Origin: a virus
Direction: 5' to 3' (one strand)
Length of the DNA: 14,202 nt
Virus genome (UHGV): UHGV-0304018
Part shown: positions 1-14,202 of the stretch, in pieces
How the letters are laid out: each line of letters starts with the position of its first letter
Numbering within the stretch: position 1 is the stretch's first letter
Made by a program: the position numbers and the translations under genes
The notes under the pieces: generated by a model
What the model was told of the DNA's origin: nothing
The model's input: only the letters and a program-made list of their open reading frames with translations
Databases searched by the model: none

Positions 1-46
1 GTAATTTCCACATTGACCTCCGGATCTGTTTCTCCCCCTATTTATA

Positions 47-75
47 ATCTTATCATACTGTCAACAGAATGTCAA
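47..75 (-). promoter_or_regulatory. Candidate leftward promoter inside the conserved 110-nt repeat block (copy A)
   Basis: On the minus strand: TTGACA (rc of 70..75), 17-nt spacer, TAAGAT (rc of 47..52). It points at a GTG start at position 11 whose ORF runs off the left window edge. Confidence 0.35.
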
Positions 76-382
76 TGAGAATTATTATCATTCAGGTGTG
101 CTATAGGTGCAAGCAAGTCCACAGCAAAGGGGTAAGCATTATTAATGGCCCCTACCGTGTCAAAACCAGAATCACTTATAGCATTTATGCAATAAGATTG
201 TCAATGGCCCACAATGGATGGAGAGCACTTTTTGTTAAAACTTTGGAGGGTGTTAAACTCAAACCTCATGAGAGGCCCTACAACGCGATTTAAGCATCAG
301 GTAATGCAATTCACTAGGGAGTATGGTTTATCTCGCTGTAGGCGCTAAAATCGCGCTTATTTTCGATTTATGAGTGTCATAT

Positions 383-404
383 TACGTGCATGCACACGCG
401 CGCG
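383..404. repeat. 22-nt strictly alternating purine-pyrimidine tract (tacgtgcatgcacacgcgcgcg) in repeat copy A
   Basis: Read directly. Copy B has an analogous 19-nt tract at the equivalent place with a different sequence. Confidence 0.8.
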
Positions 405-506
405 GAATCCCTCGCTTAAACGGTCCGGATTGGAAACAGAAGTCTCTTATCCGGACTCCACATTATAAAGCTCCGTGCTATAGCACTACGCTCCCCACAC
501 ACAATT

Positions 507-541
507 GGGTGACGTGTCATGTATGGAATACATTGTCACCC
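507..541. promoter_or_regulatory. Large imperfect palindrome GGGTGAC-N21-GTCACCC with nested ATGTAT/ATACAT arms; candidate operator or RNA hairpin (copy A)
   Basis: Arms are exact reverse complements; identical in both repeat copies and flanked by CACACA runs. Confidence 0.5.
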
Positions 542-606
542 CACACAGGCCGACGTAGTCGGTTTAGCTGTATAGCTAAAGTCACAGAGTGACCCACACA
601 CATATT

Positions 607-645
607 GCCTAAAGAGTCGCTAATGCTCTTTAGGCTTTCATTTGT
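607..645 (+). terminator. Rho-independent terminator, rightward (copy A)
   Basis: Perfect 10-bp stem gcctaaagag / ctctttaggc with a 9-nt loop, followed by tttcatttg. Confidence 0.6.
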
Positions 646-698
646 GGGTTAAGCTTTTCCCTTAGAAAACCTTCCCCACTCTCTGATCCCTCCCCATT

Positions 699-721
699 CC
701 CCCCTGGGGGGTTAGGGGGGG
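699..721. repeat. Homopolymer cluster C6-T-G6-TTA-G7
   Basis: Read directly: cccccctggggggttaggggggg, just left of the iteron array. Confidence 0.9.
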
Positions 722-763
722 ATCTATTGTGTGGTCTATTACTTTATCTATTAGTGTCAAATA

Positions 764-949
764 TTTTTACAGGTAGTAGTAAAAGATTTTGACAGGTAGT
801 AGTAAAAATATTTTACAGGTATGGGCCGTATTATTGGTGGGGTAGTAAAATATTTTGACAGGTTAGGGGCTGTGTATCATGGGTGCAATGACTGCAAAAC
901 AGGAGAGTATGACTGTATAAACACACAGGTGTGAAAATTCTTTACAGGT
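764..949 (+). repeat. Array of five iteron-like direct repeats, core TTTKACAGGT; candidate origin of replication or protein-binding array
   Basis: Cores at 765-774, 787-796, 811-820, 854-863 and 940-949; the first two units also share acaggtagtagtaaaa; spacing of the first three is 22-24 bp. No ORF on either strand. Confidence 0.6.
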
Positions 950-1141
950 TAGTGCGGTAATATTTACCGGGGTGTGGTGCCTGAGTATGACTGAAAGGGG
1001 TTGTAGGAAATCCCAACAGGTGGGGGAGTGATTGCATCTGATTTTTTACTCTGTATTAGCCGTCAATTGACCTATTTTGACTAGCAAACCTCTCTCCTCT
1101 CTCTTTGCTTTGATTTTCTCTCATGTGTGGGAAATATGCAG

Positions 1142-1167
1142 ATCAACACCCGTTGATTTTATCAACA
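1142..1167. promoter_or_regulatory. Overlapping palindromes ATCAA-N6-TTGAT-TTT-ATCAA including a DnaA-box-like TTATCAACA
   Basis: Read directly; TTATCAACA (1159..1167) is one mismatch from the TTATCCACA consensus. Confidence 0.3.
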
Positions 1168-1726
1168 GTTATGTTGACCGGGTGTCATAACTATGGCCCC
1201 TGGGGCAGTCCATCCTTCCCTCACACAGGACAATGAATACATAAAGAACATGAAAGACTGTTCACACCAACACGCCGATAAATTGCCTGAAGAGGCTTGC
1301 ATGGGGTTATTGTTGTGTGGGTAATGGTGATCATGCTAACAGATTATGTTAATCAGATGTAAATTCCGGTTTTGTGGTCTACAGAGAACAAACTATACTG
1401 GTTAAATGATCAGGGGAATGACTACAAAACAATCAAAAATGTGGGATATAGCCATCTATACGTCTAATGTGCTGTGTGGGGTGTTAGTGCATGCTTACAT
1501 GTAAGTCATTGATTTGAAGGGTTGGGAAAATTGCATTTAACATAATAGATCTTATCTACACTAATAAAGCGCACTACAAAATCTGATTTAAAAATCATGA
1601 TCAGTGGGCACAGAATTTACGTACAGCCACCTGAATAAATAATGTGCACAACATACAGCAAAGCTTAAGAATTAACATAATAGCAACGTGGTCGGCAGTG
1701 GTGTGATATTTGAGAATTGTTAGAAG

Positions 1727-1763
1727 AAAAAAGGGAGGTGGGGGAGCGCCTGCCTGGCACCTC
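1727..1763 (-). terminator. Possible weak leftward terminator in the gene-free region
   Basis: 6-bp stem GAGGTG / CACCTC with a 17-nt loop, followed on the minus strand by CC and T6. No matching promoter was found. Confidence 0.3.
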
Positions 1764-2302
1764 AGACGAACATCTGACGGGTATTAATACCGCTAATGGA
1801 TATTTCTGACACCCACACCCAAGACCGCTTTCAGCACACAGCCATACACCGCACAGGATGCAATTGTGATAACAAAAAATGGGGGTGTAATAGGGTAGGT
1901 CATCTTTCATCAAAATCACTTCTACGACGTTCCCAGAGTGATAACAAGAAAACAGGCCTCTAAGATTATCTGTGCCTCGTTTTTAGCTTTTTGTGTGGTT
2001 ACCAGGTGAATAGGAAATGTTAAAAACTGTTCATTTTATGCACAAACTAGTCAGGGTGATACTACAAATTGAGGTGTAAGAAATCCAGCTGCAGATAATC
2101 TTGCAGCCAGATTTTGCAGTTTTTGAGGGTATGTTAAATTTGACAAAAATAGAGAAAAGGCCAATTGAGCTAAGCTATTGATTTTATTAGTATTGCAAAA
2201 AAGGGTTACATCCTCTCTCTTACACTGTCAACAATGCCCAAAACCATTAAATCAATAAATAGGCATTAAATACCCATTAAATAGGGGTTAAATAGGGGAT
2301 AA

Positions 2303-2328
2303 ATAAAAAAGGGGCCGTGATGGCCCCC
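2303..2328 (-). terminator. Rho-independent terminator ending the leftward membrane-protein gene
   Basis: Perfect hairpin ggggcc-gtgat-ggcccc (2311..2327) followed on the minus strand by T6, 17 nt after the stop codon at 2345. Confidence 0.75.
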
Positions 2329-2344
2329 TGGTGGGTTGGTGTGG

Positions 2345-3055
2345 TTATTTCATAGGAGAGGTTTCTACGGCTTCACCGTACATCTCATTAAGCATCTTCA
2401 ATGCTTCCATATCAACATTCAGGAGTGTTCCCTCAGTGATCCAGGCGTTATTCTGCCATGCTTCGTGAACGAGTTCACCGTTATACCATCGAGCCGTTCG
2501 TGTAGTTTCTATGCTTACACCGTCCATGTGGCGCATCTGTAGCCAACGATCATTGCCTTTTACATCCTTGCACCATACCGTCAGAACATCTTTATTTTTC
2601 CCAGTAGGTGCCCCACTGTTAACCGCCACTTTAATCTGGTTGCAAGCACCTTTTTCTGCATGATTCCACAGCCAGGCGTGAATCTGGTATTTATCTGTGC
2701 ATCCTATATCTTTAGAGAGATCGCAATCTAGCACACCATAAATATATTTATATGCTTTTACCCTGTCCTCCCATGTAAGATCGGAGACGTTAACCACTTC
2801 TTCATGCTGTGAGTTCACCTCTTCCACATTTGCAGCTGTATTTCCTGTGGGAAGAGAGAAGTAGGCCCAGCCAATAAGCCCCGCGACTATAACCAGACTT
2901 GTTATGACTGCTCCAGGGTGCTCTTTATATTGTGCATGCAGCTTTTTAATATCTTTCCCTACACTCATCACTAGTAATAGAGGCAAAGCAATTACTAACA
3001 CCCATGGACCAAATACAATGCAAGCTAATAGTGTAACAATAATTCCCTTAAACAT
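2345..3055 (-). CDS. Membrane protein, 236 aa: two N-terminal TM helices plus a ~165-aa extracytoplasmic domain with four Cys; function unknown
   Basis: ORF track; hydrophobic segments at about aa 5-30 and 50-68; SD AAGGGG 7 nt before the ATG; own terminator. The superinfection-exclusion or defence role is inference only. Confidence 0.75.
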   Translation of the reverse strand: MFKGIIVTLLACIVFGPWVLVIALPLLLVMSVGKDIKKLHAQYKEHPGAVITSLVIVAGLIGWAYFSLPTGNTAANVEEVNSQHEEVVNVSDLTWEDRVKAYKYIYGVLDCDLSKDIGCTDKYQIHAWLWNHAEKGACNQIKVAVNSGAPTGKNKDVLTVWCKDVKGNDRWLQMRHMDGVSIETTRTARWYNGELVHEAWQNNAWITEGTLLNVDMEALKMLNEMYGEAVETSPMK

Positions 3056-3062
3056 AGTGGTA

Positions 3063-3083
3063 CCCCTTTGCGAGAAGTTGATT
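3063..3083 (-). promoter_or_regulatory. Duplicated leader element AAAUCAACUUCUCGCAAA (minus-strand sense) immediately 5' of the ribosome-binding site of 2345..3055
   Basis: 18 nt identical to the element at 3583..3603; a 12-nt core gcgagaagttga recurs at 8086..8097. Confidence 0.5.
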
Positions 3084-3112
3084 TAAGTTAATAACCTGGT
3101 GGACTGTTCACA

Positions 3113-3373
3113 CTATTTATTCTTCTTAAATCTCCCATCCTCCTTTCTTTCGATATTGTGGTAGTCGGCATAGGCTTTTAGCCTTCTGTGCACGGTGGCG
3201 ATCCCCACACCGAAGGTTTTAGCGATGACCTGTCGTGGCGTTCCCTCCTCAACCATCTTGTACATCTGTTCCGCTACATCCATTTGTGCGGCTATCTCCA
3301 TTTGCTTTGCCTTAGCTTTAATTTCAGCTATCAGCTCTTCCCTCAGTCTCTTAATATCTTTAGTTCCCGTCAT
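3113..3373 (-). CDS. Small DNA-binding protein, 86 aa: N-terminal charged helix plus a C-terminal HTH resembling the DNA-binding domain of Hin/Gin-type serine recombinases; no catalytic domain
   Basis: ORF track; GTPRQVIAKTFGVGIATVHRRLKAY resembles the Hin C-terminal HTH as recalled from memory, not searched; start codon overlaps the stop of an upstream small ORF (ATGA). Confidence 0.7.
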   Translation of the reverse strand: MTGTKDIKRLREELIAEIKAKAKQMEIAAQMDVAEQMYKMVEEGTPRQVIAKTFGVGIATVHRRLKAYADYHNIERKEDGRFKKNK

Positions 3374-3450
3374 AAACTCCGCTCAATGATGATTAATACA
3401 AAATCTAAGACTGCCAGACCTATTAAAAATACTTTGCCTCCTTTGCCCAT
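3370..3450 (-). CDS. Possible 26-aa hydrophobic peptide (MGKGGKVFLIGLAVLDFVLIIIERSL), translationally coupled to the HTH gene
   Basis: Hand translation; below the ORF-track length cut-off; single predicted TM segment; stop overlaps the downstream ATG. Confidence 0.25.
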   Translation of the reverse strand: MGKGGKVFLIGLAVLDFVLIIIERSL

Positions 3451-3451
3451 C

Positions 3452-3574
3452 TCACACCTCCACACACAGAGCTAACATCAGGGCTAAAACTCCAACCACC
3501 TCAATTGCCTTAACAATGTGTGGGTGATGAAACCTGGCCTTTTGCCATGCGCTGGCACTGTTCTTGATACCCAT
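3452..3574 (-). CDS. Possible 40-aa peptide with hydrophobic C-terminus (MGIKNSASAWQKARFHHPHIVKAIEVVGVLALMLALCVEV)
   Basis: Hand translation; SD AAGGTGA 5 nt before the ATG; the duplicated leader element lies immediately upstream. Confidence 0.3.
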   Translation of the reverse strand: MGIKNSASAWQKARFHHPHIVKAIEVVGVLALMLALCVEV

Positions 3575-3582
3575 AACTATCA

Positions 3583-3603
3583 CCTTTTGCGAGAAGTTGA
3601 TTT
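3583..3603 (-). promoter_or_regulatory. Second copy of the duplicated leader element, immediately 5' of the ribosome-binding site of the 40-aa ORF
   Basis: Read directly; identical 18-nt core to 3063..3083. Confidence 0.5.
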
Positions 3604-3638
3604 GTTTGCTCGGTTGGGTGCTTTCACTGGCTATGCCA

Positions 3639-3655
3639 GGTGACTTTCAGTCACC
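3639..3655. promoter_or_regulatory. Palindrome GGTGAC-tttca-GTCACC; same half-site as the repeat palindromes
   Basis: Read directly; sits in the divergent control region between the leftward module and the rightward capsid promoter. Confidence 0.4.
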
Positions 3656-3744
3656 CCTTTGGGTGTCTCTATCAATGCTACCCTTCCTTGATTCGAACTA
3701 TAACCGGGTAAATCCCCGGAAAACATTGATATTGATCAAAAGAT

Positions 3745-3775
3745 ATCTATCACGAATGAAAAAGTTATGATAGAT
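3745..3775. promoter_or_regulatory. Inverted repeat ATCTATCA-N15-TGATAGAT; candidate operator
   Basis: Read directly; about 90 bp upstream of the consensus capsid promoter; a further ttgatagagg half-site follows near 3800. Confidence 0.4.
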
Positions 3776-3861
3776 GCGATGAGATGACGTATTGATGGGA
3801 TTGATAGAGGTCTGAAAATACCGTTACTACGCTAATTATTAGAATTTATATAATAAGGGGG

Positions 3862-3890
3862 TTGACAATTTGAGAGAATACTGATATAAT
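3862..3890 (+). promoter_or_regulatory. Perfect consensus sigma70 promoter: TTGACA, 17-nt spacer, TATAAT
   Basis: Read directly: -35 at 3862..3867, -10 at 3885..3890, with an AT-rich upstream stretch. Confidence 0.8.
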
Positions 3891-3896
3891 ATACAT

Positions 3897-4370
3897 ATAC
3901 CGTAAATCAATGGTGAAAGTGATTTGCCGTATTTTCCTCCAAAGTAAAGGCGACCAGGTAGCGGTGCCGCCTTATAAATAACACTACCCTGATCATCGTT
4001 GAGTGGTCGATTAATTCTCCTATTGGGCTAGTTATCCACACAGTTTTCTTTTGCGGGTTTTCTGTGTGGGTAGCTATCCCGAAAGGTATTTCCCCGCTGA
4101 TGTGACCGCAGCCTGAACTGATCCGGGGGAGTGCCTTTCGTGATAGTGCTCTCTAGTAACCGTAACCCATACTGTGAACTATCATCCGACTGTTGTCGGT
4201 TTCCCCATGTGGAATAGCCCCCGCTTGGCTACGGTGCGGGGCTATCTCCCTCTCCTTGTATCAATTTCCCTTTAGATTTCCGGCATAACTTTTCGGCCCG
4301 AGCCTGTCGTGGTTTGAGAGGTTATACCGGAACTCTTTGAGGGGAGTTAATTTAAATCGCAGGTGATCAA
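3897..4370 (+). other. ~470-nt untranslated, hairpin-rich leader between the consensus promoter and the first capsid gene; candidate cis-regulatory RNA
   Basis: No plausible ORF; several strong stems, e.g. ccacacag-N18-ctgtgtgg (4036..4069), ccgac-tgtt-gtcgg (4187..4200), tagcccccgc-N11-gcggggcta, aaggcg-N16-cgcctt. Folds were judged by eye. Confidence 0.5.
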
Positions 4371-4706
4371 ATGAGAGATATGACTATCCGCACACGCGGA
4401 CACATCATTTCATACGCCGCAGATGAGCAATTTTCTATTCGCGACGTTGAAATTAAAAACAAAGTTAAGGCTGAGATTCCGGCTGGCACTGTTGTTGTGG
4501 TGACTGAGGAAGGCGAGGTTGAAACATTCGTTAAAGCAACGCACACCGGTAAAACTCCGCTGCTGGTTGTAGAACGTGCTGAGGTTGGTGACGCTTTTAT
4601 CGTTGTTGCGAACAAAGGTTGCTACATCAATCCGGCCTACGTGGATAAAGAAGGCTTAGCCGCTGTTATTGCTGCCAGCAATGGCGATTTGCGTGTTGCA
4701 CAATAA
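4371..4706 (+). CDS. Putative head decoration protein, 111 aa
   Basis: ORF track; size and position immediately upstream of the major capsid gene, as in lambda D-E; AGGTGA site before the ATG; codon usage typical of a highly expressed gene. Family assignment is by context only. Confidence 0.8.
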   Translation: MRDMTIRTRGHIISYAADEQFSIRDVEIKNKVKAEIPAGTVVVVTEEGEVETFVKATHTGKTPLLVVERAEVGDAFIVVANKGCYINPAYVDKEGLAAVIAASNGDLRVAQ

Positions 4707-4711
4707 GGAGG

Positions 4712-5764
4712 TTGAAGATGGCTAAGAAAGAATTTGAAGTTCGCGATCTGTGTGGTCTGATTAAAGACATCCCGCTGGATAACCAGATTATTTCAGCAAT
4801 GGATATCTTCAACACTACAGCCCTGTGCAATACCTTTAAATTTGAATATGACAAAGTTCGCCAGGTGAAACAAACCGCTTTCGGTCAGTATCCGCGCTAC
4901 GGTGAACAGATGGCTACCATTACCGCAGATGAGCGTGAAACGGGCACGGGTGATATGGCATTCACTGCCGCATCAAGTGCTATTTATCCTTCTGACTGGC
5001 AAGGTATCCGTGTTCCGGGCAAAGATTCCGAAGAGAATTTAGAGTCTGTAACCGCTCGTCGTGTTATTCAACTGGGTGAAGGACTACGCGCGACCCATGA
5101 AGAAGCACGCCAGCTTGCTCTCTTTGAGAACAAAATTATCCTTACCAAGGGTAAAGAACTGAATGTGTGCGAACTGCTGGGCGCACAGCAAACCACTTCA
5201 GAAGTGGATCTAGCTCAAGATATCCTTAAACAGCTGCAGGACCTGGTTGCACTGAGCAAGGTTAAACAGCGTGGTGTTGTTCGCGCTCTGCGTGGTTTCA
5301 CCCTGTTCTGCCGTGCTGAGCTCTTTGCTGCAATTCAGACTGATGAACTGCTCCGTAAAGTGCTGTTGTTCGGCAATCAGAATATTACCGACAAAGGTCT
5401 GATGTTCCCTGAGGATATTCTGCCGGGCTTCCCGACCTTCCGCATTCCGGGCTTAGCTCTGCGTGTGGTGCAAATGGATAGTCTGCCAGAGAATACTGCT
5501 TATCTGGTCCCACAGTTCCAGCCGCATGCGTTAGGCGATATGGTGGGCGTTTATACTCAATTTTTCGGCCCTTGCGCTCGCAACCTGAAGCTTGCAAACG
5601 GCGCTGCACGTGAAGCTTTCATGTATATGGAAGAGTCCAGAGGTAAACGAGAAATCTTCATTGAATCCTCTTATGCTTTCATGAACATGATGCCTGAGGT
5701 TGTGGTTAAAGTGAGTGTTAGTAACTCCGCCGCCGCTGCTCTGGCAAAAGCCAAGGCTAAATAA
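4712..5764 (+). CDS. Putative major capsid protein, 350 aa
   Basis: ORF track; strong AGGAGG site 6 nt before the ATG; size and position after the decoration-like gene; followed by a terminator. Fold not verified. Confidence 0.85.
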   Translation: MKMAKKEFEVRDLCGLIKDIPLDNQIISAMDIFNTTALCNTFKFEYDKVRQVKQTAFGQYPRYGEQMATITADERETGTGDMAFTAASSAIYPSDWQGIRVPGKDSEENLESVTARRVIQLGEGLRATHEEARQLALFENKIILTKGKELNVCELLGAQQTTSEVDLAQDILKQLQDLVALSKVKQRGVVRALRGFTLFCRAELFAAIQTDELLRKVLLFGNQNITDKGLMFPEDILPGFPTFRIPGLALRVVQMDSLPENTAYLVPQFQPHALGDMVGVYTQFFGPCARNLKLANGAAREAFMYMEESRGKREIFIESSYAFMNMMPEVVVKVSVSNSAAAALAKAKAK

Positions 5765-5795
5765 GGTCCTTCTTCGAAGGCCAAATAAAAGCAAA

Positions 5796-5846
5796 GGGAA
5801 GAGGTGAGAGATCGGGGATAGGTCTTTCCCTCTTCCCTTTTTTATT
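5796..5846 (+). terminator. Rho-independent terminator after the capsid gene
   Basis: 9-bp stem gggaagagg / cctcttccc with a 24-nt loop, followed by ttttttatt. Confidence 0.55.
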
Positions 5847-5877
5847 ATCCCCGTCTTAAGTTTTTGAGGTGTCTTTT

Positions 5878-6129
5878 ATGAAAATTGTTTTATACGGCGA
5901 CCGTGACGACGTGCCTTTTGATATTATCCATATCGATGACGAGGATCTGCCGGAATTCCTGCGTATCTCCACATTTGCCGCCTGCTATGACGTTAGCCGC
6001 CAGGCTATGCATAAATACCGTGAATATAATAAATGCACCTGGGCCGAGACTTTCGAACATTTTATTGCACGCAAACAGGCACAGGACCGCAAAAAAGCCC
6101 TGAATGCCCATAATCGTTTTGCAAAATAA
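5878..6129 (+). CDS. Hypothetical small protein, 83 aa, with a possible HTH (STFAACYDVSRQAMHKY)
   Basis: ORF track ORF 5869..6129, start re-placed at the ATG at 5878 with GAGG 8 nt upstream. Confidence 0.65.
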   Translation: MKIVLYGDRDDVPFDIIHIDDEDLPEFLRISTFAACYDVSRQAMHKYREYNKCTWAETFEHFIARKQAQDRKKALNAHNRFAK

Positions 6130-6234
6130 CGCTCTCGGGAAGAGCTATAAGCGATTCTAACGAATAACTGCCCTGTATTTTCTGCAGATTTTAAGCAGGG
6201 CAACGAAAAGATTCATTTTTGAGGCATGTTCAAT

Positions 6235-7002
6235 ATGGCTAATGATGCTCTAACAGCTGCAAAACAAGCTGAGTCGAGATCTCCTGCATTCACTGTTATG
6301 TGTGGGGGATATTCACAAAACAAAAATATAATGGATGGCTTCAACTATACCGATAATGTGGCTATCTTCTTTGACTCTATCTCTGATGTCAGCTATTCGT
6401 TCCCTGTTGAGAAATCGAGCTATGCGGTCGAGGATGGCACCACCATGTCAGACCATGCCGTCATTAAAGATAAATCTGTCAGCTTTACGGGTATTGTTAC
6501 CTCTTCCCCTCATATCATCCGGAAAGAGAACTACATCGACCGGAACACTGATCCAGATAATCCCCGTGAATCTATGCGCCCTGCTGCCGCTGTTCAGGCA
6601 CTTATGGAAATGAGAGACAAGCGCCAGCTGGTTAGCCTGGTTAGTGAAGATGCCGGACTTCTTGAGAACTTCATCATGACGAAATGTGAAGTTAAGCGTA
6701 GCTCTTCCTCTGGCGACTGCATCACTATTGATTGCACTTTTGAAGAATTCCGCACCTTCAAGGTGAAGATGGTCGAAAATGCCGGAGTTTTCACTAACAG
6801 TAAGAAGGTGAATAAAACACAGCAAAAGGGTGCTGTTAACAGTGCTGAGAAGAATAGCAACGTCGGGAACTCAACCAACACCCCATCGGCTAAGCCTAAA
6901 AATTTACAAACTTTGCTCGATGAAAATGATGGGGCTATGAGCACAAAAGACATTTATGATCAGCAAAGGCAAGCCAAATTTGCCAAGGATGCTACAAAAT
7001 GA
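6235..7002 (+). CDS. Hypothetical phage protein, 255 aa, probably virion-associated; function unknown
   Basis: ORF track ORF 6226..7002, start re-placed at the ATG at 6235 (GAGG 10 nt upstream); stop overlaps the next gene's start (ATGA). Confidence 0.75.
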   Translation: MANDALTAAKQAESRSPAFTVMCGGYSQNKNIMDGFNYTDNVAIFFDSISDVSYSFPVEKSSYAVEDGTTMSDHAVIKDKSVSFTGIVTSSPHIIRKENYIDRNTDPDNPRESMRPAAAVQALMEMRDKRQLVSLVSEDAGLLENFIMTKCEVKRSSSSGDCITIDCTFEEFRTFKVKMVENAGVFTNSKKVNKTQQKGAVNSAEKNSNVGNSTNTPSAKPKNLQTLLDENDGAMSTKDIYDQQRQAKFAKDATK

Positions 7003-7457
7003 AAGTCCGGTGCACCATAGACAAGCGCATGATGGATAAGCTGCATAAAGAGCTCTCACAGATGGAAGGTGTAGCGGTTGGCTGGGATGACGGGAAACAC
7101 TATAGCGGCCTGAATTACGCCACACTGGCGGCTATCCACTCTGAGGGGTGGGGTGATTTGCCTAAGCGCTCATTTATGGAGTCTGCCCACGCTGCAATGC
7201 TCTATGAGAGCCTGAGACACACAAAAGCCCTGATTAATGCAATCGTAAAGGGTGGGAGCTCTGAGGCCGTCAGAAAGCGAATTGGCAAGCGATACGCCGA
7301 CATTTTGGAGACTATCCTGATTAGTGGGCAATTCAGCAATAACAAGGTTTCCCCACAATGGGCAAGCTATAAAGGCTTCAATGATGCAATGCGCCACTAT
7401 GATGATTTGATCGGTGCAATCAAATACTGGGTAGACATAGACAAGAAAGGGGCCTGA
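6999..7457 (+). CDS. Putative head-tail joining or tail-completion protein, 152 aa (HK97 gp10-like)
   Basis: ORF track; motif HSEGWGDLPKRSFMES matches the P-x-R-x-F signature I associate with that family; size ~150 aa. Recalled from memory, not searched. Confidence 0.75.
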   Translation: MKVRCTIDKRMMDKLHKELSQMEGVAVGWDDGKHYSGLNYATLAAIHSEGWGDLPKRSFMESAHAAMLYESLRHTKALINAIVKGGSSEAVRKRIGKRYADILETILISGQFSNNKVSPQWASYKGFNDAMRHYDDLIGAIKYWVDIDKKGA

Positions 7458-7470
7458 TAGCCCCTCTCTC
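7449..7470. terminator. Possible bidirectional terminator between convergent genes
   Basis: Hairpin ggggc-ctgata-gcccc overlapping the stop of 6999..7457, with T-rich sequence on both strands. Confidence 0.4.
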
Positions 7471-7475
7471 TGAGA

Positions 7476-7625
7476 TTAGATAAACTGGGATAATTCCCGC
7501 ACAAGCTTTATCTCCTGCCGTTCCTTCTGCTTCTCTTCTAACCATTTCCGGCCTTCTTCAGTCTTGAGAAACTTGCGAGCGTGAATCTTGCGGTTATTTC
7601 GCTTAATGGCATTGGCATTCTTCAT
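7476..7625 (-). CDS. Small very basic protein, 49 aa (MKNANAIKRNNRKIHARKFLKTEEGRKWLEEKQKERQEIKLVRELSQFI)
   Basis: Hand translation; below the ORF-track cut-off; SD AAGGGG before the ATG; candidate promoter just upstream; its start context is nearly identical to that of the membrane-protein gene. Confidence 0.5.
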   Translation of the reverse strand: MKNANAIKRNNRKIHARKFLKTEEGRKWLEEKQKERQEIKLVRELSQFI

Positions 7626-7659
7626 AGTGTCACCCCTTCTTATGACCTGCTACGCCTAC

Positions 7660-7688
7660 ATTATAGCCAAAATCCTGAATTCAGACAA
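7660..7688 (-). promoter_or_regulatory. Candidate leftward promoter: TTGTCT, 17-nt spacer, TATAAT
   Basis: -10 is rc of 7660..7665 and -35 is rc of 7683..7688; about 27 nt upstream of the start of the 49-aa ORF. Confidence 0.5.
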
Positions 7689-8085
7689 TAGAACTCTTTT
7701 TGATGCCGTGTTGGTGGTAAGGAGAAACACTAGCATCATTTAGGGGTTTTCAGGTTTTCATGTAGATCAGCTTTATCAGGTACCTGCTTATATTCCGGTG
7801 CGGTGAAACCGTGTGGGCATCTCTTAGTTTTGGCTTATCACTTATTGCCGGGTAAGAGAGCAGAACCACCAACGTTTGCCTGTTTATCACCTTGGTTAGG
7901 GTGAGGCCGCATCAAGCCCAGTGCTCTACAAGATACTCCAGATCATAGACGCTTATTTTCTCTTAGAGGTCGCGTTAACCTCTGGGATCTGTTTCCACTG
8001 ATGAATATAAAACAAACGGTATGAATGATCAAACGTGAACAGAAAGAGAGTTGACTTTCTCTCTGCAGATGATCACACTTGCCAG

Positions 8086-8097
8086 GCGAGAAGTTGA
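8086..8097. repeat. Third copy of the 12-nt core gcgagaagttga
   Basis: Read directly; lies 3' of the tape-measure gene, overlapping a possible rightward terminator hairpin (agcccc-N19-ggggct followed by ttttatt, 8097..8130). Confidence 0.5.
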
Positions 8098-8142
8098 GCC
8101 CCAAAGGATGACAAATCCCGAGGGGCTTTTATTATCAACCAG

Positions 8143-10284
8143 TTAGAAAAGCTGATTAGCTTCCTGTGTGGCTTTCCAATCCAGCTGATCGCTGACTTCC
8201 TTCTGGATCACCCTGGCAATTCCCCCCTCATCAATGGTTATCTCCCACTTGCCGGAGATCTCACCCTGCGGAACTACACTGATTTGAGTCGGCTGATAGC
8301 CTCCATTCTGAATAGCAATACCACCCGTTGGTGTTGGTCTGGTAATGTAGCGTCCTGCGTCCAGACGATAATCAAGGCCAAGGAAGCTAGAAGCACTATT
8401 AACCATACTGGTTAACCATTCAGGATGTTTAGCTCCTTCCTGCCGCTGATTATCAGGATTCTGCCAGTAGGAATCTAAGCTATTTGCAATGTCAAATCCT
8501 GTCAAAACAATCCCTGCCGGACCTGCAAATCTTCCTCCAAGTCTGCCTGCTTTCCCGATAAAGCCGCCTCTACCTGGTCTGCCTTTGCCTGCTGTGCCTC
8601 CAGTGCTGATATCACCAACACCGACTAAAGCACTAAGCGCCGCTTTAAGTTTCCACAGCATGGAAATAAGGCCGCCAACCATGCCAGCAATGCTTGTTGC
8701 AACCTTCAGGCCTAACAGGGCGGTCACAACCTGGCCAATCTTCTCGCCTGCATCCTGTGCGGTCCAGCCTAACGTCTCACCAATGCCTTTGGCGATCTTC
8801 TTAGTCCACCACCAAGCCCAGTTGACCCAAAAATAAATTTCATGCATTGCCTCGCCTAACATAACTCCGAGAGATTTGGCATCTTCACCTGAGCTACTGA
8901 AAATTGAGGATAAATCTTCAAAGATATAAATAAGGGATTCTGACAGGGTAATGACGCCATCCGCAGGATCCACAACACCCATAAAGGATTGCTTTAGTTT
9001 AAAAAACTGGTTGCTCATTCTCTGCAGTGCCACTTCAGGCTGTTGCATAGATTTAGCAAAAGCGTCAGTTTCTTTTGCAGCACCCCAGATTTTCACTAGA
9101 GAGGGAAGAAGCTTGTCCAGGGTGATTTTGCCATCTGCCATGGCTTTATCGAATTCCTGGGCACTCTTGATGATTCCGGCATCAATAGCGGCCTGTTGAA
9201 AATCCTGTTGTGAGCCTGCAAAGGCTTCTGACAGCTGGCCACGCAGCTCTTCCGCAGCTACTCTTCCTTTTGAAGCCATTTGTTGGACCGCAACAAGCGC
9301 CCTGTTCTGTTGCTCGCCAGTAGCACCCACTGAGCGGCCTTTAATCGCCATAGCCTCAAAAAGAGCCTGCTTATCAGATTCCTTCATGGTGGGAGTAGCG
9401 GCAGCAAAACGCATATAGCCACCCTCCATCTCACGCTGATCCATCCCGTAGGTGTTGGCTGTGTTCTCGATAAAAGCCATCTGCTGGTCAGTCTTGGCTT
9501 TATCATCCTTGTTCTGAGCAAGCAAACCATAATAGGCTGAGTTATGGTCAGATTGAGCGCTCATAGCACCACTAACAGCTCTCTGAATACCCCATCCTGC
9601 AGCGGTCAGGCCAATGGCTATCTTGCCTAAAGCACTGTTAAGCTTGCCGATATTGTTATGCACCTTGCTCGCACCTGCTGCCAGTTTATCTAGCTTGCTT
9701 TGAAAGGTGGTGGCATCTCTAGAGGCCATCTTCATTTCAGCTCTGAGTCGGGCCATTTTCTGATTATAGGTCTGCAGGTTAATAGCCCCTTTAGCATAAT
9801 CAGCATTAACTCTCTGGATTCTGCTTTGGAACTGAGCAACCAGGGATCCATCAAACATGCTGCTGATTCGTGCACTGTTGGCCCCTACACGTGCTTTTCT
9901 GTGCTGAACATCTCCAACACTACGATCTAACAGTTTTTGTTGTCTGGCGGCTTCTCTGGCTTGTTGTTGGTAGAACTTGCGCATAGAGTTAAGTTCGGCA
10001 TTGTTGCCCCCGGTCAGACGGCTGACAGCCTGAGCACGTTGTTTCTTCTGTGCTTCCTGTTGTTTCCTCTGAGCTCTGGCTATCTGCTCTTCCACCTTAG
10101 CGCGTGTTCTTTGTGTTCTGAGCACAGCCTGATTAGATTTAAAATCAGCTTTAGCTATATCGTCGGTAGCTTTCTTCCAGGATTTTTTATAATCCTCAAG
10201 CCGTTTAACTTCTTTTCGCCAGGAGGATTTATCAGAGTCCCAGTAAATAACGTTTGTTAGTCTGGCTACTTCCTTCATTGCCAT
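8143..10284 (-). CDS. Tail tape measure protein, 713 aa
   Basis: ORF track; charged coiled-coil-like N-terminal third, central region with the conserved core recalled for tape-measure proteins (GRVAAEELRGQLSEAF), and hydrophobic and Gly-rich segments near the C-terminus; SD GAGG before the ATG. Confidence 0.85.
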   Translation of the reverse strand: MAMKEVARLTNVIYWDSDKSSWRKEVKRLEDYKKSWKKATDDIAKADFKSNQAVLRTQRTRAKVEEQIARAQRKQQEAQKKQRAQAVSRLTGGNNAELNSMRKFYQQQAREAARQQKLLDRSVGDVQHRKARVGANSARISSMFDGSLVAQFQSRIQRVNADYAKGAINLQTYNQKMARLRAEMKMASRDATTFQSKLDKLAAGASKVHNNIGKLNSALGKIAIGLTAAGWGIQRAVSGAMSAQSDHNSAYYGLLAQNKDDKAKTDQQMAFIENTANTYGMDQREMEGGYMRFAAATPTMKESDKQALFEAMAIKGRSVGATGEQQNRALVAVQQMASKGRVAAEELRGQLSEAFAGSQQDFQQAAIDAGIIKSAQEFDKAMADGKITLDKLLPSLVKIWGAAKETDAFAKSMQQPEVALQRMSNQFFKLKQSFMGVVDPADGVITLSESLIYIFEDLSSIFSSSGEDAKSLGVMLGEAMHEIYFWVNWAWWWTKKIAKGIGETLGWTAQDAGEKIGQVVTALLGLKVATSIAGMVGGLISMLWKLKAALSALVGVGDISTGGTAGKGRPGRGGFIGKAGRLGGRFAGPAGIVLTGFDIANSLDSYWQNPDNQRQEGAKHPEWLTSMVNSASSFLGLDYRLDAGRYITRPTPTGGIAIQNGGYQPTQISVVPQGEISGKWEITIDEGGIARVIQKEVSDQLDWKATQEANQLF

Positions 10285-10285
10285 T

Positions 10286-10522
10286 TTATACCTCGCCCTG
10301 TCTTAAAGATTTTGATAATGAAATAGCCCTTTTCAGGGCCTCTTTATCAATATTATATTTCTCCGCCAGCTCTTCGATTGAGAGGCCTTCTGTGTGGGAG
10401 CTACTTTTAATAATGGTGGACCCCTCTTTCGCTGCCTCTGGCAGGTGACCTATTGTCACCCCTTCGGGCGTGTCTTCGGAGTCCTTAACCAGTTTTTGAT
10501 AAATCTTTTCGTAGATATTCAT
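10286..10522 (-). CDS. Hypothetical protein, 78 aa, immediately upstream of the tape-measure gene
   Basis: ORF track; SD AAGG 8 nt before the ATG; stop is 1 nt from the tape-measure ATG. A tail-assembly-chaperone role is inferred from position only. Confidence 0.7.
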   Translation of the reverse strand: MNIYEKIYQKLVKDSEDTPEGVTIGHLPEAAKEGSTIIKSSSHTEGLSIEELAEKYNIDKEALKRAISLSKSLRQGEV

Positions 10523-10523
10523 A

Positions 10524-10913
10524 TCATTTGCCTTTGCGTCTTAGTGGACACTTATCGCCAATAGTCCACACAAAAATATAATGGCGCTTGCTTTCAGCTT
10601 TAGGATTTAATAATTCTTTATGCAAATATCCGGCTGACAGCATTTTATCGACCAGGTTTTTCACTCTTTGCCCTTCCTCAAATGTTTGTGCTTTGAAATA
10701 GAGATTTGGAAAGTTTTGGCCTGTATACTTTCCATCTTCATTTAAGCGGGTGCATACCCAACGACATAAATCATCGTCGTTAAGATCACTAACGTGTGGT
10801 TTATCATCGCTGCTAAATAACGCCTGTTTAAAATGGGAGTAACTAAACTCCCCTTCTTCCAGGAAATCACCCTCTTCGAATTCAACTATCATTTCTTCAA
10901 TATTCATAGGCAT
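10524..10913 (-). CDS. Hypothetical protein, 129 aa, acidic N-terminus; possible tail assembly chaperone by position
   Basis: ORF track; compact gene spacing. Confidence 0.75.
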   Translation of the reverse strand: MPMNIEEMIVEFEEGDFLEEGEFSYSHFKQALFSSDDKPHVSDLNDDDLCRWVCTRLNEDGKYTGQNFPNLYFKAQTFEEGQRVKNLVDKMLSAGYLHKELLNPKAESKRHYIFVWTIGDKCPLRRKGK

Positions 10914-10967
10914 ATCCTCTCATTGATGCACCCCCCAAAAAATGGGGAGTGCTTATTTATCAATAGC

Positions 10968-11411
10968 TTAATCAAGATTAACCAGTTTGAGAGGTTTGAC
11001 AGCTTGGAGCATGGTCTGCATCATTCCTACGCTTATTTCAAAGAGATCTGCCATGTTCTGAAGGCTTGCCCCTTCTGCCTCAATCATTGATTTGGATAAG
11101 GCAGCAATCACAAAGCCATCCTGGGCGCTGTTCCACATGCTGATAAGAGGATCATCACCGTGTTGGCGCATAAGGTCCTGAATCATCCACAGCCTACATG
11201 CCATAACCACCAAATCGACATAGAAAACATCACCATTAGCGGACTTGCATTCAGCAAAAGCGTGGTGTCTGTGTTTTAAGAAGTGCTCTTTGTCACGGGT
11301 AAATGCCAGGGTGTTGGTAAACTTGCCATCTAAAAGATCCTGGCGAACTTTTGAATCTTCAGCGTCGAAAGCTTTGATTACCTGGGATAATAATTTAGCG
11401 ATTTGAGACAT
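10968..11411 (-). CDS. Hypothetical protein, 147 aa
   Basis: ORF track; AGGA 7 nt before the ATG. Confidence 0.75.
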   Translation of the reverse strand: MSQIAKLLSQVIKAFDAEDSKVRQDLLDGKFTNTLAFTRDKEHFLKHRHHAFAECKSANGDVFYVDLVVMACRLWMIQDLMRQHGDDPLISMWNSAQDGFVIAALSKSMIEAEGASLQNMADLFEISVGMMQTMLQAVKPLKLVNLD

Positions 11412-11484
11412 TTGGAATTCCTTAAATTAGAGCCCCGGAAGGGGTTAAAGTGAGTCGAAAATAAATAAATCGAAGAGATAAAAC

Positions 11485-11973
11485 TTAGGCTTTCTGGGCC
11501 ATTGCTTTCTGGACTTTATTTCTATGGCGGCGGTAGATGAATATAAATTCGCGATAAGCACGACTACCGGGCTTAGGCAAACGTTGATTAAGCTCCTTAC
11601 GTGGCAGGATTTCACTCAACAAGCCCCAGATATGAAAGCAGGTTACTTTTAATTCTTTTGCTATCTCTTCAATATTCATCCCACAATTCCACATTAAAAG
11701 AGATTTGCGGCGGCGATCTTCGAAGACATTTCTATCTCTATCTATTTCGTTGTAGACACTGAGGGGAACTCGACACCGTGGATTCCAGGACTCATTATAT
11801 AGTTTTTGGACTTTCTCAAGTTTAACGCCTGTATATTCCGCCACGAATTCAGGGGTAAAGCCCTCGACTAATAAGTGTTTAGCCTGTCGTGTTGGTTGAT
11901 CATCACTGGGGAGATATTTCTGCAGTGCTACCAGTTTTTCAAATTGGGAATCAGAAAGATCAGATTTGAACAT
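11485..11973 (-). CDS. DNA-binding protein, 162 aa, with a sigma70 region-4-like HTH; candidate late-gene activator or small-terminase-like protein
   Basis: ORF track; RRKSLLMWNCGMNIEEIAKELKVT follows the region-4 pattern (R-x-hydrophobic-L-x4-G-x3-EEIA-x2-L-x-V); GGAGA 7 nt before the ATG. Confidence 0.75.
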   Translation of the reverse strand: MFKSDLSDSQFEKLVALQKYLPSDDQPTRQAKHLLVEGFTPEFVAEYTGVKLEKVQKLYNESWNPRCRVPLSVYNEIDRDRNVFEDRRRKSLLMWNCGMNIEEIAKELKVTCFHIWGLLSEILPRKELNQRLPKPGSRAYREFIFIYRRHRNKVQKAMAQKA

Positions 11974-12071
11974 GATTAATTCTCCGAACGTTTAAAAGAT
12001 CAGGGCAATCAATCTAGTTCTAGTGCTTAGTTTGTTTATTTAGTTTGTTTGGGGATAACAGGGGATATTAA

Positions 12072-12218
12072 TTAATAAGGGATGTCAGAATCATTTTCTT
12101 CATCTGCTGGATCTTCAGCTAACCAACCACAATATTCTTCCCAATATGAAAAATGTTGTGATAGTTCATCTTCAAAATATTTTTCCTTTTCCAGGTAATA
12201 ATCAAGATCGCCATACAT
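12072..12218 (-). CDS. Small strongly acidic protein, 48 aa (MYGDLDYYLEKEKYFEDELSQHFSYWEEYCGWLAEDPADEENDSDIPY); candidate DNA mimic or anti-defence protein
   Basis: Hand translation; below the ORF-track cut-off; AGGA 8 nt before the ATG; 16 acidic versus 2 basic residues. Confidence 0.5.
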   Translation of the reverse strand: MYGDLDYYLEKEKYFEDELSQHFSYWEEYCGWLAEDPADEENDSDIPY

Positions 12219-12257
12219 TTTAAATTTCCTTTAGAATACTGTAAAAAATAAGAATGT

Positions 12258-13121
12258 TTATTTTGTAATGGTTAATTCGCCTTTTACAAGCTTGCAGTTG
12301 TTCCACAATCTTTCTTTCGGGGCATCATAGCCATGACTAATATAATCGATGATAATTGTTTTACCTCTTTTAGCTACATGTTGAGCCACCTTAAGGGCCT
12401 GTTCTGTTAAATGCCAATAATCATCTTCTTTCCAGATTCTACCCTCAACGGTGCCTTTAATTTTATCCATCACCTCCGGCCCGTAAAATGCATCTCGCAA
12501 TTCAGAGAGTTTAATGCTCTTCCGATCCTTAAATGTTGCCTGAATCCCTTTGTATTTGGCGTTCATCTCATCACTTGTCAGAATCGGATAACCGTGCTCA
12601 TCTTTCTCACGTTTGCCAGCGTCTCTAAAGCGCTCTCTGCGCTCGTTCTTAGGTTGGGTAGGCAATTGCACCACCTCGGCCTTTTTAGCTTGCTGTGTGG
12701 GTTGTTTTGGGGCTTCCTGTTGATTATCGGGGGCCTCTTTACTAGATCCCACACTGTCGGAGGTTTTAATACCCTGCTCATCACACATCTTGCCAAGCTG
12801 ATCAGGGGTAATTAGCAGTTTGTAATGATTAGATTTGCCTTTACTTTTAACTATTGAAATAAGCCCGGCATTTTCTAGAGATTTAATCGAGTTAATAACT
12901 GTCGGTCTTGAAACATCATAATCGTCTGCTAATCTCTGTTCAGAGATAAATATTTCACAACCTGCAGCATTAAAACTTGCCATCTCACCGTAAATTGTCA
13001 TTTCCAACAAGTTTAAGTGAAATCTTTCTTTATTGGTTGTAGTTTTTGCAATCGGATTTTTAAAAATGTATTTGATGAAACGTTTAAAAAGGGGAGTAAA
13101 ATTTTCCCCGTAATTACTTGC
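12258..13121 (-). CDS. Winged-helix DNA-binding protein, 287 aa (N-terminal wHTH, low-complexity linker, C-terminal domain); replication-initiator-like or antirepressor-like
   Basis: ORF track ORF 12258..13181, start re-placed at the internal ATG at 13121 (GGGGGA site 4-5 nt upstream), which removes the overlap with 13138..13353; wHTH-like segment ISEQRLADDYDVSRPTVINSIKSLENAGLISIV. Confidence 0.75.
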   Translation of the reverse strand, partial: ASNYGENFTPLFKRFIKYIFKNPIAKTTTNKERFHLNLLEMTIYGEMASFNAAGCEIFISEQRLADDYDVSRPTVINSIKSLENAGLISIVKSKGKSNHYKLLITPDQLGKMCDEQGIKTSDSVGSSKEAPDNQQEAPKQPTQQAKKAEVVQLPTQPKNERRERFRDAGKREKDEHGYPILTSDEMNAKYKGIQATFKDRKSIKLSELRDAFYGPEVMDKIKGTVEGRIWKEDDYWHLTEQALKVAQHVAKRGKTIIIDYISHGYDAPKERLWNNCKLVKGELTITK

Positions 13122-13137
13122 CATAATTCCCCCATAA

Positions 13138-13353
13138 TTATTTATTAATGTTATTGGTGTATTTAGCCAGTTCCCGCTCAAGGCGAATGCAATTTAGTTT
13201 TAAAATTGCTTCTTCAATGTGTGGATATTCTCCTTTATGTTTACGAATGAATGCATAAACGGAAGTTTTGCGGAAGTTCCCCTTAAGTACGTTCTCGACG
13301 ATTTCGTCAGTAGTCCAGTTTACCAGCTGGCTGATCGGTCCGGTTTTAGCCAT
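13138..13353 (-). CDS. Small hypothetical protein, 71 aa; possible regulator
   Basis: ORF track; perfect AGGAGG site 8 nt before the ATG. Confidence 0.75.
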   Translation of the reverse strand: MAKTGPISQLVNWTTDEIVENVLKGNFRKTSVYAFIRKHKGEYPHIEEAILKLNCIRLERELAKYTNNINK

Positions 13354-13486
13354 AGTATAAGCCTCCTGTTAGCTCACTAACCTGTGCGATATATGATTAA
13401 AAAGAAACGGGAACTTAAGACAAGCCCCCGCCAGTCTACTAAAGGAAATTCACTATGATGAGAATTACCCTATGCTTTATATTTTA

Positions 13487-13636
13487 TCAGACATTCGTCA
13501 AATTGTCAACAATCTTTTTGTATTTATCTATCATTTTTTCTTCAAGATTGTCGATTGCAGTTACTCCGGCTATGTAGGCAACACCGCACCACAGTACAGC
13601 CAGGTTGATGATCGCTATTGCATCAGTAATTTCCAC
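13487..13636 (-). CDS. Possible small single-TM protein, 49 aa, GTG start; its start lies inside the conserved 110-nt repeat block
   Basis: Hand translation (VEITDAIAIINLAVLWCGVAYIAGVTAIDNLEEKMIDKYKKIVDNLTNV); GGAGG 5 nt before the GTG; competes with a probably spurious plus-strand ORF 13472..13672. Confidence 0.35.
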   Translation of the reverse strand: MEITDAIAIINLAVLWCGVAYIAGVTAIDNLEEKMIDKYKKIVDNLTNV

Positions 13637-13671
13637 ATTGACCTCCGGATCTGTTTCTCCCCCTATTTATA

Positions 13672-13700
13672 ATCTTATCATATTGTCAACCAATTGTCAA
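13672..13700 (-). promoter_or_regulatory. Candidate leftward promoter inside the conserved 110-nt repeat block (copy B)
   Basis: Same TTGACA / 17-nt / TAAGAT arrangement as copy A, upstream of the small ORF 13487..13636, which has a GGAGG ribosome-binding site. Confidence 0.35.
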
Positions 13701-13914
13701 TGAGAATTATTATCATTTAGGTGTGCTATAGGTGCCATAGCCTGCACAGCAGACACAAGCAAGCCCACAAGGGAGGGCACTTTTTGCCTTAAGCGCTCTA
13801 AAATCGATTCTAACGCGATTTAGAGGTCAGGTAATGCAATTGCACTACTCACACTAGTTAATGCAGCCAGAAGGCCATTTAGGGGGCTTATTTTCGATTT
13901 ATGAGTGTATCCTT

Positions 13915-13933
13915 TATATATGTGTGCGTGCAC
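13915..13933. repeat. 19-nt alternating purine-pyrimidine tract (tatatatgtgtgcgtgcac) in repeat copy B
   Basis: Read directly; followed by the palindrome cccgcgcggg. Confidence 0.8.
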
Positions 13934-14089
13934 CCGCGCGGGAGACTCTTTGCTGCCTCCTTCCGGCGCTGGCAAGCTTTCGGCAGCGGTCCACATGTGG
14001 GCCTCATGCTGACGCATTCGCCGGACCACACACAGACCCGAAGGGCTTAGCCATGGGCTAAGGTGCCGTAGGCACTCCCACACACAATT

Positions 14090-14124
14090 GGGTGACGTGT
14101 CATGTATGGAATACATTGTCACCC
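14090..14124. promoter_or_regulatory. Same GGGTGAC-N21-GTCACCC palindrome (copy B)
   Basis: Identical to 507..541. Confidence 0.5.
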
Positions 14125-14137
14125 CCACACACATATT

Positions 14138-14176
14138 GCCTAAAGAGTCGCTAATGCTCTTTAGGCTTTCATTTGT
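14138..14176 (+). terminator. Rho-independent terminator, rightward (copy B)
   Basis: Identical 10-bp stem, 9-nt loop and T-rich tail as 607..645. Confidence 0.6.
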
Positions 14177-14202
14177 GGGTTAAGCTTTTCCCTTAGAAAA
14201 CC

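What the first reader, a model, noticed from the sequence alone, without database searches (positions are those of the whole stretch)
1..14202. Window is bounded by long mosaic direct repeats, giving a ~13.6-kb unit
Positions 1..672 and 13626..14202 are clearly homologous but not identical: a 110-nt block at ~95% identity, then conserved blocks (a 35-nt palindrome, a 10-bp-stem terminator) alternating with unrelated sequence and a ~95-nt indel. Non-identity rules out a circular-assembly overlap or identical terminal redundancy. The pattern fits either two related elements in tandem at one site, with the window covering one period, or a diverged paralogous regulatory module bracketing the gene set.
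Basis: seen in the sequence. Interest (0 to 1): 0.7.

Follow-up and report, generated by a model that had tools for sequence, protein, structure and literature searches.

The report
Circular plasmid wrap-around, two alleles
The window is slightly more than one turn of a 13.5-kb circular, phage-like E. coli plasmid, and its two end "repeats" are one non-coding control region captured in two natural allelic forms built from shuffled hairpin cassettes.

Summary
Window 1-671 and 13626-14202 are collinear, with exact or near-exact blocks alternating with unrelated sequence. The interpretation needs changing. The window is about 1.04 turns of a 13.5-13.6 kb circular Rep/iteron plasmid of E. coli that carries a capsid gene and tail genes. 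It has no integrase, tRNA or chromosomal flank. Nine finished relatives are plasmids with one copy of this locus per unit. The two ends are two alleles of that single locus. The B allele plus body (593-14123, 13,531 bp) is 100% identical to an independent assembly. The closure junction of the A allele (13625 joined to 1) occurs in another. So the window mixes two co-occurring variants, or reads across a heterodimer; sequence alone cannot separate these.

The locus lies between the divergent rep-operon promoter and the iterons. It is a hypervariable array: a conserved promoter block, alternative ~95-nt modules, then 37-47-nt hairpin cassettes separated by CCCACACA and closed by an intrinsic terminator. 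Cassette number and order differ among relatives, and stems show compensatory changes. It is probably a structured non-coding RNA, but its function was not shown. I found no published description of the plasmid family.

The parts
1..110 (.). Conserved block, copy A (copy B is 13626-13735). It holds the first 11 nt of the 49-aa gene (GTG start on the - strand), a strong - strand promoter (TTGACA-17-TAAGAT with TG, 75..47), a weaker divergent + strand promoter (61-88), repeated TTGTCAA operator-like motifs, and the conserved leader TTAGGTGTGCTATAGGTGC.
111..377 (+). Variable part 1, allele A (allele B is 13736-13908, about 95 nt shorter). It is mosaic, with two shared islands (282-316 and 355-377), and ends in a terminator-like hairpin (338-360 in A, 13872-13889 in B) whose stem sequence differs between the alleles.
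397..492 (+). Module P2 (allele A), a ~95-nt hairpin-rich block. Allele B has the unrelated module P1 at 13935-14025 in the same place.
493..602 (+). Cassette array, allele A: separator CCCCACACACA (493-503), cassette Y (504-540, nested palindrome), separator (539-547), cassette Z (548-592, three short hairpins), separator CCCACACACA (593-602).
14026..14133 (+). Cassette array, allele B: separator (14026-14034), cassette X (14035-14076, three short hairpins), separator (14077-14086), cassette Y (14087-14123), separator (14124-14133).
607..643 (+). Intrinsic-terminator-like hairpin GCCTAAAGAG..CTCTTTAGGC followed by TTTCATTT. The second copy is at 14138-14174. It closes the array in nearly all relatives.
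696..723 (+). G/C-run hairpin (CCCCCCTGGGGGG TTA GGGGGGG) between the array and the iterons.
758..964 (.). Iterons: five copies of a ~22-bp unit (AAATATTTTNACAGGTAGTAGTAAAA), the putative origin. The iteron sequence differs among relatives.
   Evidence: (families D3, D4)
672..2344 (.). The remainder of a ~2.3-kb stretch with no convincing ORF. No gene is annotated here in any of nine finished relatives.
13487..13636 (-). 49-aa gene, first gene of the rep operon. Its start lies inside repeat copy B. The exact protein occurs in 1,657 blocks of the public assembly collection, mostly on 10-20 kb contigs.
12258..13124 (-). Replication initiator-like winged-HTH protein (288 aa from the ATG).
8143..10284 (-). 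Tape measure protein (713 aa). Three further ORFs of this - strand operon lie at 10286-11411.
4371..7457 (+). Structural operon: 111-aa ORF, major head protein (4712-5764), 86-aa ORF, Dit-like tail protein (6226-7002), tail-completion/Neck1-like protein (6999-7457). A perfect consensus promoter lies at 3862-3890.
593..14123 (.). One complete B-genotype unit (13,531 bp), 100% identical to ENA ERZ1753694 NODE_350. The A-genotype unit would be 1-13625 (13,625 bp).

Best explanation
Shown: the window is a linear read-out that overshoots one turn of a ~13.5-kb circular Rep/iteron plasmid of E. coli carrying a capsid gene and tail genes. Positions 1-671 and 13626-14202 are therefore the same locus visited twice. 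The two visits returned two natural alleles of that locus: A = long 5' part, P2, Y, Z; B = short 5' part, P1, X, Y. Inferred (my commitment, about 0.6 against a heterodimer): the two alleles came from two co-occurring plasmid variants that share an essentially identical backbone, and the assembler joined arm A, the shared body, arm B and the start of the body into one contig. Shown: the locus is the non-coding control region between the divergent rep-operon promoter and the iteron origin. Across the family it is a cassette array of interchangeable modules separated by the short repeat CCCACACA and closed by an intrinsic terminator. Inferred: recombination at the separators, and exchange between co-resident plasmids, shuffles cassette number and order. 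Inferred (about 0.4): the + strand is transcribed from the divergent promoter into structured non-coding RNA whose hairpin cassettes act as a specificity determinant (copy-control, immunity or incompatibility, or helper recognition).
For: Circular unit: nine finished E. coli records of 13,238-13,697 bp (plus one 39.6-kb homotrimer) match the whole window. All are plasmids and none is chromosomal. Each has one copy of the locus per unit. The homology starts at base 1 and ends at base 14202, as expected for overshoot of a circle.

Two real alleles on one backbone: window 593-14202 is 100% identical to ERZ1753694 NODE_350, a perfect tandem with period 13,531. Contig ERZ506091 NODE_1640 equals window 11315-13625 joined directly to window 1-337, with 4 mismatches, all far from the junction. 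ERZ506993 NODE-631 carries the B arm at 100%. The rest of the A arm recurs in other contigs: 393-548 at 100% and 494-760 at 98.9%.

Cassette array: 25 or more loci show the orders P1; P1,X; P1,X,Y; P1,Y,X; P1,Y,Z; P1,X,Y,Z; P2,Y; P2,Y,Z; P2,X'; P2,X',Z'; and others. CCACACA occurs 22 times against 1.6 expected, with 0 of 200 shuffles reaching that count, and 14-20 times in every relative.

Structure: in five X/Z-type cassettes, 6 of 11 stem pairs carry changes on both sides and 98% of cells are paired, with 0 of 500 shuffles as high. Folding z-scores are -5.6 and -4.1 on the + strand. Read directly from the sequence, G-T pairs in several stems are tolerated only on the + strand. The terminators are on the + strand.
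Against: I could not find the source contig, so there are no reads or coverage to separate a mixed population from a physical heterodimer. The identical stretches at the two ends (57 nt before the first mismatch, 79 nt at the end) do not fit one k-mer size, so a simple de Bruijn bubble-walk is not demonstrated. None of about 16 other single-unit contigs shows non-identical overlaps; they show exact overlaps of 30, 55, 77 or 127 nt, or none. Transcription of the array is not shown. No convincing promoter lies directly upstream of it, the minus strand folds about as well, and palindromes are equally compatible with a DNA-level role. Rfam has no match.
Confidence: 0.6

Rival explanations
1. A real physical heteromultimer. 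One molecule carries an A unit and a B unit in tandem, formed by homologous recombination between two co-resident variants or as a replication or packaging concatemer. The window is a read or contig spanning just over one period of it.
For: Multimeric records exist in the family: a 39.6-kb homotrimer and a perfect tandem contig of about two units. No multimer-resolution recombinase was detected. The end positions do not fit any k-mer size, as expected for a long-read-derived sequence. The assembly graph of a heterodimer is identical to that of a mixture.
Against: The known multimeric records are homomultimers, at 99.5-100% identity between units. Two plasmids with the same Rep and iterons should be incompatible. 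A circular 27-kb heterodimer would normally be assembled to full length. There is no direct evidence of linkage.
Confidence: 0.3
2. The source is a genuine 14.2-kb circular plasmid in which the ~600-nt control region is tandemly duplicated, with allele B followed directly by allele A. The 14202|1 junction would then be real.
For: 14.2 kb is within the size range of some relatives (14,043 and 14,275-nt contigs). Nothing in the sequence forbids it.
Against: The repeats sit exactly at the two termini of the window, which is improbable for an arbitrarily linearised circle. The junction GAAAACC|GTAATTTCC has no microhomology. No relative among 25 or more loci has two copies per unit.
Confidence: 0.05
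3. A linear phage-like genome with diverged direct terminal repeats.
For: Capsid and tail genes are present, and the repeats are terminal.
Against: Relatives are circular records without terminal repeats. Rep plus iterons indicate plasmid replication. Terminal repeats made by replication or packaging are identical, whereas these differ by whole modules. No terminase or portal was detected.
Confidence: 0.03
4. Two related elements integrated in tandem at a chromosomal site, or a paralogous regulatory module bracketing a gene set.
For: Only the non-identity of the repeats.
Against: No integrase, att site or tRNA. There are 0 chromosomal places among 5,426 complete E. coli genomes. The locus is present once per unit in relatives.
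Confidence: 0.02

Closest known systems
Overshoot or terminal overlap of a circular replicon in a linear contig, with plasmid heteroplasmy or multimers (for example ColE1-type dimers)
   Same: The homology runs from the first to the last base. The period equals the size of finished circular relatives. Homomultimer records exist in the family.
   Different: The overlap is not identical. The two ends are two distinct natural alleles that differ by whole modules, so two templates (or a heterodimer) are required.
Bacterial interspersed mosaic elements (BIMEs: REP palindromes combined with short conserved linkers). This comparison is from my own knowledge.
   Same: Non-coding mosaics of short palindromic units joined by short conserved motifs, with copy number and order varying between loci or strains.
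   Different: There is no sequence similarity to REP. The array is confined to one locus of one plasmid family. Here the linker is a direct repeat, CCCACACA, and the array is bounded by a promoter block and a terminator.
Multi-hairpin regulatory RNAs with variable repeat number (CsrB/RsmZ type) and RNA immunity determinants of P1/P7 (c4) and P4 (CI RNA). This comparison is from my own knowledge.
   Same: Structured non-coding RNA made of several stem-loops with single-stranded linkers. In P1/P7/P4, allelic RNA sequence sets immunity specificity next to replication and regulatory genes.
   Different: No Rfam family matches, including C4. GGA loops are not a common feature. No complementary target has been demonstrated. 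Transcription was not shown.
Capsid-forming PICIs and other phage satellites (P4-like, PICI, PLE, PICMI)
   Same: A small element (~13.5 kb) with its own major capsid gene but an incomplete virion gene set, which suggests dependence on a helper.
   Different: The element is extrachromosomal with Rep and iterons and has no integrase. It carries tail genes (tape measure, Dit-like, tail completion). No portal, protease or terminase was detected. Helper dependence is untested. A 2025 review states that only one plasmid has been shown to be a phage satellite, and that one is a satellite of an inovirus (PMC12282955).

Membership tests
Wrap-around (overshoot) of a circular replicon | Direct, collinear homology that begins at the first base and ends at the last base of the contig | tested here: met
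   1-671 against 13626-14202
Wrap-around (overshoot) of a circular replicon | The period equals the size of finished circular relatives, which carry the locus once | tested here: met
   Period 13,531 or 13,625 against records of 13,238-13,697 bp; one copy per unit
Wrap-around (overshoot) of a circular replicon | The two ends are identical (single template) | tested here: not met
   Only about half of the overlap aligns and whole modules differ. Two templates or a heterodimer are needed.
Wrap-around (overshoot) of a circular replicon | Each end closes the circle on its own | tested here: met
   B: 100% identity to a 13,531-bp tandem unit. A: the junction 13625|1 is present in ERZ506091 NODE_1640.
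Integrated tandem elements or prophage with att sites | Integrase or recombinase gene | tested here: not met
   Pfam, PHROG and NCBIfam scans of 18 ORFs found none; the only related hit is an 86-aa HTH_7 protein
Integrated tandem elements or prophage with att sites | tRNA/tmRNA or chromosomal flank | tested here: not met
   No tRNA or tmRNA; all 10 places in complete E. coli genomes are on plasmids
Iteron-type plasmids | Initiator protein plus an adjacent array of direct repeats; autonomous circular records | tested here: met
   Rep-like winged-HTH protein (phrog_270 at 4.7e-12; HTH_36 and HTH_11); five ~22-bp repeats at 758-964; circular plasmid records. Origin function itself was not tested.
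Known phage satellite families (P4-like, PICI, cfPICI, PLE, PICMI) | Chromosomal integration with an integrase, and the family-specific core genes | tested here: not met
   No integrase, primase, terminase small subunit, portal or protease was detected. The element is a plasmid.
Known phage satellite families (P4-like, PICI, cfPICI, PLE, PICMI) | Helper-dependent packaging and transfer | not testable with these tools
   Only indirect hints: an incomplete virion gene set, and a tape measure protein 25.7% identical to those of rV5-like phages
Phage direct terminal repeats | Identical repeats at the fixed ends of a linear genome | tested here: not met
   The repeats differ by modules; relatives are circular
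CRISPR or ToxI-type repeat arrays | Repeats of 23 nt or more that are near-identical, with associated cas or toxin genes | tested here: not met
   The separators are 8-11 nt. No cas or toxN-like domain was found and there is no Rfam match.
C4/CI antisense immunity RNAs (Rfam) | Match to the covariance model | tested here: not met
   cmscan of the whole window at E<=1 returned 0 matches

The most novel reading that the evidence does not exclude
The end repeats expose a previously undescribed kind of locus: a recombination-shuffled array of structure-conserved, sequence-variable triple-hairpin cassettes separated by CCCACACA. In this reading it is transcribed as a modular non-coding RNA and serves as the specificity determinant (immunity or incompatibility, copy control or helper recognition) of an undescribed, widespread family of plasmid-borne phage satellites of E. 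coli that encode their own capsid and tail proteins. The two alleles on one backbone would then record a very recent allele switch at this hotspot.
Probability: 0.25. Interest if true: 0.75.

Novelty: new variant of a known kind. Interest (0 to 1): 0.45.

Why it matters
The bounding repeat itself is a bookkeeping effect: a circle read past its start. Its non-identity is informative, because it shows two alleles of one control region on an otherwise identical 13-kb backbone. That marks the region as a recombination hotspot. The region turns out to be a modular hairpin-cassette array with compensatory stem changes and a strongly over-represented 8-mer, and neither feature matches any catalogued RNA family. 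The carrier is a common but apparently undescribed E. coli plasmid family. Its 49-aa marker protein occurs in 1,657 blocks of public assemblies, and it encodes a capsid protein, a tape measure protein and other tail proteins but no packaging machinery. If it is a plasmid-borne phage satellite, it would add to a class for which a 2025 review cites a single proven case.

Tried and rejected
- Rfam at E<=1 returned no match.
- tRNA/tmRNA search found none.
- Whole-window megablast against phages gave no match. Distant blastn of the variable region against phages gave none. In E. coli genomes that region hits only the same plasmid family.
- IMG/VR scans with the terminator block and with the capsid protein found nothing.
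- GTDB representative genomes were scanned by DNA pattern and by capsid alignment. Nothing was found.
- Finding the source contig failed. The metagenome pattern scan returned only three other contigs. Exact-protein look-ups of ORFs inside the A and B arms are not on record. Look-ups with the tape measure protein and Rep collapse 23 near-identical places into one.
- De Bruijn bubble-walk test: the identical stretches at the ends are 57 and 79 nt, so no single k fits. This was left unresolved.
- DnaA box, CRP, IHF and Xer/dif-like readings of CCCACACA and cassette Y were considered by eye and dropped for poor matches.
- CRISPR and type III toxin-antitoxin repeat arrays were rejected because the separators are short and there are no partner genes.
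- I looked for a sigma-70 promoter directly upstream of the cassette array. None is consistent across the three leader variants.
- Seven literature searches found no description of the family.


Full report
OBSERVATION. Window 1-671 and 13626-14202 are collinear direct repeats made of conserved blocks:
- 110 nt at 95.5%;
- about 35 nt at 89%;
- 23 nt at 100%;
- 55 nt at 98%, of which 49 nt are exact; this block holds a nested palindrome;
- 79 nt at 100%; this block holds an 11-pair hairpin followed by TTTCATTT.
Between the blocks the sequence cannot be aligned. The net length difference is 94 nt, so the spacing changes from 13,625 to 13,531. The homology begins at base 1 and ends at the last base of the window.

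WHAT THE UNIT IS. Megablast finds the whole window, in 12-15 pieces at 91-97% identity, in E. coli records of 13,238-13,697 bp. All of these are annotated as circular plasmids. None of the 10 places in 5,426 complete genomes is chromosomal. One 39.6-kb record is a homotrimer, with 99.5-99.7% identity between units.

Gene content:
- On the - strand: a 49-aa ORF, a 71-aa ORF, a Rep-like winged-HTH initiator, four small ORFs and a 713-aa tape measure protein.
- On the + strand: a 111-aa ORF, a major head protein (phrog_29), a Dit-like tail protein and a tail-completion-like protein.
- Also an 86-aa HTH_7 protein and a 236-aa membrane-anchored protein.

No integrase, terminase, portal or protease domain was detected, and there is no tRNA. 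About 2.3 kb (13637 through the wrap to 2344) has no credible ORF and is unannotated in every finished relative. It contains five ~22-bp iterons at 758-964.

The 49-aa protein occurs in 1,657 blocks of the public assembly collection, mostly on 10-20 kb contigs. The capsid protein has only 29 cluster representatives at E<1e-3 among 1.84 billion proteins and no tblastn hit in 50,697 phage records. The tape measure protein is 25.7% identical to those of rV5-like myophages. I found no paper describing the family. A 2025 review states that only one plasmid has been shown to be a phage satellite (PMC12282955).

WHY THE ENDS ARE REPEATS. Finished relatives carry the locus once per unit, so the second copy in the window is the circle read past its start. 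The two copies are two natural alleles.
- Window 593-14202 is 100% identical to ENA ERZ1753694 NODE_350, a perfect tandem with period 13,531. Arm B plus the body is therefore a complete genotype.
- Contig ERZ506091 NODE_1640 equals window 11315-13625 joined directly to window 1-337. It has four mismatches, all between 11369 and 11911. The A-type circle closure therefore exists independently on a near-identical backbone.
- ERZ506993 NODE-631 carries arm B at 100%.
- The other parts of arm A recur elsewhere: 393-548 at 100% and 494-760 at 98.9%.

The window is thus arm A (1-592), the shared body (593-13625), arm B (13626-14123) and 79 nt of the body again. This could be a co-assembly of two variants or a contig across a true heterodimer, and the sequence cannot decide. 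The assembly graph is the same in both cases. The identical stretches at the ends (57 and 79 nt) fit no single k. About 16 other single-unit contigs show only exact k-mer overlaps or none. I favour a mixed template (about 0.6) over a heterodimer (about 0.3). A 14.2-kb circle with a tandem duplication is unlikely because the repeats are exactly terminal.

WHAT THE LOCUS IS. Alignments of 25 or more loci show a fixed frame with interchangeable contents, in this order:
- A conserved ~110-nt block. It holds the start of the 49-aa gene, a strong - strand promoter (TTGACA-17-TAAGAT with TG, at 75..47 and 13700..13672) and a weaker divergent + strand promoter.
- A mosaic part 1. It ends in a terminator-like hairpin whose stem differs between alleles while its T-rich tail is conserved.
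- One of two unrelated ~95-nt modules, P1 or P2.
- Between none and three (or more) cassettes of 37-47 nt, each flanked by CCCACACA(CA).
- An intrinsic-terminator-like hairpin at 607-643, then a G/C hairpin, then the iterons.

The cassettes are X and Z (three consecutive 5-7-bp hairpins each), Y (a nested palindrome) and a longer cassette W. The orders observed include P1; P1,X; P1,X,Y (arm B); P1,Y,X; P1,Y,Z; P1,X,Y,Z; P2,Y; P2,Y,Z (arm A); P2,X'; and P2,X',Z'.

CCACACA is the commonest 7-mer of the element. It occurs 22 times in the window against 1.6 expected, with 0 of 200 shuffles as high, and 14-20 times in every relative. It appears in both orientations and mostly in non-coding DNA.

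EVIDENCE ON STRUCTURE. In five alignable X/Z-type cassettes, 6 of 11 stem pairs of hairpins 2 and 3 carry changes on both sides. 98% of cells are paired, with 0 of 500 shuffles as high, and the slid controls collapse to 18-55% paired. Both alleles fold far better than shuffles on the + strand, with z-scores of -5.6 and -4.1. The - strand folds similarly, as palindromes must.

Three things favour a + strand RNA:
- G-T pairs in several stems would be A-C mismatches on the other strand (read directly from the sequence).
- The terminators are oriented on the + strand.
- Two further triple-hairpin cassettes, at 3621-3670 and 10426-10475, have the same hairpin order when read on the - strand (by eye). 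That is the annotated gene strand at the second site, and it would be the transcribed strand at the first site if the 86-aa gene's transcript starts upstream of it. The promoter there was not mapped.

Transcription and function were not shown. My working model is a structured non-coding RNA, or RNAs, divergent from the rep operon and acting as a specificity determinant. Short-repeat and inter-plasmid recombination would generate the alleles. A DNA-level role, for example protein binding at CCCACACA or hairpin extrusion near the origin, is not excluded.

COMPARISON WITH KNOWN SYSTEMS AND VERDICT.
- As a repeat, this is an ordinary circular wrap-around, made unusual only by capturing two alleles.
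- It is not an integrated tandem element, a terminal redundancy, a CRISPR array or a ToxI-type array, and it matches no Rfam family.
- The locus resembles BIME-like mosaics and multi-hairpin or immunity RNAs in its architecture, but it meets none of their defining features.
- The element resembles capsid-forming satellites in gene content, but it is a plasmid and lacks their core genes.
- Interest is moderate. The headline finding is largely explained, but it points to an uncatalogued hypervariable locus in an apparently undescribed and common plasmid family.

Noticed in passing
window 3862-3890 (+); 13509..13481 (-): A perfect sigma-70 consensus promoter (TTGACA-17-TATAAT with TG) lies about 480 nt upstream of the capsid operon, followed by a long hairpin-rich leader. 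A look-alike promoter (11 of 12, with TG) lies inside the 3' end of the 49-aa gene. Together the two form inverted repeat I1, which suggests a shared operator.
   Followed up: partly
whole window, e.g. 495, 541, 594, 728, 1124, 1314, 1473, 1992, 3460, 3517, 4036, 4063: CCACACA is about 14-fold over-represented (22 against 1.6 expected) and is the commonest 7-mer of the unit. It is conserved in number in all relatives and forms inverted pairs at 3460/3517 and 4036/4063. It could be a protein-binding site or an RNA pairing motif. Its role is unexplained.
   Followed up: partly
window 3621-3670 and 10426-10475: Two further triple-hairpin cassettes lie outside the array, 78% identical with compensatory changes in the first stem. 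The second lies inside the 78-aa ORF between the 129-aa ORF (10524-10913) and the tape measure gene. That ORF is 61 or 78 aa long in relatives.
   Followed up: partly
window 672-2344: About 1.7 kb beyond the iterons has no ORF and no annotation in any relative, yet is 90-96% conserved across the family. Its function is unknown.
   Followed up: no
L001 (NZ_CP043822.1); L014/L023/L025 (ERZ1753694 NODE_350): Homomultimeric records exist: a 39.6-kb trimer (99.5-99.7% between units) and a perfect tandem of about two units. These are either real multimers or assembly artefacts. No multimer-resolution gene was detected.
   Followed up: partly
L013 (GCA_043168025.1, DAYHIJ010000020.1, 79-kb contig): Here the element is embedded in a larger replicon. 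Its tape measure gene is truncated next to a beta-lactamase gene, a resolvase and a Tn3-family transposase. ABC-transporter and pentapeptide-repeat genes lie on the other side.
   Followed up: no
window 8341-8915 (tape measure gene) and 12258-13181 (rep): The middle of the tape measure gene does not align among relatives. The rep region falls to 77-84% identity while its neighbours stay at 93-98%. The iteron sequences also differ between relatives. This is a mosaic, recombining backbone.
   Followed up: partly
window 4712-5764; 8143-10284: The capsid protein belongs to a very small family (29 cluster representatives among 1.84 billion) and has no hit in 50,697 phage genomes. The best phage matches of the tape measure protein are rV5-like myophages of 136-138 kb, about ten times the unit length. 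That ratio may be coincidence.
   Followed up: partly
L011 (ERZ506993 NODE-631, contig 15,489 nt, only 1,910 nt held): This is another metagenome contig longer than one unit (13,531 + 1,958 nt) that carries arm B at 100%. It may be a second case of a contig running past one turn through a variable region, but the rest of the contig could not be retrieved.
   Followed up: no

What the first reader, a model, noticed from the sequence alone, without database searches (positions are those of the whole stretch)
600..2344. About 1.7 kb with no credible ORF on either strand
Apart from one Cys-rich, junk-like 84-aa ORF, this region is non-coding, which is long for a phage-like element. Beyond the iterons it contains tandem TTAAATAGGGG units (about 2276..2297), many CACAC/GTGTG runs and a weak leftward terminator (1727..1763). 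It may encode one or more non-coding RNAs or hold cos/pac and origin functions.
Basis: seen in the sequence. Interest (0 to 1): 0.5.

Follow-up and report, generated by a model that had tools for sequence, protein, structure and literature searches.

The report
Gene-free control region of plasmid satellite
The stretch really has no genes: it is part of a conserved 2.3-kb control region of a small E. coli plasmid that carries phage head and tail genes, and it holds the plasmid's replication origin, a likely dimer-resolution site, and short sequence blocks shared with an unexplained gene-free region of rV5-like phages.

Summary
All 25 relatives examined have it. They are ~13.5-kb circular E. coli plasmids that encode a capsid protein, a tape measure, a Dit protein and an iteron-type Rep.

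- **Not protein-coding.** Substitutions show no 3-base periodicity. The 84-aa ORF is intact in only 4 of 11 copies.
- **Under constraint.** Diversity in 1250-2160 is 0.040, against 0.124 at fourfold-degenerate sites.
- **No sign of a structured RNA in the core.** There is no Rfam hit, folding z-scores are near 0, and there are almost no compensatory changes.

The anatomy, left to right:
- terminator-like hairpins;
- iterons (752-1021) whose type tracks the Rep type;
- an AT-rich segment with a DnaA-box-like site;
- a ~1-kb conserved core with a dif/psi-like Xer site (1535-1562);
- several 12-19-nt blocks shared specifically with the ORF-free box of Vequintavirus (rV5-like) phages, which has its own dif-like site;
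- 11-bp repeats;
- the neighbouring gene's terminator.

TGTGTGG is 12-fold over-represented and strand-polar. The most likely function is a cis-acting DNA hub (origin, Xer site, helper-related sites). Only the origin is well supported.

The parts
47..88 (.). Divergent promoter-like pair at the left edge of the gene-free region. The leftward promoter is TTGACA-17-TAAGAT with a TG extension (75-47, minus strand) and faces the 49-aa/Rep/tail operon. A weaker rightward candidate lies at 61-88. TGTCAA direct repeats lie at 59-64 and 70-75.
   Evidence: Promoter scan. The sequence is conserved in all relatives.
380..600 (+). Array of hairpin cassettes, each ending in CCCACAC(A). Cassette C is about 395-500, cassette A is 501-546, and the triple-hairpin cassette B is 547-599. 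The cassette set and order differ between plasmids and between the two copies inside this window.
   Evidence: Fold z-scores of -3 to -7. In triple-hairpin modules 96% of cells pair, 11 of 15 pairs show double changes, and there are no G-U cells.
607..635 (+). Perfect 10-11-bp hairpin followed by TTTCATTTGT. It looks like a plus-strand terminator that closes the cassette array.
   Evidence: Energy -16.2 kcal/mol, z = -4.5. Conserved in most relatives.
696..723 (.). C-run/G-run hairpin just before the iterons.
   Evidence: The fold is no better than shuffles (z = 0.12). Homopolymer lengths vary between relatives.
752..863 (+). Four cognate 22-23-bp iterons (752-774, 775-797, 798-820, 841-863), consensus GTAGTAAAAnATTTTnACAGGT.
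   Evidence: The iteron type co-varies with the Rep type in relatives.
928..1021 (+). Three single iteron-like units (928-949, 950-973, 1001-1021). They match iteron types that are the multi-copy cognate type in other family members.
   Evidence: Comparison of iteron regions across 26 sequences.
1030..1200 (.). AT-rich segment with TGATTTT three times (1039, 1110, 1153) and a one-mismatch DnaA box, TTATCAACA, at 1159-1167 inside a GTTGAT...ATCAAC palindrome. Probably the unwinding and host-factor part of the origin.
   Evidence: Fold z = -3.2 for 1101-1250. The function is inferred.
1100..2160 (.). Conserved non-coding core under purifying selection.
   Evidence: pi = 0.040 for 1250-2160, against 0.124 at 688 fourfold sites and 0.032 at codon positions 1+2. 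No 3-base periodicity (78/74/67). Long invariant blocks in 25 sequences.
1282..1302 (+). Block ATTGCCTGAAGAGGCTTGCAT, shared with the Vequintavirus gene-free box. The phage has the GCCTGAAGAGG core twice and a diverged third copy.
1524..1535 (+). Block GGGAAAATTGCA, shared with phage slur16 and lying next to the Xer-like site.
   Evidence: present in slur16, absent as an exact word in nomo.
1535..1562 (-). dif/psi-like Xer core site: AGTGTAGATAA-GATCTA-TTATGTTAAAT (XerC arm, 6-bp centre, XerD arm).
   Evidence: XerD arm 11/11 and XerC arm 7/11 against E. coli dif (dif sequence from PMC2731167). The centre matches 5 of 6 bases of pSC101 psi, read from the plasmid record. 12 of 1000 shuffles give any such site. 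Invariant in 25 sequences. A near-identical variant occurs in phage WildeMaa and a canonical one in Vequintavirus.
1609..1643 (+). Block CAGAATTTACGTAC..., shared with Vequintavirus; TTTACGTA also occurs beside the WildeMaa site. It overlaps a promoter-like TTTACG-16-AATAAT.
1700..1728 (+). Block GGTGTGATATTTGAGAATTGTTAGAAGAA. It holds the longest exact match to Vequintavirus (19 nt).
   Evidence: nhmmer E = 0.0033.
1727..1763 (-). Not supported as a terminator.
   Evidence: z = -0.19. Not called by the scan. 100% conserved in the first 11 copies aligned.
728..1998 (+). Five plus-strand TGTGTGG copies (728, 1124, 1314, 1473, 1992). They belong to a plasmid-wide polar motif, with 13 copies on the plus strand and 6 on the minus strand per monomer.
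   Evidence: The motif is also enriched in Vequintavirus slur16 (25 against 7.3 +/- 2.5).
2256..2305 (+). 11-bp tandem repeats TAAATAGGGGT/TAAATACCCAT, about 4 units. Copy number is variable, and some relatives have insertions between units.
2309..2329 (-). Intrinsic terminator of the leftward HTH_7 / 236-aa operon.
   Evidence: Energy -15.2 kcal/mol, z = -2.7, followed by a U-run.
12258..13181 (-). Rep initiator gene. It acts on the iterons, is highly variable, and its type tracks the iteron type.
   Evidence: HTH_36 / DnaD_N-like domains. phrog_270 replication initiation protein, E = 4.7e-12. Co-variation with iterons.

Best explanation
Window 600-2344 is most of a 2.3-kb block of cis-acting DNA. 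It serves a ~13.5-kb circular E. coli plasmid that looks like a phage satellite: it encodes its own major capsid protein, tape measure, Dit and tail-completion proteins, but no portal or terminase. The block does not encode a protein. By the tests available it is not a structured RNA either.

How it most likely works, step by step:

1. Replication origin (well supported). The plasmid's Rep (12258-13181) binds the four 22-23-bp iterons at 752-863. It opens the adjacent AT-rich segment with the DnaA-box-like site (1030-1200) and starts replication.

2. Dimer resolution (sequence-supported, function inferred). Host XerC/XerD act on the dif/psi-like site at 1535-1562 to turn plasmid multimers back into monomers. 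The conserved flank on the XerC side would serve as the accessory region.

3. Helper-related sites (inferred). The rest of the constrained core (about 1100-2160) is a dense set of protein-binding sites. At least five of them (1124, 1282, 1524, 1609, 1700) are also present in the unexplained ORF-free box of rV5-like (Vequintavirus) phages. Those phages have the nearest relatives of the plasmid's capsid and tape-measure proteins, and their box has its own dif-like site and repeats. I infer that these shared sites let the plasmid use, or respond to, factors of a Vequintavirus helper, for replication or for the start of packaging.

4. Polar motif (function open). The plus-strand TGTGTGG(G) motif is enriched in both the plasmid and the phage. 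Its polarity suggests a signal read along the DNA, for example in replication, recombination or packaging.

5. Right-hand edge. The 11-bp repeats and the terminator at 2309-2329 close the neighbouring operon.
For: Family and anatomy.
- All complete relatives are 13.2-13.9-kb circular E. coli plasmids with the same gene order and the same unannotated 2.2-2.5-kb stretch.
- The exact 49-aa neighbour protein is indexed in 1,657 blocks of the assembly collection.

Not coding.
- Substitutions in the core fall 78/74/67 over the three phases, against 52/32/139 in the capsid gene.
- No ORF is conserved.

Constraint.
- pi = 0.040 in 1250-2160, against 0.124 at 688 fourfold-degenerate sites and 0.032 at codon positions 1+2.

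Not a structured RNA.
- No Rfam hit.
- z-scores near 0 on both strands in 1250-2300.
- 0-2 compensatory pairs against 3-14 broken pairs per 200-nt window.

Origin.
- Iterons are present.
- At least 7 iteron types broadly track the Rep types across 26 sequences.
- Rep matches phage/plasmid initiator families.
- A DnaA-box-like site and TGATTTT repeats lie next to the iterons.

Xer site.
- The XerD arm is 11/11, the XerC arm 7/11 and the centre 6 bp.
- 12 of 1000 shuffles give such a site.
- It is invariant in 25 sequences.
- The pSC101 psi site was read from the record: GGTGCGCGCAA-GATCCA-TTATGTTAAAC.
- Seuratvirus WildeMaa has the same XerC-arm variant, AGTGCAGATAA-CGTCTA-TTATGTTAAAT, with conserved flanks.
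- The plasmid encodes no recombinase, and dimer and trimer records exist.

Helper link.
- The capsid and tape-measure proteins hit only rV5-like myoviruses, at 22-26% identity.
- slur16 has an ORF-poor 3.2-kb box, drawn as 'non-coding' in the rV5 paper (PMC3606486) and conserved in 122 phage records.
- That box holds GGTGCGCATAA-TGGGTA-TTATGTTAAAT.
- Shared exact 12-mers between core and box number 20, against a median of 1 and a maximum of 5 in 14 control phage segments.
- Reciprocally, plasmid segments 601-2400 share 17-20, against 0-5 elsewhere on the plasmid.
- The longest shared words are 19, 14 and 14 nt.
Against: - No function was tested. Everything beyond sequence anatomy is inference.
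- A uniform constraint over about 900 nt is unusual for a set of binding sites and would fit an RNA gene equally well. The family is young (about 4-12% divergence), so the covariation tests have little power.
- The XerC arm has 4 mismatches to dif. No ArgR, ArcA or PepA site could be recognised, and the accessory flank has no similarity to psi.
- Similarity to the phage box is limited to short blocks in a different order and in mixed orientation. BLAST and nhmmer give only marginal E-values for single blocks.
- The protein link to Vequintavirus is remote. Rep has no phage homologue by tblastn.
- No helper has been shown. No viral contig carries the element.
- The iteron/Rep correlation is imperfect. 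Some plasmids with a 53-76% identical Rep keep the same iterons.
Confidence: 0.55

Rival explanations
1. The conserved core (about 1250-2160) is transcribed into one or more non-coding RNAs, for example a long regulatory or antisense RNA or an Rcd-like checkpoint RNA next to the Xer site. The RNA sequence, not DNA sites, is what selection preserves.
For: - Constraint is strong and fairly even: pi = 0.024-0.047 across four sub-windows against 0.124 at fourfold sites.
- A promoter-like TTTACG-16-AATAAT lies at 1616-1643(+), in a block conserved in two phage groups.
- A T-run follows a conserved G+C-rich block on the minus strand at 1722-1763.
- From my own knowledge, ColE1 cer contains a promoter for the small RNA Rcd.
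Against: - No Rfam family at E <= 1 in the window or in the phage box.
- Folding energies are indistinguishable from shuffles on both strands.
- Covariation terms are about 0, with far more broken than compensated pairs.
- There is no strong promoter and no called terminator inside the core.
- The blocks shared with the phage occur in different order and orientation, which fits sites rather than one transcript.
Confidence: 0.22
2. The core is chiefly the packaging-recognition region (pac or cos) through which a helper phage's terminase packages the plasmid. The blocks shared with the phage are terminase-binding sites.
For: - The element encodes head and tail parts but no terminase or portal, so it must borrow them.
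- Sequence blocks are shared specifically with a conserved gene-free box of the phages that have the nearest capsid and tape-measure relatives.
- rV5 is reported as circularly permuted, which implies packaging that starts from a pac site (PMC3606486).
Against: - There is no match to lambda or P2 cos.
- Contig ends of 10 assemblies fall at unrelated positions.
- No virion-derived contig of the element was found in the viral collection.
- The function of the phage box is itself unknown. Its iteron-like repeats and dif-like site look more like a replication and resolution region.
Confidence: 0.15
3. Much of the region is a landing pad for small selfish palindromic (REP/BIME-like) cassettes tagged by GTGTGG, and has no function for the plasmid.
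For: - Cassettes come and go next to the motif at 380-600. The same kind of cassette is gained or lost at 3621-3668, 10426-10475 and other intergenic sites.
- The architecture, a GTGG tag plus a palindrome, is that of REP elements (PMC3733652).
- Five TGTGTGG copies lie in 728-1998.
Against: - The core at 1250-2160 has no insertions or deletions among 25 copies and is as constrained as non-synonymous sites.
- Hairpin content in the core is no higher than in shuffles.
- This explanation fits 100-600, not 1100-2160.
Confidence: 0.08
4. A protein gene is hidden by frameshifts, by unusual decoding, or by being split into very small ORFs.
For: One 84-aa ORF and several ORFs of 30-55 aa exist.
Against: - There is no 3-base periodicity of substitutions.
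- The ORFs are broken in most relatives.
- There is no Pfam or PHROG hit.
- No gene caller annotates anything there in about 25 records.
Confidence: 0.02

Closest known systems
Iteron-controlled plasmid origins (pSC101, F, R6K, P1 type)
   Same: Tandem ~22-bp direct repeats lie next to an AT-rich segment and a DnaA-box-like site. A winged-helix-type Rep is encoded nearby. Repeat sequence and Rep specificity change together.
   Different: Rep lies about 1.1 kb away, across a promoter and a cassette array, and is not adjacent. Each plasmid also keeps single iterons of other specificity types. Origin activity has not been shown.
Xer sites: chromosomal dif, pSC101 psi, ColE1 cer
   Same: The site is 28 bp with an exact XerD arm, a 6-bp centre that matches 5 of 6 bases of psi, and the conserved inner ATAA of the XerC arm. 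It lies on a plasmid that has no recombinase of its own and for which dimer and trimer records exist.
   Different: The XerC arm is only 7/11 to dif and 5/11 to psi. No recognisable ArgR, ArcA or PepA accessory sites were found. The nearest look-alikes are in virulent phages (Vequintavirus, Seuratvirus), not in plasmids.
The 'non-coding' box of phage rV5 and other Vequintavirus genomes
   Same: Both are ORF-free for 2-3 kb and repeat-rich, and both contain a dif-like site. They share 12-19-nt blocks and TGTGTGG enrichment (PMC3606486).
   Different: There is no extended or colinear homology, only short blocks. The phage box has no assigned function, so the comparison transfers no function.
Satellite P4 and helper P2 (cis sites of the helper copied by the satellite)
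   Same: From my own knowledge, P4 carries the P2 cos site and helper-responsive late promoters and can live as a plasmid. Here too a small plasmid-like element shares cis-element-sized sequences with a candidate helper.
   Different: No cos similarity was found. The candidate helper is a large virulent myovirus. The element carries its own capsid and tape-measure genes. No helper dependence has been demonstrated.
REP/BIME palindromic elements
   Same: Short palindromic units carry a conserved GT(A/G)G-type tag at one end. They are clustered in mosaics and also found singly, and they vary in presence between strains.
   Different: The units differ in sequence (same fold, different stems). Copy number is low. 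They occur on a plasmid, not on the chromosome: 0 chromosomal places in 5,426 E. coli genomes. One copy lies in frame inside an ORF. No associated transposase is present.

Membership tests
Iteron-type plasmid replication origin | Three or more direct repeats of about 17-23 bp in tandem | tested here: met
   Four 22-23-bp units at 752-863, plus three single units up to 1021.
Iteron-type plasmid replication origin | A cognate initiator (Rep) gene on the same replicon | tested here: met
   The 307-aa protein at 12258-13181(-) has HTH_36 / DnaD_N-like domains and matches phrog_270 replication initiation protein at E = 4.7e-12.
Iteron-type plasmid replication origin | Iteron sequence co-varies with Rep specificity among relatives | tested here: met
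   At least 7 iteron types broadly follow the Rep identity classes in 26 sequences. There are exceptions in which a partly different Rep keeps the same iterons.
Iteron-type plasmid replication origin | Adjacent AT-rich unwinding element and DnaA box | tested here: inconclusive
   TTATCAACA at 1159-1167 has one mismatch, and TGATTTT occurs three times. The DnaA-like count is inflated by the CCACA motif.
Iteron-type plasmid replication origin | Supports Rep-dependent replication | not testable with these tools
   Needs a mini-replicon experiment.
Xer recombination site (dif/cer/psi) | 11-bp XerD arm TTATGTTAAAT | tested here: met
   11/11 at 1535-1545 on the minus strand.
Xer recombination site (dif/cer/psi) | 11-bp XerC arm related to GGTGCGCATAA | tested here: inconclusive
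   AGTGTAGATAA is 7/11 to dif, with the inner ATAA kept. The same variant occurs in phage WildeMaa.
Xer recombination site (dif/cer/psi) | Central region of 6-8 bp | tested here: met
   GATCTA, 6 bp, matches 5 of 6 bases of the psi centre GATCCA.
Xer recombination site (dif/cer/psi) | About 150-200 bp of accessory sequence with ArgR or ArcA and PepA sites on the XerC side (plasmid sites) | tested here: inconclusive
   The flank 1563-1760 is conserved. It has no similarity to the psi flank, and by eye I found only half-matches to the ARG and ArcA boxes.
Xer recombination site (dif/cer/psi) | Recombination by XerC/XerD | not testable with these tools
   Needs a dimer-resolution assay in xer mutants.
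Structured non-coding RNA | Match to a curated covariance model | tested here: not met
   No Rfam hit at E <= 1 in the whole window. No tRNA or tmRNA.
Structured non-coding RNA | Folding energy beyond shuffled controls | tested here: not met
   For the core 1250-2300, z runs from -2.2 to +1.5 on both strands. The criterion is met only at 351-900 and 1101-1250.
Structured non-coding RNA | Compensatory base changes | tested here: not met
   Core: 0-2 compensated against 3-14 broken pairs per 200 nt. Power is limited by low divergence.
Structured non-coding RNA | Own promoter and terminator, and a detectable transcript | not testable with these tools
   Only a 9/12 promoter-like site at 1616-1643 and no called terminator in the core. 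No expression data are available.
cos/pac packaging site | Similarity to a known cos site, or common physical ends | tested here: not met
   No lambda or P2 cos. Contig ends fall at unrelated positions.
cos/pac packaging site | Recognition by a helper terminase | not testable with these tools
   The helper is unknown. This needs transduction and virion-DNA end mapping.
REP/BIME elements (applies to the cassettes, not the core) | Palindromic unit of 20-40 bp with a GT(A/G)G tag at one end | tested here: met
   Cassettes end in CCCACAC (GTGTGGG on the other strand) next to perfect hairpins. The tag definition comes from PMC3733652.
REP/BIME elements (applies to the cassettes, not the core) | Many near-identical copies in the host genome, with an associated RAYT transposase | tested here: not met
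   The units differ in stem sequence. There are no chromosomal copies in 5,426 E. coli genomes. The plasmid has no transposase.
Protein-coding gene | A conserved open frame with codon-position bias of substitutions | tested here: not met

The most novel reading that the evidence does not exclude
The gene-free region is the cis-acting interface through which an undescribed, widespread family of E. coli plasmid satellites exploits virulent rV5-like (Vequintavirus) phages. On this reading:
- it copies a set of binding sites, and a Xer site, from the phage's own unexplained non-coding box, which would then be the phage's replication, resolution or packaging centre;
- satellite and helper share a strand-polar TGTGTGG(G) signal that is read along the DNA, for example in priming, packaging or protection from a nuclease;
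- the region is bordered by a new kind of mobile triple-hairpin DNA cassette tagged by that same motif.
Probability: 0.25. Interest if true: 0.8.

Novelty: new variant of a known kind. Interest (0 to 1): 0.6.

Why it matters
About one third of this small element is non-coding. The core of the region studied here evolves about three times more slowly than silent sites, so it carries information that gene annotation misses.

If the shared blocks really are helper-recognition sites, three things follow:
- The ORF-free box drawn in the rV5 genome paper would get a first functional handle. In the paper library I searched I found no function assigned to it.
- The helper of a plasmid family indexed in 1,657 blocks of the public assembly collection would be identified.
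- We would have a tractable case of a satellite of a large virulent coliphage that lives as a plasmid.

The dif-like sites in the plasmid and in two groups of virulent phages suggest that host Xer recombination is used more widely by such elements than is usually assumed.

The polar TGTGTGG motif and the structure-conserved, sequence-variable hairpin cassettes are directly testable leads on DNA-level signals.

Tried and rejected
- **Known RNA families.** Rfam at E <= 1 on the whole window and on the phage box gave nothing. ARAGORN gave nothing.
- **Close DNA relatives among phages.** Megablast of the whole window gave nothing. Sensitive blastn of 1-2344 gave a single 50-nt hit, which turned out to be a Xer-like site in phage WildeMaa.
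- **More distant relatives for covariation.**
  - The capsid protein found no loci in the viral or species-representative genome collections.
  - In 5.8 billion proteins it found only E. coli proteins of 82% identity or more.
  - DNA patterns found 4 metagenome contigs and no genome or viral contigs.
  - Covariation power therefore stayed low.
- **lambda cos, P2 cos, Chi.** All absent.
- **Common contig ends as a clue to cos.** The ends fall at unrelated positions.
- **Small conserved ORFs.** None found. An AAGGAGG present in some relatives near 1600 is followed by no usable start codon and is absent from the window.
- **The 'DNA translocase FtsK' gene annotated next to the phage box.** It has no Pfam support and no similarity to the plasmid's HTH_7 protein. 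Dropped.
- **The 79-kb contig.** It is a Tn3/TEM-associated fusion whose junction lies outside this region.
- **psi accessory region against the plasmid flank.** No similarity.
- **nhmmer profile of the core against the phage.** It finds only the same short blocks and no extended homology.
- **Rep against phages by tblastn.** No match.
- **Telomere-resolvase site.** I thought of it because of CACACAATTG and an alternating purine-pyrimidine tract. I rejected it because all records are circular and there is no protelomerase-sized gene.
- **Type III toxin-antitoxin or CRISPR-like array for the cassettes.** Rejected. The units are not identical repeats, there is no nuclease gene, and there are no G-U pairs.


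Full report
**What the window is.** The window matches a family of small circular E. coli plasmids of 13.2-13.9 kb, for example pE275a_13, pVTB448v-4 and p7_14_47A-2, at 91-94% identity over the matched parts. All share one gene order:
- a rightward operon with a 111-aa protein, the major capsid protein (4712-5764), an 86-aa protein, a Dit-like protein and a tail-completion protein;
- a leftward operon running from a 49-aa protein through a Rep-like initiator (12258-13181) to a tape measure protein (8143-10284);
- a short leftward pair, an HTH_7 protein and a hypervariable 236-aa protein at 2345-3055.

There is no portal, terminase, integrase, partition ATPase or recombinase. The window is about 1.04 monomers long. 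Positions 1-671 recur at 13626-14202, but as a different version of the same stretch. Two contigs from related samples each carry one of the two versions. The exact 49-aa protein next to the region is indexed in 1,657 blocks of the assembly collection, mostly on 10-20-kb contigs. Three literature searches found no description of the family.

**Checking the observation.** Nothing longer than 84 aa is open in 600-2344.
- The Cys-rich 84-aa ORF is intact in 4 of 11 aligned copies. No ORF of 18 aa or more behaves like a gene.
- The gene-free stretch actually extends from the end of the 49-aa gene to 2344, about 2.3 kb. It is unannotated in every relative.
- The iterons, the 11-bp repeats and the GTGTG-type runs are real.
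- The proposed terminator at 1727-1763 is no better than shuffled sequence (z = -0.19), and the scan does not call it. The real leftward terminator is 2309-2329.

**Is it functional, and is it coding?** I aligned 11 whole monomers. Substitutions in 1062-2311 fall 78/74/67 over the three phases, against 52/32/139 in the capsid gene. Pairwise diversity is 0.124 at 688 fourfold-degenerate sites of the backbone genes, 0.032 at codon positions 1+2, and 0.040 in 1250-2160. In the four sub-windows of 1250-2160 it ranges from 0.024 to 0.047. The core is therefore non-coding but almost as constrained as amino-acid-changing positions. With 25 sequences, long stretches are invariant, for example 1532-1562, 1575-1600 and 2081-2124.

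**Is it a structured RNA?** I found no positive evidence.
- Rfam finds nothing at E <= 1, and there is no tRNA.
- In 150-nt windows, folding energy beats shuffles only at 351-900 (z down to -7) and at 1101-1250 (z = -3.2). From 1250 to 2300, z runs from -2.2 to +1.5 on both strands.
- Consensus folding of 20-23 distinct sequences gives covariation terms near 0. Each 200-nt window has 0-2 compensated pairs against 3-14 pairs broken by substitutions.

Divergence is low, so this is weak negative evidence, not proof.

**Anatomy, left to right.**

1. *47-88:* divergent promoter-like sites. The leftward one is a good extended -10 promoter for the Rep/tail operon.

2. *About 100-600:* a mosaic, variable segment. 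From about 380 it becomes an array of cassettes, each made of one to three perfect hairpins and ending in CCCACAC(A).
   - The cassette set and order differ between plasmids: B'-A-B, A-B, B'-A, A-B', B' alone, A alone, D, or none.
   - I picked nine triple-hairpin modules by eye, which inflates the figures that follow. In them 96% of cells pair, against 70% in shuffles and 26-49% when the partner is slid.
   - Also, 11 of 15 pairs carry changes on both sides, and no cell is a G-U pair. That favours DNA palindromes over RNA.

3. *607-635:* a strong hairpin followed by a T-rich run (z = -4.5).

4. *752-863:* four 22-23-bp iterons, then three single iteron-like units up to 1021. Across 26 sequences there are at least seven iteron types, and they broadly follow the Rep type. 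The single units in this window are the cognate type of other plasmids.

5. *1030-1200:* an AT-rich segment with TGATTTT three times and a one-mismatch DnaA box in a palindrome.

6. *1100-2160:* the constrained core.

7. *2256-2305:* 11-bp repeats, variable in number.

8. *2309-2329:* the terminator.

**The Xer-like site.** TTAACATAAT-type words recur at 1344, 1535, 1670 and 2129. At 1535-1562 the minus strand reads AGTGTAGATAA-GATCTA-TTATGTTAAAT.
- E. coli dif is GGTGCGCATAA-TGTATA-TTATGTTAAAT, and its XerD arm and inner positions are the best conserved parts (PMC2731167).
- pSC101 psi, read from the plasmid record, is GGTGCGCGCAA-GATCCA-TTATGTTAAAC.
- The window site therefore has an exact XerD arm, a 7/11 XerC arm that keeps the inner ATAA, and a psi-like 6-bp centre.
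- Only 12 of 1000 shuffles of the window contain any site of that quality. The site is invariant in 25 sequences.
- The plasmid has no resolvase of its own, and dimer and trimer records exist.
- The one sensitive-blastn hit to a phage is an intergenic site in Seuratvirus WildeMaa. It reads AGTGCAGATAA-CGTCTA-TTATGTTAAAT and is followed, at the same distances, by ACAAAATCT and TTTACGTA.

I could not recognise accessory-factor sites, and no function was tested.

**The link to rV5-like phages.** By tblastn the tape measure and the capsid protein match only ~135-145-kb myoviruses, mostly Vequintavirus records for the tape measure, at 22-26% identity.

Vequintavirus slur16 has a 3.2-kb stretch with no ORF above 80 aa. 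The rV5 genome paper draws such a box as 'non-coding' and gives it no function (PMC3606486). It is 90-96% conserved in 122 phage records and almost always unannotated. On its minus strand it carries a near-canonical dif-like site, GGTGCGCATAA-TGGGTA-TTATGTTAAAT, which is also present in phage nomo. It also carries families of short repeats.

Exact words shared between the plasmid core and this box are strongly enriched:
- There are 20 shared 12-mers, against a median of 1 and a maximum of 5 in 14 other 3.3-kb segments of the same phage.
- Reciprocally, plasmid segments 601-2400 share 17-20, against 0-5 elsewhere on the plasmid, for two phages.
- The blocks are TGTGTGGGAAA (1124), ATTGCCTGAAGAGG (1282), GGGAAAATTGCA (1524), the XerD arm, CAGAATTTACGTAC (1611) and GGTGTGATATTTGAGAATTGTTA (1700, with 19 nt exact).
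- They occur in a different order and in mixed orientation. BLAST and nhmmer recover only these short blocks.

This is what shared binding sites look like, not shared descent of a whole region. No Rfam family matches the phage box either.

**The TGTGTGG motif.**
- It occurs 22 times in the window against 1.75 expected. The wider consensus is T-GTGTGG-G, and every relative has 14-19 copies.
- Per monomer, 13 copies are on the plus strand and 6 on the minus strand. Three of the six are the cassette boundaries at 495-600. Outside the array the split is 13:3 (my binomial estimate is p of about 0.02).
- Orientation follows the DNA strand, not the direction of the genes.
- The motif is also enriched in the first 50 kb of slur16, with 25 copies against 7.3 +/- 2.5, split 18:7. 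Six same-strand copies lie in the gene-free box.

I do not know what reads it. A polar signal for priming, recombination or packaging is a guess.

**Interpretation.**
- Shown: the region is real, family-wide, non-coding and constrained, and it contains iterons that track Rep.
- Supported by sequence only: a Xer core site, and short blocks and a polar motif shared specifically with the Vequintavirus gene-free box.
- Inferred: the core works as DNA. It would serve origin accessory functions and multimer resolution, and it would provide sites through which a Vequintavirus-type helper, or host factors it uses, act on the plasmid.

The main rival is a sequence-constrained RNA, which only expression data can settle. 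Packaging-site and selfish-cassette readings remain possible for parts of the region.

**Novelty.** Iteron origins and Xer sites are ordinary. The following appear to be new, at least in the paper library I could search:
- their combination in a 2.3-kb gene-free hub of a plasmid that carries capsid and tail genes;
- the specific sharing of sites with the unexplained rV5 box;
- dif-like sites in virulent coliphages;
- the polar heptamer;
- the structure-conserved, sequence-variable hairpin cassettes.

Noticed in passing
window 1-671 versus 13626-14202: The window covers more than one plasmid monomer, and the two copies of the overlap differ cassette by cassette: C-A-B in the first copy, C'-B'-A in the second. 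There is also a 52-nt unit difference and 90% identity in the first 126 nt. Contigs L013 and L014 from related samples each carry one version. This means either a mixed population joined by the assembler or a real heteromultimer.
   Followed up: partly
window 380-600; also 3621-3668 and 10426-10475, and indels in relatives near 6130 and 11450: Small hairpin cassettes, often three consecutive 3-7-bp stems, are gained, lost or reordered between plasmids. One is a clean 48-nt indel at 3621-3668. One sits in frame inside the 78-aa ORF, and the 61-aa alleles lack it. Stems co-vary perfectly without G-U pairs. The cassettes carry a GTGG-type tag like REP elements, but their sequences differ.
   Followed up: partly
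whole window; TGTGTGG at 728, 1124, 1314, 1473, 1992, 3517, 4063, 4749, 6299, 8165, 10391, 12694, 13218 (+) and 495, 541, 594, 3460, 4036, 10566 (-): The heptamer is 12-fold over-represented and strand-polar regardless of gene direction. It is also about 3.4-fold over-represented and strand-biased in Vequintavirus slur16. What reads it is unknown.
   Followed up: partly
window 928-1021 and the same position in relatives: Downstream of its four cognate iterons, each plasmid keeps single iterons of the types used by other family members. These may be recombination relics or decoys for competitors' Rep proteins.
   Followed up: no
window 3374-4370 and 7458-8142: Two further gene-poor stretches bring coding density down to about 66%. 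The stretch 3374-4370 is also constrained (pi = 0.042-0.082) and may hold a 40-43-aa gene at about 3452-3583(-) that shares its ribosome-binding leader with the 236-aa gene. The stretch 7458-8142 is highly variable.
   Followed up: no
window 3862-3890 and 4025-4080: A perfect sigma-70 promoter (TTGACA-17-TATAAT with TG) heads the capsid operon. About 135 nt downstream lies a 19-nt-arm inverted repeat whose inner ends are CCACACAG / CTGTGTGG. It may be an operator or a leader hairpin.
   Followed up: no
window 2345-3055 (-): The 236-aa gene beside the region is hypervariable: column identity is 0.24-0.48 and lengths range from 157 to 236 aa in relatives. It has no Pfam or PHROG match. It may be under diversifying selection.
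   Followed up: no
L034 (slur16) 1834-1861 (-); L035 (nomo) 2660-2687 (-); L036 (WildeMaa) about 1501-1528: dif-like Xer sites lie in gene-free regions of virulent coliphages of two unrelated groups, Vequintavirus and Seuratvirus.
   Followed up: partly
L029 (79-kb contig, GCA_043168025.1): One copy of the element is joined to a Tn3-family transposon carrying a TEM-type beta-lactamase, and to ABC-transporter and pentapeptide-repeat genes. The junction is near the tape-measure end, not in the gene-free region.
   Followed up: no
window 59-75, 197-205 and 384-404: TGTCAA (ATTGTCAA in relatives) occurs twice at the divergent promoters and once about 130 nt away, which looks like an operator arrangement. 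A 21-nt perfectly alternating purine-pyrimidine tract lies at 384-404.
   Followed up: no
window 2287-2327 versus L034 47543-47585: The terminator with its TAAATA-rich leader resembles a terminator after an Ig-like-domain gene of slur16 (80% over 41 nt, nhmmer E = 0.019).
   Followed up: no

Follow-up and report, generated by a model that had tools for sequence, protein, structure and literature searches.

The window, which is the whole stretch of 14,202 nucleotides analysed here, carries an array of short repeats in a gene-free region. As the sequence-only reading had proposed, genes are absent there: no CDS was found in the array region in 9 annotated relatives. Searched in full against Rfam at E 1 or better, the window gave no match, and therefore no RNAI/ColE1-like or other known RNA, and a tRNA scan found none. 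The features of the locus, together with the gene and promoter discussed below, are as follows.

47-75, minus strand: sigma-70-like promoter, TTGACA-17-TAAGAT with TG, from a consensus scan only; promoter-like sites are not enriched in the region
699-721, no strand: GC block, C6-T-G6-TTA-G7, in which a C-run and a G-run form a hairpin and another G-run follows; left boundary of the AT block
721-754, no strand: AT-rich block GATCTATTGTGTGGTCTATTACTTTATCTATTAG, 34 bp, with TCTATT at 723, 735 and 747 (12-nt spacing); proposed DNA-unwinding element
756-774, plus strand: cognate site 1 (type A), GTCAAATATTTTTACAGGT, register +0 after TTTATCTATTAG
779-797, plus strand: cognate site 2, GTAAAAGATTTTGACAGGT, register +23
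802-820, plus strand: cognate site 3, GTAAAAATATTTTACAGGT, register +46, with perfect 6-bp arms GTAAAA/TTTTAC
845-863, plus strand: cognate site 4, GTAAAATATTTTGACAGGT, register +89, kept in 6 of 7 site types
931-949, plus strand: degenerate type-A-like site 5, GTGAAAATTCTTTACAGGT, which does not fit the dyad core even with one mismatch allowed
955-973, plus strand: single heterologous type C site, CGGTAATATTTACCGGGGT, from sequence comparison with relatives
1003-1021, plus strand: single heterologous type B site, GTAGGAAATCCCAACAGGT, beside the right flank, conserved in most relatives (the flank of L004 differs here)
1086-1178, no strand: conserved right flank, with a CT-rich tract at 1086-1108, the invariant 23-mer CTCTCATGTGTGGGAAATATGCA at 1118-1140 and half-sites at 1141-1178
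12258-13124, minus strand: initiator-like gene, 288 aa, from PHROGs, Pfam, a structure model and the match between helix and array

The repeat array is genuine and non-random. The motif TTTKACAGGT occurs exactly four times in the window, at 765, 788, 811 and 854, compared with 0.06 copies expected, and none of 200 shuffles reached four. Five copies had been counted previously; four are exact, and the fifth, at 940-949 (CTTTACAGGT), has one mismatch. Successive copies are 23 bp apart for three copies, and TRF calls a period-23 array at 759-821, in agreement with the spacing of about two helical turns that had been noticed. Although the motif itself is genuine, the actual repeat unit is longer: it spans 19 bp, of which 15 bp form a dyad core (GTMAAA-N3-TTTKAC; GTMAAANNNTTTKAC). 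Each site is an imperfect inverted repeat with 6-bp arms and an A/T centre, followed by NGGT. The dyad core has four perfect matches, all within the array, against 0.19 expected even with one mismatch permitted. The four sites are spaced by 23, 23 and 43 bp and adjoin the AT block, as is the case for iterons phased at about 22 bp beside an AT-rich region. The degenerate site 5 was found in many relatives, whatever their own site type, and the sequence CGGTAATATTTACCGGGGT forms the primary array in elements with the recognition helix TEKTVRSA.

The GC block on the left has exactly the composition given in the sequence-only reading and pairs as a hairpin in a single-stranded DNA fold. It is present, with small length differences, in relatives sharing the conserved anchor and in the distant relative L026; the L010/L021 type of the block is CCCCCC-TTGTT-GGGGG-ATTATA-GGGGG. 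No equivalent GC block was seen beside the AT block of a 19-kb relative (L023). The AT block directly abuts site 1, GC content is 0.25-0.28 over 721-810, and 736-795 ranks third in the element for low duplex stability, over both 40- and 60-bp stretches. In every relative the TCTATT-repeat block abuts the array, including the 19-kb relative, in which the whole module is relocated. A likeness of the AT block to the oriC 13-mer was rejected: two adjacent two-mismatch matches are present (721 and 733), but the window-wide count is that of chance. The IHF consensus is absent from 690-1200.

On the right, the ATCAA/TTGAT palindromes reported earlier are indeed present as an ATCAAC/GTTGAT cluster, in which four alternating ATCAAC/GTTGAY half-sites at 1141-1178 include the DnaA-like TTATCAACA at 1159-1167. 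Its interpretation as a DnaA box did not hold. It departs from the DnaA box at one position and varies among relatives (TTATCGACA, TTATCGAAA); the window holds no excess of such boxes (21 against 15.2 expected, with 21 reached in 20 of 200 shuffles), and no conserved DnaA box was found within 690-1200. A structured RNA was also considered for the ultra-conserved segment 1700-2150 and rejected (z-scores of -0.96 and -0.40).

Judged from its relatives, the window is one unit of a family of circular E. coli/Shigella plasmids of ~13.5 kb. Eight of the nine annotated relatives are circular records of 13.2-13.7 kb, the ninth being a 39.6-kb trimer record, and the two ends of the window are two different variants of one region. 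What had been viewed as a tandem unit is a circular element whose assembly contains two strain variants. Every one of the 10 E. coli matches to 672-2344 is plasmid-borne, with no chromosomal match in 5426 E. coli genomes, and the concern that the array might be a common host intergenic repeat was not borne out. The initiator family comprises 111 clusters at 90% identity, and contigs with these clusters are almost all ~13.3-14.4 kb and come from E. coli, Shigella and E. albertii. Carriers include the strains of NZ_CP178698.1 and NZ_CP035869.1. MOB-suite typing in PLSDB, as shown for the family, is 'non-mobilizable' only; the replicon type is not listed. No published description of this plasmid family was found in the literature, and no relatives were detected in GTDB species representatives and IMG/VR; three Alkalihalobacterium matches were discarded as 22-residue chance matches. 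Searches of 50,697 phage records by tblastn with the initiator and the capsid protein gave no match.

Backbones within the family are ~93% identical. Capsid, tape-measure and Dit-like genes are present in the element, and terminase and portal are absent. The element is recorded as an autonomous circular plasmid, and Pfam and PHROGs scans revealed no further replication-related gene in it; genes for a helicase loader, helicase or primase are not recognisable. The promoter at 47-75 has an equivalent copy at about 13672-13700 and probably reads leftward into an operon of a 49-aa ORF, p71 and the initiator. Both gene orientation and the coarse GC skew change over near 0-700 and again near 7500-8100. 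An origin near 750 and a terminus opposite are compatible with this; the pattern is confounded by transcription direction, and GC skew was dropped as origin evidence.

The initiator-like protein contains an N-terminal winged-helix domain (residues 1-121) with the recognition helix SRPTVINS, a disordered linker that includes the conserved PQEAPKQ, and a C-terminal domain, of which the family has three alleles and for which there is no recognised homologue. Most other proteins of the family are >90% identical, whereas this protein is modular and is the most variable one compared (42-99% identity, with one relative lacking a match). Its PHROGs matches, likewise obtained for all variants, are to replication initiation, O-like and DnaD-like families (E 5e-12 to 1e-6), among them O-like matches at E 1e-6 to 1e-9 and 'DnaD-like helicase loader' at E 4e-9. 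All function-annotated matches are replication families, except for one weak generic 'HTH DNA binding protein' family. When 49 variants were searched against Pfam, HTH_36 was matched by all 49 (threshold-level), DnaD_N by 24 (best E 4e-5) and Phage_rep_O (PF04492) by 22, the last weakly (best E 0.008, much weaker than HTH_36); the DnaD_N and Phage_rep_O matches fall below Pfam thresholds. With a cut-off of E 0.1, the protein of the window matched neither Phage_rep_O nor Rep_3 (PF01051), and the 25 Pfam families that the 49 variants matched most often do not include Rep_3. The best PDB profile match is TubR of pBtoxis (E 0.003), covering the generic helix-turn-helix and wing only. In the Foldseek list, PDB 4pql ('N-terminal domain of DNA binding protein'), which we take to be the N-domain of staphylococcal RepA, occupies rank 8 and TubR rank 34. 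An NCBIfam scan of the initiator gave weak repressor-type matches only. No inverted-repeat operator was seen at the initiator promoter, and no cognate site was found near 47-75 or 13672-13700.

The link between this protein and the array comes from comparison of 19 family members (the window among them) that have the usual initiator. Array sites in these elements fall into seven sequence types, all with dyad-like cores, and the register +0, +23, +46 and +89 after TTTATCTATTAG is kept in types A, B, C, D, E and G. The class of the recognition helix predicts array type in 19 of 19 elements: eight helix classes correspond to seven array types with no exception, a concordance reached in none of 5000 shuffles. 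This co-variation is exclusive. With the wing, a single type is predicted for only 79% of elements; with the C-terminal allele of the initiator or with the right flank of the array, for none. The products p71 (encoded 13 nt upstream of the initiator start codon), p162 and an 86-aa HTH protein are each identical between elements of different array type and were rejected as site-specific binders; like the C-terminal domain and the right flank, they either reassort without restriction or do not vary. The 162-aa protein, which had been put forward as a possible binder, is excluded for this reason, and it is the 288-aa winged-helix protein (287 aa in the sequence-only reading) that is singled out as the initiator-like partner.

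Several variants extend this pattern. Type G has the B-type core GGAAATYCC and a near-identical helix, together with a wing one residue shorter and a 3' flank changed from CAGGT to CATAT; the helix tracks the dyad arms, and the one changed wing tracks the 3' flank. The distant relative L026 has an F-like helix and five sites of the CGGTAAAATTTACCG type. In the 19-kb relative, six sites of the CCGGTAATTTTTACCGTA type, four of them at 22-bp intervals, lie just downstream of the initiator gene. Another element, L007, has an unrelated N-domain and an acidic tail, and has gained its own array of three 36-nt dyad repeats beside the GC block, with a type-C array retained. These comparisons strongly suggest that the four sites are iterons bound by the 288-aa protein, and that sites and protein reading head have been exchanged as a pair at least seven times among related plasmids. 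What covariation proves is that the two are coupled; it does not say which process the coupling serves.

We consider it probable (roughly 0.7), from comparative sequence evidence, that the array is the vegetative replication origin of the ~13.5-kb circular plasmid, organised on the plan of ori-lambda. An iteron-type origin had been suggested for this region; what is supported is an iteron-type array bound by the winged-helix protein of the element, and origin function is its best reading. Dimers of the 288-aa protein would bind the four dyad sites at 756-863. The fixed register (0, +23, +46 and +89 bp) would allow the bound proteins to assemble into one higher-order complex, which would strain the adjoining 34-bp block at 721-754 and melt it, with the GC hairpin block at 699-721 as the outer boundary. 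The C-terminal domain, attached by the disordered linker, may then recruit host helicase or priming machinery; since this domain resembles no recognised protein, helicase recruitment is a guess.

At ori-lambda, four 18/19-bp imperfect inverted repeats bind O dimers beside a 38-40-bp AT-rich region (PMC5043065, PMC7466680, PMC3349717). The plasmid has a similar arrangement of four ~19-bp imperfect inverted repeats, suited to dimers, that adjoin an AT block; across the two origins this block measures 34-40 bp. Because each site is a dyad, the anatomy is that of ori-lambda and not that of classical Rep_3 plasmid iterons. The plasmid protein resembles lambda O in keeping its DNA-binding domain at the N terminus, apart from a C-terminal domain, and shows weak PHROGs similarity to 'replication initiation O-like' proteins. 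In lambdoid phages, type-specific N-domains of O are matched to their iterons, and the initiator N-domain is likewise type-specific and matched to site sequence in the plasmids (19/19 elements). However, the plasmid array is non-coding and outside the initiator gene, from which ~1.26 kb separates it on the circle; no P- or DnaC-like loader gene was found in Pfam and PHROGs scans; the initiator is under the Pfam Phage_rep_O threshold; and the AT block is flanked by a GC hairpin block. In addition, the replicon here is a plasmid, with single sites of other specificities behind the array.

Plasmid initiator sites spaced by ~22-23 bp beside an AT-rich region are also found for F RepE, P1 RepA, pSC101, R6K pi and RK2 TrfA, and in both cases the sites are expected to determine incompatibility. 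Opening of classical iteron plasmids is thought to follow the lambda paradigm (PMC5043065). In them, initiator monomers bind iterons that are asymmetric direct repeats (PMC5043065), whereas each site here has dyad arms, which would point to dimers. The plasmid also differs in having no Rep_3 match, no conserved DnaA boxes and no visible inverted-repeat operator at the initiator promoter. RepA_N and DnaD-like Firmicute organisers share a winged-helix N-domain, with weak DnaD_N similarity (24/49, best E 4e-5), the PHROGs match to 'DnaD-like helicase loader' (E 4e-9) and 4pql at Foldseek rank 8, as well as a variable C-domain thought to engage host factors. In contrast, these matches do not reach family thresholds, the plasmid is found in E. 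coli, its C-domain resembles nothing recognised, and the array is outside the gene.

A repressor operator array, that is, an immunity or copy-control locus in which the dyads are operators and the winged-helix protein a transcription regulator, is a rival reading of the same sites. It would control a promoter in the gene-free region, or the leftward operon at a distance, and diversity of types would reflect hetero-immunity, as in lambdoid sets of CI and operators. Phage operators also look like tandem dyads at ~23-bp spacing, covariation suits any specific protein-site pair, the fold and the NCBIfam matches are those of repressors, and one database source names a homologue 'winged helix-turn-helix transcription repressor'. 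However, there is no convincing promoter in or beside the array, the sole match being on the minus strand from 935 to 906 (9/12) with promoter-like sites not enriched, and cognate sites are absent near the operon promoter at either position. With one weak generic exception, function-annotated PHROGs matches point to replication; the array is always fused to the TCTATT-repeat block, even in the relocated module; and the plasmid would be left without an initiator or a recognisable origin. We regard an operator array as unlikely.

A partition site had been mentioned as an alternative together with packaging, and the present data make partition less likely and packaging unlikely. Partition would mean a centromere of tubC/parC-like repeats, to which a winged-helix protein binds in order to segregate plasmid copies. 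The profile match to TubR (E 0.003), the separate presence of TubR at rank 34 in the Foldseek list, and the combination of a winged-helix protein with a short-repeat array recall the type III TubR/tubC centromere, and centromere repeats and their binding proteins likewise co-vary and set incompatibility. On the other hand, no TubZ, ParA or ParM-type NTPase was found in Pfam and PHROGs scans of the tested proteins, nor is one named in the annotated relatives or their recorded Pfam matches. The protein is ~3 times the size of TubR, with a linker and a second domain; the TubR match is confined to its generic helix-turn-helix and wing; the array is fused to an AT block; and the PHROGs evidence favours replication. 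A centromere appears quite improbable. A packaging (pac/cos) site for the terminase of a helper phage, or a chance or host-derived intergenic repeat, is hardly credible: structural genes without terminase or portal imply that a packaging signal is probably needed somewhere in non-coding DNA, but a site recognised by a helper should neither co-vary with the plasmid's own winged-helix protein nor differ between near-identical elements, the invariant segment 1700-2150 is a better packaging candidate, the repeats are far above chance expectation, and the chromosomes of the 5426 E. coli genomes lack them.

If the array is the replication origin, a probable origin and its initiator can be assigned to a plasmid family for which we found no published description. 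A plasmid would then use the lambda design of dimer-binding dyad iterons with no P-type loader and with the iterons outside the initiator gene. Taken just as an origin, this would be an ordinary feature; what adds value is the comparative series, along with the possible interference devices. The family is a natural swap panel, with one geometric frame shared by at least seven initiator/site specificities; the winged-helix recognition code is directly readable from it and the evolution of incompatibility directly testable.

It is possible, although doubtful, that the origin region is the battleground of an arms race over replication specificity between near-identical co-circulating plasmids. 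At least seven matched initiator/site pairs were observed, together with the unrelated N-domain of L007 as an eighth type. Behind its own four-site array every element carries single sites of other specificities (C and B in the window). These foreign sites, and truncated initiators present in some elements, could be weapons rather than relics. If so, foreign sites would be decoys that titrate a rival's initiator, and truncated initiators would sit on the origin of a rival and bring in no replisome. Interference of this sort has a precedent in the block that ectopic lambda iterons impose on rep-lambda phages (PMC3349717). The truncated forms are paralogues that consist of the DNA-binding domain only; they were found just upstream of the initiator in 6 of the 19 compared elements, with a helix of a different specificity. 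An apparent single 'H-type' site in carriers of the L007-type paralogue lies inside the coding sequence of that gene and is not real. Domain-only paralogues of the L007 type occur in B-, D- and E-type elements, and a 128-aa one with a C-type helix is present in D- and G-type elements without C sites.

The array is built from a 19-bp repeat unit, present four times:

756-774, site 1
779-797, site 2
802-820, site 3
845-863, site 4

The first 15 bp of every site form the dyad GTMAAA-N3-TTTKAC. The window holds four perfect matches to this pattern, all in the array (0.19 expected with one mismatch allowed). TTTKACAGGT, counted five times by the sequence-only reading, occurs in exactly four copies (765, 788, 811 and 854; 0.06 expected), and the fifth (940-949) has one mismatch. 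The C6-T-G6-TTA-G7 block reported by that reading was found at 699-721 and its palindrome cluster with TTATCAACA at 1141-1178; the region is also as free of genes as claimed, some 2.3 kb from ~13640 through the window start to 2345 lacking an annotated gene in any relative. What had not been singled out is an AT-rich block, GATCTATTGTGTGGTCTATTACTTTATCTATTAG, at 721-754 between the GC block and site 1, in which TCTATT is repeated three times at 12-nt spacing. This block is always fused to the array, and when the element's duplex stretches are ranked by stability, 736-795 comes third from the bottom at both 40 and 60 bp. The proposed DnaA box in the palindrome cluster did not hold up: it departs from TTATNCACA at one base, the window shows no enrichment of such boxes at up to one mismatch (21 versus 15.2 expected), and the position varies among compared relatives, reading TTATCGACA in five, TTATCGAAA in two, and TTATCAACA in two and the window. 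No IHF consensus was present within 690-1200.

We aligned 19 family members with the usual initiator, a set made up of the window, contigs from metagenomes and from isolates, and complete plasmids. Four sites were detected in every one of them, directly 3′ of a conserved TTTATCTATTAG, and the register +0, +23, +46, +89 was kept in six of seven sequence types, with the site sequence depending on the type. An A/T centre and variable, roughly palindromic arms were common to all types, and a 3′ GGT to all except G.

Table. Array types with their site and recognition helix.
Type A: site GTAAAAATATTTTACAGGT; helix SRPTVINS or SRPTIIKA
Type B: site GTGGGAAATTCCAACAGGT; helix DRGKIVSA
Type C: site CGGTAATATTTACCGGGGT; helix TEKTVRSA
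Type D: site CGGAGAAATCTTCCGGGGT; helix SDRKIRDS
Type E: site GTGAGAAATCTTCAGTAGT; helix SDRKIIES
Type F: site CGGTAAATTTTACCGTGGT; helix TPKTVRTA
Type G: site GTGGGAAATCCCAGCATAT; helix DRGKIASA

The putative initiator, a winged-helix protein of 288 aa encoded on the minus strand at 12258-13124, was by far the most variable protein compared, with 42-99% identity to the window copy and no match in the relative L007; most other family proteins were >90% identical. It is modular, comprising an N-terminal winged-helix domain, a disordered linker (conserved PQEAPKQ) and a C-terminal domain, of which three alleles occur. The first eight residues of its recognition helix predicted the array type in 19/19 elements, a concordance reached in none of 5000 shuffles. 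As linkage controls, one array type alone could be predicted from wing class in only 79% of elements, and from the C-terminal allele or the right-flank variant, which begins a few hundred bp past the four-site array, in none. In addition, p71, whose stop codon lies 13 nt from the initiator start, was identical in A and B, in B and E, and in D and E elements, and p162 and the 86-aa HTH protein were identical across array types. These controls indicate that recombination shuffled everything around the N-terminal domain and the array but never separated helix from array. At the level of sequence, this comparison decides what the array is: a set of sites coupled to the recognition helix of the initiator. 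Types G and B have a core in common and near-identical helices, and in G the wing is one residue shorter and the 3′ flank changed, suggesting that arm recognition falls to the helix and flank recognition to the wing.

The link between helix and site persisted in the distant relatives L026 and L023. In L026, an F-like helix was paired with CGGTAAAATTTACCG-type sites. Immediately downstream of the initiator gene, L023, a 19-kb element, carried six CCGGTAATTTTTACCGTA-type sites, of which four were spaced at 22 bp, and this array directly adjoined an AT-rich block with four TCTATT repeats. In L007, the only family member absent from the 19-element table, the initiator (10592-11503) has an unrelated winged-helix N-domain, the same linker and an acidic tail ending in DSAIPY, which resembles the SSB C-terminal tip DDDIPF. 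This element gained three 36-nt dyad repeats of its own (TATATCAnnTTGATAT; 13006-13118), left of the GC block, and keeps the old type C array.

We infer that the array is an iteron-type replication origin, at which binding, melting, helicase recruitment and firing would occur. All initiator variants, including that of L007, matched replication initiation, O-like or DnaD-like helicase loader families in PHROGs (E down to 5e-12), and among 49 variants Pfam gave HTH_36 in all 49, weak DnaD_N in 24 and weak Phage_rep_O in 22. The element is maintained as a plasmid, but apart from this gene none for replication was detected, nor any known RNA family. Both the direction of the genes and the coarse GC skew change over near the array and, across the circle from it, near 7500-8100, which is compatible with an origin at the array and confounded by transcription direction.

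Fold searches with the initiator returned only generic winged-helix proteins, mostly repressors, as might be expected if the array were an operator involved in immunity; this is unlikely, given that the array has no convincing promoter and the operon promoter lacks the cognate site. The best PDB profile match of the initiator was the partition protein TubR (E 0.003), which would suit a centromere, but no motor protein was found and we regard this function as improbable. Both alternatives retain some weight because of these repressor-like folds and the TubR match, because the C-terminal domain has no recognisable relatives, and because the steps of origin function are deduced. Co-variation with a protein encoded by the element itself would not be expected of a packaging site.

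In ori-lambda, four 18/19-bp imperfect inverted repeats bind O dimers and adjoin a 38-40-bp AT-rich region, and the iterons of F, P1, pSC101, R6K and RK2 are direct and bind monomers (PMC5043065, PMC7466680, PMC3349717). The anatomy of the putative origin is the same as that of ori-lambda, in contrast to these iterons. The array would work like ori-lambda/O, yet it is no member of that family: it lies outside the initiator gene, the element has no P-like loader, and its protein falls below the Pfam Phage_rep_O threshold. A Rep_3-type replicon was rejected (no Rep_3 domain, sites that are dyads, no conserved DnaA boxes). We class the putative origin as a variant of the iteron type.

Every element also carried single sites of other specificities behind its cognate array. 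In the window these are:

955-973, single type C site
1003-1021, single type B site

A paralogue consisting of the DNA-binding domain only was present just upstream of the initiator in 6 of 19 compared elements, with a specificity differing from the element's own:

L025, 6546-6932
L022, 9603-9989
L019, 3651-4169
L021, 5383-5901
L020, 3520-4017
L024, 2581-3075

Paralogues with a C-type helix occurred in D- and G-type elements without a C-type site, and those with an L007-type domain in B-, D- and E-type elements without L007-type repeats. Such sites and paralogues may be recombination relics; they may also be devices interfering with the replication of rival elements, for which lambda provides a precedent (PMC3349717).

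The window, 14,202 nt in length, is slightly longer than one unit of a circular element. Its ends (1-671 and 13626-14202) are non-identical copies, 95-100% identical at the edges and divergent in the middle, and are distinguished by one extra hairpin module at 548-592. One variant occurs alone in the metagenome contig L013 (matching 414-3130) and the other alone in L012, where 13841-14202 is joined directly to 593 onwards. The supposed end repeat is thus most readily accounted for by a strain mixture: in place of the tandem units proposed earlier, the window would be a circular element whose assembly ran through a two-strain bubble, with no true tandem array.

Megablast matches to the window were E. 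coli plasmid records only. Eight of nine annotated relatives were circular records of 13.2-13.7 kb; the ninth, of 39.6 kb (L002, NZ_CP043822.1, 39,610 bp), contains three near-identical units that differ mainly in homopolymer lengths, with some genes broken; this record represents a true multimer or else an artefact of long-read assembly. Among 5426 complete E. coli genomes, 7 contained relatives, with no chromosomal copies, and E. coli, Shigella and E. albertii contigs of 13.3-14.4 kb carried nearly all of 111 initiator clusters. Besides the initiator, an 86-aa HTH_7 protein and several small proteins without known function, the element encodes:

4712-5764, major-capsid-like protein
6226-7002, Dit/baseplate-like protein
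8143-10284, minus strand, tape-measure protein

No terminase, portal, integrase, partition NTPase, helicase or primase was recognisable among its genes, and a tblastn search of 50,697 phage records gave no match to the capsid protein. The element may be a plasmid-borne phage satellite; we found no published description of this ~13.5-kb plasmid. Tape-measure alleles were divergent (67-72% identity in most relatives, 98.7% in L004), a 78-aa protein (10286-10522, minus strand) had two alleles with ~59% identity, and a 236-aa membrane-anchored protein (2345-3055, minus strand) was replaced in most relatives by unrelated 173-239-aa proteins. All three loci are mosaic as well, irrespective of origin type. 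A conserved hydrophobic peptide of 49 aa (VEITDAIAIINLAVLWCGVAYIAGV...; 13487-13636, minus strand), annotated in all relatives, is the first ORF after the putative leftward promoter and might be toxin-like or else a small protein of the membrane; position 1 of the window lies within a second, truncated copy of its start.

Elsewhere in the gene-free region, 1700-2150 showed its highest conservation (column identity 97-99% across 20 elements, with runs of as many as 38 nt free of variation). This stretch contains a perfect DnaA box, TTATGCACA, at 2036-2044 and three TGCAG repeats ~12-13 nt apart (2087-2124), gave no RNA-structure signal on either strand, and may be a site for packaging or for another function in cis. 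Highly variable in turn is 111-671 (and 13736-14202), where short stable hairpin modules, differing in number and sequence between relatives, are separated by CCCACACA motifs. The part tested, 480-760, folds strongly as single-stranded DNA (z = -7.8), and two hairpins resemble terminators:

338-360, plus strand, terminator-like hairpin
607-635, plus strand, terminator-like hairpin

This region could encode a non-coding RNA whose transcription runs in the direction of the putative origin, or else supply signals for single-strand initiation. Finally, about four tandem 11-nt units (TAAATAGGCAT / TTAAATAGGGG) at 2256-2305 adjoin a terminator-like hairpin (2309-2329) that follows the 236-aa gene.

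What the first reader, a model, noticed from the sequence alone, without database searches (positions are those of the whole stretch)
2345..3574. Leftward module: Cys-containing membrane protein, recombinase-type HTH protein and small hydrophobic peptides
A 236-aa protein with two TM helices and a ~165-aa extracytoplasmic domain carrying four Cys is encoded next to a stand-alone Hin/Gin-like HTH protein, with two possible coupled hydrophobic peptides upstream and its own terminator. This is the sort of cargo that superinfection-exclusion, abortive-infection or toxin-immunity modules occupy in prophages and satellites. I do not recognise it as a named system.
Basis: inference. Interest (0 to 1): 0.6.

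Follow-up and report, generated by a model that had tools for sequence, protein, structure and literature searches.

The report
Regulator operon with swappable envelope-protein gene
The flagged region is a real four-gene operon on a small E. coli plasmid that carries phage capsid and tail genes: a conserved membrane peptide and a DNA-binding regulator are followed by a slot where unrelated envelope proteins are exchanged between plasmids, most likely as an accessory phage-exclusion function, though no function could be shown.

Summary
On the minus strand lie pep1 (40 aa, 3574-3452), pep2 (26 aa, 3450-3370), an 86-aa Hin-type HTH protein (3373-3113), a 236-aa protein (3055-2345) and a terminator (2329-2309).

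The module has two parts with different histories. Pep1 and the HTH are core genes of a narrow family of about 13-14 kb E. coli/Shigella plasmids. These plasmids have a Rep gene, iterons, and homologues of rV5-like phage capsid, tape-measure, tail-tube-initiator and tail-completion genes. Pep2 is often frameshifted and is absent in one lineage.

The 236-aa gene sits in a slot that is replaced from ATG to stop. Three protein families occupy it:
- A: two TM helices plus a periplasmic Cys domain.
- B: a polytopic membrane protein.
- C: a signal peptide plus a distant relative of the A domain.

Slot alleles reassort freely against every other plasmid gene. Homologues elsewhere are stand-alone. Pfam, PHROGs, PADLOC, NCBIfam, PDB and fold searches gave no match.

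Best reading (confidence 0.4): a regulator operon carrying an exchangeable, autonomous envelope effector, probably for phage exclusion. This resembles lambda cI-rexAB or the cargo hotspots of P4 and PICI satellites. Function is inferred, not shown. A toxin-immunity pair and coupling to the plasmid's own tape-measure protein were tested and disfavoured.

The parts
2309..2329 (-). Rho-independent terminator of the leftward operon (AGGGGGCCATCACGGCCCCTT plus a T-run)
   Evidence: 8 pairs, 6 G-C. It is conserved immediately after slot alleles A, B and C in all loci.
2345..3055 (-). Slot gene, allele type A: a 236-aa inner-membrane protein with two N-terminal TM helices and a periplasmic alpha/beta domain of about 168 aa. 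Cys at 111, 119, 138 and 162; conserved core C138...W-C162-K-D-x-x-G-N-D-R-W.
   Evidence: dN/dS 0.23-0.37. Nucleotide homology with B and C plasmids breaks at the ATG and just after the stop.
3064..3084 (-). Translation-initiation-region motif AAATCAACTTCTCGCAAAGGG, copy 2, directly upstream of the slot gene. It also forms the conserved 5' flank of the cassette swap.
   Evidence: (family D3). A related version is present in the diverged lineage L013.
3113..3373 (-). 86-aa stand-alone Hin/resolvase-type HTH protein (N-terminal helical region plus C-terminal HTH_7). Core gene; putative regulator of the divergent promoter region.
   Evidence: At least 94% identical across the main lineage and 58% identical (alignment A6) in lineage L013. 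The family is restricted to these plasmids.
3370..3450 (-). Pep2, a 26-aa hydrophobic ORF whose stop overlaps the HTH start (ATGA). Doubtful gene, or a dispensable coupling or upstream ORF.
   Evidence: It is frameshifted or truncated in L009/L041, L019, L040, L023 and L017/21/22/25, and absent in L013-15.
3452..3574 (-). Pep1, a conserved 40-aa tail-anchored membrane peptide. Basic, His-rich N-terminus (IKNSAxxWxKxx[FY]HHPH) and C-terminal TM ending in CVE[VF].
   Evidence: dN/dS 0.29 at dS 1.3 against L013. Called as a gene in L019, L046 and L048.
3583..3603 (-). Translation-initiation-region motif AAATCAACTTCTCGCAAAAGG, copy 1, directly upstream of pep1
   Evidence: It is 100% identical in lineage L013, although the pep1 coding sequence there is only 64% identical.
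3604..3880 (-). Putative 5' leader and operator region. Contents: hairpin CCGGGG-ATTTA-CCCGG (3704-3719); inverted repeats TTGATCAATATCAA (3726-3739) and TCTATCA-N15-TGATAGA (3746-3774); a cluster of CTATCA/TGATAG hexamers; a 48-nt hairpin-rich insertion (about 3621-3668) present only in some plasmids.
   Evidence: 5 of the 13 hexamers in the window lie within 3577-3802. The RNA fold z-score is -2.9.
3862..3917 (.). Divergent promoter region. A perfect sigma-70 promoter on the + strand (TTGACA-17-TATAAT with TG, 3862-3890) points at the capsid operon. It overlaps the only predicted leftward promoter (TTCACC-18-TATATT, 3917-3888).
   Evidence: The -35 and -10 elements of the + promoter are conserved in L013. 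The leftward promoter assignment is an inference.

Best explanation
The region is the leftward control-and-accessory operon of a small iteron plasmid that carries rV5-like phage structural genes.

Proposed mechanism:
1. Transcription starts in the divergent promoter region (about 3880-3920) and runs through a structured leader of about 300 nt.
2. It then crosses pep1 (40-aa tail-anchored membrane peptide), the optional pep2 upstream ORF, the 86-aa Hin-type HTH protein and one exchangeable gene, and stops at the terminator at 2329-2309.
3. The HTH protein is the element's own regulator. It most likely binds the CTATCA/TGATAG repeats and inverted repeats that lie between its operon and the consensus capsid promoter. 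This part is inferred.
4. The last gene is an autonomous accessory cassette. In this window it encodes a protein held in the inner membrane by an N-terminal TM hairpin, with a disulfide-stabilised alpha/beta domain in the periplasm.
5. I propose that it acts at the envelope to exclude competing phages, by blocking genome entry or an envelope step. It would be expressed constitutively together with the regulator, in the way lambda rexAB is expressed with cI.

What is shown: gene structure, conservation, predicted topology, allele replacement, independence from the other genes, and absence of known homologues.

What is inferred: the promoter, the HTH targets and the exclusion function.
For: Operon anatomy and coupling.

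Core versus variable parts:
- The HTH is at least 94% identical, and pep1 is always intact, across about 45 loci.
- The slot carries families A (236-239 aa), A' (225-228 aa), a signal-type A (186 aa), B (173 and 179 aa) and C (195 aa).
- The swap is gene-precise: nucleotide homology stops at the ATG and resumes a few to about 25 bases after the stop.
- The slot has a separate history. Against L001, dS is 0.60 for the slot and 0.15 for the HTH. Against L012, nucleotide identity is 62% for the slot and 94% for the HTH.

Envelope targeting:
- Charge distribution around the TM helices and the Cys pattern.
- The same domain occurs behind a signal-like N-terminus in P0003, and a distant relative occurs behind a Sec-type signal peptide in type C.
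- The A-C link is supported by hhalign (probability 74%, E=2.9e-5) and by blastp (2e-4 and 4.9e-5).

Autonomy:
- The adjusted Rand index of slot type against clusters of TMP, MCP, Dit, TC, Rep, HTH and the other genes is at most 0.17.
- The homologue P0006 is a lone gene that follows a terminator-like hairpin and has its own consensus promoter. P0008 sits among small unrelated ORFs.

Regulator role:
- HTH_7 and Hin DNA-binding-domain similarity.
- Position beside a perfect sigma-70 capsid promoter.
- Clustered CTATCA/TGATAG sites and inverted repeats, partly conserved in a lineage that is 64% identical in pep1 and 66% in the HTH gene.

Precedents, from papers:
- Inner-membrane exclusion proteins of prophages, including HK97 gp15 and P22 SieA.
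Against: - No phenotype or homology ties any slot allele to phage exclusion. PADLOC and PHROGs give nothing.
- The slot gene has no separate promoter and no GC deviation (43.2% against 43.9%), so it is not a textbook moron.
- If the plasmid is a satellite, excluding its own helper would be counter-productive.
- The leftward promoter is a weak consensus match and HTH binding is untested.
- Overall dN/dS of 0.23-0.37 shows purifying selection, not an obvious arms-race signature. Diversity comes from exchange of old alleles.
Confidence: 0.4

Rival explanations
1. Helper manipulation or lysis timing. The slot proteins, and perhaps pep1, act during infection by the helper phage on its holin, antiholin or other envelope machinery. 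They would change lysis timing or favour release of plasmid-containing particles, as T4 RI (a periplasmic antiholin) and PLE LidI do. The comparison with RI and LidI is from my own knowledge.
For: - All alleles are membrane or periplasmic proteins.
- The element carries homologues of rV5-like structural genes and probably interacts with such virulent phages.
- Pep1 is a conserved single-TM peptide.
Against: - The plasmid has no holin, endolysin or spanin.
- Three unrelated protein families occupy one slot, with no co-variation with any other gene. This fits an optional accessory function better than a step of the element's own life cycle.
- Homologues occur as lone genes outside this plasmid family.
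Confidence: 0.15
2. A host-fitness cargo gene unrelated to phage. The periplasmic domain would provide an envelope trait such as stress tolerance, protection from a bacteriocin or enzyme, or a colonisation factor.
For: - Moron-type genes commonly encode such traits (PMC3594210).
- Carrier strains come from human, bovine, pig and chicken sources.
Against: - No similarity to any known inhibitor or virulence family.
- The family is almost confined to this phage-related plasmid.
- Allele replacement among unrelated envelope proteins is more typical of phage-facing loci.
Confidence: 0.12
3. A function in the plasmid's own transfer. The slot protein would be needed for entry or establishment of plasmid DNA delivered by hijacked particles, or would act as entry exclusion against the same element. 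In either case it would work with the plasmid's tape-measure protein.
For: - It has inner-membrane and periplasmic location.
- The plasmid tape-measure protein has a hypervariable segment at about residues 500-650.
- HK97 gp15 exclusion depends on features of the incoming phage tail region (PMC3594210).
Against: Tested directly. The tape-measure variant does not track slot type: the window (type A) is 99% identical to L030 (type C), and L027 (type A) is 98% identical to L029 (type B). The adjusted Rand index is at most 0.16.
Confidence: 0.07
4. A toxin-immunity or abortive-infection module. The small hydrophobic peptide or peptides would be membrane toxins, and the 236-aa membrane protein (or the HTH) the cognate immunity or antitoxin.
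For: - Pep1 and pep2 are short hydrophobic peptides in the same operon.
- Such peptides are often type I-like toxins (my own knowledge).
Against: - A near-invariant pep1 is paired with three unrelated slot families, one of which is a soluble periplasmic protein.
- Pep2 is frequently inactivated with no change in its partners.
- No antisense RNA or known toxin family was found.
- Slot homologues exist without pep1.
Confidence: 0.06
5. A site-specific recombination system. The Hin-like protein would drive inversion or cassette exchange of the downstream gene, as in a shufflon or invertase switch.
For: - The HTH is of the Hin/resolvase type.
- RefSeq attaches a 'DNA recombination' GO term.
- The cassette is replaced precisely.
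Against: - At 86 aa the protein has no serine-recombinase catalytic domain.
- No inverted repeats flank the cassette.
- All loci have the same orientation.
- Exchange is explained by homologous recombination in the conserved flanks, namely the initiation-region motif and the terminator.
Confidence: 0.02

Closest known systems
Lambda cI-rexA-rexB type immunity operons (a regulator co-transcribed with an exclusion function). This comparison rests on established knowledge.
   Same: - A DNA-binding regulator next to a divergent promoter switch is co-transcribed with a downstream accessory gene.
- The unit ends at its own terminator.
- The accessory part is dispensable for the element itself.
   Different: - There is no sequence relationship.
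- The regulator is a Hin-type HTH_7 protein, not a cI-type repressor.
- The downstream gene is a periplasm-facing protein, not RexAB.
- Neither the regulator role nor the exclusion role was tested here.
Inner-membrane superinfection-exclusion proteins of prophages: HK97 gp15 and P22 SieA (PMC3594210, PMC10883804)
   Same: - These are small inner-membrane proteins encoded by mobile elements.
[quoted passage not shown]
- Type B (173 aa, polytopic) resembles SieA in size and TM count.
   Different: - No detectable homology. PHROGs, which is built from phage proteins, gives no hit.
- The conserved SieA motif FxRYPxEAxxFNK is absent.
- Types A and C have a large periplasmic domain.
- The carrier is a plasmid, not a prophage.
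Variable cargo hotspots of phage satellites (P4-like elements, PICIs). This comparison rests on my own knowledge of that literature; the papers were not retrieved here.
   Same: - A fixed position flanked by conserved core genes carries alternative, unrelated accessory genes in otherwise near-identical elements.
- The alleles reassort freely.
   Different: - The cargo matches no known defence system (PADLOC gives nothing).
- It is a single small envelope protein.
- It is embedded in the regulator's operon rather than being a separate unit.
- The element is an autonomous plasmid whose status as a satellite is itself unproven.
Hin/Gin serine DNA invertases
   Same: The C-terminal HTH matches Pfam HTH_7 and the Hin DNA-binding domain 1hcr. 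Nearby repeats contain TATCA/TGATA. From memory, that resembles the hix half-site core.
   Different: Only the DNA-binding domain is present. There is no catalytic domain, no invertible segment and no flanking inverted repeats, so it is not a recombinase.

Membership tests
Serine recombinase / DNA invertase (Hin, Gin) | N-terminal resolvase catalytic domain with the active-site serine | tested here: not met
   The protein is 86 aa. Pfam reports only HTH-type domains at residues 30-69.
Serine recombinase / DNA invertase (Hin, Gin) | C-terminal HTH_7 DNA-binding domain | tested here: met
   HTH_7 scores 27.5 bits against a cut-off of 23.8. The Hin DNA-binding domain 1hcr matches at E=3.5e-4.
Serine recombinase / DNA invertase (Hin, Gin) | Invertible segment bounded by inverted recombination sites | tested here: not met
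   No inverted repeats flank the slot gene. All 45 or so loci have the same orientation.
Moron (independent promoter-gene-terminator insertion) | Own terminator | tested here: met
   Terminator at 2329-2309, conserved in all loci.
Moron (independent promoter-gene-terminator insertion) | Own promoter | tested here: not met
   No promoter-like site lies in the 57-nt HTH-slot spacer. The distant homologue P0006 does have TTGACA-17-TATAAT, preceded by a terminator-like hairpin.
Moron (independent promoter-gene-terminator insertion) | Base composition differing from the surrounding genes | tested here: not met
   The slot gene is 43.2% GC and the plasmid is 43.9% GC.
Known superinfection-exclusion protein families (SieA, SieB, Imm, Sp, Cor, Llp, Sim, gp15/YebO, Ltp) | Sequence homology to a characterised member | tested here: not met
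   No PHROG, Pfam or NCBIfam hit for types A, B or C. tblastn against 50,697 phage records found only chance hits.
Known superinfection-exclusion protein families (SieA, SieB, Imm, Sp, Cor, Llp, Sim, gp15/YebO, Ltp) | Envelope location | tested here: met
   Prediction only: TM segments, the positive-inside rule and signal peptides in sister alleles.
Known superinfection-exclusion protein families (SieA, SieB, Imm, Sp, Cor, Llp, Sim, gp15/YebO, Ltp) | Blocks infection after adsorption or at the receptor | not testable with these tools
   This needs phage challenge experiments.
Satellite or prophage defence hotspot | Alternative unrelated genes at one position between conserved flanks | tested here: met
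   Families A, B and C and their subtypes share flanks that are identical up to the ATG and the terminator.
Satellite or prophage defence hotspot | Cargo recognisable as a defence system | tested here: not met
   PADLOC gives no family for A, B, C, pep1 or pep2.
Toxin-immunity / type I toxin module | Cognate pairing (co-variation) of toxin and immunity genes | tested here: not met
   A near-invariant pep1 sits with three unrelated slot families. The adjusted Rand index of slot type against the other genes is at most 0.17.
Toxin-immunity / type I toxin module | Toxicity of the peptide; antisense RNA control | not tested
   No Rfam family was found in the window. Toxicity needs an experiment.

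The most novel reading that the evidence does not exclude
The window is a member of an undescribed class of autonomous plasmid satellites, or of decoy-type defence plasmids, directed at virulent rV5-like (Vequintavirinae) myophages. The flagged operon is its switch: a membrane peptide plus a Hin-type HTH control a consensus capsid promoter. Fused to that switch is a slot for a new family of periplasm-facing anti-phage or helper-manipulating effectors, built around a disulfide-bonded C...WCKDxxGNDRW hairpin.
Probability: 0.3. Interest if true: 0.75.

Novelty: new variant of a known kind. Interest (0 to 1): 0.5.

Why it matters
If the slot proteins are envelope-level exclusion factors, they would form three new, very narrow protein families. 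Type A and C relatives number about 20 clusters at 90% identity among 5.8 billion.

They come with a natural allele series in an otherwise constant genetic background. That is convenient material for finding what each allele blocks.

The operon is also the obvious place to look for the signal that switches on capsid and tail genes on a 13.5-kb plasmid. That bears on whether tailed-phage satellites can live as plasmids. One recent review counts only one phage satellite shown to be a plasmid, an inovirus satellite (PMC12282955).

If no phenotype appears, the region is simply the regulatory region of a cryptic plasmid with one variable gene of unknown function.

Tried and rejected
1. Homology of the 236-aa protein.
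- Pfam, PHROGs, PADLOC and NCBIfam gave nothing.
- A word-indexed search of 5.8 billion proteins found 5 clusters, all on plasmids of this family (4 on free contigs of about 13-14 kb, and 1 frameshifted copy inside a 94.6-kb contig).
- An exhaustive HMM search of 1.84 billion representatives added only P0006, P0008 and a weak hit to an Ig-like repeat protein, P0007 (E=3.7e-5). I regard the last as a shared beta-hairpin pattern, not homology.

2. Structure.
- The full-length AlphaFold2 model was unusable (pLDDT 51.5).
- The soluble-domain model was moderate (pLDDT 65.7, pTM 0.68).
- The afdb50 library was not available.
- No fold assignment is claimed.

3. Slot type coupled to the plasmid's tape-measure variant: rejected.

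4. Toxin-immunity pairing: disfavoured.

5. Type A and type B share their N-terminal TM hairpin (the GPW motif). The similarity is only weak: blastp E=0.086 and 0.012. Left open.

6. A third copy of the initiation-region motif at 4333-4353 on the opposite strand, as possible antisense pairing with the capsid operon. It is 76% identical and is not conserved in L013. Treated as chance. The 3-mismatch copy at 8083-8097 and two IMG/VR 18-mer hits are also treated as chance.

7. Relatives of the HTH in GTDB species representatives, IMG/VR and phage genomes: none.

8. RNA families and tRNAs in the window: none.

9. Literature on this plasmid family: none found by accession numbers, plasmid names or satellite-plasmid terms.
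Full report
**What is there**

On the minus strand the window carries a compact transcription unit:
- pep1: ATG 3574 to stop 3452, 40 aa.
- pep2: ATG 3450 to stop 3370, 26 aa. It starts one base after the pep1 stop, and its TGA overlaps the next ATG.
- An 86-aa gene, 3373-3113.
- A 57-nt spacer.
- A 236-aa gene, 3055-2345.
- A strong intrinsic terminator at 2329-2309, with 8 pairs, 6 of them G-C, followed by a T-run.

- The 236-aa protein has two hydrophobic segments, with peaks at residues 5-23 and 50-68.
- The loop between them is basic and the stretch after the second is acidic, so the roughly 168-aa C-terminal domain should be periplasmic.
- That domain holds Cys 111, 119, 138 and 162.
- The 86-aa protein passes Pfam's HTH_7 threshold (27.5 bits against 23.8).
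- It also matches the Hin DNA-binding domain 1hcr at E=3.5e-4.
- It has no recombinase catalytic domain.

**Where it sits**

The window is not a prophage.
- It is 92-94% identical, over the 66-77% of its length that aligns, to circular, 'non-mobilizable' E. coli plasmids of 13.2-13.7 kb. One further record is a 39.6-kb trimer of the same unit.
- No phage record matches at the nucleotide level.
- The plasmid has 23-nt-spaced iterons at 756-964.
- It has a Rep protein of the phage-O/DnaD-like type at 12258-13181.
- It has a major capsid protein, a Dit-like 'tail tube initiator', a tail-completion protein and a tape-measure protein.

These four structural genes are homologous to genes of rV5-like virulent myophages. 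Against Vequintavirus MaxTheCat the values are Dit 46%, tail completion 42%, tape measure 25% and the capsid C-terminal half 27.5%. The base composition is similar.

I found no paper that describes this plasmid family. One review counts only one phage satellite shown to be a plasmid, an inovirus satellite (PMC12282955). This context is the most striking thing in the window, but it is not the finding I was given, so I list it under things noticed in passing.

**Two parts with different histories**

I compared about 45 related loci from RefSeq, PLSDB and public assemblies.

The HTH protein is core.
- It is at least 94% identical in the main lineage and 58% identical (alignment A6) in a diverged lineage, L013-15.
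- The family occurs nowhere else among 5.8 billion proteins. The commonest sequence is indexed in 228 blocks of the assembly collection, mostly on 10-20 kb contigs.
- It has no relatives in one-genome-per-species GTDB, in IMG/VR or in phage genomes.

Pep1 is core too.
- It is intact at 40 aa in every locus that carries this region.
- In the diverged lineage it reads MCIKNSAGTWTKFKYHHPHMALMTELLGVVAIMMIMCVEF.
- There dN/dS is 0.29 at dS 1.3, so it is a protein-coding gene.

Pep2 is not secure.
- It is missing in L013-15.
- It is frameshifted at T-runs in at least four independent sequence variants.
- One lineage has a 28-aa version together with an extra 35-aa acidic ORF.
- I treat pep2 as a dispensable coupling or upstream ORF.

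**The variable slot**

Nucleotide homology between plasmids stops at the ATG of the 236-aa gene. It resumes a few to about 25 bases after the stop, at the terminator. Three protein families occupy this position:
- A: two TM helices plus the Cys domain, 236-239 aa. Subtypes are A' at 225-228 aa (about 50% identical) and a 186-aa form in which the TM hairpin is replaced by a signal-like N-terminus.
- B: a polytopic membrane protein with a Gly-rich basic tail, 173 aa. Subtype B' is 179 aa and 69% identical.
- C: a Sec-type signal peptide plus a soluble domain, 195 aa.

Families A and C share a core, C...x(about 20)...[WF]-C-K-D-x-x-x-N-[DE]-R-[WF].
- The two Cys that correspond to C138 and C162 are invariant.
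- The support for an A-C link is moderate. hhalign gives probability 74% and E=2.9e-5. Pairwise blastp gives 2e-4 and 4.9e-5.
- Family B is unrelated, apart from a weak and unproven resemblance in the first TM helix.

The slot gene has its own history.
- Against p7_14_47A-2 (L001), dS is 0.60 for the slot gene and 0.15 for the adjacent HTH gene.
- Against L012, nucleotide identity is 62% for the slot and 94% for the HTH.
- dN/dS stays at 0.23-0.37. These are old alleles being exchanged, not one gene evolving fast.

**Is the slot protein tied to anything else on the plasmid?**

I first suspected a link to the tape-measure protein. It has a hypervariable segment at about residues 500-650, and known inner-membrane exclusion proteins act on incoming tails (PMC3594210, PMC10883804).

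With 23 full-length plasmids the idea fails.
- The window (type A) has a tape measure 99% identical to that of a type C plasmid.
- Another type A plasmid is 98% identical to a type B plasmid.
- The adjusted Rand index between slot type and sequence clusters of each of ten other genes is at most 0.17.

Outside the family, the only detectable homologues are two.
- P0006 is a lone gene that follows a terminator-like hairpin and has its own consensus promoter.
- P0008 sits among small unrelated ORFs.

The slot protein therefore works on its own. This argues against a toxin-immunity pair with pep1 and against a role matched to the plasmid's own tail.

**What the protein is**

Nothing known.
- There are no hits in Pfam, PHROGs, PADLOC, NCBIfam or PDB sequences, and no hit by tblastn against 50,697 phage records.
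- The AlphaFold2 model of residues 90-236, built from a 14-sequence alignment, is of moderate quality (pLDDT 65.7, pTM 0.68). It shows a helix packed on four to five antiparallel strands, with further helices.
- I make no fold assignment.

**The regulatory side**

Between the operon and the capsid operon lies a region of about 790 nt.
- It holds a perfect sigma-70 promoter on the + strand (TTGACA-17-TATAAT with an upstream TG) at 3862-3890. It points at the capsid genes.
- This promoter overlaps the only predicted leftward promoter, at 3917-3888.

Comparison with the diverged lineage shows conserved islands in otherwise divergent DNA:
- the capsid promoter;
- a hairpin at 3704-3719, with a conserved stem and a variable loop;
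- the inverted repeats TCTATCA-N15-TGATAGA (3746-3774) and TTGATCAATATCAA (3726-3739);
- a 30-nt block, GACAAATCAACTTCTCGCAAAAGGTGATAGT, just before pep1. It is 100% identical, although the pep1 coding sequence is only 64% identical.

A near copy of that block, AAATCAACTTCTCGCAAAGGG, precedes the slot gene in every plasmid. It is therefore a shared translation-initiation or regulatory element, and it is also the upstream homology arm for cassette exchange.

CTATCA/TGATAG hexamers are clustered here: 5 of the 13 in the window lie within 3577-3802. From memory, Hin recognises a TTATCA-type half-site. This makes these repeats plausible targets for the Hin-like HTH, but that is an inference.

**Most likely mechanism**

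- The operon is the plasmid's control region with an accessory gene attached.
- The HTH protein, perhaps together with the membrane peptide pep1, sets the state of the divergent promoters.
- The last gene is an exchangeable, self-sufficient envelope effector, expressed with the regulator and stopped by its own terminator.
- Its most probable role is exclusion of competing phages at the envelope. The analogies are lambda cI-rexAB, HK97 gp15, P22 SieA and satellite cargo hotspots.
- I put this at 0.4.

Rivals:
- A lysis-timing or helper-manipulation factor: 0.15.
- A host-fitness cargo gene unrelated to phage: 0.12.
- A role in the plasmid's own entry or entry exclusion: 0.07, weakened.
- A toxin-immunity module: 0.06.
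- A recombination switch: 0.02, since there is no catalytic domain.
- The remainder is 'something else'.

**Novelty and score**

The kind of arrangement, a regulator operon with a variable exclusion-type cargo gene on a phage-related mobile element, is known. The proteins, the Hin-type stand-alone regulator with a conserved membrane peptide, the embedding of the slot inside the regulator's operon, and the plasmid carrier are new variants.

The module alone is moderately interesting. I give it 0.5, mainly because it is the likely switch region of an apparently undescribed plasmid family carrying rV5-like capsid and tail genes.

Noticed in passing
window 1-14202 (whole window): The window is a member of a family of about 13.2-14.4 kb circular E. 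coli/Shigella plasmids. They carry a Rep gene, iterons and homologues of four structural genes of rV5-like (Vequintavirinae) virulent myophages. Identities to phage MaxTheCat are: major capsid 27.5% (C-terminal half), tape measure 25%, tail tube initiator/Dit 46%, tail completion 42%. There is no portal, terminase, sheath, tube or baseplate gene. It is a candidate plasmid-borne satellite or decoy-type defence element. I found no literature on it.
   Followed up: partly
window 756-964: Five to six iterons, GT[AC]AAA[AT]ATTTT[TG]ACAGGT, at 23-nt spacing. This is probably the replication origin served by the 307-aa Rep-like protein at 12258-13181. Rep is very variable between plasmids, down to 21% identity.
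   Followed up: partly
window 2256-2305: A tandem array of about 4.5 copies of an 11-bp unit (TTAAATAGGGG / TAAATAGGCAT) lies immediately downstream of the operon terminator. It is conserved in the diverged lineage L013, so it is likely a protein-binding array (partition, packaging or origin-related).
   Followed up: partly
window 13400-14202 plus 1-2300: About 3.1 kb (22% of the plasmid) has no conserved ORF and is about 92% conserved between plasmids. There are no Rfam or tRNA hits. Apart from the iterons its function is unknown (packaging site? non-coding RNAs?).
   Followed up: no
window 13626-14202 versus 1-671: This is a diverged tandem duplication (95-100% identity in blocks) of a non-coding segment of about 600 bp that is single-copy in related plasmids. 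It accounts for the window being about 0.6 kb longer than its relatives. It may be real or an assembly chimera of two co-resident variants.
   Followed up: partly
window 8337-8787 (tape-measure residues about 500-650): This is a hypervariable segment of the tape-measure protein. Mean pairwise identity falls to 37-64% there, against about 90% elsewhere. There are at least four allele groups, and they reassort independently of the slot gene and of Rep.
   Followed up: yes
window 3862-3890 (+): A perfect consensus sigma-70 promoter with an extended -10 (TTGACA-17-TG-TATAAT) faces the capsid operon. A promoter this strong on a plasmid implies tight repression in the resting state.
   Followed up: partly
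window 3937-3996: A non-coding island, ATGATCAGGGTAGTGTTATTTATAAGGCGGCACCGCTACCTGGTCGCC on the minus strand, is strongly conserved in lineage L013 although the flanks have diverged. It contains a GGCG...CGCC hairpin. Its function is unknown.
   Followed up: no
window about 3621-3668; L001 7026-7131 (HTH-slot spacer): Hairpin-rich insertions of about 48-49 nt, each with three small stem-loops, are present in some plasmids and absent in others at intergenic positions. They look like small mobile or repeat-type elements.
   Followed up: no
L046 2424-2531; L048 2111-2218: In one sub-lineage an extra 35-aa acidic helical ORF (MSQAEMIIKAEELLERLQKAMDDAWNLIEELHEED) lies between pep1 and pep2. The small-ORF region of the operon is therefore itself variable.
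   Followed up: no
L003/L004 (NZ_CP043822.1, 39.6 kb); L051 (JAQRGU010000003.1, 94.6-kb contig): The plasmid also occurs as a head-to-tail trimer. In addition, a frameshift-ridden copy flanked by IS91-family and IS3-type transposase genes lies inside a larger contig.
   Followed up: no

What the first reader, a model, noticed from the sequence alone, without database searches (positions are those of the whole stretch)
3063..3603. 18-nt element duplicated immediately upstream of two leftward start codons, with a third partial copy after the tape-measure gene
The minus-strand sequence AAAUCAACUUCUCGCAAA sits directly 5' of the ribosome-binding site of both the membrane-protein gene and the 40-aa ORF, and its 12-nt core recurs at 8086..8097 beside a terminator-like hairpin. 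An exactly duplicated leader points to a shared translational operator. If the region around 8086 is transcribed rightward it would be perfectly antisense to both leaders, resembling RNA-based immunity in P4-type satellites.
Basis: partly seen in the sequence, partly recalled or inferred. Interest (0 to 1): 0.6.

Follow-up and report, generated by a model that had tools for sequence, protein, structure and literature searches.

The report
Shared leader motif with candidate antisense RNA
A 12-18 base sequence sits directly before the ribosome-binding sites of two genes on a small, uncharacterised E. coli plasmid that carries phage capsid and tail genes; a third copy elsewhere on the plasmid looks like the pairing end of a small regulatory RNA aimed at both genes, but whether that RNA is made has not been tested.

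Summary
AAATCAACTTCTCGCAAA occurs exactly at 3067-3084 and 3586-3603 on the minus strand. Each copy abuts a Shine-Dalgarno sequence and ends 11 nt before an ATG. The 12-nt core TCAACTTCTCGC recurs at 8086-8097 in the same orientation (0.00 exact copies expected by chance).

The window is a ~13.5 kb E. coli plasmid from a family seen in hundreds of assemblies. In 39 sampled members, every sequence spanning the sites keeps a recognisable copy. The third locus has two unrelated sequence versions. Read rightward, both share a -35-like GAGTTGACTT block, a 28-30 nt gap, GCGAGA(A/G)GTTGA and a rho-independent terminator.

The core changes I saw are C/U transitions opposite a G of the predicted RNA, so pairing is kept. 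The motif is not a host-genome repeat, matches no Rfam family, and is absent from one related candidate helper phage.

Best reading (about 50%): a roughly 50-90 nt trans-acting antisense RNA controls translation of a 40-aa membrane peptide gene and a variable envelope-protein gene. A shared protein operator remains a serious rival.

It resembles P4 immunity only in having one RNA with two targets, and it fails two tested P4/C4 features. Transcription of the RNA is untested.

The parts
3586..3603 (-). Leader motif copy 1 (18-mer; core 3589-3600), directly 5' of SD AGGTGA (3580-3585) of the 40-aa ORF
   Evidence: The 18-mer is invariant in all 36 family sequences that cover it. It lies in the longest fully invariant block (20 nt) of a 4-way alignment of diverged leaders.
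3067..3084 (-). Leader motif copy 2 (18-mer; core 3070-3081), directly 5' of SD GGGGT (3062-3066) of the variable envelope-protein gene
   Evidence: Homology to most relatives breaks exactly at the ATG after this copy. The core is kept in front of four unrelated gene classes.
3452..3574 (-). 40-aa ORF with a C-terminal hydrophobic helix; first cistron and target 1
   Evidence: Always exactly 40 codons, in 9 protein alleles across 36 plasmids, with conserved MxIKNSA..HHPH..CVE. No Pfam, NCBIfam or PADLOC match.
3370..3450 (-). 26-aa hydrophobic ORF whose stop overlaps the next start (ATGA); absent in the diverged clade
3113..3373 (-). 86-aa helix-turn-helix protein lying between the two motif copies
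   Evidence: Pfam HTH_7 E=3.6e-6; phrog_664 DNA-binding protein
2345..3055 (-). 236-aa membrane protein in the variable slot; last cistron and target 2
   Evidence: The alternatives in relatives all carry a signal peptide or transmembrane segments.
2309..2329 (-). Terminator of the leftward 40-aa ORF / HTH / variable-gene operon
   Evidence: 8-pair stem with 6 GC pairs, followed by TTTTATTTA
8086..8097 (+). Third copy, read on the + strand as GCGAGAAGTTGA: the proposed 5' pairing region of the antisense RNA
   Evidence: The 12-bp duplex with either leader has a predicted energy of -20.9 kcal/mol.
8051..8079 (+). Promoter-like TTGACT(8051-8056)-17 nt-CACACT(8074-8079). It would place the transcription start at or next to G8086
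   Evidence: Read. At 8 of 12 matches it falls below the scan threshold. The equivalent TTGACT-18-TAACAT in relatives was reported by the scan. The GAGTTGACTT block is shared by two otherwise unalignable locus versions.
8098..8135 (+). Rho-independent terminator on the + strand: GCCCC...GGGGC followed by TTTTATTAT
   Evidence: Fold (-18.7 kcal/mol, z -2.9). A U-run follows the stem only on the + strand, in the window, L011 and all type A relatives.
8040..8065 (.). Hairpin enclosing the -35-like block. On the minus strand it is terminator-like for the tape-measure operon

Best explanation
The third copy is the pairing region of a small trans-acting antisense RNA. In this window the RNA would be about 50 nt (8086 to ~8135, + strand); in most relatives about 90 nt. 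It is transcribed rightward from a sigma-70-type promoter in the gap between the convergent capsid/neck operon and the tape-measure operon, and it ends at the rho-independent terminator.

Its GCGAGAAGUUGA segment pairs with UCAACUUCUCGC, which lies 3 nt upstream of the Shine-Dalgarno sequences of the first cistron (40-aa membrane peptide) and the last cistron (variable envelope protein) of the leftward operon. Pairing there changes ribosome access to both start sites together. Repression is the more likely direction, by blocking an unstructured C/A-rich standby or enhancer region.

Shown: the motif, its fusion to the SD, its conservation, the complementarity, and the + strand terminator.

Inferred: that the RNA is made, where its 5' end lies, the direction of the effect, and any role of Hfq.
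For: (1) There are three exact 12-mers against 0.00 expected by chance.

(2) All 39 sampled family sequences that span the sites keep a recognisable copy. Copy 1 is invariant even in a clade whose genes are only 68-80% identical at the nucleotide level.

(3) The motif stays fused to the SD, while the SD sequence, the SD-to-ATG distance (11-14 nt), both flanks and the downstream gene all change. This points to an RNA-level or translation-level role.

(4) The third locus exists in two versions that cannot be aligned with each other. Both keep, on the + strand, GAGTTGACTT, then 28-30 nt, then GCGAGA(A/G)GTTGA, then a GC stem followed by a U-run. The putative -10 elements, CACACT and TAACAT, share the critical A2 and T6 positions, and they put the start at the G of GCGAGA.

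(5) A U-tract follows the terminator stem only on the + strand. The 455-nt type A intergenic region folds better as + strand RNA (z -5.3) than as minus strand RNA (z -2.9).

(6) The changes inside positions 2-12 of the core are C/U transitions opposite a G of the predicted RNA, or A/G opposite U. Pairing survives in every plasmid, and the A-type RNA never co-occurs with a C-type target.

(7) The leaders are unstructured (z about 0), so the motif is accessible.

(8) The motif is not a host-genome repeat.
Against: There is no expression data.

The -10 element in this window matches only 3 of 6 positions, and weak promoter-like sites are common by chance (9 found, 10.5 expected).

In most relatives the left arm of a 12-bp hairpin overlaps the proposed -10. 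Either the hairpin is not part of the RNA, or the start lies further upstream and the antisense segment sits in a loop. The single arm variant (L240/L241) gives G.U on the + strand and A.C on the minus strand, which favours the second option.

Complementarity is short (12-15 nt) and ends at -15 relative to the start codon.

The wobble-compatible pattern rests on only about three independent changes. A fourth change, U to A at core position 1 in the diverged clade, breaks the terminal pair.

The -35-like block reads AAGTCAACTC on the minus strand, which resembles the 5' half of the motif. It could therefore be a fourth protein-binding box rather than a promoter element.
Confidence: 0.5

Rival explanations
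1. The motif is a binding site for one sequence-specific protein, recognised either on RNA (a translational operator) or on DNA (a roadblock or operator). The protein could be the plasmid's own 86-aa HTH protein encoded between copies 1 and 2, or a helper-phage or host factor. The third copy would be a further site of the same regulon.
For: All three copies are in the same orientation. An HTH_7-type DNA-binding protein is encoded between copies 1 and 2. The third locus carries a second, similar box (AAGTCAACTC on the minus strand) about 30 nt away in both versions. In most relatives the third copy is displayed in the loop of a 12-bp hairpin, a common way to present an RNA-binding site.
Against: Fusion to the SD rather than to a promoter is unusual for a DNA operator. 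The leader copies are not in hairpins, so the three sites would be presented differently. This model does not explain why both versions of the third locus place the complement just upstream of a + strand terminator and about 30 nt after a -35-like block. The other repeats in the promoter region (ATTGAT/TGATAG around 3720-3810) and the 46-nt sequence shared by the two main promoters (I1) look like the more probable protein operators, and they differ from this motif.
Confidence: 0.25
2. The third copy acts in the sense orientation, inside the 3' untranslated end of the leftward tape-measure operon. There it would be a decoy that mimics the two leaders and titrates a regulator encoded elsewhere, such as a host or helper-phage small RNA or an RNase.
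For: The third copy has the same polarity as the tape-measure gene and lies 46 nt past its stop. The hairpin between them has no U-tract on the minus strand, so leftward transcripts probably read through it. In this window a minus-strand terminator-like hairpin follows the copy (8064-8045).
Against: No partner is known. The motif and its complement are absent from the one rV5-like candidate helper genome examined, and no Rfam small RNA matches. The minus-strand RNA folds less well than the + strand RNA. This reading is compatible with, and may coexist with, the antisense RNA model: the tape-measure 3' end would then act as a sponge for that RNA.
Confidence: 0.1
3. There is no trans regulation. 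The 18-mer is simply an efficient, unstructured translation-initiation cassette or a junction for modular gene exchange, copied along with swapped genes, and the third 12-mer is a relic.
For: Homology breakpoints between plasmids fall exactly at copy 2, and both of its flanks vary. The leaders are C/A-rich and unstructured, like known translational enhancers.
Against: A relic would not be kept as an exact or near-exact 12-mer in two unrelated sequence contexts at the same locus in all 36 sequences that cover it. 12-18 bp is too short for homologous recombination. No recombinase catalytic domain is encoded.
Confidence: 0.1

Closest known systems
P4 immunity (CI RNA with seqA/seqC) and the P1/P7 C4 antisense RNA (Rfam C4 family)
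   Same: One short RNA segment is complementary to two separate target sites on a mobile element's own mRNA. The element is plasmid-like and phage-related.
   Different: In P4 the CI RNA is processed from the same untranslated transcript that carries its targets, which flank it, and it causes premature transcription termination (PMC4825925). Here the three copies are direct repeats, so the RNA must come from the opposite strand. It lies 4.5 kb from its targets, the targets abut Shine-Dalgarno sequences, and no C4-type or other Rfam match exists.
Type I toxin-antitoxin pairs with dispersed or trans complementarity: par of pAD1 (Fst/RNA II), tisB/istR-1, zorO/orzO, shoB/ohsC (from my own knowledge of the literature)
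   Same: The target is a small hydrophobic peptide gene (here 40 aa). A short RNA pairs with 12-20 nt in the 5' leader, upstream of or at the ribosome-binding site. In par(pAD1) the complementarity likewise comes from direct DNA repeats read in opposite directions, with a shared terminator region.
   Different: Toxicity of the 40-aa peptide is untested. The RNA gene is far from the target rather than adjacent. A second, much larger and variable envelope-protein gene carries the same target site.
Enterobacterial trans-acting small RNAs with a 5' pairing region and a rho-independent terminator, and GcvB-type binding to C/A-rich enhancers upstream of the SD (from my own knowledge)
   Same: The predicted architecture matches: a promoter, a 5'-terminal pairing region, then a terminator with a U-tail. 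The target lies in an unstructured C/A-rich region just upstream of the SD, and there are several targets.
   Different: The RNA is plasmid-borne and restricted to one plasmid family. Expression and Hfq dependence are unknown.
Protein translational operators such as phage T4 RegA or the MS2 coat protein operator (from my own knowledge)
   Same: The same short sequence sits at the translation-initiation regions of several genes.
   Different: No RNA-binding protein has been identified here, and those systems do not carry an extra copy next to a terminator on the opposite strand.

Membership tests
P4 CI RNA / P1-P7 C4 antisense RNA (Rfam C4) | The RNA matches the C4/CI covariance model (sequence plus structure) | tested here: not met
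   cmscan against all Rfam 15 families at E<=1 on the window and E<=5 on L001 and L243 found no C4 hit, only sub-threshold terminator-like noise
P4 CI RNA / P1-P7 C4 antisense RNA (Rfam C4) | The regulator and its two targets lie on the same transcript, with the targets flanking the RNA (inverted repeats on one strand) | tested here: not met
   All three copies are direct repeats on the minus strand, and the third is 4.5 kb from the others in a different transcription unit. P4 arrangement as described in PMC4825925.
P4 CI RNA / P1-P7 C4 antisense RNA (Rfam C4) | One RNA segment is complementary to two target sites | tested here: met
   GCGAGAAGTTGA (8086-8097, +) is the exact complement of 3070-3081 and 3589-3600
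P4 CI RNA / P1-P7 C4 antisense RNA (Rfam C4) | Acts by premature transcription termination; matured by processing (RNase P) | not testable with these tools
   Needs transcript mapping. The position of the targets next to the SD suggests translational control instead.
Trans-acting base-pairing small RNA | Own promoter | tested here: inconclusive
   TTGACT-17-CACACT in the window (8 of 12 matches, below the scan threshold) and TTGACT-18-TAACAT in relatives (9 of 12). The -35 block is conserved between unalignable versions, but sites of this strength are common by chance.
Trans-acting base-pairing small RNA | Rho-independent terminator on the RNA's strand | tested here: met
   A GC-rich stem plus a U-run on the + strand only, in both locus versions
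Trans-acting base-pairing small RNA | Pairing-region complementarity at or near the target's translation-initiation region, kept in evolution | tested here: met
   12-15 nt duplex at -26..-15, -20.9 kcal/mol. All 39 family sequences stay compatible through G-C or G.U, but on only about 3 independent changes.
Trans-acting base-pairing small RNA | The RNA is expressed and regulates its targets | not testable with these tools
   No transcriptome data are available, and no literature on this plasmid family was found
Type I toxin-antitoxin | A small (<60 aa) hydrophobic peptide gene as target | tested here: met
   The 40-aa ORF has a C-terminal hydrophobic helix and its length and frame are conserved in 9 alleles. 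Toxicity was not tested.
Type I toxin-antitoxin | The antitoxin RNA is encoded next to or overlapping the toxin gene | tested here: not met
   The candidate RNA is 4.5 kb away. No antisense promoter-plus-terminator unit was noticed at 3452-3650.

The most novel reading that the evidence does not exclude
The three-copy motif is the core of an RNA switch in a previously undescribed family of plasmid-borne satellites of rV5-like (Vequintavirinae) lytic phages. A small RNA lies convergent with, and fully antisense to, the 3' end of the replication/tape-measure operon. It holds a membrane-peptide/regulator/envelope-protein operon silent. When tape-measure-operon transcription rises, for example on helper infection, that transcript soaks up the RNA and releases the operon. 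Satellite activation would then be coupled to expression of exclusion or lysis-type proteins purely through RNA-RNA competition.
Probability: 0.12. Interest if true: 0.75.

Novelty: new member of a known kind. Interest (0 to 1): 0.48.

Why it matters
If the RNA exists, it is a compact and easily testable case of one plasmid-encoded small RNA co-regulating the first and last cistrons of an operon through identical leader tags. The tag has been kept while the downstream gene was swapped at least four times.

It would also be the first regulatory handle on a widespread ~13.5 kb E. coli/Shigella plasmid family, seen in hundreds of assemblies, for which I found no literature. These plasmids carry a capsid gene, tail-completion and Dit-like genes and a tape-measure gene, but no portal or terminase was recognised. 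They may be satellites of large lytic rV5-like phages.

If the RNA does not exist, the motif is still a strongly constrained operator for an unknown factor.

Tried and rejected
1. AAWTCAACYTCTCGCAAA scanned over 185,579 species genomes gave 103 single hits. By my estimate about 70 are expected by chance. No listed hit was enterobacterial. In metagenomes, only family plasmids carried two pattern matches; three further loci paired one exact core with a 1-mismatch copy in an unrelated context. Rejected.

2. Known RNA family. No Rfam match on the window or on relatives.

3. Motif borrowed from, or aimed at, the helper phage. The whole 144.8 kb genome of the rV5-like phage A7_1 has no copy with fewer than 2 mismatches. 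No support, but only one phage was checked.

4. Extended complementarity beyond the core. None found by inspection. duplexfold on the long sequences was uninformative.

5. The motif as an internal anti-SD. Weak local pairings exist in both leaders, but z-scores are about 0 and the pairings are not preserved when the SD changes (L003, L240). Not supported, so the direction of regulation is left open.

6. An anti-leader-like sequence inside the tape-measure gene (8733-8750, I18). Present in only a few plasmids. Incidental.

7. A small ORF at the third locus. No ORF is shared between the two locus versions.

8. More distant relatives for covariation. The HTH86, capsid and neck protein searches found only this E. 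coli family, so covariation power is limited.

9. Function of the targets. Pfam, PHROGs, NCBIfam and PADLOC give nothing for ORF40 or the 236-aa protein. The single-sequence AlphaFold model of the 236-aa protein was too poor to search with (pLDDT 50).

10. Literature on the plasmid family. Nothing found.

11. Phage-RNA-polymerase-type promoter (an 18-mer followed by G's). Considered from memory only; I could recall no matching promoter class, and the third copies lack the G-run.

Full report
**Observation.** On the minus strand, AAATCAACTTCTCGCAAA occurs exactly at 3586-3603 and 3067-3084. There are no other matches with up to 3 mismatches, against 0.03 expected. Each copy is followed at once by a Shine-Dalgarno sequence (AGGTGA, GGGGT) and ends 11 nt before an ATG. 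The ATGs start a 40-aa ORF (3452-3574) and a 236-aa protein with hydrophobic N-terminal helices (2345-3055). The 12-nt core TCAACTTCTCGC has a third exact copy at 8086-8097 on the same strand, 46 nt past the stop of the tape-measure gene (8143-10284; Pfam TMP_3). That makes three exact copies against 0.00 expected, with no degenerate extras.

**What the window is.** It matches no phage record. At 91-94% identity it matches circular, non-mobilizable ~13.2-13.7 kb E. coli plasmids (records fetched). The window is slightly longer than one plasmid unit, so its ends repeat.

- The plasmid carries a major capsid protein (phrog_29), a Dit-like protein, a tail-completion/neck protein and a tape-measure protein.
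- It also has a Rep-like winged-helix protein next to 22-nt iterons, and about 2.2 kb without genes.
- No portal or terminase was recognised.
- Protein searches find only this family, on contigs of about 13.5 kb from E. coli or Shigella, in hundreds of assemblies.
- A diverged clade exists: capsid 82% amino-acid identity, genes 68-80% nucleotide identity.
- I found no paper on the family.

**Operon context.** Reading leftward the order is: copy 1, the 40-aa ORF, a 26-aa hydrophobic ORF, an 86-aa HTH protein (HTH_7), copy 2, a variable gene, and a strong terminator at 2329-2309. The 40-aa ORF is a real gene: it is exactly 40 codons in 36 plasmids, in 9 alleles, with conserved residues. The last gene is a swap slot. 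Similarity between plasmids breaks exactly at its ATG, and four unrelated classes occur there, all with a signal peptide or transmembrane helices.

**Conservation of the motif.** I compared 39 family sequences.

- Copy 1's 18-mer never varies. In a four-way alignment of diverged leaders it lies in the longest invariant block, 20 nt.
- Copy 2's 12-nt core is invariant in the main clade, although both flanks and the downstream gene change.
- In the diverged clade copy 2 reads ACAACCTCTCGC, or ACAATCTCTCGC in one plasmid.
- What stays constant is the junction ...CTCGCAAA with the SD (AGGTGA, GGGGT, GGAGA, GGATGA, AGGGG). The motif-to-ATG distance ranges from 11 to 14 nt.

A constraint tied to the SD points to a role on the mRNA. 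The leaders themselves are unstructured (z about 0).

**The third locus.** Every family sequence covering the gap between the convergent neck and tape-measure genes has a copy there, in the same orientation. There are two versions that cannot be aligned with each other.

- Type B (this window, L011, L086): GGGGC-TCAACTTCTCGC-CTGG.
- Type A (all others): AAAAATCAACCTCTCGCGAG, in the loop of a 12-bp hairpin (z -5.7 on the + strand).

Read on the + strand, both versions share the same layout. First comes GAGTTGACTT, then 28 or 30 unrelated bases, then GCGAGA(A/G)GTTGA, then a GC-rich stem followed by a U-run.

Taken as a promoter, this gives TTGACT-17-CACACT in type B and TTGACT-18-TAACAT in type A. 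The scan reported the type A site. Both place the transcription start at or next to the G of GCGAGA. The U-run follows the stem only on the + strand, including in L011, whose downstream sequence differs. The type A intergenic region (about 450 nt) is 93-100% identical between clades whose flanking genes are 62-90% identical. It folds better as + strand RNA (z -5.3) than as minus strand RNA (z -2.9). No ORF is shared by the two versions.

**Pairing logic.** A + strand RNA would pair with both leaders over 12 nt in type B (-20.9 kcal/mol). In type A it pairs over 15 nt with one G.U to leader 1, and over 12 nt with one G.U to leader 2. The variation seen is:

- A or G in the RNA opposite U6 of the targets;
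- C6 in the diverged clade's copy 2, opposite G;
- U5 in L244, opposite G.

All of these keep a standard or wobble pair. The A-type RNA never meets a C-type target. This is what RNA-RNA pairing predicts, but it rests on about three independent changes, all transitions. One further change, position 1 of copy 2 in the diverged clade, breaks the terminal pair. I count this as moderate evidence only.

**Tests that could have explained the motif away.**

- It is not a host repeat. A scan of one genome for each of 185,579 species gave 103 isolated hits, and no listed hit was enterobacterial. By my estimate about 70 are expected by chance.
- Among 120 metagenome hits, only family plasmids carry two pattern matches.
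- No Rfam family matches.
- The neck, Dit-like and tape-measure proteins are 36-49% identical to the tail module of rV5-like Vequintavirinae. This suggests such phages as helpers. The complete genome of one of them, A7_1, lacks the motif.

**Mechanism.** The best-supported reading is a plasmid-encoded trans-acting antisense RNA that binds just upstream of the SDs of the first and last cistrons and sets their translation together (about 50%). Repression by masking an accessible C/A-rich standby or enhancer region is the most likely direction. Activation cannot be excluded, although I found no conserved SD-sequestering hairpin.

Two sub-models remain open for type A. The RNA may start at GCGAGA, giving a 5' pairing region. 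Or it may start upstream, so that the antisense segment is presented in the hairpin loop. The one arm variant (L240/L241) gives G.U on the + strand and A.C on the minus strand, which favours a + strand RNA containing the whole hairpin.

The tape-measure operon probably reads through the same locus from the other side. If so, its 3' end would be fully complementary to the RNA and could compete for it. This is inference.

**Rivals.**

- A sequence-specific protein binding all three sites (about 25%). In its favour are the HTH gene between copies 1 and 2 and a similar AAGTCAACTC box near the third copy.
- A sense-strand decoy in the tape-measure 3' end (about 10%).
- A non-regulatory initiation cassette or recombination junction (about 10%).

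**Comparison with known systems.** The likeness to P4 is limited to one RNA having two targets. In P4, CI is processed from the same transcript as its flanking targets seqA and seqC, and it causes transcription termination (PMC4825925). Here the copies are direct repeats 4.5 kb apart, the targets abut SDs, and no C4/CI model matches. Two defining features were therefore tested and not met.

In design it is closer to trans-encoded small RNAs with a 5' pairing region and a terminator. It also resembles type I toxin-antitoxin pairs whose antitoxin pairs with 12-20 nt of the toxin leader. The par locus of pAD1 is the nearest of these, because its complementarity likewise comes from direct repeats read in opposite directions (my own knowledge). 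Differences here are the distance from the target, the second, non-toxin-like target, and the untested toxicity of the 40-aa peptide.

**Verdict.** The feature is real and strongly constrained. I class it as a probable new member of a known kind of regulator, sitting on an uncharacterised and interesting plasmid family. Expression of the RNA is the missing, easily obtained, decisive datum.

Noticed in passing
window 3621-3670 and 10426-10475; also NZ_CP020521 (L005) 10885-10934 and several sites in L240: A ~51-nt element made of adjacent short hairpins (leftward strand ~GACACCCAAAGGGGTGAC-N5-GTCACCTGGC-N3-GCCAGTGAAAG) is present or absent at different sites in different plasmids. One site is 17 nt upstream of leader motif 1, flanked by a CACCCAA direct repeat. 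Another is an in-frame insertion of 17 codons in the 78-aa ORF (61 aa in plasmids lacking it). A further copy lies under the Rep-like gene of L005. The stems show compensatory changes (CTGGC/GCCAG versus CTGCC/GGCAG). It occurs only on these plasmids, never on E. coli chromosomes. It looks like a tiny mobile palindromic element that tolerates coding regions.
   Followed up: partly
whole window; tail genes at 6226-7457 and 8143-10284: The ~13.5 kb plasmid carries capsid, Dit-like, neck and tape-measure genes, but no portal or terminase was recognised. The neck, Dit-like and tape-measure proteins are 36-49% identical to the tail module of ~145 kb rV5-like myoviruses (Vequintavirinae, e.g. phage A7_1). 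This may be an undescribed plasmid-borne satellite of lytic phages. No literature was found.
   Followed up: partly
L001 896-1350 (type A equivalent of window 7458-8140): The ~450-nt gene-free stretch between the neck gene and the terminator is 93-100% identical between clades whose flanking genes are 62-90% identical. It folds unusually well as + strand RNA (z -5.3). It could hold further non-coding RNAs or the packaging site.
   Followed up: partly
window ~13600-14202 plus 1-2345; iterons at 753-863: About 2.2 kb without annotated genes, in a 13.5 kb replicon, in every family member. It contains four 22-nt iterons (the presumed origin) and many CCCACACA-type repeats. There is no Rfam match.
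   Followed up: no
window 3862-3890 (+), 13478-13523 (-), 3897-4370: A perfect sigma-70 promoter (TTGACA-17-TATAAT) drives the capsid operon through a ~480-nt leader rich in hairpin-forming inverted repeats. Its 46-nt surroundings are 74% similar to the promoter region of the leftward rep/tape-measure operon, which suggests one common regulator. A weak leftward promoter overlaps it face to face (3917-3888).
   Followed up: no
window 7476-7625 (-): Type B plasmids (this window, L011) carry an extra 49-aa, very basic ORF with its own promoter-like site (7688-7660) in the neck/tape-measure gap. It is missing from type A plasmids.
   Followed up: no
window 1-671 versus 13531-14202: The window ends repeat each other imperfectly (90-100% identity, with indels). 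The source contig is longer than one plasmid unit (L086 is 15,489 nt). One RefSeq record is a 39.6 kb trimer with differences between units. Multimers or mixed variants seem common in assemblies.
   Followed up: no
window 8733-8750 versus 8083-8100: The tape-measure mRNA contains CAGGCGAGAAGATTGGCC, which is 15/18 identical to the sequence around the third copy's complement. It occurs in only a few plasmids, so it is probably incidental.
   Followed up: yes

What the first reader, a model, noticed from the sequence alone, without database searches (positions are those of the whole stretch)
3862..7470. Orphan capsid operon: decoration-like and major capsid genes without portal, protease, scaffold or terminase
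A decoration-like gene and a 350-aa capsid gene sit alone behind a perfect consensus promoter, followed by three small virion-type genes. In tailed phages these genes are normally embedded in a co-directional portal-protease-scaffold-capsid block. Encoding only the shell suggests a helper-dependent element that supplies its own capsid, analogous in logic to capsid-forming chromosomal islands, or a domesticated or degraded prophage module.
Basis: partly seen in the sequence, partly recalled or inferred. Interest (0 to 1): 0.7.

Follow-up and report, generated by a model that had tools for sequence, protein, structure and literature searches.

The report
Plasmid satellite of rV5-like phages
The capsid genes belong to a complete 13.5-kb E. 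coli plasmid that carries its own capsid-shell gene and three tail-core genes related to those of large virulent rV5-like phages, but no DNA-packaging machinery. It is most likely an undescribed type of phage parasite ("satellite") that lives as a plasmid.

Summary
The 111-, 348/350-, 83/86-, 255/258- and 152-aa ORFs and a 12/12 sigma-70 promoter lie where stated. No portal, protease, scaffold or terminase exists nearby, and the window is itself a whole circular ~13.5-kb E. coli plasmid.

The 350-aa protein has an HK97-fold capsid structure; its best structural match is the PhiTE capsid. All four are 24-49% identical to proteins of virulent Vequintavirus (rV5-like) myoviruses.

A 52-nt three-hairpin DNA element is shared at 88-90% identity with a gene-free region of 66 phage records; the two I examined are Vequintavirus, and the 15 listed have genomes of matching size. 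A CCACACA motif is enriched in both the plasmid and that phage region.

The architecture recurs in many lineages on 13-15-kb contigs, with capsid identity down to 28%, and the genes are under purifying selection (dN/dS 0.06-0.31).

Best reading: a plasmid-resident satellite of rV5-like phages that makes its own small shell and a chimeric tail. It is not a cf-PICI and not a decayed prophage. I found no published description. Everything about function is inferred.

The parts
3862..3890 (+). Perfect sigma-70 promoter (TTGACA-17-TATAAT, extended -10 TG) of the capsid unit
   Evidence: 12/12 match; conserved in L001, L015, L016, L017 and L011. A near-twin promoter on the minus strand at 13509-13481 faces the Rep operon.
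3897..4370 (+). Long structured 5' leader, or a cis-acting region, between the promoter and the first gene
   Evidence: RNA fold -172.9 kcal/mol, z = -5.96 against shuffles. Nearly invariant among close plasmids, with partial hairpin conservation in L011. It contains a convergent CCACACA pair at 4036/4063. Every lineage examined keeps at least ~0.65 kb (mostly 0.8-1.1 kb) without a called gene ahead of this gene pair.
4371..4706 (+). 111-aa conserved partner of the capsid gene. It sits in the decoration-protein slot; its function is unproven.
   Evidence: A protein of 107-132 aa lies directly upstream of the capsid gene in L004-L007, L010, L011 and L014. Homology is detected in L004 (47%), L011 (67%) and L010 (41%) but not in L014. 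dN/dS 0.07-0.31. No family hit. No detectable similarity to the rV5 decoration protein (hhalign probability 3%) or to any PDB chain.
4718..5764 (+). Major capsid protein, HK97 fold (lambda gpE / Phage_cap_E type), a distant paralogue of Vequintavirinae capsid proteins
   Evidence: phrog_29 1.7e-20. AF2 with alignment: pLDDT 83.4, pTM 0.81. Foldseek top hit is the PhiTE capsid 9cul (E 7.5e-21, TM ~0.7), followed by ICP1, Bas63 and Sf14. The family profile hits phi92 gp124 at 5e-56. 24% identical over full length to the rV5-like capsid protein. dN/dS 0.06-0.13.
5796..5848 (+). Hairpin plus T-run after the capsid gene (putative attenuating terminator)
   Evidence: Inverted repeat I10 and direct reading of the sequence, GGGAAGAGG...CCTCTTCCC followed by TTTTTTATTAT. 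The terminator scan listed only a shorter overlapping hairpin at 5814-5831. Its function is inferred.
5878..6129 (+). 83/86-aa protein that follows the capsid gene in every lineage examined. I read a possible helix-turn-helix in its sequence; function unknown.
   Evidence: A 53-81-aa ORF occupies this position in L004-L007, L010, L011 and L014. Homology is detected in L004 (34%), L010 (37%) and L011 (51%). No family hits. The HTH reading is my own inspection of the sequence, not a tool result.
6235..7002 (+). Tail tube initiator (Dit-like baseplate protein)
   Evidence: PF21821 3.8e-25. PDB 9cuy_K, the PhiTE 'tube initiator protein', 2.6e-34, and phi92 gp135. About 45% identical to the rV5-like tail tube initiator. 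dN/dS 0.18-0.26.
6999..7457 (+). Tail-completion/Neck1-like protein, homologue of rV5-like bas57_0011
   Evidence: phrog_222 1.6e-29. 42-49% identical to proteins of Vequintavirinae and phiTE/CR8-type phages. No PDB hit. dN/dS 0.07-0.17.
8143..10284 (-). Tape measure protein, 713 aa.
   Evidence: PF20155, TIGR02675 and phrog_5255 at 1.9e-139. PDB hit to the PhiTE tape measure, 4e-21. About 25% identical over full length to the rV5-like tape measure of 778 aa. It is the most variable structural gene among sister plasmids: ~70% aa identity where the capsid protein is 96%, with dN/dS 0.24-0.31.
10286..11973 (-). Four small genes upstream of the tape measure (78, 129, 147 and 162 aa). The 162-aa protein gives weak, sub-threshold HTH-family matches and is shared with distant relatives.
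   Evidence: No significant family hits. A p162 homologue is present in L010 (45%) and in the integrated island L007 (29%, E 5e-12). None of them matches the rV5 tail assembly chaperone family PF21822, which sits at the equivalent phage position.
3621..3672 (+). 52-nt three-hairpin element shared with Vequintavirus genomes (copy 1, intergenic)
   Evidence: It is the only blastn match of window 3380-4370 to 50,697 phage records. It hits 66 records at 88-90% identity (E 6e-10), with no annotated feature under the match in any listed record that carries annotation. The 15 listed are 128-143 kb, and the two examined (naam, 'Campylobacter phage C7') are classified as Vequintavirus. In phage naam it lies inside a ~2.5-kb gene-free stretch. 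The hairpins are kept, with 2 compensatory pairs.
10425..10475 (+). Second copy of the 52-nt element, inside the 78-aa ORF
   Evidence: 84% identical to the phage copy. Sister plasmids carry one copy or the other. A metagenome plasmid contig, L026, carries both, with the same 6805-nt spacing.
600..2340 (.). ORF-free 1.7-kb region with four 22-nt iterons (753-863) and a CCACACA cluster; presumed origin or other cis-acting region
   Evidence: Iterons. CCACACA occurs 22 times against 1.6 expected in the window, 11 against 1.6 in lineage L010, and 9 against 1.0 in the phage gene-free region. No Rfam or tRNA hit. Equivalent stretches without annotated genes exist in L001 and L009.
12258..13353 (-). 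Winged-helix Rep-like protein (307 aa) and a 71-aa upstream gene; plasmid maintenance module
   Evidence: HTH_36, HTH_11 and DnaD_N-type hits. It is highly swapped between sister plasmids, at 42-99% aa identity. PLSDB types the plasmids as non-mobilizable. The Rep role is inferred.
3113..3373 (-). 86-aa HTH_7 protein encoded upstream of the capsid promoter on the opposite strand; candidate repressor
   Evidence: PF02796 3.6e-6. Conserved in L010, L011 and L014. dN/dS 0.04-0.11. The regulatory role is inferred.

Best explanation
The window is a complete ~13.5-kb low-complexity plasmid of E. coli. Most likely it is a phage satellite that waits in the cell as a plasmid and is mobilised when a virulent rV5-like myovirus (Vequintavirus or a close relative) infects.

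Proposed mechanism, with shown and inferred steps marked:
1. The plasmid replicates on its own, using iterons and a winged-helix Rep-like protein. The features are shown; their function is inferred.
2. Its structural genes are kept quiet or attenuated. The capsid unit has a perfect sigma-70 promoter, a 479-nt highly structured leader, and a nearby divergently oriented HTH gene. The features are shown; the regulation is inferred.
3. On infection, the plasmid-encoded HK97-fold capsid protein, with its conserved 111-aa partner, builds a shell sized for ~13-15 kb. It would use the helper's portal, scaffold/protease and terminase, none of which the plasmid encodes. The absence is shown; the rest is inferred.
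4. The plasmid-encoded tape measure, tube initiator and tail-completion-like protein replace the helper's versions in the tail core. Helper tube, sheath, baseplate and fibres are borrowed. This would give a chimeric tail about 10 nm shorter, because the tape measure is 713 aa against 778 aa. The whole step is inferred, by analogy with PLE11/ICP1.
5. Helper factors would recognise plasmid DNA through cis elements copied from the helper: the 52-nt three-hairpin element and the CCACACA clusters. The sharing is shown; the role in packaging, replication or regulation is inferred.
For: Whole replicon, no head-machinery genes.

Capsid fold.

Four structural genes are full-length homologues of Vequintavirinae genes: capsid 24%, tube initiator 45%, tail completion 42-49%, tape measure 25%. 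No phage in the 5.8-billion-protein set is closer than ~50% for the tube initiator.

Nucleotide-level link to the helper group: the 52-nt element matches 66 phage records at 88-90% identity (the two examined are classified as Vequintavirus). It falls in unannotated DNA in the listed records that carry annotation, and in phage naam within a gene-free region. CCACACA is enriched in the plasmid, in a second plasmid lineage and in that phage region, but not in 45 kb of phage structural genes.

A functional, evolving family rather than debris: the same architecture occurs in L004, L005, L009/L010, L011 and L014, with capsid identity 28-82%. At least 19 distinct tube-initiator clusters sit on contigs of 13.2-15.2 kb. 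dN/dS is 0.06-0.31 for all structural genes. The capsid cluster has 441 member sequences. Hosts come from four continents and include humans, cattle, pig and chicken.

An integrated relative sits next to an integrase (L007).

Mechanistic precedent: PLE satellites replace the tape measure, tail assembly chaperone and baseplate hub of the lytic myovirus ICP1 with their own versions, at 20/20/41% identity, and make tails 10 nm shorter (PMC12987554).
Against: There is no experimental evidence of encapsidation or transfer.

No relative of the capsid gene was found in IMG/VR viral contigs. No TerS-like or pac/cos function could be assigned.

The 52-nt element lies ~94 kb from the terminase gene in phage JEP1. 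It could simply be a terminator, or the end of a tiny ORF.

Capsid identity to the presumed helper is only 24%, so interaction with the helper's portal and scaffold is uncertain.

No DNA match to phages was found in the ~3.2 kb of lineage L010 that was searched.

A perfect sigma-70 promoter does not obviously fit helper-induced expression.

Confidence: 0.6

Rival explanations
1. Anti-phage 'decoy' plasmid. The divergent capsid, tape measure, tube initiator and tail-completion paralogues exist mainly to poison assembly of incoming rV5-like phages (dominant-negative interference), protecting the host population. The plasmid itself is not packaged.
For: All four proteins are homologues of assembly-nucleating parts of one phage group. 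The tape measure is the fastest-evolving structural gene, as expected in an arms race. Satellites and prophages are known to block tail assembly (PMC12987554; titles).
Against: Interference does not need a full-length capsid gene kept at dN/dS ~0.1 together with a conserved partner gene. It does not explain the tight 13-15-kb size in many lineages, or the cis elements shared with the phage. No known defence family was hit. In known satellites, defence and transfer coexist, so this rival is partly compatible with the main reading.
Confidence: 0.2
2. Decayed remnant of a phage-plasmid or prophage: a leftover structural module with no present function, carried on a cryptic plasmid.
For: It encodes only a fragment of a virion gene set. 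About a quarter of the replicon has no ORFs. The public record p3RM10740 contains a degenerate copy.
Against: Gene order and full-length ORFs are preserved across lineages with 28-82% capsid identity. dN/dS is 0.06-0.31 in every structural gene. The element is widespread. No closer 'parent' phage exists in 5.8 billion proteins.
Confidence: 0.05
3. Satellite of a different, still unsampled helper, for example a temperate or plasmid-borne relative of the rV5/phi92/PhiTE group. The Vequintavirus similarities would then reflect common ancestry only.
For: Protein identities to Vequintavirus are only 24-49%. The tail-completion protein is slightly closer to phiTE/CR8-type and phi92-like phages. The searched part of lineage L010 shows no DNA match to known phages.
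Against: The 52-nt element is 88-90% identical to a sequence in 66 phage records and to nothing else in that collection; the two records examined are Vequintavirus. The CCACACA clusters are shared with the same phage region. No closer phage proteins were found in very large databases.
Confidence: 0.12
4. Encapsulin-like or other non-viral protein compartment encoded on a plasmid.
For: The HK97 fold also gives weaker encapsulin matches (for example 8wol, E 1.7e-9).
Against: The best matches are phage capsids of one clade. The gene is syntenic with the tube initiator, tail-completion and tape measure genes in every lineage. No cargo-type gene was identified.
Confidence: 0.03

Closest known systems
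[quoted passage not shown]
   Same: The helper is a virulent myovirus whose capsid protein belongs to the same structural clade (8g1r is among the top fold hits). The satellite carries its own tape measure and a baseplate-core protein that are distant homologues (20-45%) of the helper's. The published mechanism is a chimeric tail about 10 nm shorter.
   Different: PLEs are integrated islands with an integrase. They steal the helper's coat protein and resize it with the external scaffold TcaP. This element is a plasmid, encodes its own capsid protein, and also carries a tail-completion-like gene. Direct sequence homology to PLE proteins was not tested, because no PLE sequences were available here.
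Capsid-forming PICIs (cf-PICIs; Alqurainy et al., bioRxiv 10.1101/2022.09.08.507074)
   Same: A satellite that encodes its own HK97-fold capsid protein rather than only resizing the helper's. Some cf-PICIs also carry putative tmp genes.
   Different: cf-PICIs are chromosomal. They encode the whole head and packaging set (portal, protease, connectors, TerS/TerL, HNH) and borrow only tails. This element has none of those genes and instead encodes tail-core parts.
SaPIbov5-type cos PICIs with Ccm (PMC8569155)
   Same: The satellite-encoded capsid-protein homologue is the only head gene, and helper portal, scaffold and terminase are used.
   Different: Ccm is a close relative of the helper capsid protein and co-assembles with it. 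SaPIs are integrated, their helpers are temperate siphoviruses, and they carry no tail genes.
P4 (P2 satellite)
   Same: It can persist as a plasmid, is about 11.6 kb, and depends on a helper myovirus for its virion.
   Different: P4 has no capsid or tail genes. It resizes P2 capsids with Sid/Psu, has its own primase-helicase and a cos site identical to the helper's, and its helper is temperate. No P4-family domains were found here.
EPIPs of Mycolicibacterium (PMC12822802) and the Streptomyces satellites MulchRoom/MiniFlayer (PMC10690885)
   Same: EPIPs are reported to encode both a capsid protein and a tape measure, and to have altered tails. The Streptomyces satellites are associated with virulent helpers.
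   Different: Those elements encode TerS, a scaffold, adaptors and an integrase, or a full head and packaging module. They have actinobacterial hosts, are not plasmids, and are unrelated in sequence.

Membership tests
HK97-fold major capsid proteins (lambda gpE / PF03864 Phage_cap_E clade) | HK97 fold, closest to known capsid structures | tested here: met
   AF2 pLDDT 83.4. Foldseek: PhiTE capsid at E 7.5e-21 with TM 0.7, then ICP1, Bas63, Sf14 and lambda.
HK97-fold major capsid proteins (lambda gpE / PF03864 Phage_cap_E clade) | Sequence match to the curated family model | tested here: inconclusive
   The window protein gives no Pfam hit at E<=0.1, but it hits phrog_29 'major head protein' at 1.7e-20. 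Relatives P0019-P0021 carry PF03864. The family profile hits phi92 and PhiTE capsid proteins at 1e-53 to 1e-56.
Capsid-forming PICI (cf-PICI) | Chromosomally integrated island with an integrase | tested here: not met
   All 10 matching places in complete E. coli genomes are on plasmids and none on chromosomes. No integrase was found.
Capsid-forming PICI (cf-PICI) | Own portal, prohead protease, head-tail connectors, and small and large terminase | tested here: not met
   None is present in the complete replicon. The only ORF longer than 350 aa is the tape measure.
Capsid-forming PICI (cf-PICI) | Own major capsid protein | tested here: met
PLE-type satellites | Satellite-encoded tape measure and baseplate-core protein, distantly homologous to those of a lytic myovirus helper | tested here: met
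   Tape measure 25% and tube initiator 45% identical to the rV5-like proteins. The comparison values for PLE11 come from PMC12987554.
PLE-type satellites | Integrated in the chromosome, with a large serine recombinase; capsid made from helper coat protein resized by TcaP | tested here: not met
   The element is a plasmid and has its own capsid gene. Homology to RepA/TcaP was not tested.
P4-like satellites | Sid/Psu/Delta/Epsilon and alpha primase-helicase gene set | tested here: not met
   No such families appear in the Pfam, PHROGs or NCBIfam scans.
Phage-plasmids (P1, N15, SSU5 types) | A complete virion, packaging and lysis gene set on a plasmid replicon | tested here: not met
   Only five virion-related genes are present in 13.5 kb. 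There is no portal, terminase, tube, sheath, baseplate wedge, fibre or lysis gene.
Phage satellite (general definition) | Lacks essential virion or packaging functions and carries genes or sites matched to a specific helper | tested here: met
   The missing functions are shown.
Phage satellite (general definition) | Helper-dependent encapsidation and transfer | not testable with these tools
   This needs infection and transduction experiments. No relative was found in IMG/VR viral contigs. Plasmid-type contigs do occur in human-gut metagenomes (L024, L026).
Head decoration proteins (for the 111-aa protein) | Homology to the helper-group decoration protein | tested here: not met
   hhalign against the rV5-like decoration protein: probability 3%, E 0.015. 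The profile gives no credible match to any PDB chain; only a designed repeat protein scores. No Pfam or PHROG hit. Only the gene position matches.

The most novel reading that the evidence does not exclude
These 13-15-kb E. coli plasmids are a previously unrecognised, widespread family of satellites of virulent rV5-like (Vequintavirinae) myoviruses. On this reading they persist purely as plasmids. They would build their own small capsid shell from a private HK97-fold protein while borrowing the helper's portal, scaffold and terminase. They would rebuild the tail core with their own tape measure, tube initiator and tail-completion protein. The helper would recognise them through a copied 52-nt hairpin element and CCACACA arrays. 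Related integrated and capsid-less versions (L007, L012/13) would make this a larger hidden clade of tail-remodelling satellites in Enterobacteria.
Probability: 0.5. Interest if true: 0.85.

Novelty: new variant of a known kind. Interest (0 to 1): 0.78.

Why it matters
[quoted passage not shown] In the reviews I consulted, satellite-encoded tape measures and chimeric tails were first demonstrated in 2025-26, in Vibrio PLEs.

This element would add three things:
- a satellite of tailed phages that persists as a plasmid and carries both shell and tail-core genes (P4 can also persist as a plasmid but has neither);
- a gene set (shell plus tail core, but no portal, terminase or protease) that sits between the 'resize the helper capsid' and 'make the whole capsid' strategies;
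- a satellite system in E. coli whose presumed helpers, rV5-like phages, are in the BASEL collection and are candidates for phage therapy.

That makes questions about capsid-size control, chimeric tail assembly and satellite-mediated resistance directly testable in a model organism. It also suggests a transfer route for a class of plasmids that PLSDB types as 'non-mobilizable'.

Tried and rejected
- **Genes just outside the window.** Rejected: the window is more than one turn of a 13.5-kb circle.
- **Single-sequence AF2 of the capsid protein.** Failed (pLDDT 31). It succeeded once the 29 distant relatives from the exhaustive HMMER search were supplied as an alignment.
- **tblastn of the capsid protein against 50,697 phage records.** No hit at 1e-5. 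Homology to rV5-like capsid proteins appeared only in a single-locus search and by profile and fold comparison.
- **Locus searches in GTDB representative genomes and IMG/VR** with capsid alignments.
- **Exact scans for the 52-nt element.** IMG/VR gave nothing. GTDB genomes gave only what look like chance matches in unrelated taxa. Metagenomes gave one rV5-like phage contig and two plasmid-type contigs, plus likely chance hits.
- **Decoration-protein homology of the 111-aa protein.** Not detected.
- **Tail assembly chaperone, TerS or defence roles for the small minus-strand proteins.** Nothing found in Pfam, PHROGs, PADLOC or the PDB.
- **Rfam on the window and on the phage gene-free region.** Nothing significant. 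No tRNAs.
- **DNA similarity to phages of other non-coding parts.** Window 560-2340 gave one weak, irrelevant 50-nt hit; 7440-8150 gave none. The searched part of lineage L010 gave none. L014 matched only through a homing-endonuclease gene.
- **Iteron similarity to the phage gene-free region.** Not supported.
- **Literature searches** for rV5 satellites, plasmid satellites with capsid or tape measure genes, and the plasmid accessions. No description was found.

Full report

Yes. The plus-strand ORFs are at 4371-4706 (111 aa), 4712/4718-5764 (350/348 aa), 5869/5878-6129 (86/83 aa), 6226/6235-7002 (258/255 aa) and 6999-7457 (152 aa). The promoter at 3862-3890 is TTGACA-17-TATAAT with an extended -10 TG. 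It is the single 12/12 match in the window and is conserved in sister plasmids.

Between the promoter and the first gene lies a 479-nt leader. It folds far better than shuffled controls (z = -5.96) and is almost invariant among close relatives. A hairpin with a T-run directly after the capsid gene (5796-5848) suggests that the 111-aa and capsid genes form a highly expressed unit, with attenuated read-through into the next three genes.

**2. What is the surrounding DNA?**

The window is not a piece of a chromosome. Megablast finds it only on E. coli plasmids, in 7 of 5,426 complete genomes and never on a chromosome. It aligns end to end with circular records of 13.2-13.7 kb. One 39.6-kb record is a trimer of the same unit.

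The two window ends (1-671 and 13626-14202) are versions of the same plasmid region. The window therefore contains the whole replicon.

The only ORF above 350 aa is a tape measure gene. Family scans of all the main ORFs give no portal, protease, scaffold, terminase, tube, sheath or lysis function. The maintenance side consists of four 22-nt iterons (753-863), a winged-helix Rep-like protein, and small HTH proteins. PLSDB types these plasmids as non-mobilizable.

**3. What are the genes?**

- **348/350-aa protein.** It matches PHROG 'major head protein'. A single-sequence structure prediction failed. With 29 distant relatives from an exhaustive HMMER search, AlphaFold gave pLDDT 83.4. Foldseek placed it with the capsid proteins of PhiTE, ICP1, Bas63, Sf14 and lambda. 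A family profile hits the phi92 and PhiTE capsid proteins at about 1e-55. The capsid fold is therefore confirmed.
- **255-aa protein.** It is a Dit-like tail tube initiator: Pfam PF21821, and the PDB PhiTE 'tube initiator protein' at 2.6e-34.
- **152-aa protein.** It belongs to the PHROG 'tail completion or Neck1'.
- **713-aa tape measure.** It lies convergent on the minus strand at 8143-10284.
- **111-aa protein.** It occupies the slot that the decoration gene holds in rV5-like phages, but no homology to decoration proteins could be detected.
- **83/86-aa protein and the four small proteins ahead of the tape measure.** All remain unassigned.

**4. Which phage do they relate to?**

All four assignable structural proteins are full-length homologues of proteins of one phage group, the virulent ~135-150-kb rV5-like myoviruses (Vequintavirinae and their phi92/PhiTE relatives). 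Identities are tube initiator ~45%, tail-completion 42-49%, tape measure ~25% and capsid 24%. Nothing closer than ~50% exists on phage-sized contigs in the 5.8-billion-protein set.

The strongest link is at the DNA level. A blastn of the region upstream of the capsid unit against 50,697 phage records gave one match only. A 52-nt element (window 3621-3672) is 88-90% identical to a site in 66 phage records, with no annotated feature under the match in any listed record that carries annotation. The 15 listed records are 128-143 kb. The two I examined, naam and 'Campylobacter phage C7', are classified as Vequintavirus.

In phage naam the element sits inside a ~2.5-kb stretch without annotated genes or long ORFs, between convergent gene blocks. 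The element forms three consecutive hairpins, whose stems are kept with two compensatory changes while the loops vary.

The plasmid has a second copy inside the 78-aa ORF (10425-10475). Sister plasmids carry one copy or the other.

In addition, the heptamer CCACACA is over-represented:
- 22 times against 1.6 expected in the window, mostly in non-coding DNA;
- 11 against 1.6 in a second plasmid lineage;
- 9 against 1.0 in the phage gene-free stretch, where same-strand copies recur every ~340-430 nt;
- not enriched in 45 kb of phage structural genes.

So the plasmid shares cis-acting DNA with this phage group, not just protein ancestry.

**5. Is it functional or debris?**

The same layout recurs in several lineages: a small gene, the capsid gene, another small gene, then the tube initiator (followed in most lineages by the tail-completion gene), with a convergent tape measure operon.
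- E. coli lineage L009/L010, 14.7 kb: capsid 51%, tube initiator 59%, tape measure 33% identity.
- L014, 14.7 kb: capsid 28%.
- Contigs L004, L005 and L011.

At least 19 distinct 90%-identity clusters of the tube initiator sit on contigs whose longest member is 13.2-15.2 kb. That size constancy is what a capsid-capacity limit would produce.

Pairwise dN/dS is 0.06-0.13 for the capsid gene and at most 0.31 for the other structural genes. The tape measure and Rep are the most variable genes, which suggests diversifying exchange.

Two further relatives stand out. One is integrated next to an integrase and carries Rep-like, p162-like, tape-measure-like, 112-aa and capsid genes (L007). The other is a 19-kb E. 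coli element with the tube initiator, tape measure and tail-completion trio but no detectable capsid homologue (L012/13). A decaying prophage fragment would not show this pattern.

**6. How does it most likely work?**

What is shown: a self-replicating plasmid that encodes a shell protein and three tail-core proteins matched to rV5-like phages, lacks every other virion and packaging function, and shares cis elements with those phages.

What is inferred: on infection by a Vequintavirus-type helper, the plasmid capsid protein and its 111-aa partner assemble a small shell on the helper's portal, using the helper's scaffold and protease. The helper's terminase then fills it with plasmid DNA. By comparison with P4 and SaPIs, 13-15 kb is in the range of T=4 satellite capsids; that comparison rests on my own knowledge. 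The plasmid tape measure (713 aa against 778 aa), tube initiator and tail-completion-like protein would seed a chimeric tail completed with helper tube, sheath, baseplate and fibres.

The closest demonstrated precedent is PLE11 with ICP1. There the satellite replaces the tape measure, tail assembly chaperone and baseplate hub (20/20/41% identity to the helper's) and makes tails 10 nm shorter (PMC12987554).

The role of the 52-nt element and the CCACACA arrays is open. Packaging signal, helper-driven replication, regulation, or simply a terminator are all possible. The element lies ~94 kb from the terminase gene in one phage, so a classical pac site next to terS is not implied.

**7. Rivals**

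- **Decoy or defence plasmid.** It would poison helper assembly without being packaged. This cannot be excluded and may coexist with satellite transfer. It explains the size constancy, the strongly constrained capsid gene and the shared cis DNA less well.
- **An unsampled closer helper.** This is possible, but the 52-nt match points to Vequintavirus.
- **Prophage remnant or encapsulin.** Both are poorly supported.

**8. Comparison with known systems and novelty**

The element works like a satellite but fails the defining features of cf-PICIs, PLEs, P4-like elements and phage-plasmids (see the membership table). Seven literature searches found no description of rV5-group satellites, of these plasmids, or of plasmid satellites carrying capsid and tape measure genes. 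A 2025 review notes that only one plasmid satellite, of an inovirus, has been demonstrated.

I rate it a new variant of a known kind: a new satellite family with an unusual lifestyle and gene complement. Confidence in the satellite reading is about 0.6. Confidence that the observation itself is correct is high, namely a functional capsid gene on a replicon with no portal or terminase.

Noticed in passing
window 3621-3672 and 10425-10475; L018 4001-4052: A 52-nt element made of three consecutive hairpins occurs twice in the plasmid. It is 88-90% identical to a site in 66 phage records, in unannotated DNA wherever the listed records carry annotation; in phage naam that is a gene-free region. The two records examined are Vequintavirus. 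Sister plasmids carry one copy or the other. It also reads as the C-terminal end of tiny ORFs (...ETP[EK]GVT..HLA*), so a coding explanation is not fully excluded.
   Followed up: yes
window 495-4069 mainly; L010; L018 1738-4732: The heptamer CCACACA is about 10-fold over-represented in the plasmid (22 against 1.6), in a second plasmid lineage (11 against 1.6), and in the Vequintavirus gene-free stretch (9 against 1.0, with roughly 400-nt same-strand spacing). Whatever reads it is unknown.
   Followed up: partly
window 1-671 vs 13626-14202: The two window ends are non-identical versions of the same ~600-nt plasmid region. Blocks of 95-100% identity are interrupted by unrelated blocks (111-281, 317-354, 378-493). 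The source is therefore a multimer or a mixed-population assembly, or this region is a recombination hot spot.
   Followed up: partly
window 600-2340: A 1.7-kb stretch has no ORFs, no Rfam family and no tRNA. Four 22-nt iterons sit at its left end (753-863). Comparable 2-3-kb stretches without annotated or called genes exist in sister and cousin plasmids (L001 7331-9536, L009 4004-7111). That is a large fraction of so small a replicon.
   Followed up: partly
window 3897-4375: The 479-nt leader of the capsid unit is unusually structured (z = -5.96) and nearly invariant among close plasmids, more conserved than synonymous sites in the genes. Every lineage examined keeps at least ~0.65 kb (mostly 0.8-1.1 kb) without a called gene ahead of the 111aa-capsid pair.
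   Followed up: partly
window 8143-10284 and 12258-13181: The tape measure (~70% aa identity) and the Rep-like protein (42-99%) are far more divergent between sister plasmids than the capsid gene (94-99%). The pattern looks like mosaic exchange or diversifying selection.
   Followed up: partly
window 2345-3055: The 236-aa protein, which has a hydrophobic N-terminus and no family hit, occupies a variable cargo slot. Sister plasmids carry a 173-aa (L001) or 195-aa (L016) ORF there, and the L001 version shows no detectable similarity. This may be an accessory, exclusion or defence gene.
   Followed up: no
L012/L013 (19-kb E. coli contigs): A related element type carries the tube initiator, tape measure and tail-completion trio (41%, 43% and 33% identity) in one direction. 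It also has an HNH gene and a Lambda_Kil-like gene, but no detectable capsid homologue.
   Followed up: partly
L007 1515-11346 (contig DAZZAK010000015.1): A ~10-kb chromosomal island lies next to a partial integrase. It carries Rep-like, p162-like, PF26210 (Phage_phiTE_211), tape-measure-like (709 aa), 112-aa and capsid (26% identity) genes. It appears to be an integrated cousin of the plasmid family.
   Followed up: partly
L002 (NZ_CP043822.1, 39.6 kb): The public record p3RM10740 is a head-to-tail trimer of the 13.5-kb unit. One copy is degenerate, with truncated capsid and baseplate annotations. It is either a real multimer or a long-read assembly artefact.
   Followed up: no
L014 2710-3642: One plasmid lineage carries a T5orf172/GIY-YIG-type homing-endonuclease gene and a resolvase. 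The endonuclease DNA matches such genes in many phages, and the best E-value is to a Vequintavirus (phiWec189).
   Followed up: no
phage collection hits: Many GenBank records named 'Campylobacter phage' (MG0656xx) match like rV5-like coliphages. The one examined (C7, marked UNVERIFIED) is classified under Vequintavirus, so the host labels are likely wrong.
   Followed up: no

What the first reader, a model, noticed from the sequence alone, without database searches (positions are those of the whole stretch)
3897..4370. Perfect consensus promoter feeding a ~470-nt structured untranslated leader
TTGACA-17-TATAAT is the strongest possible sigma70 promoter, yet the first start codon is ~475 nt downstream and the intervening RNA has no credible ORF and many stable stems. 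This looks like a cis-acting control RNA (antitermination or attenuation, a protein- or sRNA-responsive switch, or a processed non-coding RNA) gating capsid synthesis.
Basis: partly seen in the sequence, partly recalled or inferred. Interest (0 to 1): 0.65.

Follow-up and report, generated by a model that had tools for sequence, protein, structure and literature searches.

The report
Structured leader RNA gating capsid genes
A perfect bacterial promoter on a small E. coli plasmid that carries phage head and tail genes drives a long, highly folded, evolutionarily conserved untranslated RNA just ahead of the capsid genes; it belongs to no catalogued RNA family and most likely holds capsid production in check.

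Summary
TTGACA-17-TATAAT, with an extended TG, sits at 3862-3890 and is the only 12/12 match in the window (0.01 expected by chance). The next credible start codon is at 4371. The 474 nt between carry no conserved ORF and fold far better than shuffles on the + strand only (z -6.7).

The window is a ~13.5-kb E. coli plasmid with phage structural genes. The leader precedes a lambda gpD-like head-decoration gene and a gpE-like major capsid gene.

The same layout, a near-consensus promoter followed by a 470-710-nt structured leader, occurs in three diverged lineages. Capsid identity between them falls to 50%. Helices covary, and a covariance model built from the most distant lineage finds only 3926-4150 (+) in the window.

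Within the window's lineage the leader core is more conserved than the flanking genes. There is no Rfam match.

The two sister lineages have a canonical intrinsic terminator at the position of hairpin 4211-4249, and a segment that pairs with the ribosome-binding site. The window's lineage keeps the hairpin but has lost the U-tract, and its RBS pairing is ambiguous.

Best reading: a cis-acting attenuator and translational gate for the capsid operon. This rests on sequence analysis alone. A dual role as a short trans-acting RNA is not excluded.

The parts
3817..3861 (+). A/T-rich stretch upstream of the -35 hexamer (UP-element-like), conserved within lineage 1
   Evidence: Promoter-region alignment. 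Any function is inferred.
3862..3890 (+). Sigma-70 promoter TTGACA-17-(TG)TATAAT. Relatives have TTGACA-17-TAAAAT (lineage 2) and TTGACT-17-TATAAT (lineage 3).
3897..3932 (+). 5' hairpin H1. The 5' arm differs between plasmid variants but still pairs with the conserved 3' arm UGAUUUGCCGUAU.
3924..3975 (+). Three-strand region. The middle strand GGCG (3948-3951) can pair either with upstream UGCC (helix P1b, 3924-3953) or with downstream CGCC (helix H2, 3947-3973). All three strands change together in the other two lineages. The loop CAGGUAGCGGUG is conserved.
   Evidence: CCGAC/GUCGG versus CAGAC/GUCUG. The idea that this is a switch is inference.
3926..4150 (+). Conserved core of the RNA family (P1b/H2, H3, H4). 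Within lineage 1 it is nearly invariant.
   Evidence: Diversity pi 0.000-0.028 against about 0.02-0.17 in flanking genes. It is the only significant hit in the window for a covariance model built from lineage 3 (14.8 bits, E 8.8e-4, filters off).
3990..4021 (+). Candidate anti-Shine-Dalgarno strand. UGAUCAUC can pair with GGUGAUCA at 4361-4368, and 4003-4021 with 4339-4359.
   Evidence: RNAalifold consensus. The homologous segment pairs with the SD in lineages 2 and 3, with a compensatory switch in L032. In the window itself the ensemble is split.
4025..4080 (+). Hairpin H3 (18 bp, -31 kcal/mol as an isolated hairpin). Many G-U pairs make it strand-specific.
   Evidence: The L003 homologue keeps the pairing with a different sequence.
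4081..4139 (+). Hairpin H4. Its base, GAAAGGUAUUU/AGUGCCUUUC, is conserved with compensatory changes in all three lineages.
   Evidence: (helix 8: 98% of cells paired, 3 pairs with changes on both sides).
4140..4199 (+). Variable hairpins H5 and H6. H6 is CCGAC/GUCGG in 7 plasmids and CCAAC/GUUGG in 8.
   Evidence: pair 317-326: AU 8, GC 7.
4211..4249 (+). G+C-rich hairpin H7 (-20.6 kcal/mol). It is the positional homologue of the intrinsic terminator of lineages 2 and 3, but here it is followed by CUCUCCUUGUAUC rather than a U-run.
4250..4347 (+). C-rich, G-poor spacer followed by long hairpin H8. The distal part of H8 tolerates an insertion of about 80 nt in L009.
4360..4373 (+). Shine-Dalgarno AGGUGAU and the AUG of the first gene
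4371..4706 (+). 111-aa head-decoration protein, lambda gpD / phage 21 SHP fold
   Evidence: AlphaFold2 pLDDT 84. Foldseek hits 1td0, 8xqb and 1c5e with probability 1.0 and TM about 0.6.
4712..5764 (+). Major capsid protein (relatives annotate the ATG at about 4718)
   Evidence: phrog_29 at E 1.7e-20. The 50%-identical relative P0019 carries PF03864 Phage_cap_E.
5785..5848 (+). Strong hairpin directly after the capsid gene, probably a terminator
   Evidence: (I6).

Best explanation
The stretch 3897-4370 is the 5' leader of the head-decoration and major-capsid operon of a small plasmid-borne phage-satellite-like element. A very strong, probably constitutive sigma-70 promoter transcribes a conserved multi-hairpin RNA that keeps the operon mostly silent. 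In the two sister lineages this works in two ways. First, an intrinsic terminator about 330 nt into the leader ends most transcripts. Second, in read-through transcripts a segment about 50-140 nt from the 5' end pairs with the Shine-Dalgarno sequence of the first gene. In the window's own lineage the conserved core and the terminator-homologous hairpin remain but the U-tract is gone. There the block would have to rely on RBS occlusion, on Rho acting on an untranslated C-rich leader, or on a bound factor. The nearly invariant core (3926-4150) is the likely sensor or binding platform for whatever opens the gate, presumably during infection by a helper phage. What the sequences show: the promoter, the absence of an ORF, strand-specific structure, conservation, covariation, and the terminator in relatives. 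What is inferred: the transcription start, that termination and occlusion actually occur, and the identity of the inducer.
For: The promoter is unique and perfect and is kept as an 11-12/12 match in all 25 relatives with enough upstream sequence. The leaders of all three lineages are strongly structured: z -6.7, -7.6 and -7.0. For the window the - strand was also folded and gives only z -2.5. The leader core is less variable than the neighbouring protein-coding DNA. Covariation in lineage 3 is clear: 91.9% of cells are paired, and 18 pairs change on both sides against 11.1 +/- 2.0 in shuffles (0/500) and 3-7 in slid controls. A covariance model built from lineage 3 alone recovers the leader core in lineage 2 (E 2e-4) and lineage 1 (E about 1e-3). 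Its only significant hit in the whole window is 3926-4150 on the + strand. Lineages 2 and 3 have an intrinsic terminator inside the leader, with a covarying stem and an invariant U-run. SD pairing with an upstream leader segment is predicted at high probability in lineages 2 and 3, and changes in step with the SD in L032 (CCUCUU with AAGAGG). No other good promoter lies between the terminator and the start codon. The genes downstream are late structural genes.
Against: The window's lineage lacks a canonical terminator: the tail is CUCUCCUUGUAUC and the scan calls no terminator in 3897-4370. In the window the SD is only about 57% paired in the ensemble and the predicted partner differs between near-identical plasmids. 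No antiterminator alternative helix was identified. No antiterminator-type domain was detected in the plasmid ORFs scanned, and several of them match no Pfam family at all. There are no transcript data. Part of the low diversity in the core could reflect recent common descent or recombination rather than selection.
Confidence: 0.55

Rival explanations
1. The functional product is the short RNA itself. Transcripts ending at or near H7 (about 330-350 nt) form a stable non-coding RNA that acts in trans, and capsid expression by read-through is secondary. Its target could be read-through capsid mRNA, as with Gifsy-1 IsrK or the P4 CI RNA, another plasmid mRNA, or a helper-phage component.
For: Lineages 2 and 3 have a bona fide terminator, so a discrete RNA is expected. 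The most conserved part lies entirely upstream of that terminator. The anti-SD segment would be free in the short RNA. Leader 4009-4020 has a 12-nt Watson-Crick match to the RBS of the 162-aa gene (11974-11985, - strand), kept in all five full lineage-1 plasmids. A precedent exists for a dual small and messenger RNA (PMC4825925).
Against: The window's lineage has no terminator that would define a 3' end. The 12-nt match is about what chance gives (roughly 0.5 expected) and has no counterpart in the lineage-3 plasmid L034. Duplex scans against all translation-initiation regions show no outstanding target. There is no Rfam match to the C4/CI/IsrK families.
Confidence: 0.25
2. It is simply a long structured 5' UTR that stabilises the capsid mRNA against RNase E and 5'-end decay, as the ompA leader does, with no on/off gating.
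For: A 5'-terminal hairpin (H1) is present in every lineage despite differing sequence. The strong promoter is consistent with a need for very high expression of capsid proteins.
Against: Stabilisers need only a 5' hairpin. This reading does not explain an invariant 225-nt core, a terminator inside the leader in two lineages, or SD pairing with compensatory change. Constitutive high capsid expression from a resident plasmid would be costly.
Confidence: 0.1
3. The conservation reflects a DNA-level site rather than an RNA, for example a packaging (pac/cos) site, a replication or partition site, or an operator array.
For: Satellites must carry a packaging signal, and non-coding DNA next to head genes is where cos/pac sites often lie (general knowledge). 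The region is the best-conserved DNA in this part of the plasmid.
Against: The excess of structure is strand-specific and depends on G-U pairs. Substitutions are compensatory at the RNA level. The region sits directly downstream of a conserved strong promoter. It has no similarity to any phage genome; the only helper-like DNA is a 52-nt motif outside the leader that is missing from most relatives. Iterons, the likely origin, lie elsewhere at 753-863.
Confidence: 0.07
4. The leader hides one or more small protein-coding genes or a regulatory leader peptide.
For: A 23-codon ATG ORF starts at 3910, and L003 has an ATG at a similar place.
Against: The ORF has no Shine-Dalgarno sequence. The ATG is absent from lineage-1 variants L001, L002 and L007. 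The peptides are unrelated between lineages. Variation follows base-pairing, not codon positions.
Confidence: 0.03

Closest known systems
Lambdoid late-operon control: promoter PR', the 194-nt 6S leader RNA ending at terminator tR', and Q antitermination (established knowledge)
   Same: A strong constitutive sigma-70 promoter makes a short terminated leader RNA upstream of late structural genes, and expression of those genes requires read-through. A -10-like hexamer lies in the initially transcribed region of all three lineages, reminiscent of the sigma-dependent pause element.
   Different: No Q-like protein was detected among the plasmid ORFs scanned. The leader is two to three times longer and highly structured, with a conserved core that the 6S RNA lacks. 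There is no sequence relationship. The window's lineage has no canonical terminator.
Satellite/plasmid P4 immunity: the PLE leader and the processed CI RNA (established knowledge; related RNAs are in Rfam as C4/IsrK)
   Same: The element is a satellite that can live as a plasmid. A constitutive promoter drives the leader. A leader-derived RNA segment pairs with complementary sequences in the same transcript, causing premature termination and blocking translation of the first gene.
   Different: P4 uses this to control its replication operon, not capsid genes. The CI RNA is about 80 nt and processed by RNase P. No tRNA-like element and no Rfam match were found here. The complementarity here is to the SD only and is ambiguous in the window's lineage.
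Gifsy-1 prophage IsrK, a dual small and messenger RNA (PMC4825925)
   Same: Transcripts either stop at an internal terminator, giving a short RNA, or read through to give a translationally inactive mRNA. The short form can act on the long form. The element was acquired horizontally and is phage-related.
   Different: IsrK controls an antiterminator/toxin module and is much shorter. No homology was found. Trans action here is only a possibility.
T4 lysozyme (e) and soc early transcripts, in which the RBS is buried in a hairpin (established knowledge)
   Same: A late structural or lysis gene is transcribed early in a form whose ribosome-binding site is sequestered by upstream RNA.
   Different: In T4, relief comes from late transcripts that start inside the hairpin. 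No internal promoter is detectable here, and the pairing spans 340-480 nt rather than a local hairpin.

Membership tests
Any Rfam 15 family, including C4/P4-CI/IsrK, riboswitches, T-box, leaders, and large ncRNAs such as ROOL, GOLLD and OLE | Match to the family covariance model | tested here: not met
   A permissive cmscan of the whole window, both strands, gave 0 matches at E <= 1.
Intrinsic-terminator attenuator (leader with a factor-independent terminator upstream of the first gene) | G+C-rich hairpin immediately followed by a U-run, located between promoter and start codon | tested here: not met
   In the window the hairpin 4211-4249 is present (-20.6 kcal/mol) but the tail is CUCUCCUUGUAUC, and no terminator is called in 3897-4370. 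The homologous hairpin in lineages 2 and 3 does meet the criterion.
Intrinsic-terminator attenuator | Mutually exclusive antiterminator helix that involves the 5' arm of the terminator | tested here: inconclusive
   MFE, ensemble and alignment folds show no consistent alternative helix for H7. Alternative pairings do exist further upstream, at P1b versus H2.
Translational operator with a long-range anti-SD | The SD is paired with an upstream leader segment, and the pairing is kept by compensatory change | tested here: inconclusive
   The criterion is met in lineage 3 (partner +131..140, summed probability 4.7-8.8 of 10; L032 switches both sides) and in lineage 2. In the window's lineage the partner varies and the SD is 24-58% unpaired.
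Lambdoid Q / PR' late antitermination | A Q-family antiterminator protein encoded by the element | tested here: not met
   Pfam scans of 19 plasmid ORFs found no antiterminator domain, only HTH and replication-initiator hits. A helper-encoded factor cannot be tested with these tools.
Lambdoid Q / PR' late antitermination | A -10-like pause-inducing element in the initially transcribed region | tested here: inconclusive
   TATACC, TATAGT, TATGAT, TATAAA or TATAAT lies a few bases after the -10 hexamer in all lineages. The region is A/T-rich and the transcription start is unmapped.
P4 CI / IsrK-type leader-derived regulatory RNA | A discrete short RNA released from the leader by termination or processing | not testable with these tools
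   This needs Northern blots, RNA-seq or 3'-end mapping. The terminator in lineages 2 and 3 predicts an RNA of about 330-350 nt.
The new leader RNA family itself (three lineages of capsid-bearing plasmid-like elements) | Near-consensus promoter, core of P1b/H2, H3 and H4, H7 hairpin, and position upstream of the gpD-like and gpE-like genes | tested here: met
   The synteny is the same in every locus whose contig extends upstream of the gpD-like gene. Promoters. The covariance model from lineage 3 hits window 3926-4150 at E 8.8e-4, the only significant hit.

The most novel reading that the evidence does not exclude
The leader is a new class of large dual-function satellite RNA. It is made constitutively from a perfect promoter and mostly ends as a stable structured RNA of about 330-350 nt. 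Its invariant core directly senses a component of an infecting rV5-like helper phage, either a protein or an RNA. Sensing then switches the same locus to read-through and translation of the satellite's own decoration and capsid proteins. In other words, the helper-detection switch would be RNA-based rather than the protein anti-repressor mechanism used by PICIs and SaPIs.
Probability: 0.15. Interest if true: 0.85.

Novelty: new variant of a known kind. Interest (0 to 1): 0.6.

Why it matters
How phage satellites keep their hijacking genes silent until a helper phage arrives is a central question. The known answers are protein repressors and anti-repressors (SaPI/PICI) and the small CI RNA of P4.

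This element offers a testable RNA-level gate: a conserved, uncatalogued structured RNA of 470-710 nt between a consensus promoter and a satellite-encoded capsid module.

The carrier is a family of ~13.5-kb E. coli plasmids with their own gpD/gpE-like head genes and with tail parts related to rV5-like myoviruses. I found no description of this family in the literature I could search. A 2025 review states that only one plasmid has been shown to be a phage satellite (PMC12282955).

The three lineages differ naturally in whether the terminator is present. That makes them a ready-made comparison for experiments.

Tried and rejected
**Known RNA or tRNA-like element.** The permissive Rfam scan and ARAGORN both found nothing.

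**Homologues in reference collections.** GTDB species genomes and IMG/VR gave nothing, by capsid peptide patterns or by a leader DNA pattern. The metagenome pattern scan returned only close relatives, including the window's own source contig.

**Mimicry of helper DNA or RNA.** blastn of the leader against 50,697 phage records matched only a 52-nt motif that lies outside the leader. A sensitive search of PLSDB returned only the same five plasmids.

**Helper late promoter inside the leader.** The motif proposed for rV5 late promoters (TggTAaAAtA; PMC3606486) is absent from the leader. A T4-type TATAAATA occurs at 3973-3980, but it is AATAAATA in L003 and lies upstream of the anti-SD strand. It therefore explains nothing.

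**Leader peptide.** Rejected because it is not conserved.

**Trans targets.** Searches for exact complementarity of 11 nt or more, and duplex scans against every translation-initiation region in the window and in L034, gave no convincing conserved target.

**Rho loading site.** The C/G ratio peaks at only 1.6-1.8 over 4217-4296, and that stretch is predicted to be base-paired. It remains a possibility and is not a finding.

Full report
**1. The observation**

- The sequence at 3862-3890 reads TTGACA-17 nt-TATAAT, with TG immediately before the -10 hexamer. It is the only 12/12 promoter match in the window.
- A search for the exact pattern finds one copy against 0.01 expected in dinucleotide shuffles.
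- The next credible translation start is the ATG at 4371, preceded by AGGTGA. A transcript starting near 3897 would therefore have a leader of about 474 nt. The start site is inferred from spacing and has not been mapped.
- ORFs within the leader are at most 33 codons on the + strand and 44 on the - strand. None is conserved in relatives.
- As RNA the + strand folds at -172.9 kcal/mol against -135.7 +/- 5.5 for shuffles (z -6.7). The - strand gives z -2.5.
- In a sliding scan of the whole window, 4001-4350 stands out, on the + strand only.

**2. Context**

- The window is not a phage genome. It is a ~13.5-kb circular E. coli plasmid read past its start: 1-671 recurs, with differences, at 13626-14202.
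- Nine or more E. coli plasmids of 13.2-13.7 kb are 91-97% identical to it. One 39.6-kb record holds three copies.
- These plasmids carry a replication initiator, HTH proteins, a tape-measure protein, a Dit-like "tail tube initiator", a tail-completion protein and a major capsid protein.
- The Dit-like protein is about 45% identical to that of rV5-like myoviruses (Vequintavirinae).
- The capsid protein has no tblastn match in 50,697 phage records. Its 50%-identical relative carries Pfam Phage_cap_E, the lambda gpE family.
- The 111-aa gene immediately after the leader has no family match. Its AlphaFold2 model (pLDDT 84) matches the phage 21 SHP and lambda gpD head-decoration proteins, with Foldseek probability 1.0 and TM about 0.6.
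- The leader therefore precedes a D/E-like decoration and capsid gene pair. Annotated relatives leave the roughly 1-kb stretch between the divergent HTH gene and this gene empty.
- I found no description of this plasmid family in the literature I could search. A 2025 review says only one plasmid has been shown to be a phage satellite (PMC12282955).

**3. Comparative evidence that the leader is a functional RNA**

Protein searches with the capsid and gpD-like proteins, followed by contig look-ups, gave three lineages with identical synteny.

| Lineage | Source | Distinct leaders | Capsid identity to window | Promoter | Leader length |
|---|---|---|---|---|---|
| 1 | The window and its E. coli relatives | 15 | 93-99% | TTGACA-17-TATAAT | about 470-560 nt |
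| 2 | E. coli plasmids like L003 | not counted (L003, L020-L027) | 82% | TTGACA-17-TAAAAT | about 496 nt |
| 3 | Metagenomic contigs L019, L028-L037 | 8 | 50% | TTGACT-17-TATAAT | 550-711 nt |

- Every locus with enough upstream sequence has its promoter at the homologous place.
- The leaders of L003 and L019 are as strongly structured as the window's, at z -7.6 and -7.0.
- Within lineage 1, nucleotide diversity in the leader core 3921-4170 is 0.000-0.028. That is below the flanking protein-coding DNA, which is mostly 0.02-0.17.
- The variable positions in lineage 1 keep their pairing. H6 is CCGAC/GUCGG in seven plasmids and CCAAC/GUUGG in eight.
- Three different 5' arms of H1 all pair with the same conserved 3' arm.
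- L009 carries an insertion of about 80 nt at the tip of H8, and the base of that helix stays intact.
- In the more diverse lineage 3, the RNAalifold structure has 91.9% of cells paired. Eighteen pairs change on both sides, against 11.1 +/- 2.0 in column shuffles (0 of 500 as high) and 3-7 when partners are slid.
- Homologous hairpins (5' hairpin, P1b, H2, H3, H4, H7) are found in all three lineages with different sequences.
- As an objective cross-check, a covariance model was built only from the lineage-3 core (193 positions). It finds the lineage-2 leader at E 2e-4 and lineage-1 leaders at E about 1e-3.
- Run without filters over the whole window and both strands, that model's only significant hit is 3926-4150 (+), at 14.8 bits and E 8.8e-4.
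- No Rfam family matches at E <= 1. No similar sequence exists in the phage or plasmid collections beyond the family itself.

**4. Anatomy bearing on mechanism**

(a) *Internal terminator.*
- In lineages 2 and 3 the hairpin homologous to window 4211-4249 is followed by a U-run: UUUUUUUUUA in L003, and UAUUUUUUUA in seven of the eight lineage-3 leaders (one U shorter in L035).
- The scan calls it a terminator.
- Its stem covaries: CCCCCGC/GCGGGGG against CCCCAUCC/GGAUGGGG.
- It lies about 330 nt from the promoter and 130-380 nt upstream of the start codon. No better-than-background promoter follows it.
- This is direct sequence evidence that in those lineages most transcripts from the strong promoter should stop before the capsid genes.
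- In all 15 lineage-1 leaders the hairpin is kept (-20.6 kcal/mol) but the tail is CUCUCCUUGUAUC. By the usual criteria the window itself has no intrinsic terminator.

(b) *RBS pairing.*
- Partition-function folding of full leaders pairs the SD with an upstream segment at +131..140 (AUCCCUUGA) in L019, L035 and L037.
- In L032 the homologous segment CCUCUU does the pairing, and the SD of that plasmid has changed to AAGAGG. This is a compensatory switch across about 470 nt.
- Lineage 2 pairs its SD with +50..62.
- In the window's lineage the alignment consensus pairs 3990-3997 and 4003-4021 with 4339-4368. The ensemble, however, is split between this partner and a local one (4251-4259), and near-identical plasmids give different partners. 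The SD is 24-58% unpaired. For the window, RBS occlusion is therefore only a plausible inference.

(c) *Possible switch.*
- A middle strand can pair either with an upstream or with a downstream copy of a short direct repeat. The middle strand is GGCG in the window, GCCGCC in L003 and CCGACC in L019.
- All three strands change together between lineages.
- This looks like the mutually exclusive helices of a switch. I could not connect it to H7 or to the SD.

(d) *Initially transcribed region.* All lineages have a -10-like hexamer a few bases after the -10 element. The region is A/T-rich and I give this little weight.

**5. Interpretation**

The best-supported reading is a cis-acting leader that gates the decoration and capsid operon. 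It would act by attenuation, seen clearly in the sister lineages, and by translational occlusion. The invariant core would be the platform for an unknown factor that opens the gate. That factor most plausibly appears during infection by a helper phage, given the plasmid's helper-related tail genes.

Rivals:
- The short terminated RNA could be the real product and act in trans, as with P4 CI or IsrK. I could not find a convincing target. One 12-nt match to the RBS of the 162-aa gene is conserved in lineage 1 but is about what chance gives.
- The leader could be a mere mRNA stabiliser.
- The conservation could reflect a DNA-level site. Strand-specific structure and RNA-type compensation argue against this.
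- The leader could hide small ORFs. Lack of conservation argues against this.

All of this rests on sequence analysis alone.

**6. Comparison with known systems**

In logic the leader resembles four systems:
- the lambdoid PR'-6S RNA-tR'/Q late switch;
- the P4 PLE leader and CI RNA;
- Gifsy-1 IsrK (PMC4825925);
- the RBS-sequestering early transcripts of T4.

It is a member of none of them:
- It has no Rfam match.
- It has no tRNA-like element.
- No Q-like or other antiterminator domain was detected in the plasmid ORFs scanned.
- It is several times larger than those leaders, with a conserved multi-helix core that they lack.

I file it as a new RNA family that is a new variant of a known kind of control, a leader attenuator or translational operator.

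**7. Verdict**

Its hedged interpretation is supported by the comparative evidence, and its two stated refutation conditions are not met.

Interest is moderate to high. The RNA is real, conserved and uncatalogued, and it sits at the control point of a satellite-like element that appears undescribed. The mechanism is likely to belong to a familiar class, though, and the window's own copy lacks the clearest mechanistic feature, the terminator.

Noticed in passing
window 1-14202 (whole); relatives L001, L002, L008, L009, L034: The window is a ~13.5-kb non-mobilizable E. coli plasmid carrying a gpD-like decoration gene, a gpE-like capsid gene, a tape-measure protein, a Dit-like tail-tube initiator (45% identical to rV5-like phages) and a tail-completion protein. 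No terminase or portal domain turned up in the ORFs scanned. It looks like an undescribed plasmid-borne satellite, or assembly parasite, of Vequintavirinae. No paper describing it was found.
   Followed up: partly
window 3621-3672 (+) and 10427-10475 (+); L012 (rV5) 2501-2551 and 296-353: A motif of about 50 nt with three small overlapping hairpins (CACTGGCTATGCCAGGTGACyTT..GTCACCCCTTyGGGTG) is about 90% identical to intergenic DNA of 33 rV5-like phage records. In rV5 it lies inside that phage's 2.6-kb 'non-coding' box. It is missing from about 65% of the plasmid relatives, so it behaves like a small mobile or dispensable element shared by plasmid and helper.
   Followed up: partly
window 1-671 versus 13626-14202: The two ends of the window repeat each other, but not exactly: 90% over the first 126 nt, with offsets shifting between 13530 and 13625. 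The source contig is 15.5 kb for a ~13.5-kb plasmid. This suggests either an assembly of two co-existing variants or a real partial tandem duplication.
   Followed up: no
window 494-863 and 600-2345: This 1.7-kb stretch is almost free of ORFs and is also unannotated in relatives. It contains four 22-nt iteron-like repeats (753-863) and strong palindromic hairpins that begin with CCCACACACA (494-542, 593-671). It is probably the replication origin, but it is much larger than an origin needs to be.
   Followed up: no
window 3862-3890 (+), 13509-13481 (-), 13700-13672 (-): Three strong promoters share an extended -35 region, TTGACAATT(T/G)G, and a TG-extended -10. The third has TTGACAAT duplicated 11 bp apart. 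This could be a common operator for a plasmid regulator, or a promoter class tuned to compete during infection.
   Followed up: no
window 3064-3084, 3583-3603 (weaker copy 4333-4353); L003 305-327 and 753-775; L019 2927-2947: A conserved 21-nt box, CCyTTTGCGAGArGTTGATTT, lies just upstream of minus-strand genes on the coding strand (AAATCAACyTCTCGCAAArGG) in all three lineages. It may be a shared translation-initiation or regulatory site for the leftward genes.
   Followed up: no
window 4009-4020 (+) versus 11974-11985 (-): The leader segment GAUUAAUUCUCC is perfectly complementary to GGAGAAUUAAUC, which immediately precedes the AUG of the 162-aa gene. The match is conserved in five full-length lineage-1 plasmids. 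About 0.5 such matches are expected by chance.
   Followed up: partly
NZ_CP043822.1 (39,610 bp plasmid record): This record contains three copies of the ~13.2-kb unit. It may be a multimer, which would be the natural substrate for headful packaging into a larger capsid.
   Followed up: no
window 10286-10522 (-): The 78-aa ORF annotated in relatives overlaps the second copy of the rV5-like 50-nt motif, so either the ORF call or the motif's non-coding nature is doubtful. Likewise, rV5 gp157 overlaps a reverse copy of the motif.
   Followed up: no
L037 1-301: One lineage-3 contig has a gene with T5orf172/MUG113/DUF723 domains (homing-endonuclease-like) next to the leftward regulatory genes. This gene is absent from the other relatives.
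   Followed up: no

What the first reader, a model, noticed from the sequence alone, without database searches (positions are those of the whole stretch)
8143..13353. Tape-measure gene in a leftward operon with regulator-like genes, with no tail tube, distal tail or fibre genes
The 713-aa tape-measure protein is the last gene of an operon whose upstream genes are small proteins (71, 287, 48, 162, 147, 129, 78 aa) that look regulatory or DNA-binding, and it converges on the capsid operon from the opposite strand. A tape-measure gene without adjacent tail-tube or baseplate genes is unusual and could mean a satellite that sets tail length on a helper tail, or a rearranged remnant.
Basis: partly seen in the sequence, partly recalled or inferred. 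Interest (0 to 1): 0.6.

Follow-up and report, generated by a model that had tools for sequence, protein, structure and literature searches.

The report
Tail-ruler gene on a satellite plasmid
The tape-measure gene is real and sits on a 13.5-kb E. coli plasmid that carries diverged copies of just four virion genes of rV5-type lytic phages (capsid, tail ruler, tail-tube initiator, one neck-cluster protein), so it is most likely a plasmid-borne phage satellite that supplies part of its own tail, although no experiment has tested this.

Summary
The 713-aa ORF is a genuine tape measure protein (TMP): Pfam TMP_3 scores above its cutoff, and it aligns end to end with Vequintavirinae TMPs. The claim of no distal-tail gene is wrong. 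The converging operon encodes a Dit-like tail-tube initiator (45% identical to the rV5-type protein) and a neck-cluster protein (44%), after a capsid gene.

No genes lie beyond the window. It spans more than one complete 13,531-bp circle of a plasmid family found in 7 of 5,426 complete E. coli genomes, never on a chromosome, and in human-gut metagenomes. All genes are intact and under purifying selection. Relatives form four deep clades of elements of about 13-15 or 19-20 kb. TMP plus tube initiator is the shared core of every sampled member.

Best reading (confidence about 0.55): a plasmid-borne satellite of Vequintavirus-type lytic myophages. It would put its own TMP and initiator into helper tails, as Vibrio PLEs do, and probably redirect capsid size with its own capsid protein.

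Nothing shows packaging. I found no terminase, portal or pac site, and no tail chaperone could be identified. This is a new variant of two recently described kinds: tail-remodelling satellites and satellite-plasmids.

The parts
8143..10284 (-). Tape measure protein, 713 aa. The N-terminal 190 aa and the last ~65 aa are conserved across the plasmid family and align with the ends of the Vequintavirus TMP. Residues ~456-650 (hydrophobic, Gly-rich) are a swapped allele.
10286..10522 (-). 78-aa acidic protein, translationally coupled to the TMP gene (1-nt gap). It occupies the same position and has about the same size as the 82-aa gene upstream of the rV5-type TMP. It is a possible tail-assembly chaperone, not shown.
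   Evidence: no profile similarity
10524..10913 (-). 129-aa acidic protein of unknown function. It is coupled to the 78-aa gene. No counterpart was found in the clade B locus L008.
10968..11411 (-). 147-aa protein of unknown function. It is conserved in clade A, and a distant relative in clade B (L008) is suggested only by visual inspection of an alignment.
   Evidence: AF2 model too poor to use
11485..11973 (-). 162-aa basic HTH protein (sigma-70 region 4 / HTH_23-like unit at residues ~80-135). It is conserved in clades A and B. It is a DNA-binding regulator or packaging-specificity candidate.
12072..12218 (-). 48-aa acidic protein of unknown function, nearly invariant in clade A.
12258..13181 (-). 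Replication initiator (winged helix, lambda-O / DnaD-like N-terminal domain). It is 287 aa from the ATG at 13121. It is exchanged between family members (43-99% identity).
13138..13353 (-). 71-aa basic protein, first gene of the leftward operon, function unknown.
13481..13509 (-). Near-consensus sigma-70 promoter (11/12, extended -10) for the leftward operon. A hairpin with a T-run at 13432-13406 lies in the leader.
   Evidence: (I1)
3862..3890 (+). Consensus sigma-70 promoter (12/12, extended -10) for the capsid/initiator operon. It shares spacer sequence with the leftward promoter.
   Evidence: (I1)
3920..4156 (+). Ultra-conserved core of the strongly folded ~470-nt leader of the capsid operon.
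4371..4706 (+). 111-aa protein directly upstream of the capsid gene. It has counterparts at 46% identity in clade B and, at weak similarity, at the same position in clade C. It is positionally equivalent to the rV5-type head decoration gene, but homology is not significant.
4712..5764 (+). Major capsid protein, HK97 fold, lambda gpE type. It is full length and about 24% identical to the Vequintavirus MCP.
5869..6129 (+). 86-aa protein of unknown function between the capsid and initiator genes, conserved in clades A and B.
6226..7002 (+). Dit-like tail-tube initiator (first ring of the tube on the baseplate hub).
6999..7457 (+). 152-aa homolog (44%) of Vequintavirus bas54_0012, the gene between the adaptor and head-completion genes. 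PHROG labels it 'tail completion or Neck1'. It is absent from the solved phiTE and phi92 virion models.
753..863 (.). Four 22-23-bp iterons, the probable origin for the initiator.
   Evidence: (D3)
593..14123 (.). One complete 13,531-bp circular unit of the plasmid.

Best explanation
The TMP gene belongs to a 13.5-kb autonomously replicating E. coli plasmid that acts as a satellite of Vequintavirus-type (rV5-like) lytic myophages.

Shown:
- The plasmid has its own iteron-type replicon.
- It has two strong sigma-70 promoters driving two convergent operons.
- It carries diverged but full-length, selectively maintained homologs of exactly four helper morphogenesis proteins: major capsid protein, TMP, tail-tube initiator and a neck-cluster protein. 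It has no other virion gene.

Inferred:
- When a helper phage infects the cell, the plasmid's TMP and tube initiator replace the helper's on helper-made baseplate hubs.
- Helper tube and sheath then polymerise around the shorter ruler (713 aa against 778 aa). This would give chimeric tails about 8-10 nm shorter, as demonstrated for Vibrio PLEs.
- The plasmid's capsid protein, with the 111-aa protein upstream of it, uses helper portal, scaffold and protease to build small heads sized for about 13-15 kb.
- The swapped central-C-terminal TMP segment reflects an arms race, either with helper or host factors that act on the TMP or with membrane factors met during DNA entry.
For: 1. TMP identity and end-to-end collinearity with Vequintavirinae TMPs. 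The N-terminal motif MRKFYQQQAREA and the C-terminal ~60 aa are retained.
2. Only four window proteins have homologs in the phage. These are TMP 25%, initiator 45%, neck-cluster protein 44% and MCP 24%. Nothing else matched about 126 kb of the 136-kb phage MaxBurger genome.
3. The window is a whole circle of 13,531 bp. Close relatives are complete circular plasmids of 13.2-13.7 kb in 7 of 5,426 E. coli genomes, with no chromosomal copy, and PLSDB types them as non-mobilizable. The identical TMP is on record in 51 blocks of the public collection, including human-gut metagenomes.
4. All genes are intact. dN/dS is 0.03-0.11 for MCP, initiator and neck protein and 0.30 for the TMP.
5. Homologs of the initiator fall into four clades of small elements (contigs 13.3-15.2 kb, or 19-20 kb), plus one clade of 92-138-kb Vequintavirinae contigs. 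All four sampled elements keep TMP plus initiator.
6. Element TMPs are always shorter (682-755 aa) than the phage TMPs (778-811 aa).
7. There is an experimental precedent. PLEs of V. cholerae encode TAC, TMP and baseplate hub that are 20/20/41% identical to those of ICP1, and they assemble chimeric tails 10 nm shorter (Nature 2026, PMC12987554). Satellite-plasmids have been proposed in Vibrio (PMC13230959).
Against: - No terminase subunit, portal, protease, scaffold or recognisable pac/cos site is present.
- The non-coding regions do not match phage DNA.
- The small elements were not found among 2.9 million IMG/VR viral contigs, although the search patterns fit their proteins.
- No tail-assembly chaperone could be recognised. 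hhalign against the rV5-type genes upstream of the TMP gave nothing, and the AF2 models were unusable.
- Both operons have near-consensus host promoters, so expression may not depend on a helper.
- Identity to Vequintavirus proteins is only 24-45%, so the true helper, if any, may be an unsequenced relative.
- No co-occurrence with a helper, particle or transduction data exist.
Confidence: 0.55

Rival explanations
1. Defence plasmid without transfer. The diverged capsid, TMP, initiator and neck proteins act as dominant-negative 'poison subunits'. They co-assemble with an infecting rV5-type phage's proteins and abort virion assembly, protecting the clonal population. The plasmid itself is never packaged.
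For: - The homologs are those that nucleate assembly (initiator, ruler, capsid subunit), and they keep the docking ends.
- Strong host-type promoters could give expression before infection.
- There are no packaging genes or sites.
- Interference with assembly is a known defence strategy: Tai (PMC11364771), and Rta of PLE11, which targets the helper TMP.
- A variable cargo slot next to the 86-aa HTH gene carries membrane proteins or T5orf172-type nucleases in relatives.
Against: - A decoy needs only a fragment. Here four full-length proteins, plus accessory genes, are kept under strong purifying selection across deep clades.
- Element size is narrowly conserved (13.2-15.2 kb) despite different cargo. 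This suggests a packaging limit.
- In PLEs, interference and self-transfer coexist, so this rival is not exclusive of the best explanation.
Confidence: 0.22
2. Satellite of a different, still unsequenced helper. The mechanism is the same as the best explanation, but the helper is not a Vequintavirus. It would be another ~140-kb myophage lineage, or a phage-plasmid, whose proteins are closer to the plasmid's.
For: - Identities to Vequintavirus are modest, at 24-45%.
- The best database MCP hits are a Serratia phage and a Vibrio phage of ~140 kb, not the E. coli genus.
- In the initiator tree the phage clade is only one of five clades.
Against: - The closest phage relatives of the initiator, the TMP and the neck protein in 50,697 phage records and in IMG/VR are all Vequintavirinae, mostly E. 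coli phages.
- No closer phage-sized contig appeared among 5.8 billion proteins.
- Divergence of 20-41% from the true helper is normal for PLEs.
Confidence: 0.12
3. Cryptic plasmid carrying a decaying or domesticated fragment of a phage or phage-plasmid, with no present interaction with any phage.
For: - The element has no complete morphogenesis pathway.
- About 3 kb of the element is non-coding.
Against: - There are no pseudogenes, and all ORFs are intact in seven plasmids from four continents.
- dN/dS is well below 1 for every gene.
- The same gene order (initiator operon ending in the TMP, convergent with the capsid-initiator-neck operon) holds in clade B at about 50% protein identity.
- The lineage is as deep as the phage subfamily itself.
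Confidence: 0.06
4. The 713-aa protein is not a tape measure but an unrelated coiled-coil or membrane protein.
For: TMPs are compositionally biased, and similarity searches on them can be misleading.
Against: - The Pfam hit is above the curated cutoff.
- Alignment is full length, with conserved motifs at both ends, to TMPs whose position in the tail lumen is solved (phiTE 9cuy_W).
- The expected architecture is present: a basic helical N-terminus, the TMP_3 core, then a hydrophobic and Gly-rich segment.
Confidence: 0.02

Closest known systems
PLEs of Vibrio cholerae (satellites of the lytic myophage ICP1) and their TAC-TMP-BhuB partial tail pathway (bioRxiv 10.1101/2025.01.29.635557; Nature 2026, PMC12987554)
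   Same: - A small element parasitising (there shown, here inferred) a virulent myophage.
- It encodes its own shorter TMP plus a baseplate-proximal tail protein.
- Divergence from the helper is very similar: 20% and 41% there, 25% and 45% here.
- TMP alleles fall into discrete, highly divergent groups.
   Different: - PLEs are chromosomal islands with a large serine integrase. This element is a plasmid with no recombinase.
- PLEs remodel stolen helper capsid protein with the scaffold TcaP. This element has its own capsid protein.
- The PLE chaperone is identified, and here none is.
- There is no sequence relationship between the two.
- PLE function is experimentally shown, and here nothing is.
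PISP and cf-PISP 'satellite-plasmids' of Vibrio crassostreae (Nat Commun 2026, PMC13230959)
   Same: - Small circular extrachromosomal elements (11.1 and 15.8 kb) with their own replication genes and a capsid protein (PF03864 type in PISP), proposed as satellites.
- They lack an integrase.
   Different: - The Vibrio elements lack tail genes. They carry parA, a protease and a small terminase (PISP), or a full head module with terminases (cf-PISP).
- This element has none of those, but has TMP, tube initiator and a neck-cluster protein.
- The authors found relatives only in Vibrio. This family is in E. coli.
Capsid-forming PICIs (cfPICI)
   Same: A satellite that encodes its own major capsid protein and relies on helper tails.
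   Different: cfPICIs are integrated. They encode portal, protease, connectors and terminase, and they take complete helper tails. None of these genes is present here, and the tail is (by inference) partly self-encoded.
EPIPs of Mycolicibacterium aichiense (bioRxiv, PMC12822802)
   Same: Small satellites reported to encode an MCP and a TMP, with altered tail length.
   Different: - They infect an actinobacterial host and use a siphophage helper.
- They carry a serine integrase, small terminase, adaptor, stopper and scaffold.
- Their tails are longer, not shorter.
- They are unrelated in sequence.
Vequintavirinae tail module (rV5, MaxBurger/Bas54, phiTE; structure in PMC11972413)
   Same: TMP, tube initiator, the bas54_0012-like protein and the MCP are homologous and collinear with the phage proteins.
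   Different: - The plasmid proteins form separate deep clades.
- The plasmid TMP is 60-100 aa shorter.
- The genes are rearranged into two convergent operons and fused to a plasmid replicon.
- About 220 other phage genes are absent.

Membership tests
Phage tail tape measure protein (Pfam PF20155 TMP_3; phrog_5255) | Profile match above the curated threshold | tested here: met
   53.7 bits against a cutoff of 41. phrog_5255 gives E 1.9e-139. phiTE TMP 9cuy_W gives E 4e-21.
Phage tail tape measure protein (Pfam PF20155 TMP_3; phrog_5255) | Full-length collinearity with a TMP whose location in the tail lumen is known, including both termini | tested here: met
   Residues 4-710 align with the 778-aa MaxBurger TMP. 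Identity is 43% over residues 61-135 and 30% over the last 63 aa.
Phage tail tape measure protein (Pfam PF20155 TMP_3; phrog_5255) | Encoded next to tail-assembly chaperone genes and followed by distal-tail genes | tested here: inconclusive
   Two small coupled acidic ORFs precede the gene, as in rV5-type phages. No homology to chaperones was found. The initiator gene is nearby but on the other strand.
Phage tail tape measure protein (Pfam PF20155 TMP_3; phrog_5255) | Determines tail length in a virion | not testable with these tools
   This needs electron microscopy and proteomics of particles.
Dit-like tail-tube initiator (PF21821) | Profile match above threshold, and similarity to a solved tube initiator | tested here: met
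   88.9 bits against a cutoff of 24.2. The family profile against phiTE tube initiator 9cuy_K gives E 4.8e-58.
PLE (phage-inducible chromosomal island-like element) | Chromosomal integration by a large serine recombinase in Vibrio cholerae | tested here: not met
   There is no recombinase in the window. All 12 places are on plasmids and none on chromosomes, in E. coli.
PLE (phage-inducible chromosomal island-like element) | Own TMP plus a baseplate-proximal protein that are diverged homologs of the helper's | tested here: met
PLE (phage-inducible chromosomal island-like element) | Helper-dependent transduction and helper inhibition | not testable with these tools
   Experimental test required.
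cfPICI | Integrase, portal, head protease, connectors and terminase genes alongside the MCP; no tail genes | tested here: not met
   Only the MCP is present. TMP and initiator are present instead.
Satellite-plasmid (PISP / cf-PISP) | Small circular extrachromosomal replicon with its own replication initiator and no integrase | tested here: met
Satellite-plasmid (PISP / cf-PISP) | Capsid protein of satellite type (PF03864 in PISP) | tested here: met
   phrog_29 hit. Relatives' MCPs hit PF03864. Clustering with satellite rather than phage MCPs was not tested.
Satellite-plasmid (PISP / cf-PISP) | parA partition gene, head protease and small terminase; absence of tail genes | tested here: not met
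   None of these was found, and tail genes are present.
Phage-plasmid | Complete set of virion, packaging and lysis genes on a plasmid replicon | tested here: not met
   The whole 13,531-bp circle holds only four morphogenesis homologs.
P4-like satellite | Integrase, alpha primase-helicase, Sid/Psu/Delta | tested here: not met
   No matches in Pfam, PHROGs or NCBIfam.
Tail assembly chaperone (gpG/gpGT-like) | Sequence or fold similarity to known chaperones; programmed frameshift between two ORFs upstream of the TMP gene | tested here: inconclusive
   There were no family hits. hhalign against the rV5-type genes 0017/0018 gave probabilities below 1%. No slippery site was seen at the junctions. 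The AF2 model of the 147-aa protein had pLDDT 52.

The most novel reading that the evidence does not exclude
A widespread but undescribed family of ~13-15-kb (and 19-20-kb) E. coli gut plasmids are hyperparasites of virulent Vequintavirus-type phages. They are maintained as plasmids. On infection they build a small capsid from their own capsid protein, and a chimeric, shortened contractile tail from their own tape measure and tube initiator on helper parts. This would be the first tail-remodelling satellite-plasmid, the first satellite known for this phage group, and the first outside Vibrio to combine both traits.
Probability: 0.45. Interest if true: 0.8.

Novelty: new variant of a known kind. 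Interest (0 to 1): 0.62.

Why it matters
- Satellites were long thought to steal complete tails. Tail remodelling was first shown for Vibrio PLEs only recently (preprint 2025, Nature 2026). Plasmid-borne satellites of tailed phages were first proposed in a 2025 preprint (published 2026), in Vibrio only.
- This family would unite both traits in E. coli from the human and animal gut.
- The phage group involved, Vequintavirus, is common in sewage isolates and, to my knowledge, is used in therapeutic cocktails. If so, the plasmids could affect phage-therapy efficacy and move DNA between strains.
- The family offers a compact natural system for asking how a TMP is chosen over a competing one during tail assembly. 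It carries a ruler, the initiator at its C-terminal end and a neck-cluster protein of unknown role. Natural alleles also swap the central-C-terminal TMP segment.
- It flags an unstudied conserved Vequintavirinae protein (bas54_0012-like) as probably important for assembly.

Tried and rejected
- Nucleotide search of the whole window against 50,697 phage records found no match.
- The gene-free 2.3 kb was searched against phages and gave one 50-nt chance-level hit. The whole window run locally with blastn against three MaxBurger loci (about 126 kb) matched only inside the initiator and TMP genes. So no shared pac/cos or promoter block was found.
- Rfam at gathering score and at E<=1 gave nothing, and there are no tRNAs.
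- NCBIfam and PADLOC on the small proteins gave nothing meaningful.
- I looked for chaperone and decoration homology by HMM and hhalign against alignments of rV5-type genes 0017, 0018, 0008, 0013, 0014 and 0021. Only the TMP and the neck-cluster protein matched. The 111-aa protein against the decoration protein gave E 0.017 and probability 2.7%, which is not significant.
- Two homolog searches returned only close relatives. The AlphaFold models (pLDDT 44.7 and 52.1) were too poor for fold searches, which I therefore did not run.
- PDB profile searches for the neck-cluster protein gave only spurious repeat-protein hits.
- The genome-contig scan (one genome per species) found no relative.
- I tried to trace co-occurrence of element and phage in the same sequencing sample, and it was uninformative.
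- I considered a diversity-generating or shufflon explanation for the two versions of window 1-671 and 13626-14202. I rejected it in favour of two alleles joined in the source contig, because the second copy is 100% identical to an independent metagenome contig over a full unit.

Full report
**What is in the window**

The 713-aa product (8143-10284, minus strand) is a tape measure protein (TMP) by every test I could apply.
- Pfam TMP_3 gives 53.7 bits against a curated cutoff of 41.
- PHROG 5255 'tail length tape measure protein' gives E 1.9e-139.
- The TMP chain of the solved phage phiTE virion (9cuy_W) gives E 4e-21.

The protein aligns from residue 4 to 710 with the 778-aa TMP of Escherichia phage MaxBurger, a Vequintavirus. 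It has the usual layout: a basic helical N-terminus, the TMP_3 core, a hydrophobic stretch around residues 515-557 and a glycine-rich segment.

The two genes before it (129 and 78 aa) are each separated from the next gene by a single base.

**Where the observation goes wrong**

The converging plus-strand operon is not only 'capsid'. It reads as follows:
- a 111-aa protein;
- a major capsid protein (phrog_29, E 1.7e-20);
- an 86-aa protein;
- a Dit-like tail protein (PF21821, 88.9 bits against a cutoff of 24.2);
- an overlapping 152-aa protein (phrog_222 'tail completion or Neck1', E 1.6e-29).

The Dit-like protein is 45% identical to the protein annotated as 'tail tube initiator' in Vequintavirus phages. 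There it is encoded directly after the TMP gene. In the phiTE structure it forms the first ring of the tube on the hub. So a distal-tail gene is present, 1.1 kb from the TMP gene.

The upstream 'regulators' are a mixed set.
- The 287/307-aa protein is a winged-helix replication initiator.
- The 162-aa protein belongs to a small family whose remote members are arrays of sigma-70-region-4/HTH_23-type units.
- The rest have no recognisable family.

**The replicon**

The window is more than one turn of a circle.
- Positions 593-14202 are 100% identical to a metagenome contig that carries the unit twice, with a period of 13,531 bp.
- Positions 1-592 are a divergent allele of 13626-14123.

There is no outside.

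Close relatives are complete circular plasmids of 13.2-13.7 kb.
- They occur in 7 of 5,426 complete E. coli genomes: bovine, feral pig, chicken and human isolates from the USA, Chile, China and South Africa, plus a human isolate (JNE25-003).
- In total I found nine family records: the seven above, of which three also appear among PLSDB's five, and two further PLSDB plasmids.
- They are never chromosomal.
- One record is a three-unit concatemer.
- All are typed as non-mobilizable.

The identical TMP sequence is on record in 51 blocks of the public assembly collection, including a human-gut metagenome.

Four 22-23-bp iterons at 753-863 probably serve the initiator. There is no integrase, partition gene, relaxase, terminase, portal, protease, sheath, tube, hub, fibre or lysis gene.

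**Relationship to phages**

Only four of the plasmid's proteins have homologs in the Vequintavirus MaxBurger. Nothing else matched in about 126 kb of its 136-kb genome.

| Plasmid protein | Identity to the MaxBurger homolog |
|---|---|
| TMP | 25% |
| Tube initiator | 45% |
| 152-aa protein (homolog of bas54_0012) | 44% |
| Capsid protein | 24% |

I mapped the neighbouring phage genes onto the solved phiTE and phi92 virions.
- bas54_0011 is the adaptor, 0013 the head-completion protein and 0014 the tail terminator.
- The 0012 family lies between them. It matches no solved chain and no Pfam family. Its role is unknown beyond the PHROG label.

The TMP keeps both ends of the phage protein. The N-terminal motif MRKFYQQQAREA is almost identical, and the last ~60 residues align. 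In phiTE the TMP N-terminus lies in the head-proximal tube lumen next to the tail terminator, and the C-terminus is three-fold symmetric, which I infer sits in the hub.

**It is not a remnant**

Across seven plasmids every gene is intact and dN/dS is well below 1.

| Gene | dN/dS |
|---|---|
| 152-aa protein | 0.03 |
| Tube initiator | 0.09 |
| Capsid protein | 0.11 |
| TMP | 0.30 |

Homologs of the initiator among 5.8 billion proteins fall into five clades. Four sit on contigs of 13.3-15.2 kb or 19-20 kb. One sits on Vequintavirinae contigs of 92-138 kb. IMG/VR holds only the large phages.

Sampled members of all four element clades keep a TMP and the initiator.
- Clade B keeps the whole architecture at about 50% protein identity.
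- Clade C lacks the 152-aa gene.
- Clade D places initiator, TMP and the 152-aa homolog in a row and has no recognisable capsid gene.

The TMP-initiator pair is thus the hallmark of the superfamily. Element TMPs are 682-755 aa and phage TMPs are 778-811 aa.

**Mosaicism of the TMP**

Within clade A the first 190 residues are nearly identical (dS about 0.1). Residues 191-455 and 651-713 are old alleles (dS 0.5-0.85). Residues 456-650 are saturated at both synonymous and non-synonymous sites against five of the six plasmids compared. That points to allele replacement by recombination, not point-mutation drift. At least three allele types exist. The replication initiator is likewise exchanged (43-99% identity).

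**Mechanism**

The best-supported model is a plasmid-borne satellite with a PLE-like partial tail pathway.

In V. cholerae, PLEs encode a chaperone, a TMP and a baseplate hub protein that are 20, 20 and 41% identical to those of the lytic myophage ICP1. PLE virions contain the PLE TMP and hub protein instead of the phage's. Their tails are 10 nm shorter, in line with the 95-residue difference. Deleting the PLE TMP gene cuts transduction by 96-99.9% (published in Nature 2026).

The present plasmid shows the same pattern of which proteins are duplicated and how far they have diverged. From the 65-residue difference I infer tails about 8-10 nm shorter. This uses 1.26 A per residue from phiTE (811 aa, ~1020 A) or 1.6 A per residue from the PLE paper.

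The full-length capsid protein suggests size redirection. By my own rough geometric scaling from phiTE (T=13, ~142 kb), a T=3 shell would hold about 16 kb and a T=4 shell about 24 kb, before any correction for shell thickness. This is compatible with the 13-15-kb and 19-20-kb size classes, but it is inference only.

The following steps are not shown:
- helper dependence;
- packaging (no terminase subunit or pac site found);
- a chaperone;
- induction.

Both operons start from near-consensus sigma-70 promoters that share spacer sequence. This suggests a common repressor, but it would also allow constitutive expression.

**Rivals**

- A pure defence plasmid using poison subunits cannot be excluded (0.22). 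It may coexist with satellite behaviour, as in PLE11.
- The helper could be an unsequenced relative rather than Vequintavirus proper (0.12).
- A decaying fragment (0.06) and a non-TMP protein (0.02) are disfavoured by the data above.

**Comparison with the literature**

- A 2025 review stated that only one plasmid, an inovirus satellite, had been shown to be a phage satellite.
- A 2026 paper proposed 'satellite-plasmids' (PISP, cf-PISP) in Vibrio crassostreae. It said they lack tail genes and reported relatives only within Vibrio.
- A December 2025 preprint on mycobacterial EPIPs noted that TMPs were otherwise unreported in satellites apart from PLEs.
- Full-text searches for Vequintavirinae with satellites, and for the accession numbers and protein ids of these plasmids, found no description of this family.

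The element fails the defining features of PLE (integrase, chromosomal location), cfPICI, P4, PISP (parA, protease, small terminase, no tail genes) and phage-plasmids. It works like a combination of PLE and PISP. I therefore rate it a new variant of a known kind, with moderate-to-high interest because the evidence is entirely comparative.

Noticed in passing
window, 22 sites (e.g. 495, 541, 594, 728, 1124, 1314, 1473, 1992, 3460, 3517, 4036, 4063, 4749, 6299, 8165, 10391, 10566, 12694, 13218): The 7-mer CCACACA (usually CCCACACA) occurs 22 times against 1.6 expected, and none of 200 shuffles exceeded 6. It is the top over-represented 7-mer in clade A plasmids (1.0-1.4 per kb) and is also enriched in distant clades. 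It is at background level in Vequintavirinae DNA. Most copies share one polarity around the circle regardless of gene direction, with a switch next to the iterons. It may be a polar cis signal or a dispersed operator.
   Followed up: partly
window 3897-4370, core 3920-4156 (+): The ~470-nt leader between the consensus promoter and the capsid operon folds far better than shuffles (-172.9 kcal/mol, z = -6.7). Its 237-nt core is 99.0% identical among seven plasmids, while four-fold degenerate sites of neighbouring genes are 89-92% identical. One hairpin shows a compensatory change (CCGAC/GTCGG to CCAAC/GTTGG). It is a candidate regulatory RNA, with no Rfam match.
   Followed up: partly
window 1-671 versus 13626-14202: The two ends of the window are two mosaic versions of one region. 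Blocks are identical or 90-95% identical (1-126, 494-542, 593-671) and are separated by unrelated segments. The second version belongs to the exact 13,531-bp unit. The first looks like an allele from a co-resident variant or a chimeric assembly.
   Followed up: yes
window 3848-3893 (+) and 13478-13523 (-): The two operons start from near-perfect sigma-70 promoters (12/12 and 11/12, both with an extended -10). Their spacers and flanks are 74% alike, which suggests one shared operator. A hairpin with a T-run (13432-13406) lies between the leftward promoter and its first gene.
   Followed up: no
window 7476-7997; L009 10389-10952: A 49-aa basic protein gene and ~350 nt of adjacent non-coding DNA lie between the convergent operons. 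The cassette is 72-82% identical at DNA level, in inverted orientation, to a distant element whose initiator is only 48% identical. It is absent from the closest plasmids, so it behaves as a mobile cassette of unknown function.
   Followed up: partly
window 864-2344 plus 13354-14123: About 3 kb of the 13.5-kb circle has no credible ORF, and every clade keeps a comparable 2-3-kb gene-free stretch (L009 1-2256, L030 7226-10573). It is not conserved in sequence between clades and has no Rfam hit. Apart from the iterons its role is unexplained.
   Followed up: partly
window 2345-3055 (-) and equivalents in L001-L009: The 236-aa protein with N-terminal membrane helices occupies a variable cargo slot next to the conserved 86-aa HTH gene. 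Other plasmids carry unrelated 173-195-aa proteins there. Clades B and C carry T5orf172/DUF723 nuclease-like genes, and clade C also a resolvase. This is reminiscent of the defence hotspots of other satellites.
   Followed up: no
L003 7655-8119 (phage MaxBurger bas54_0012) and window 6999-7457: This protein family is conserved across Vequintavirinae and encoded between the adaptor and head-completion genes. It has no match to any chain of the solved phiTE or phi92 virions, nor to Pfam. It is therefore either an unmodelled minor component or an assembly factor.
   Followed up: partly
L010 and L011 (19-kb contigs, E. coli): A fourth clade of larger elements places the initiator, a 755-aa TMP and the 152-aa homolog consecutively on one strand. 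It carries an HNH gene and a lambda Kil-like gene and has no recognisable capsid gene.
   Followed up: no
L002 (NZ_CP043822, 39.6 kb) and L028 (26.7-kb metagenome contig): The plasmid is recorded as a head-to-tail trimer in one finished genome and as about two units in a metagenome contig. These could be assembly artefacts of a circle or real multimers, which would matter for headful packaging.
   Followed up: no
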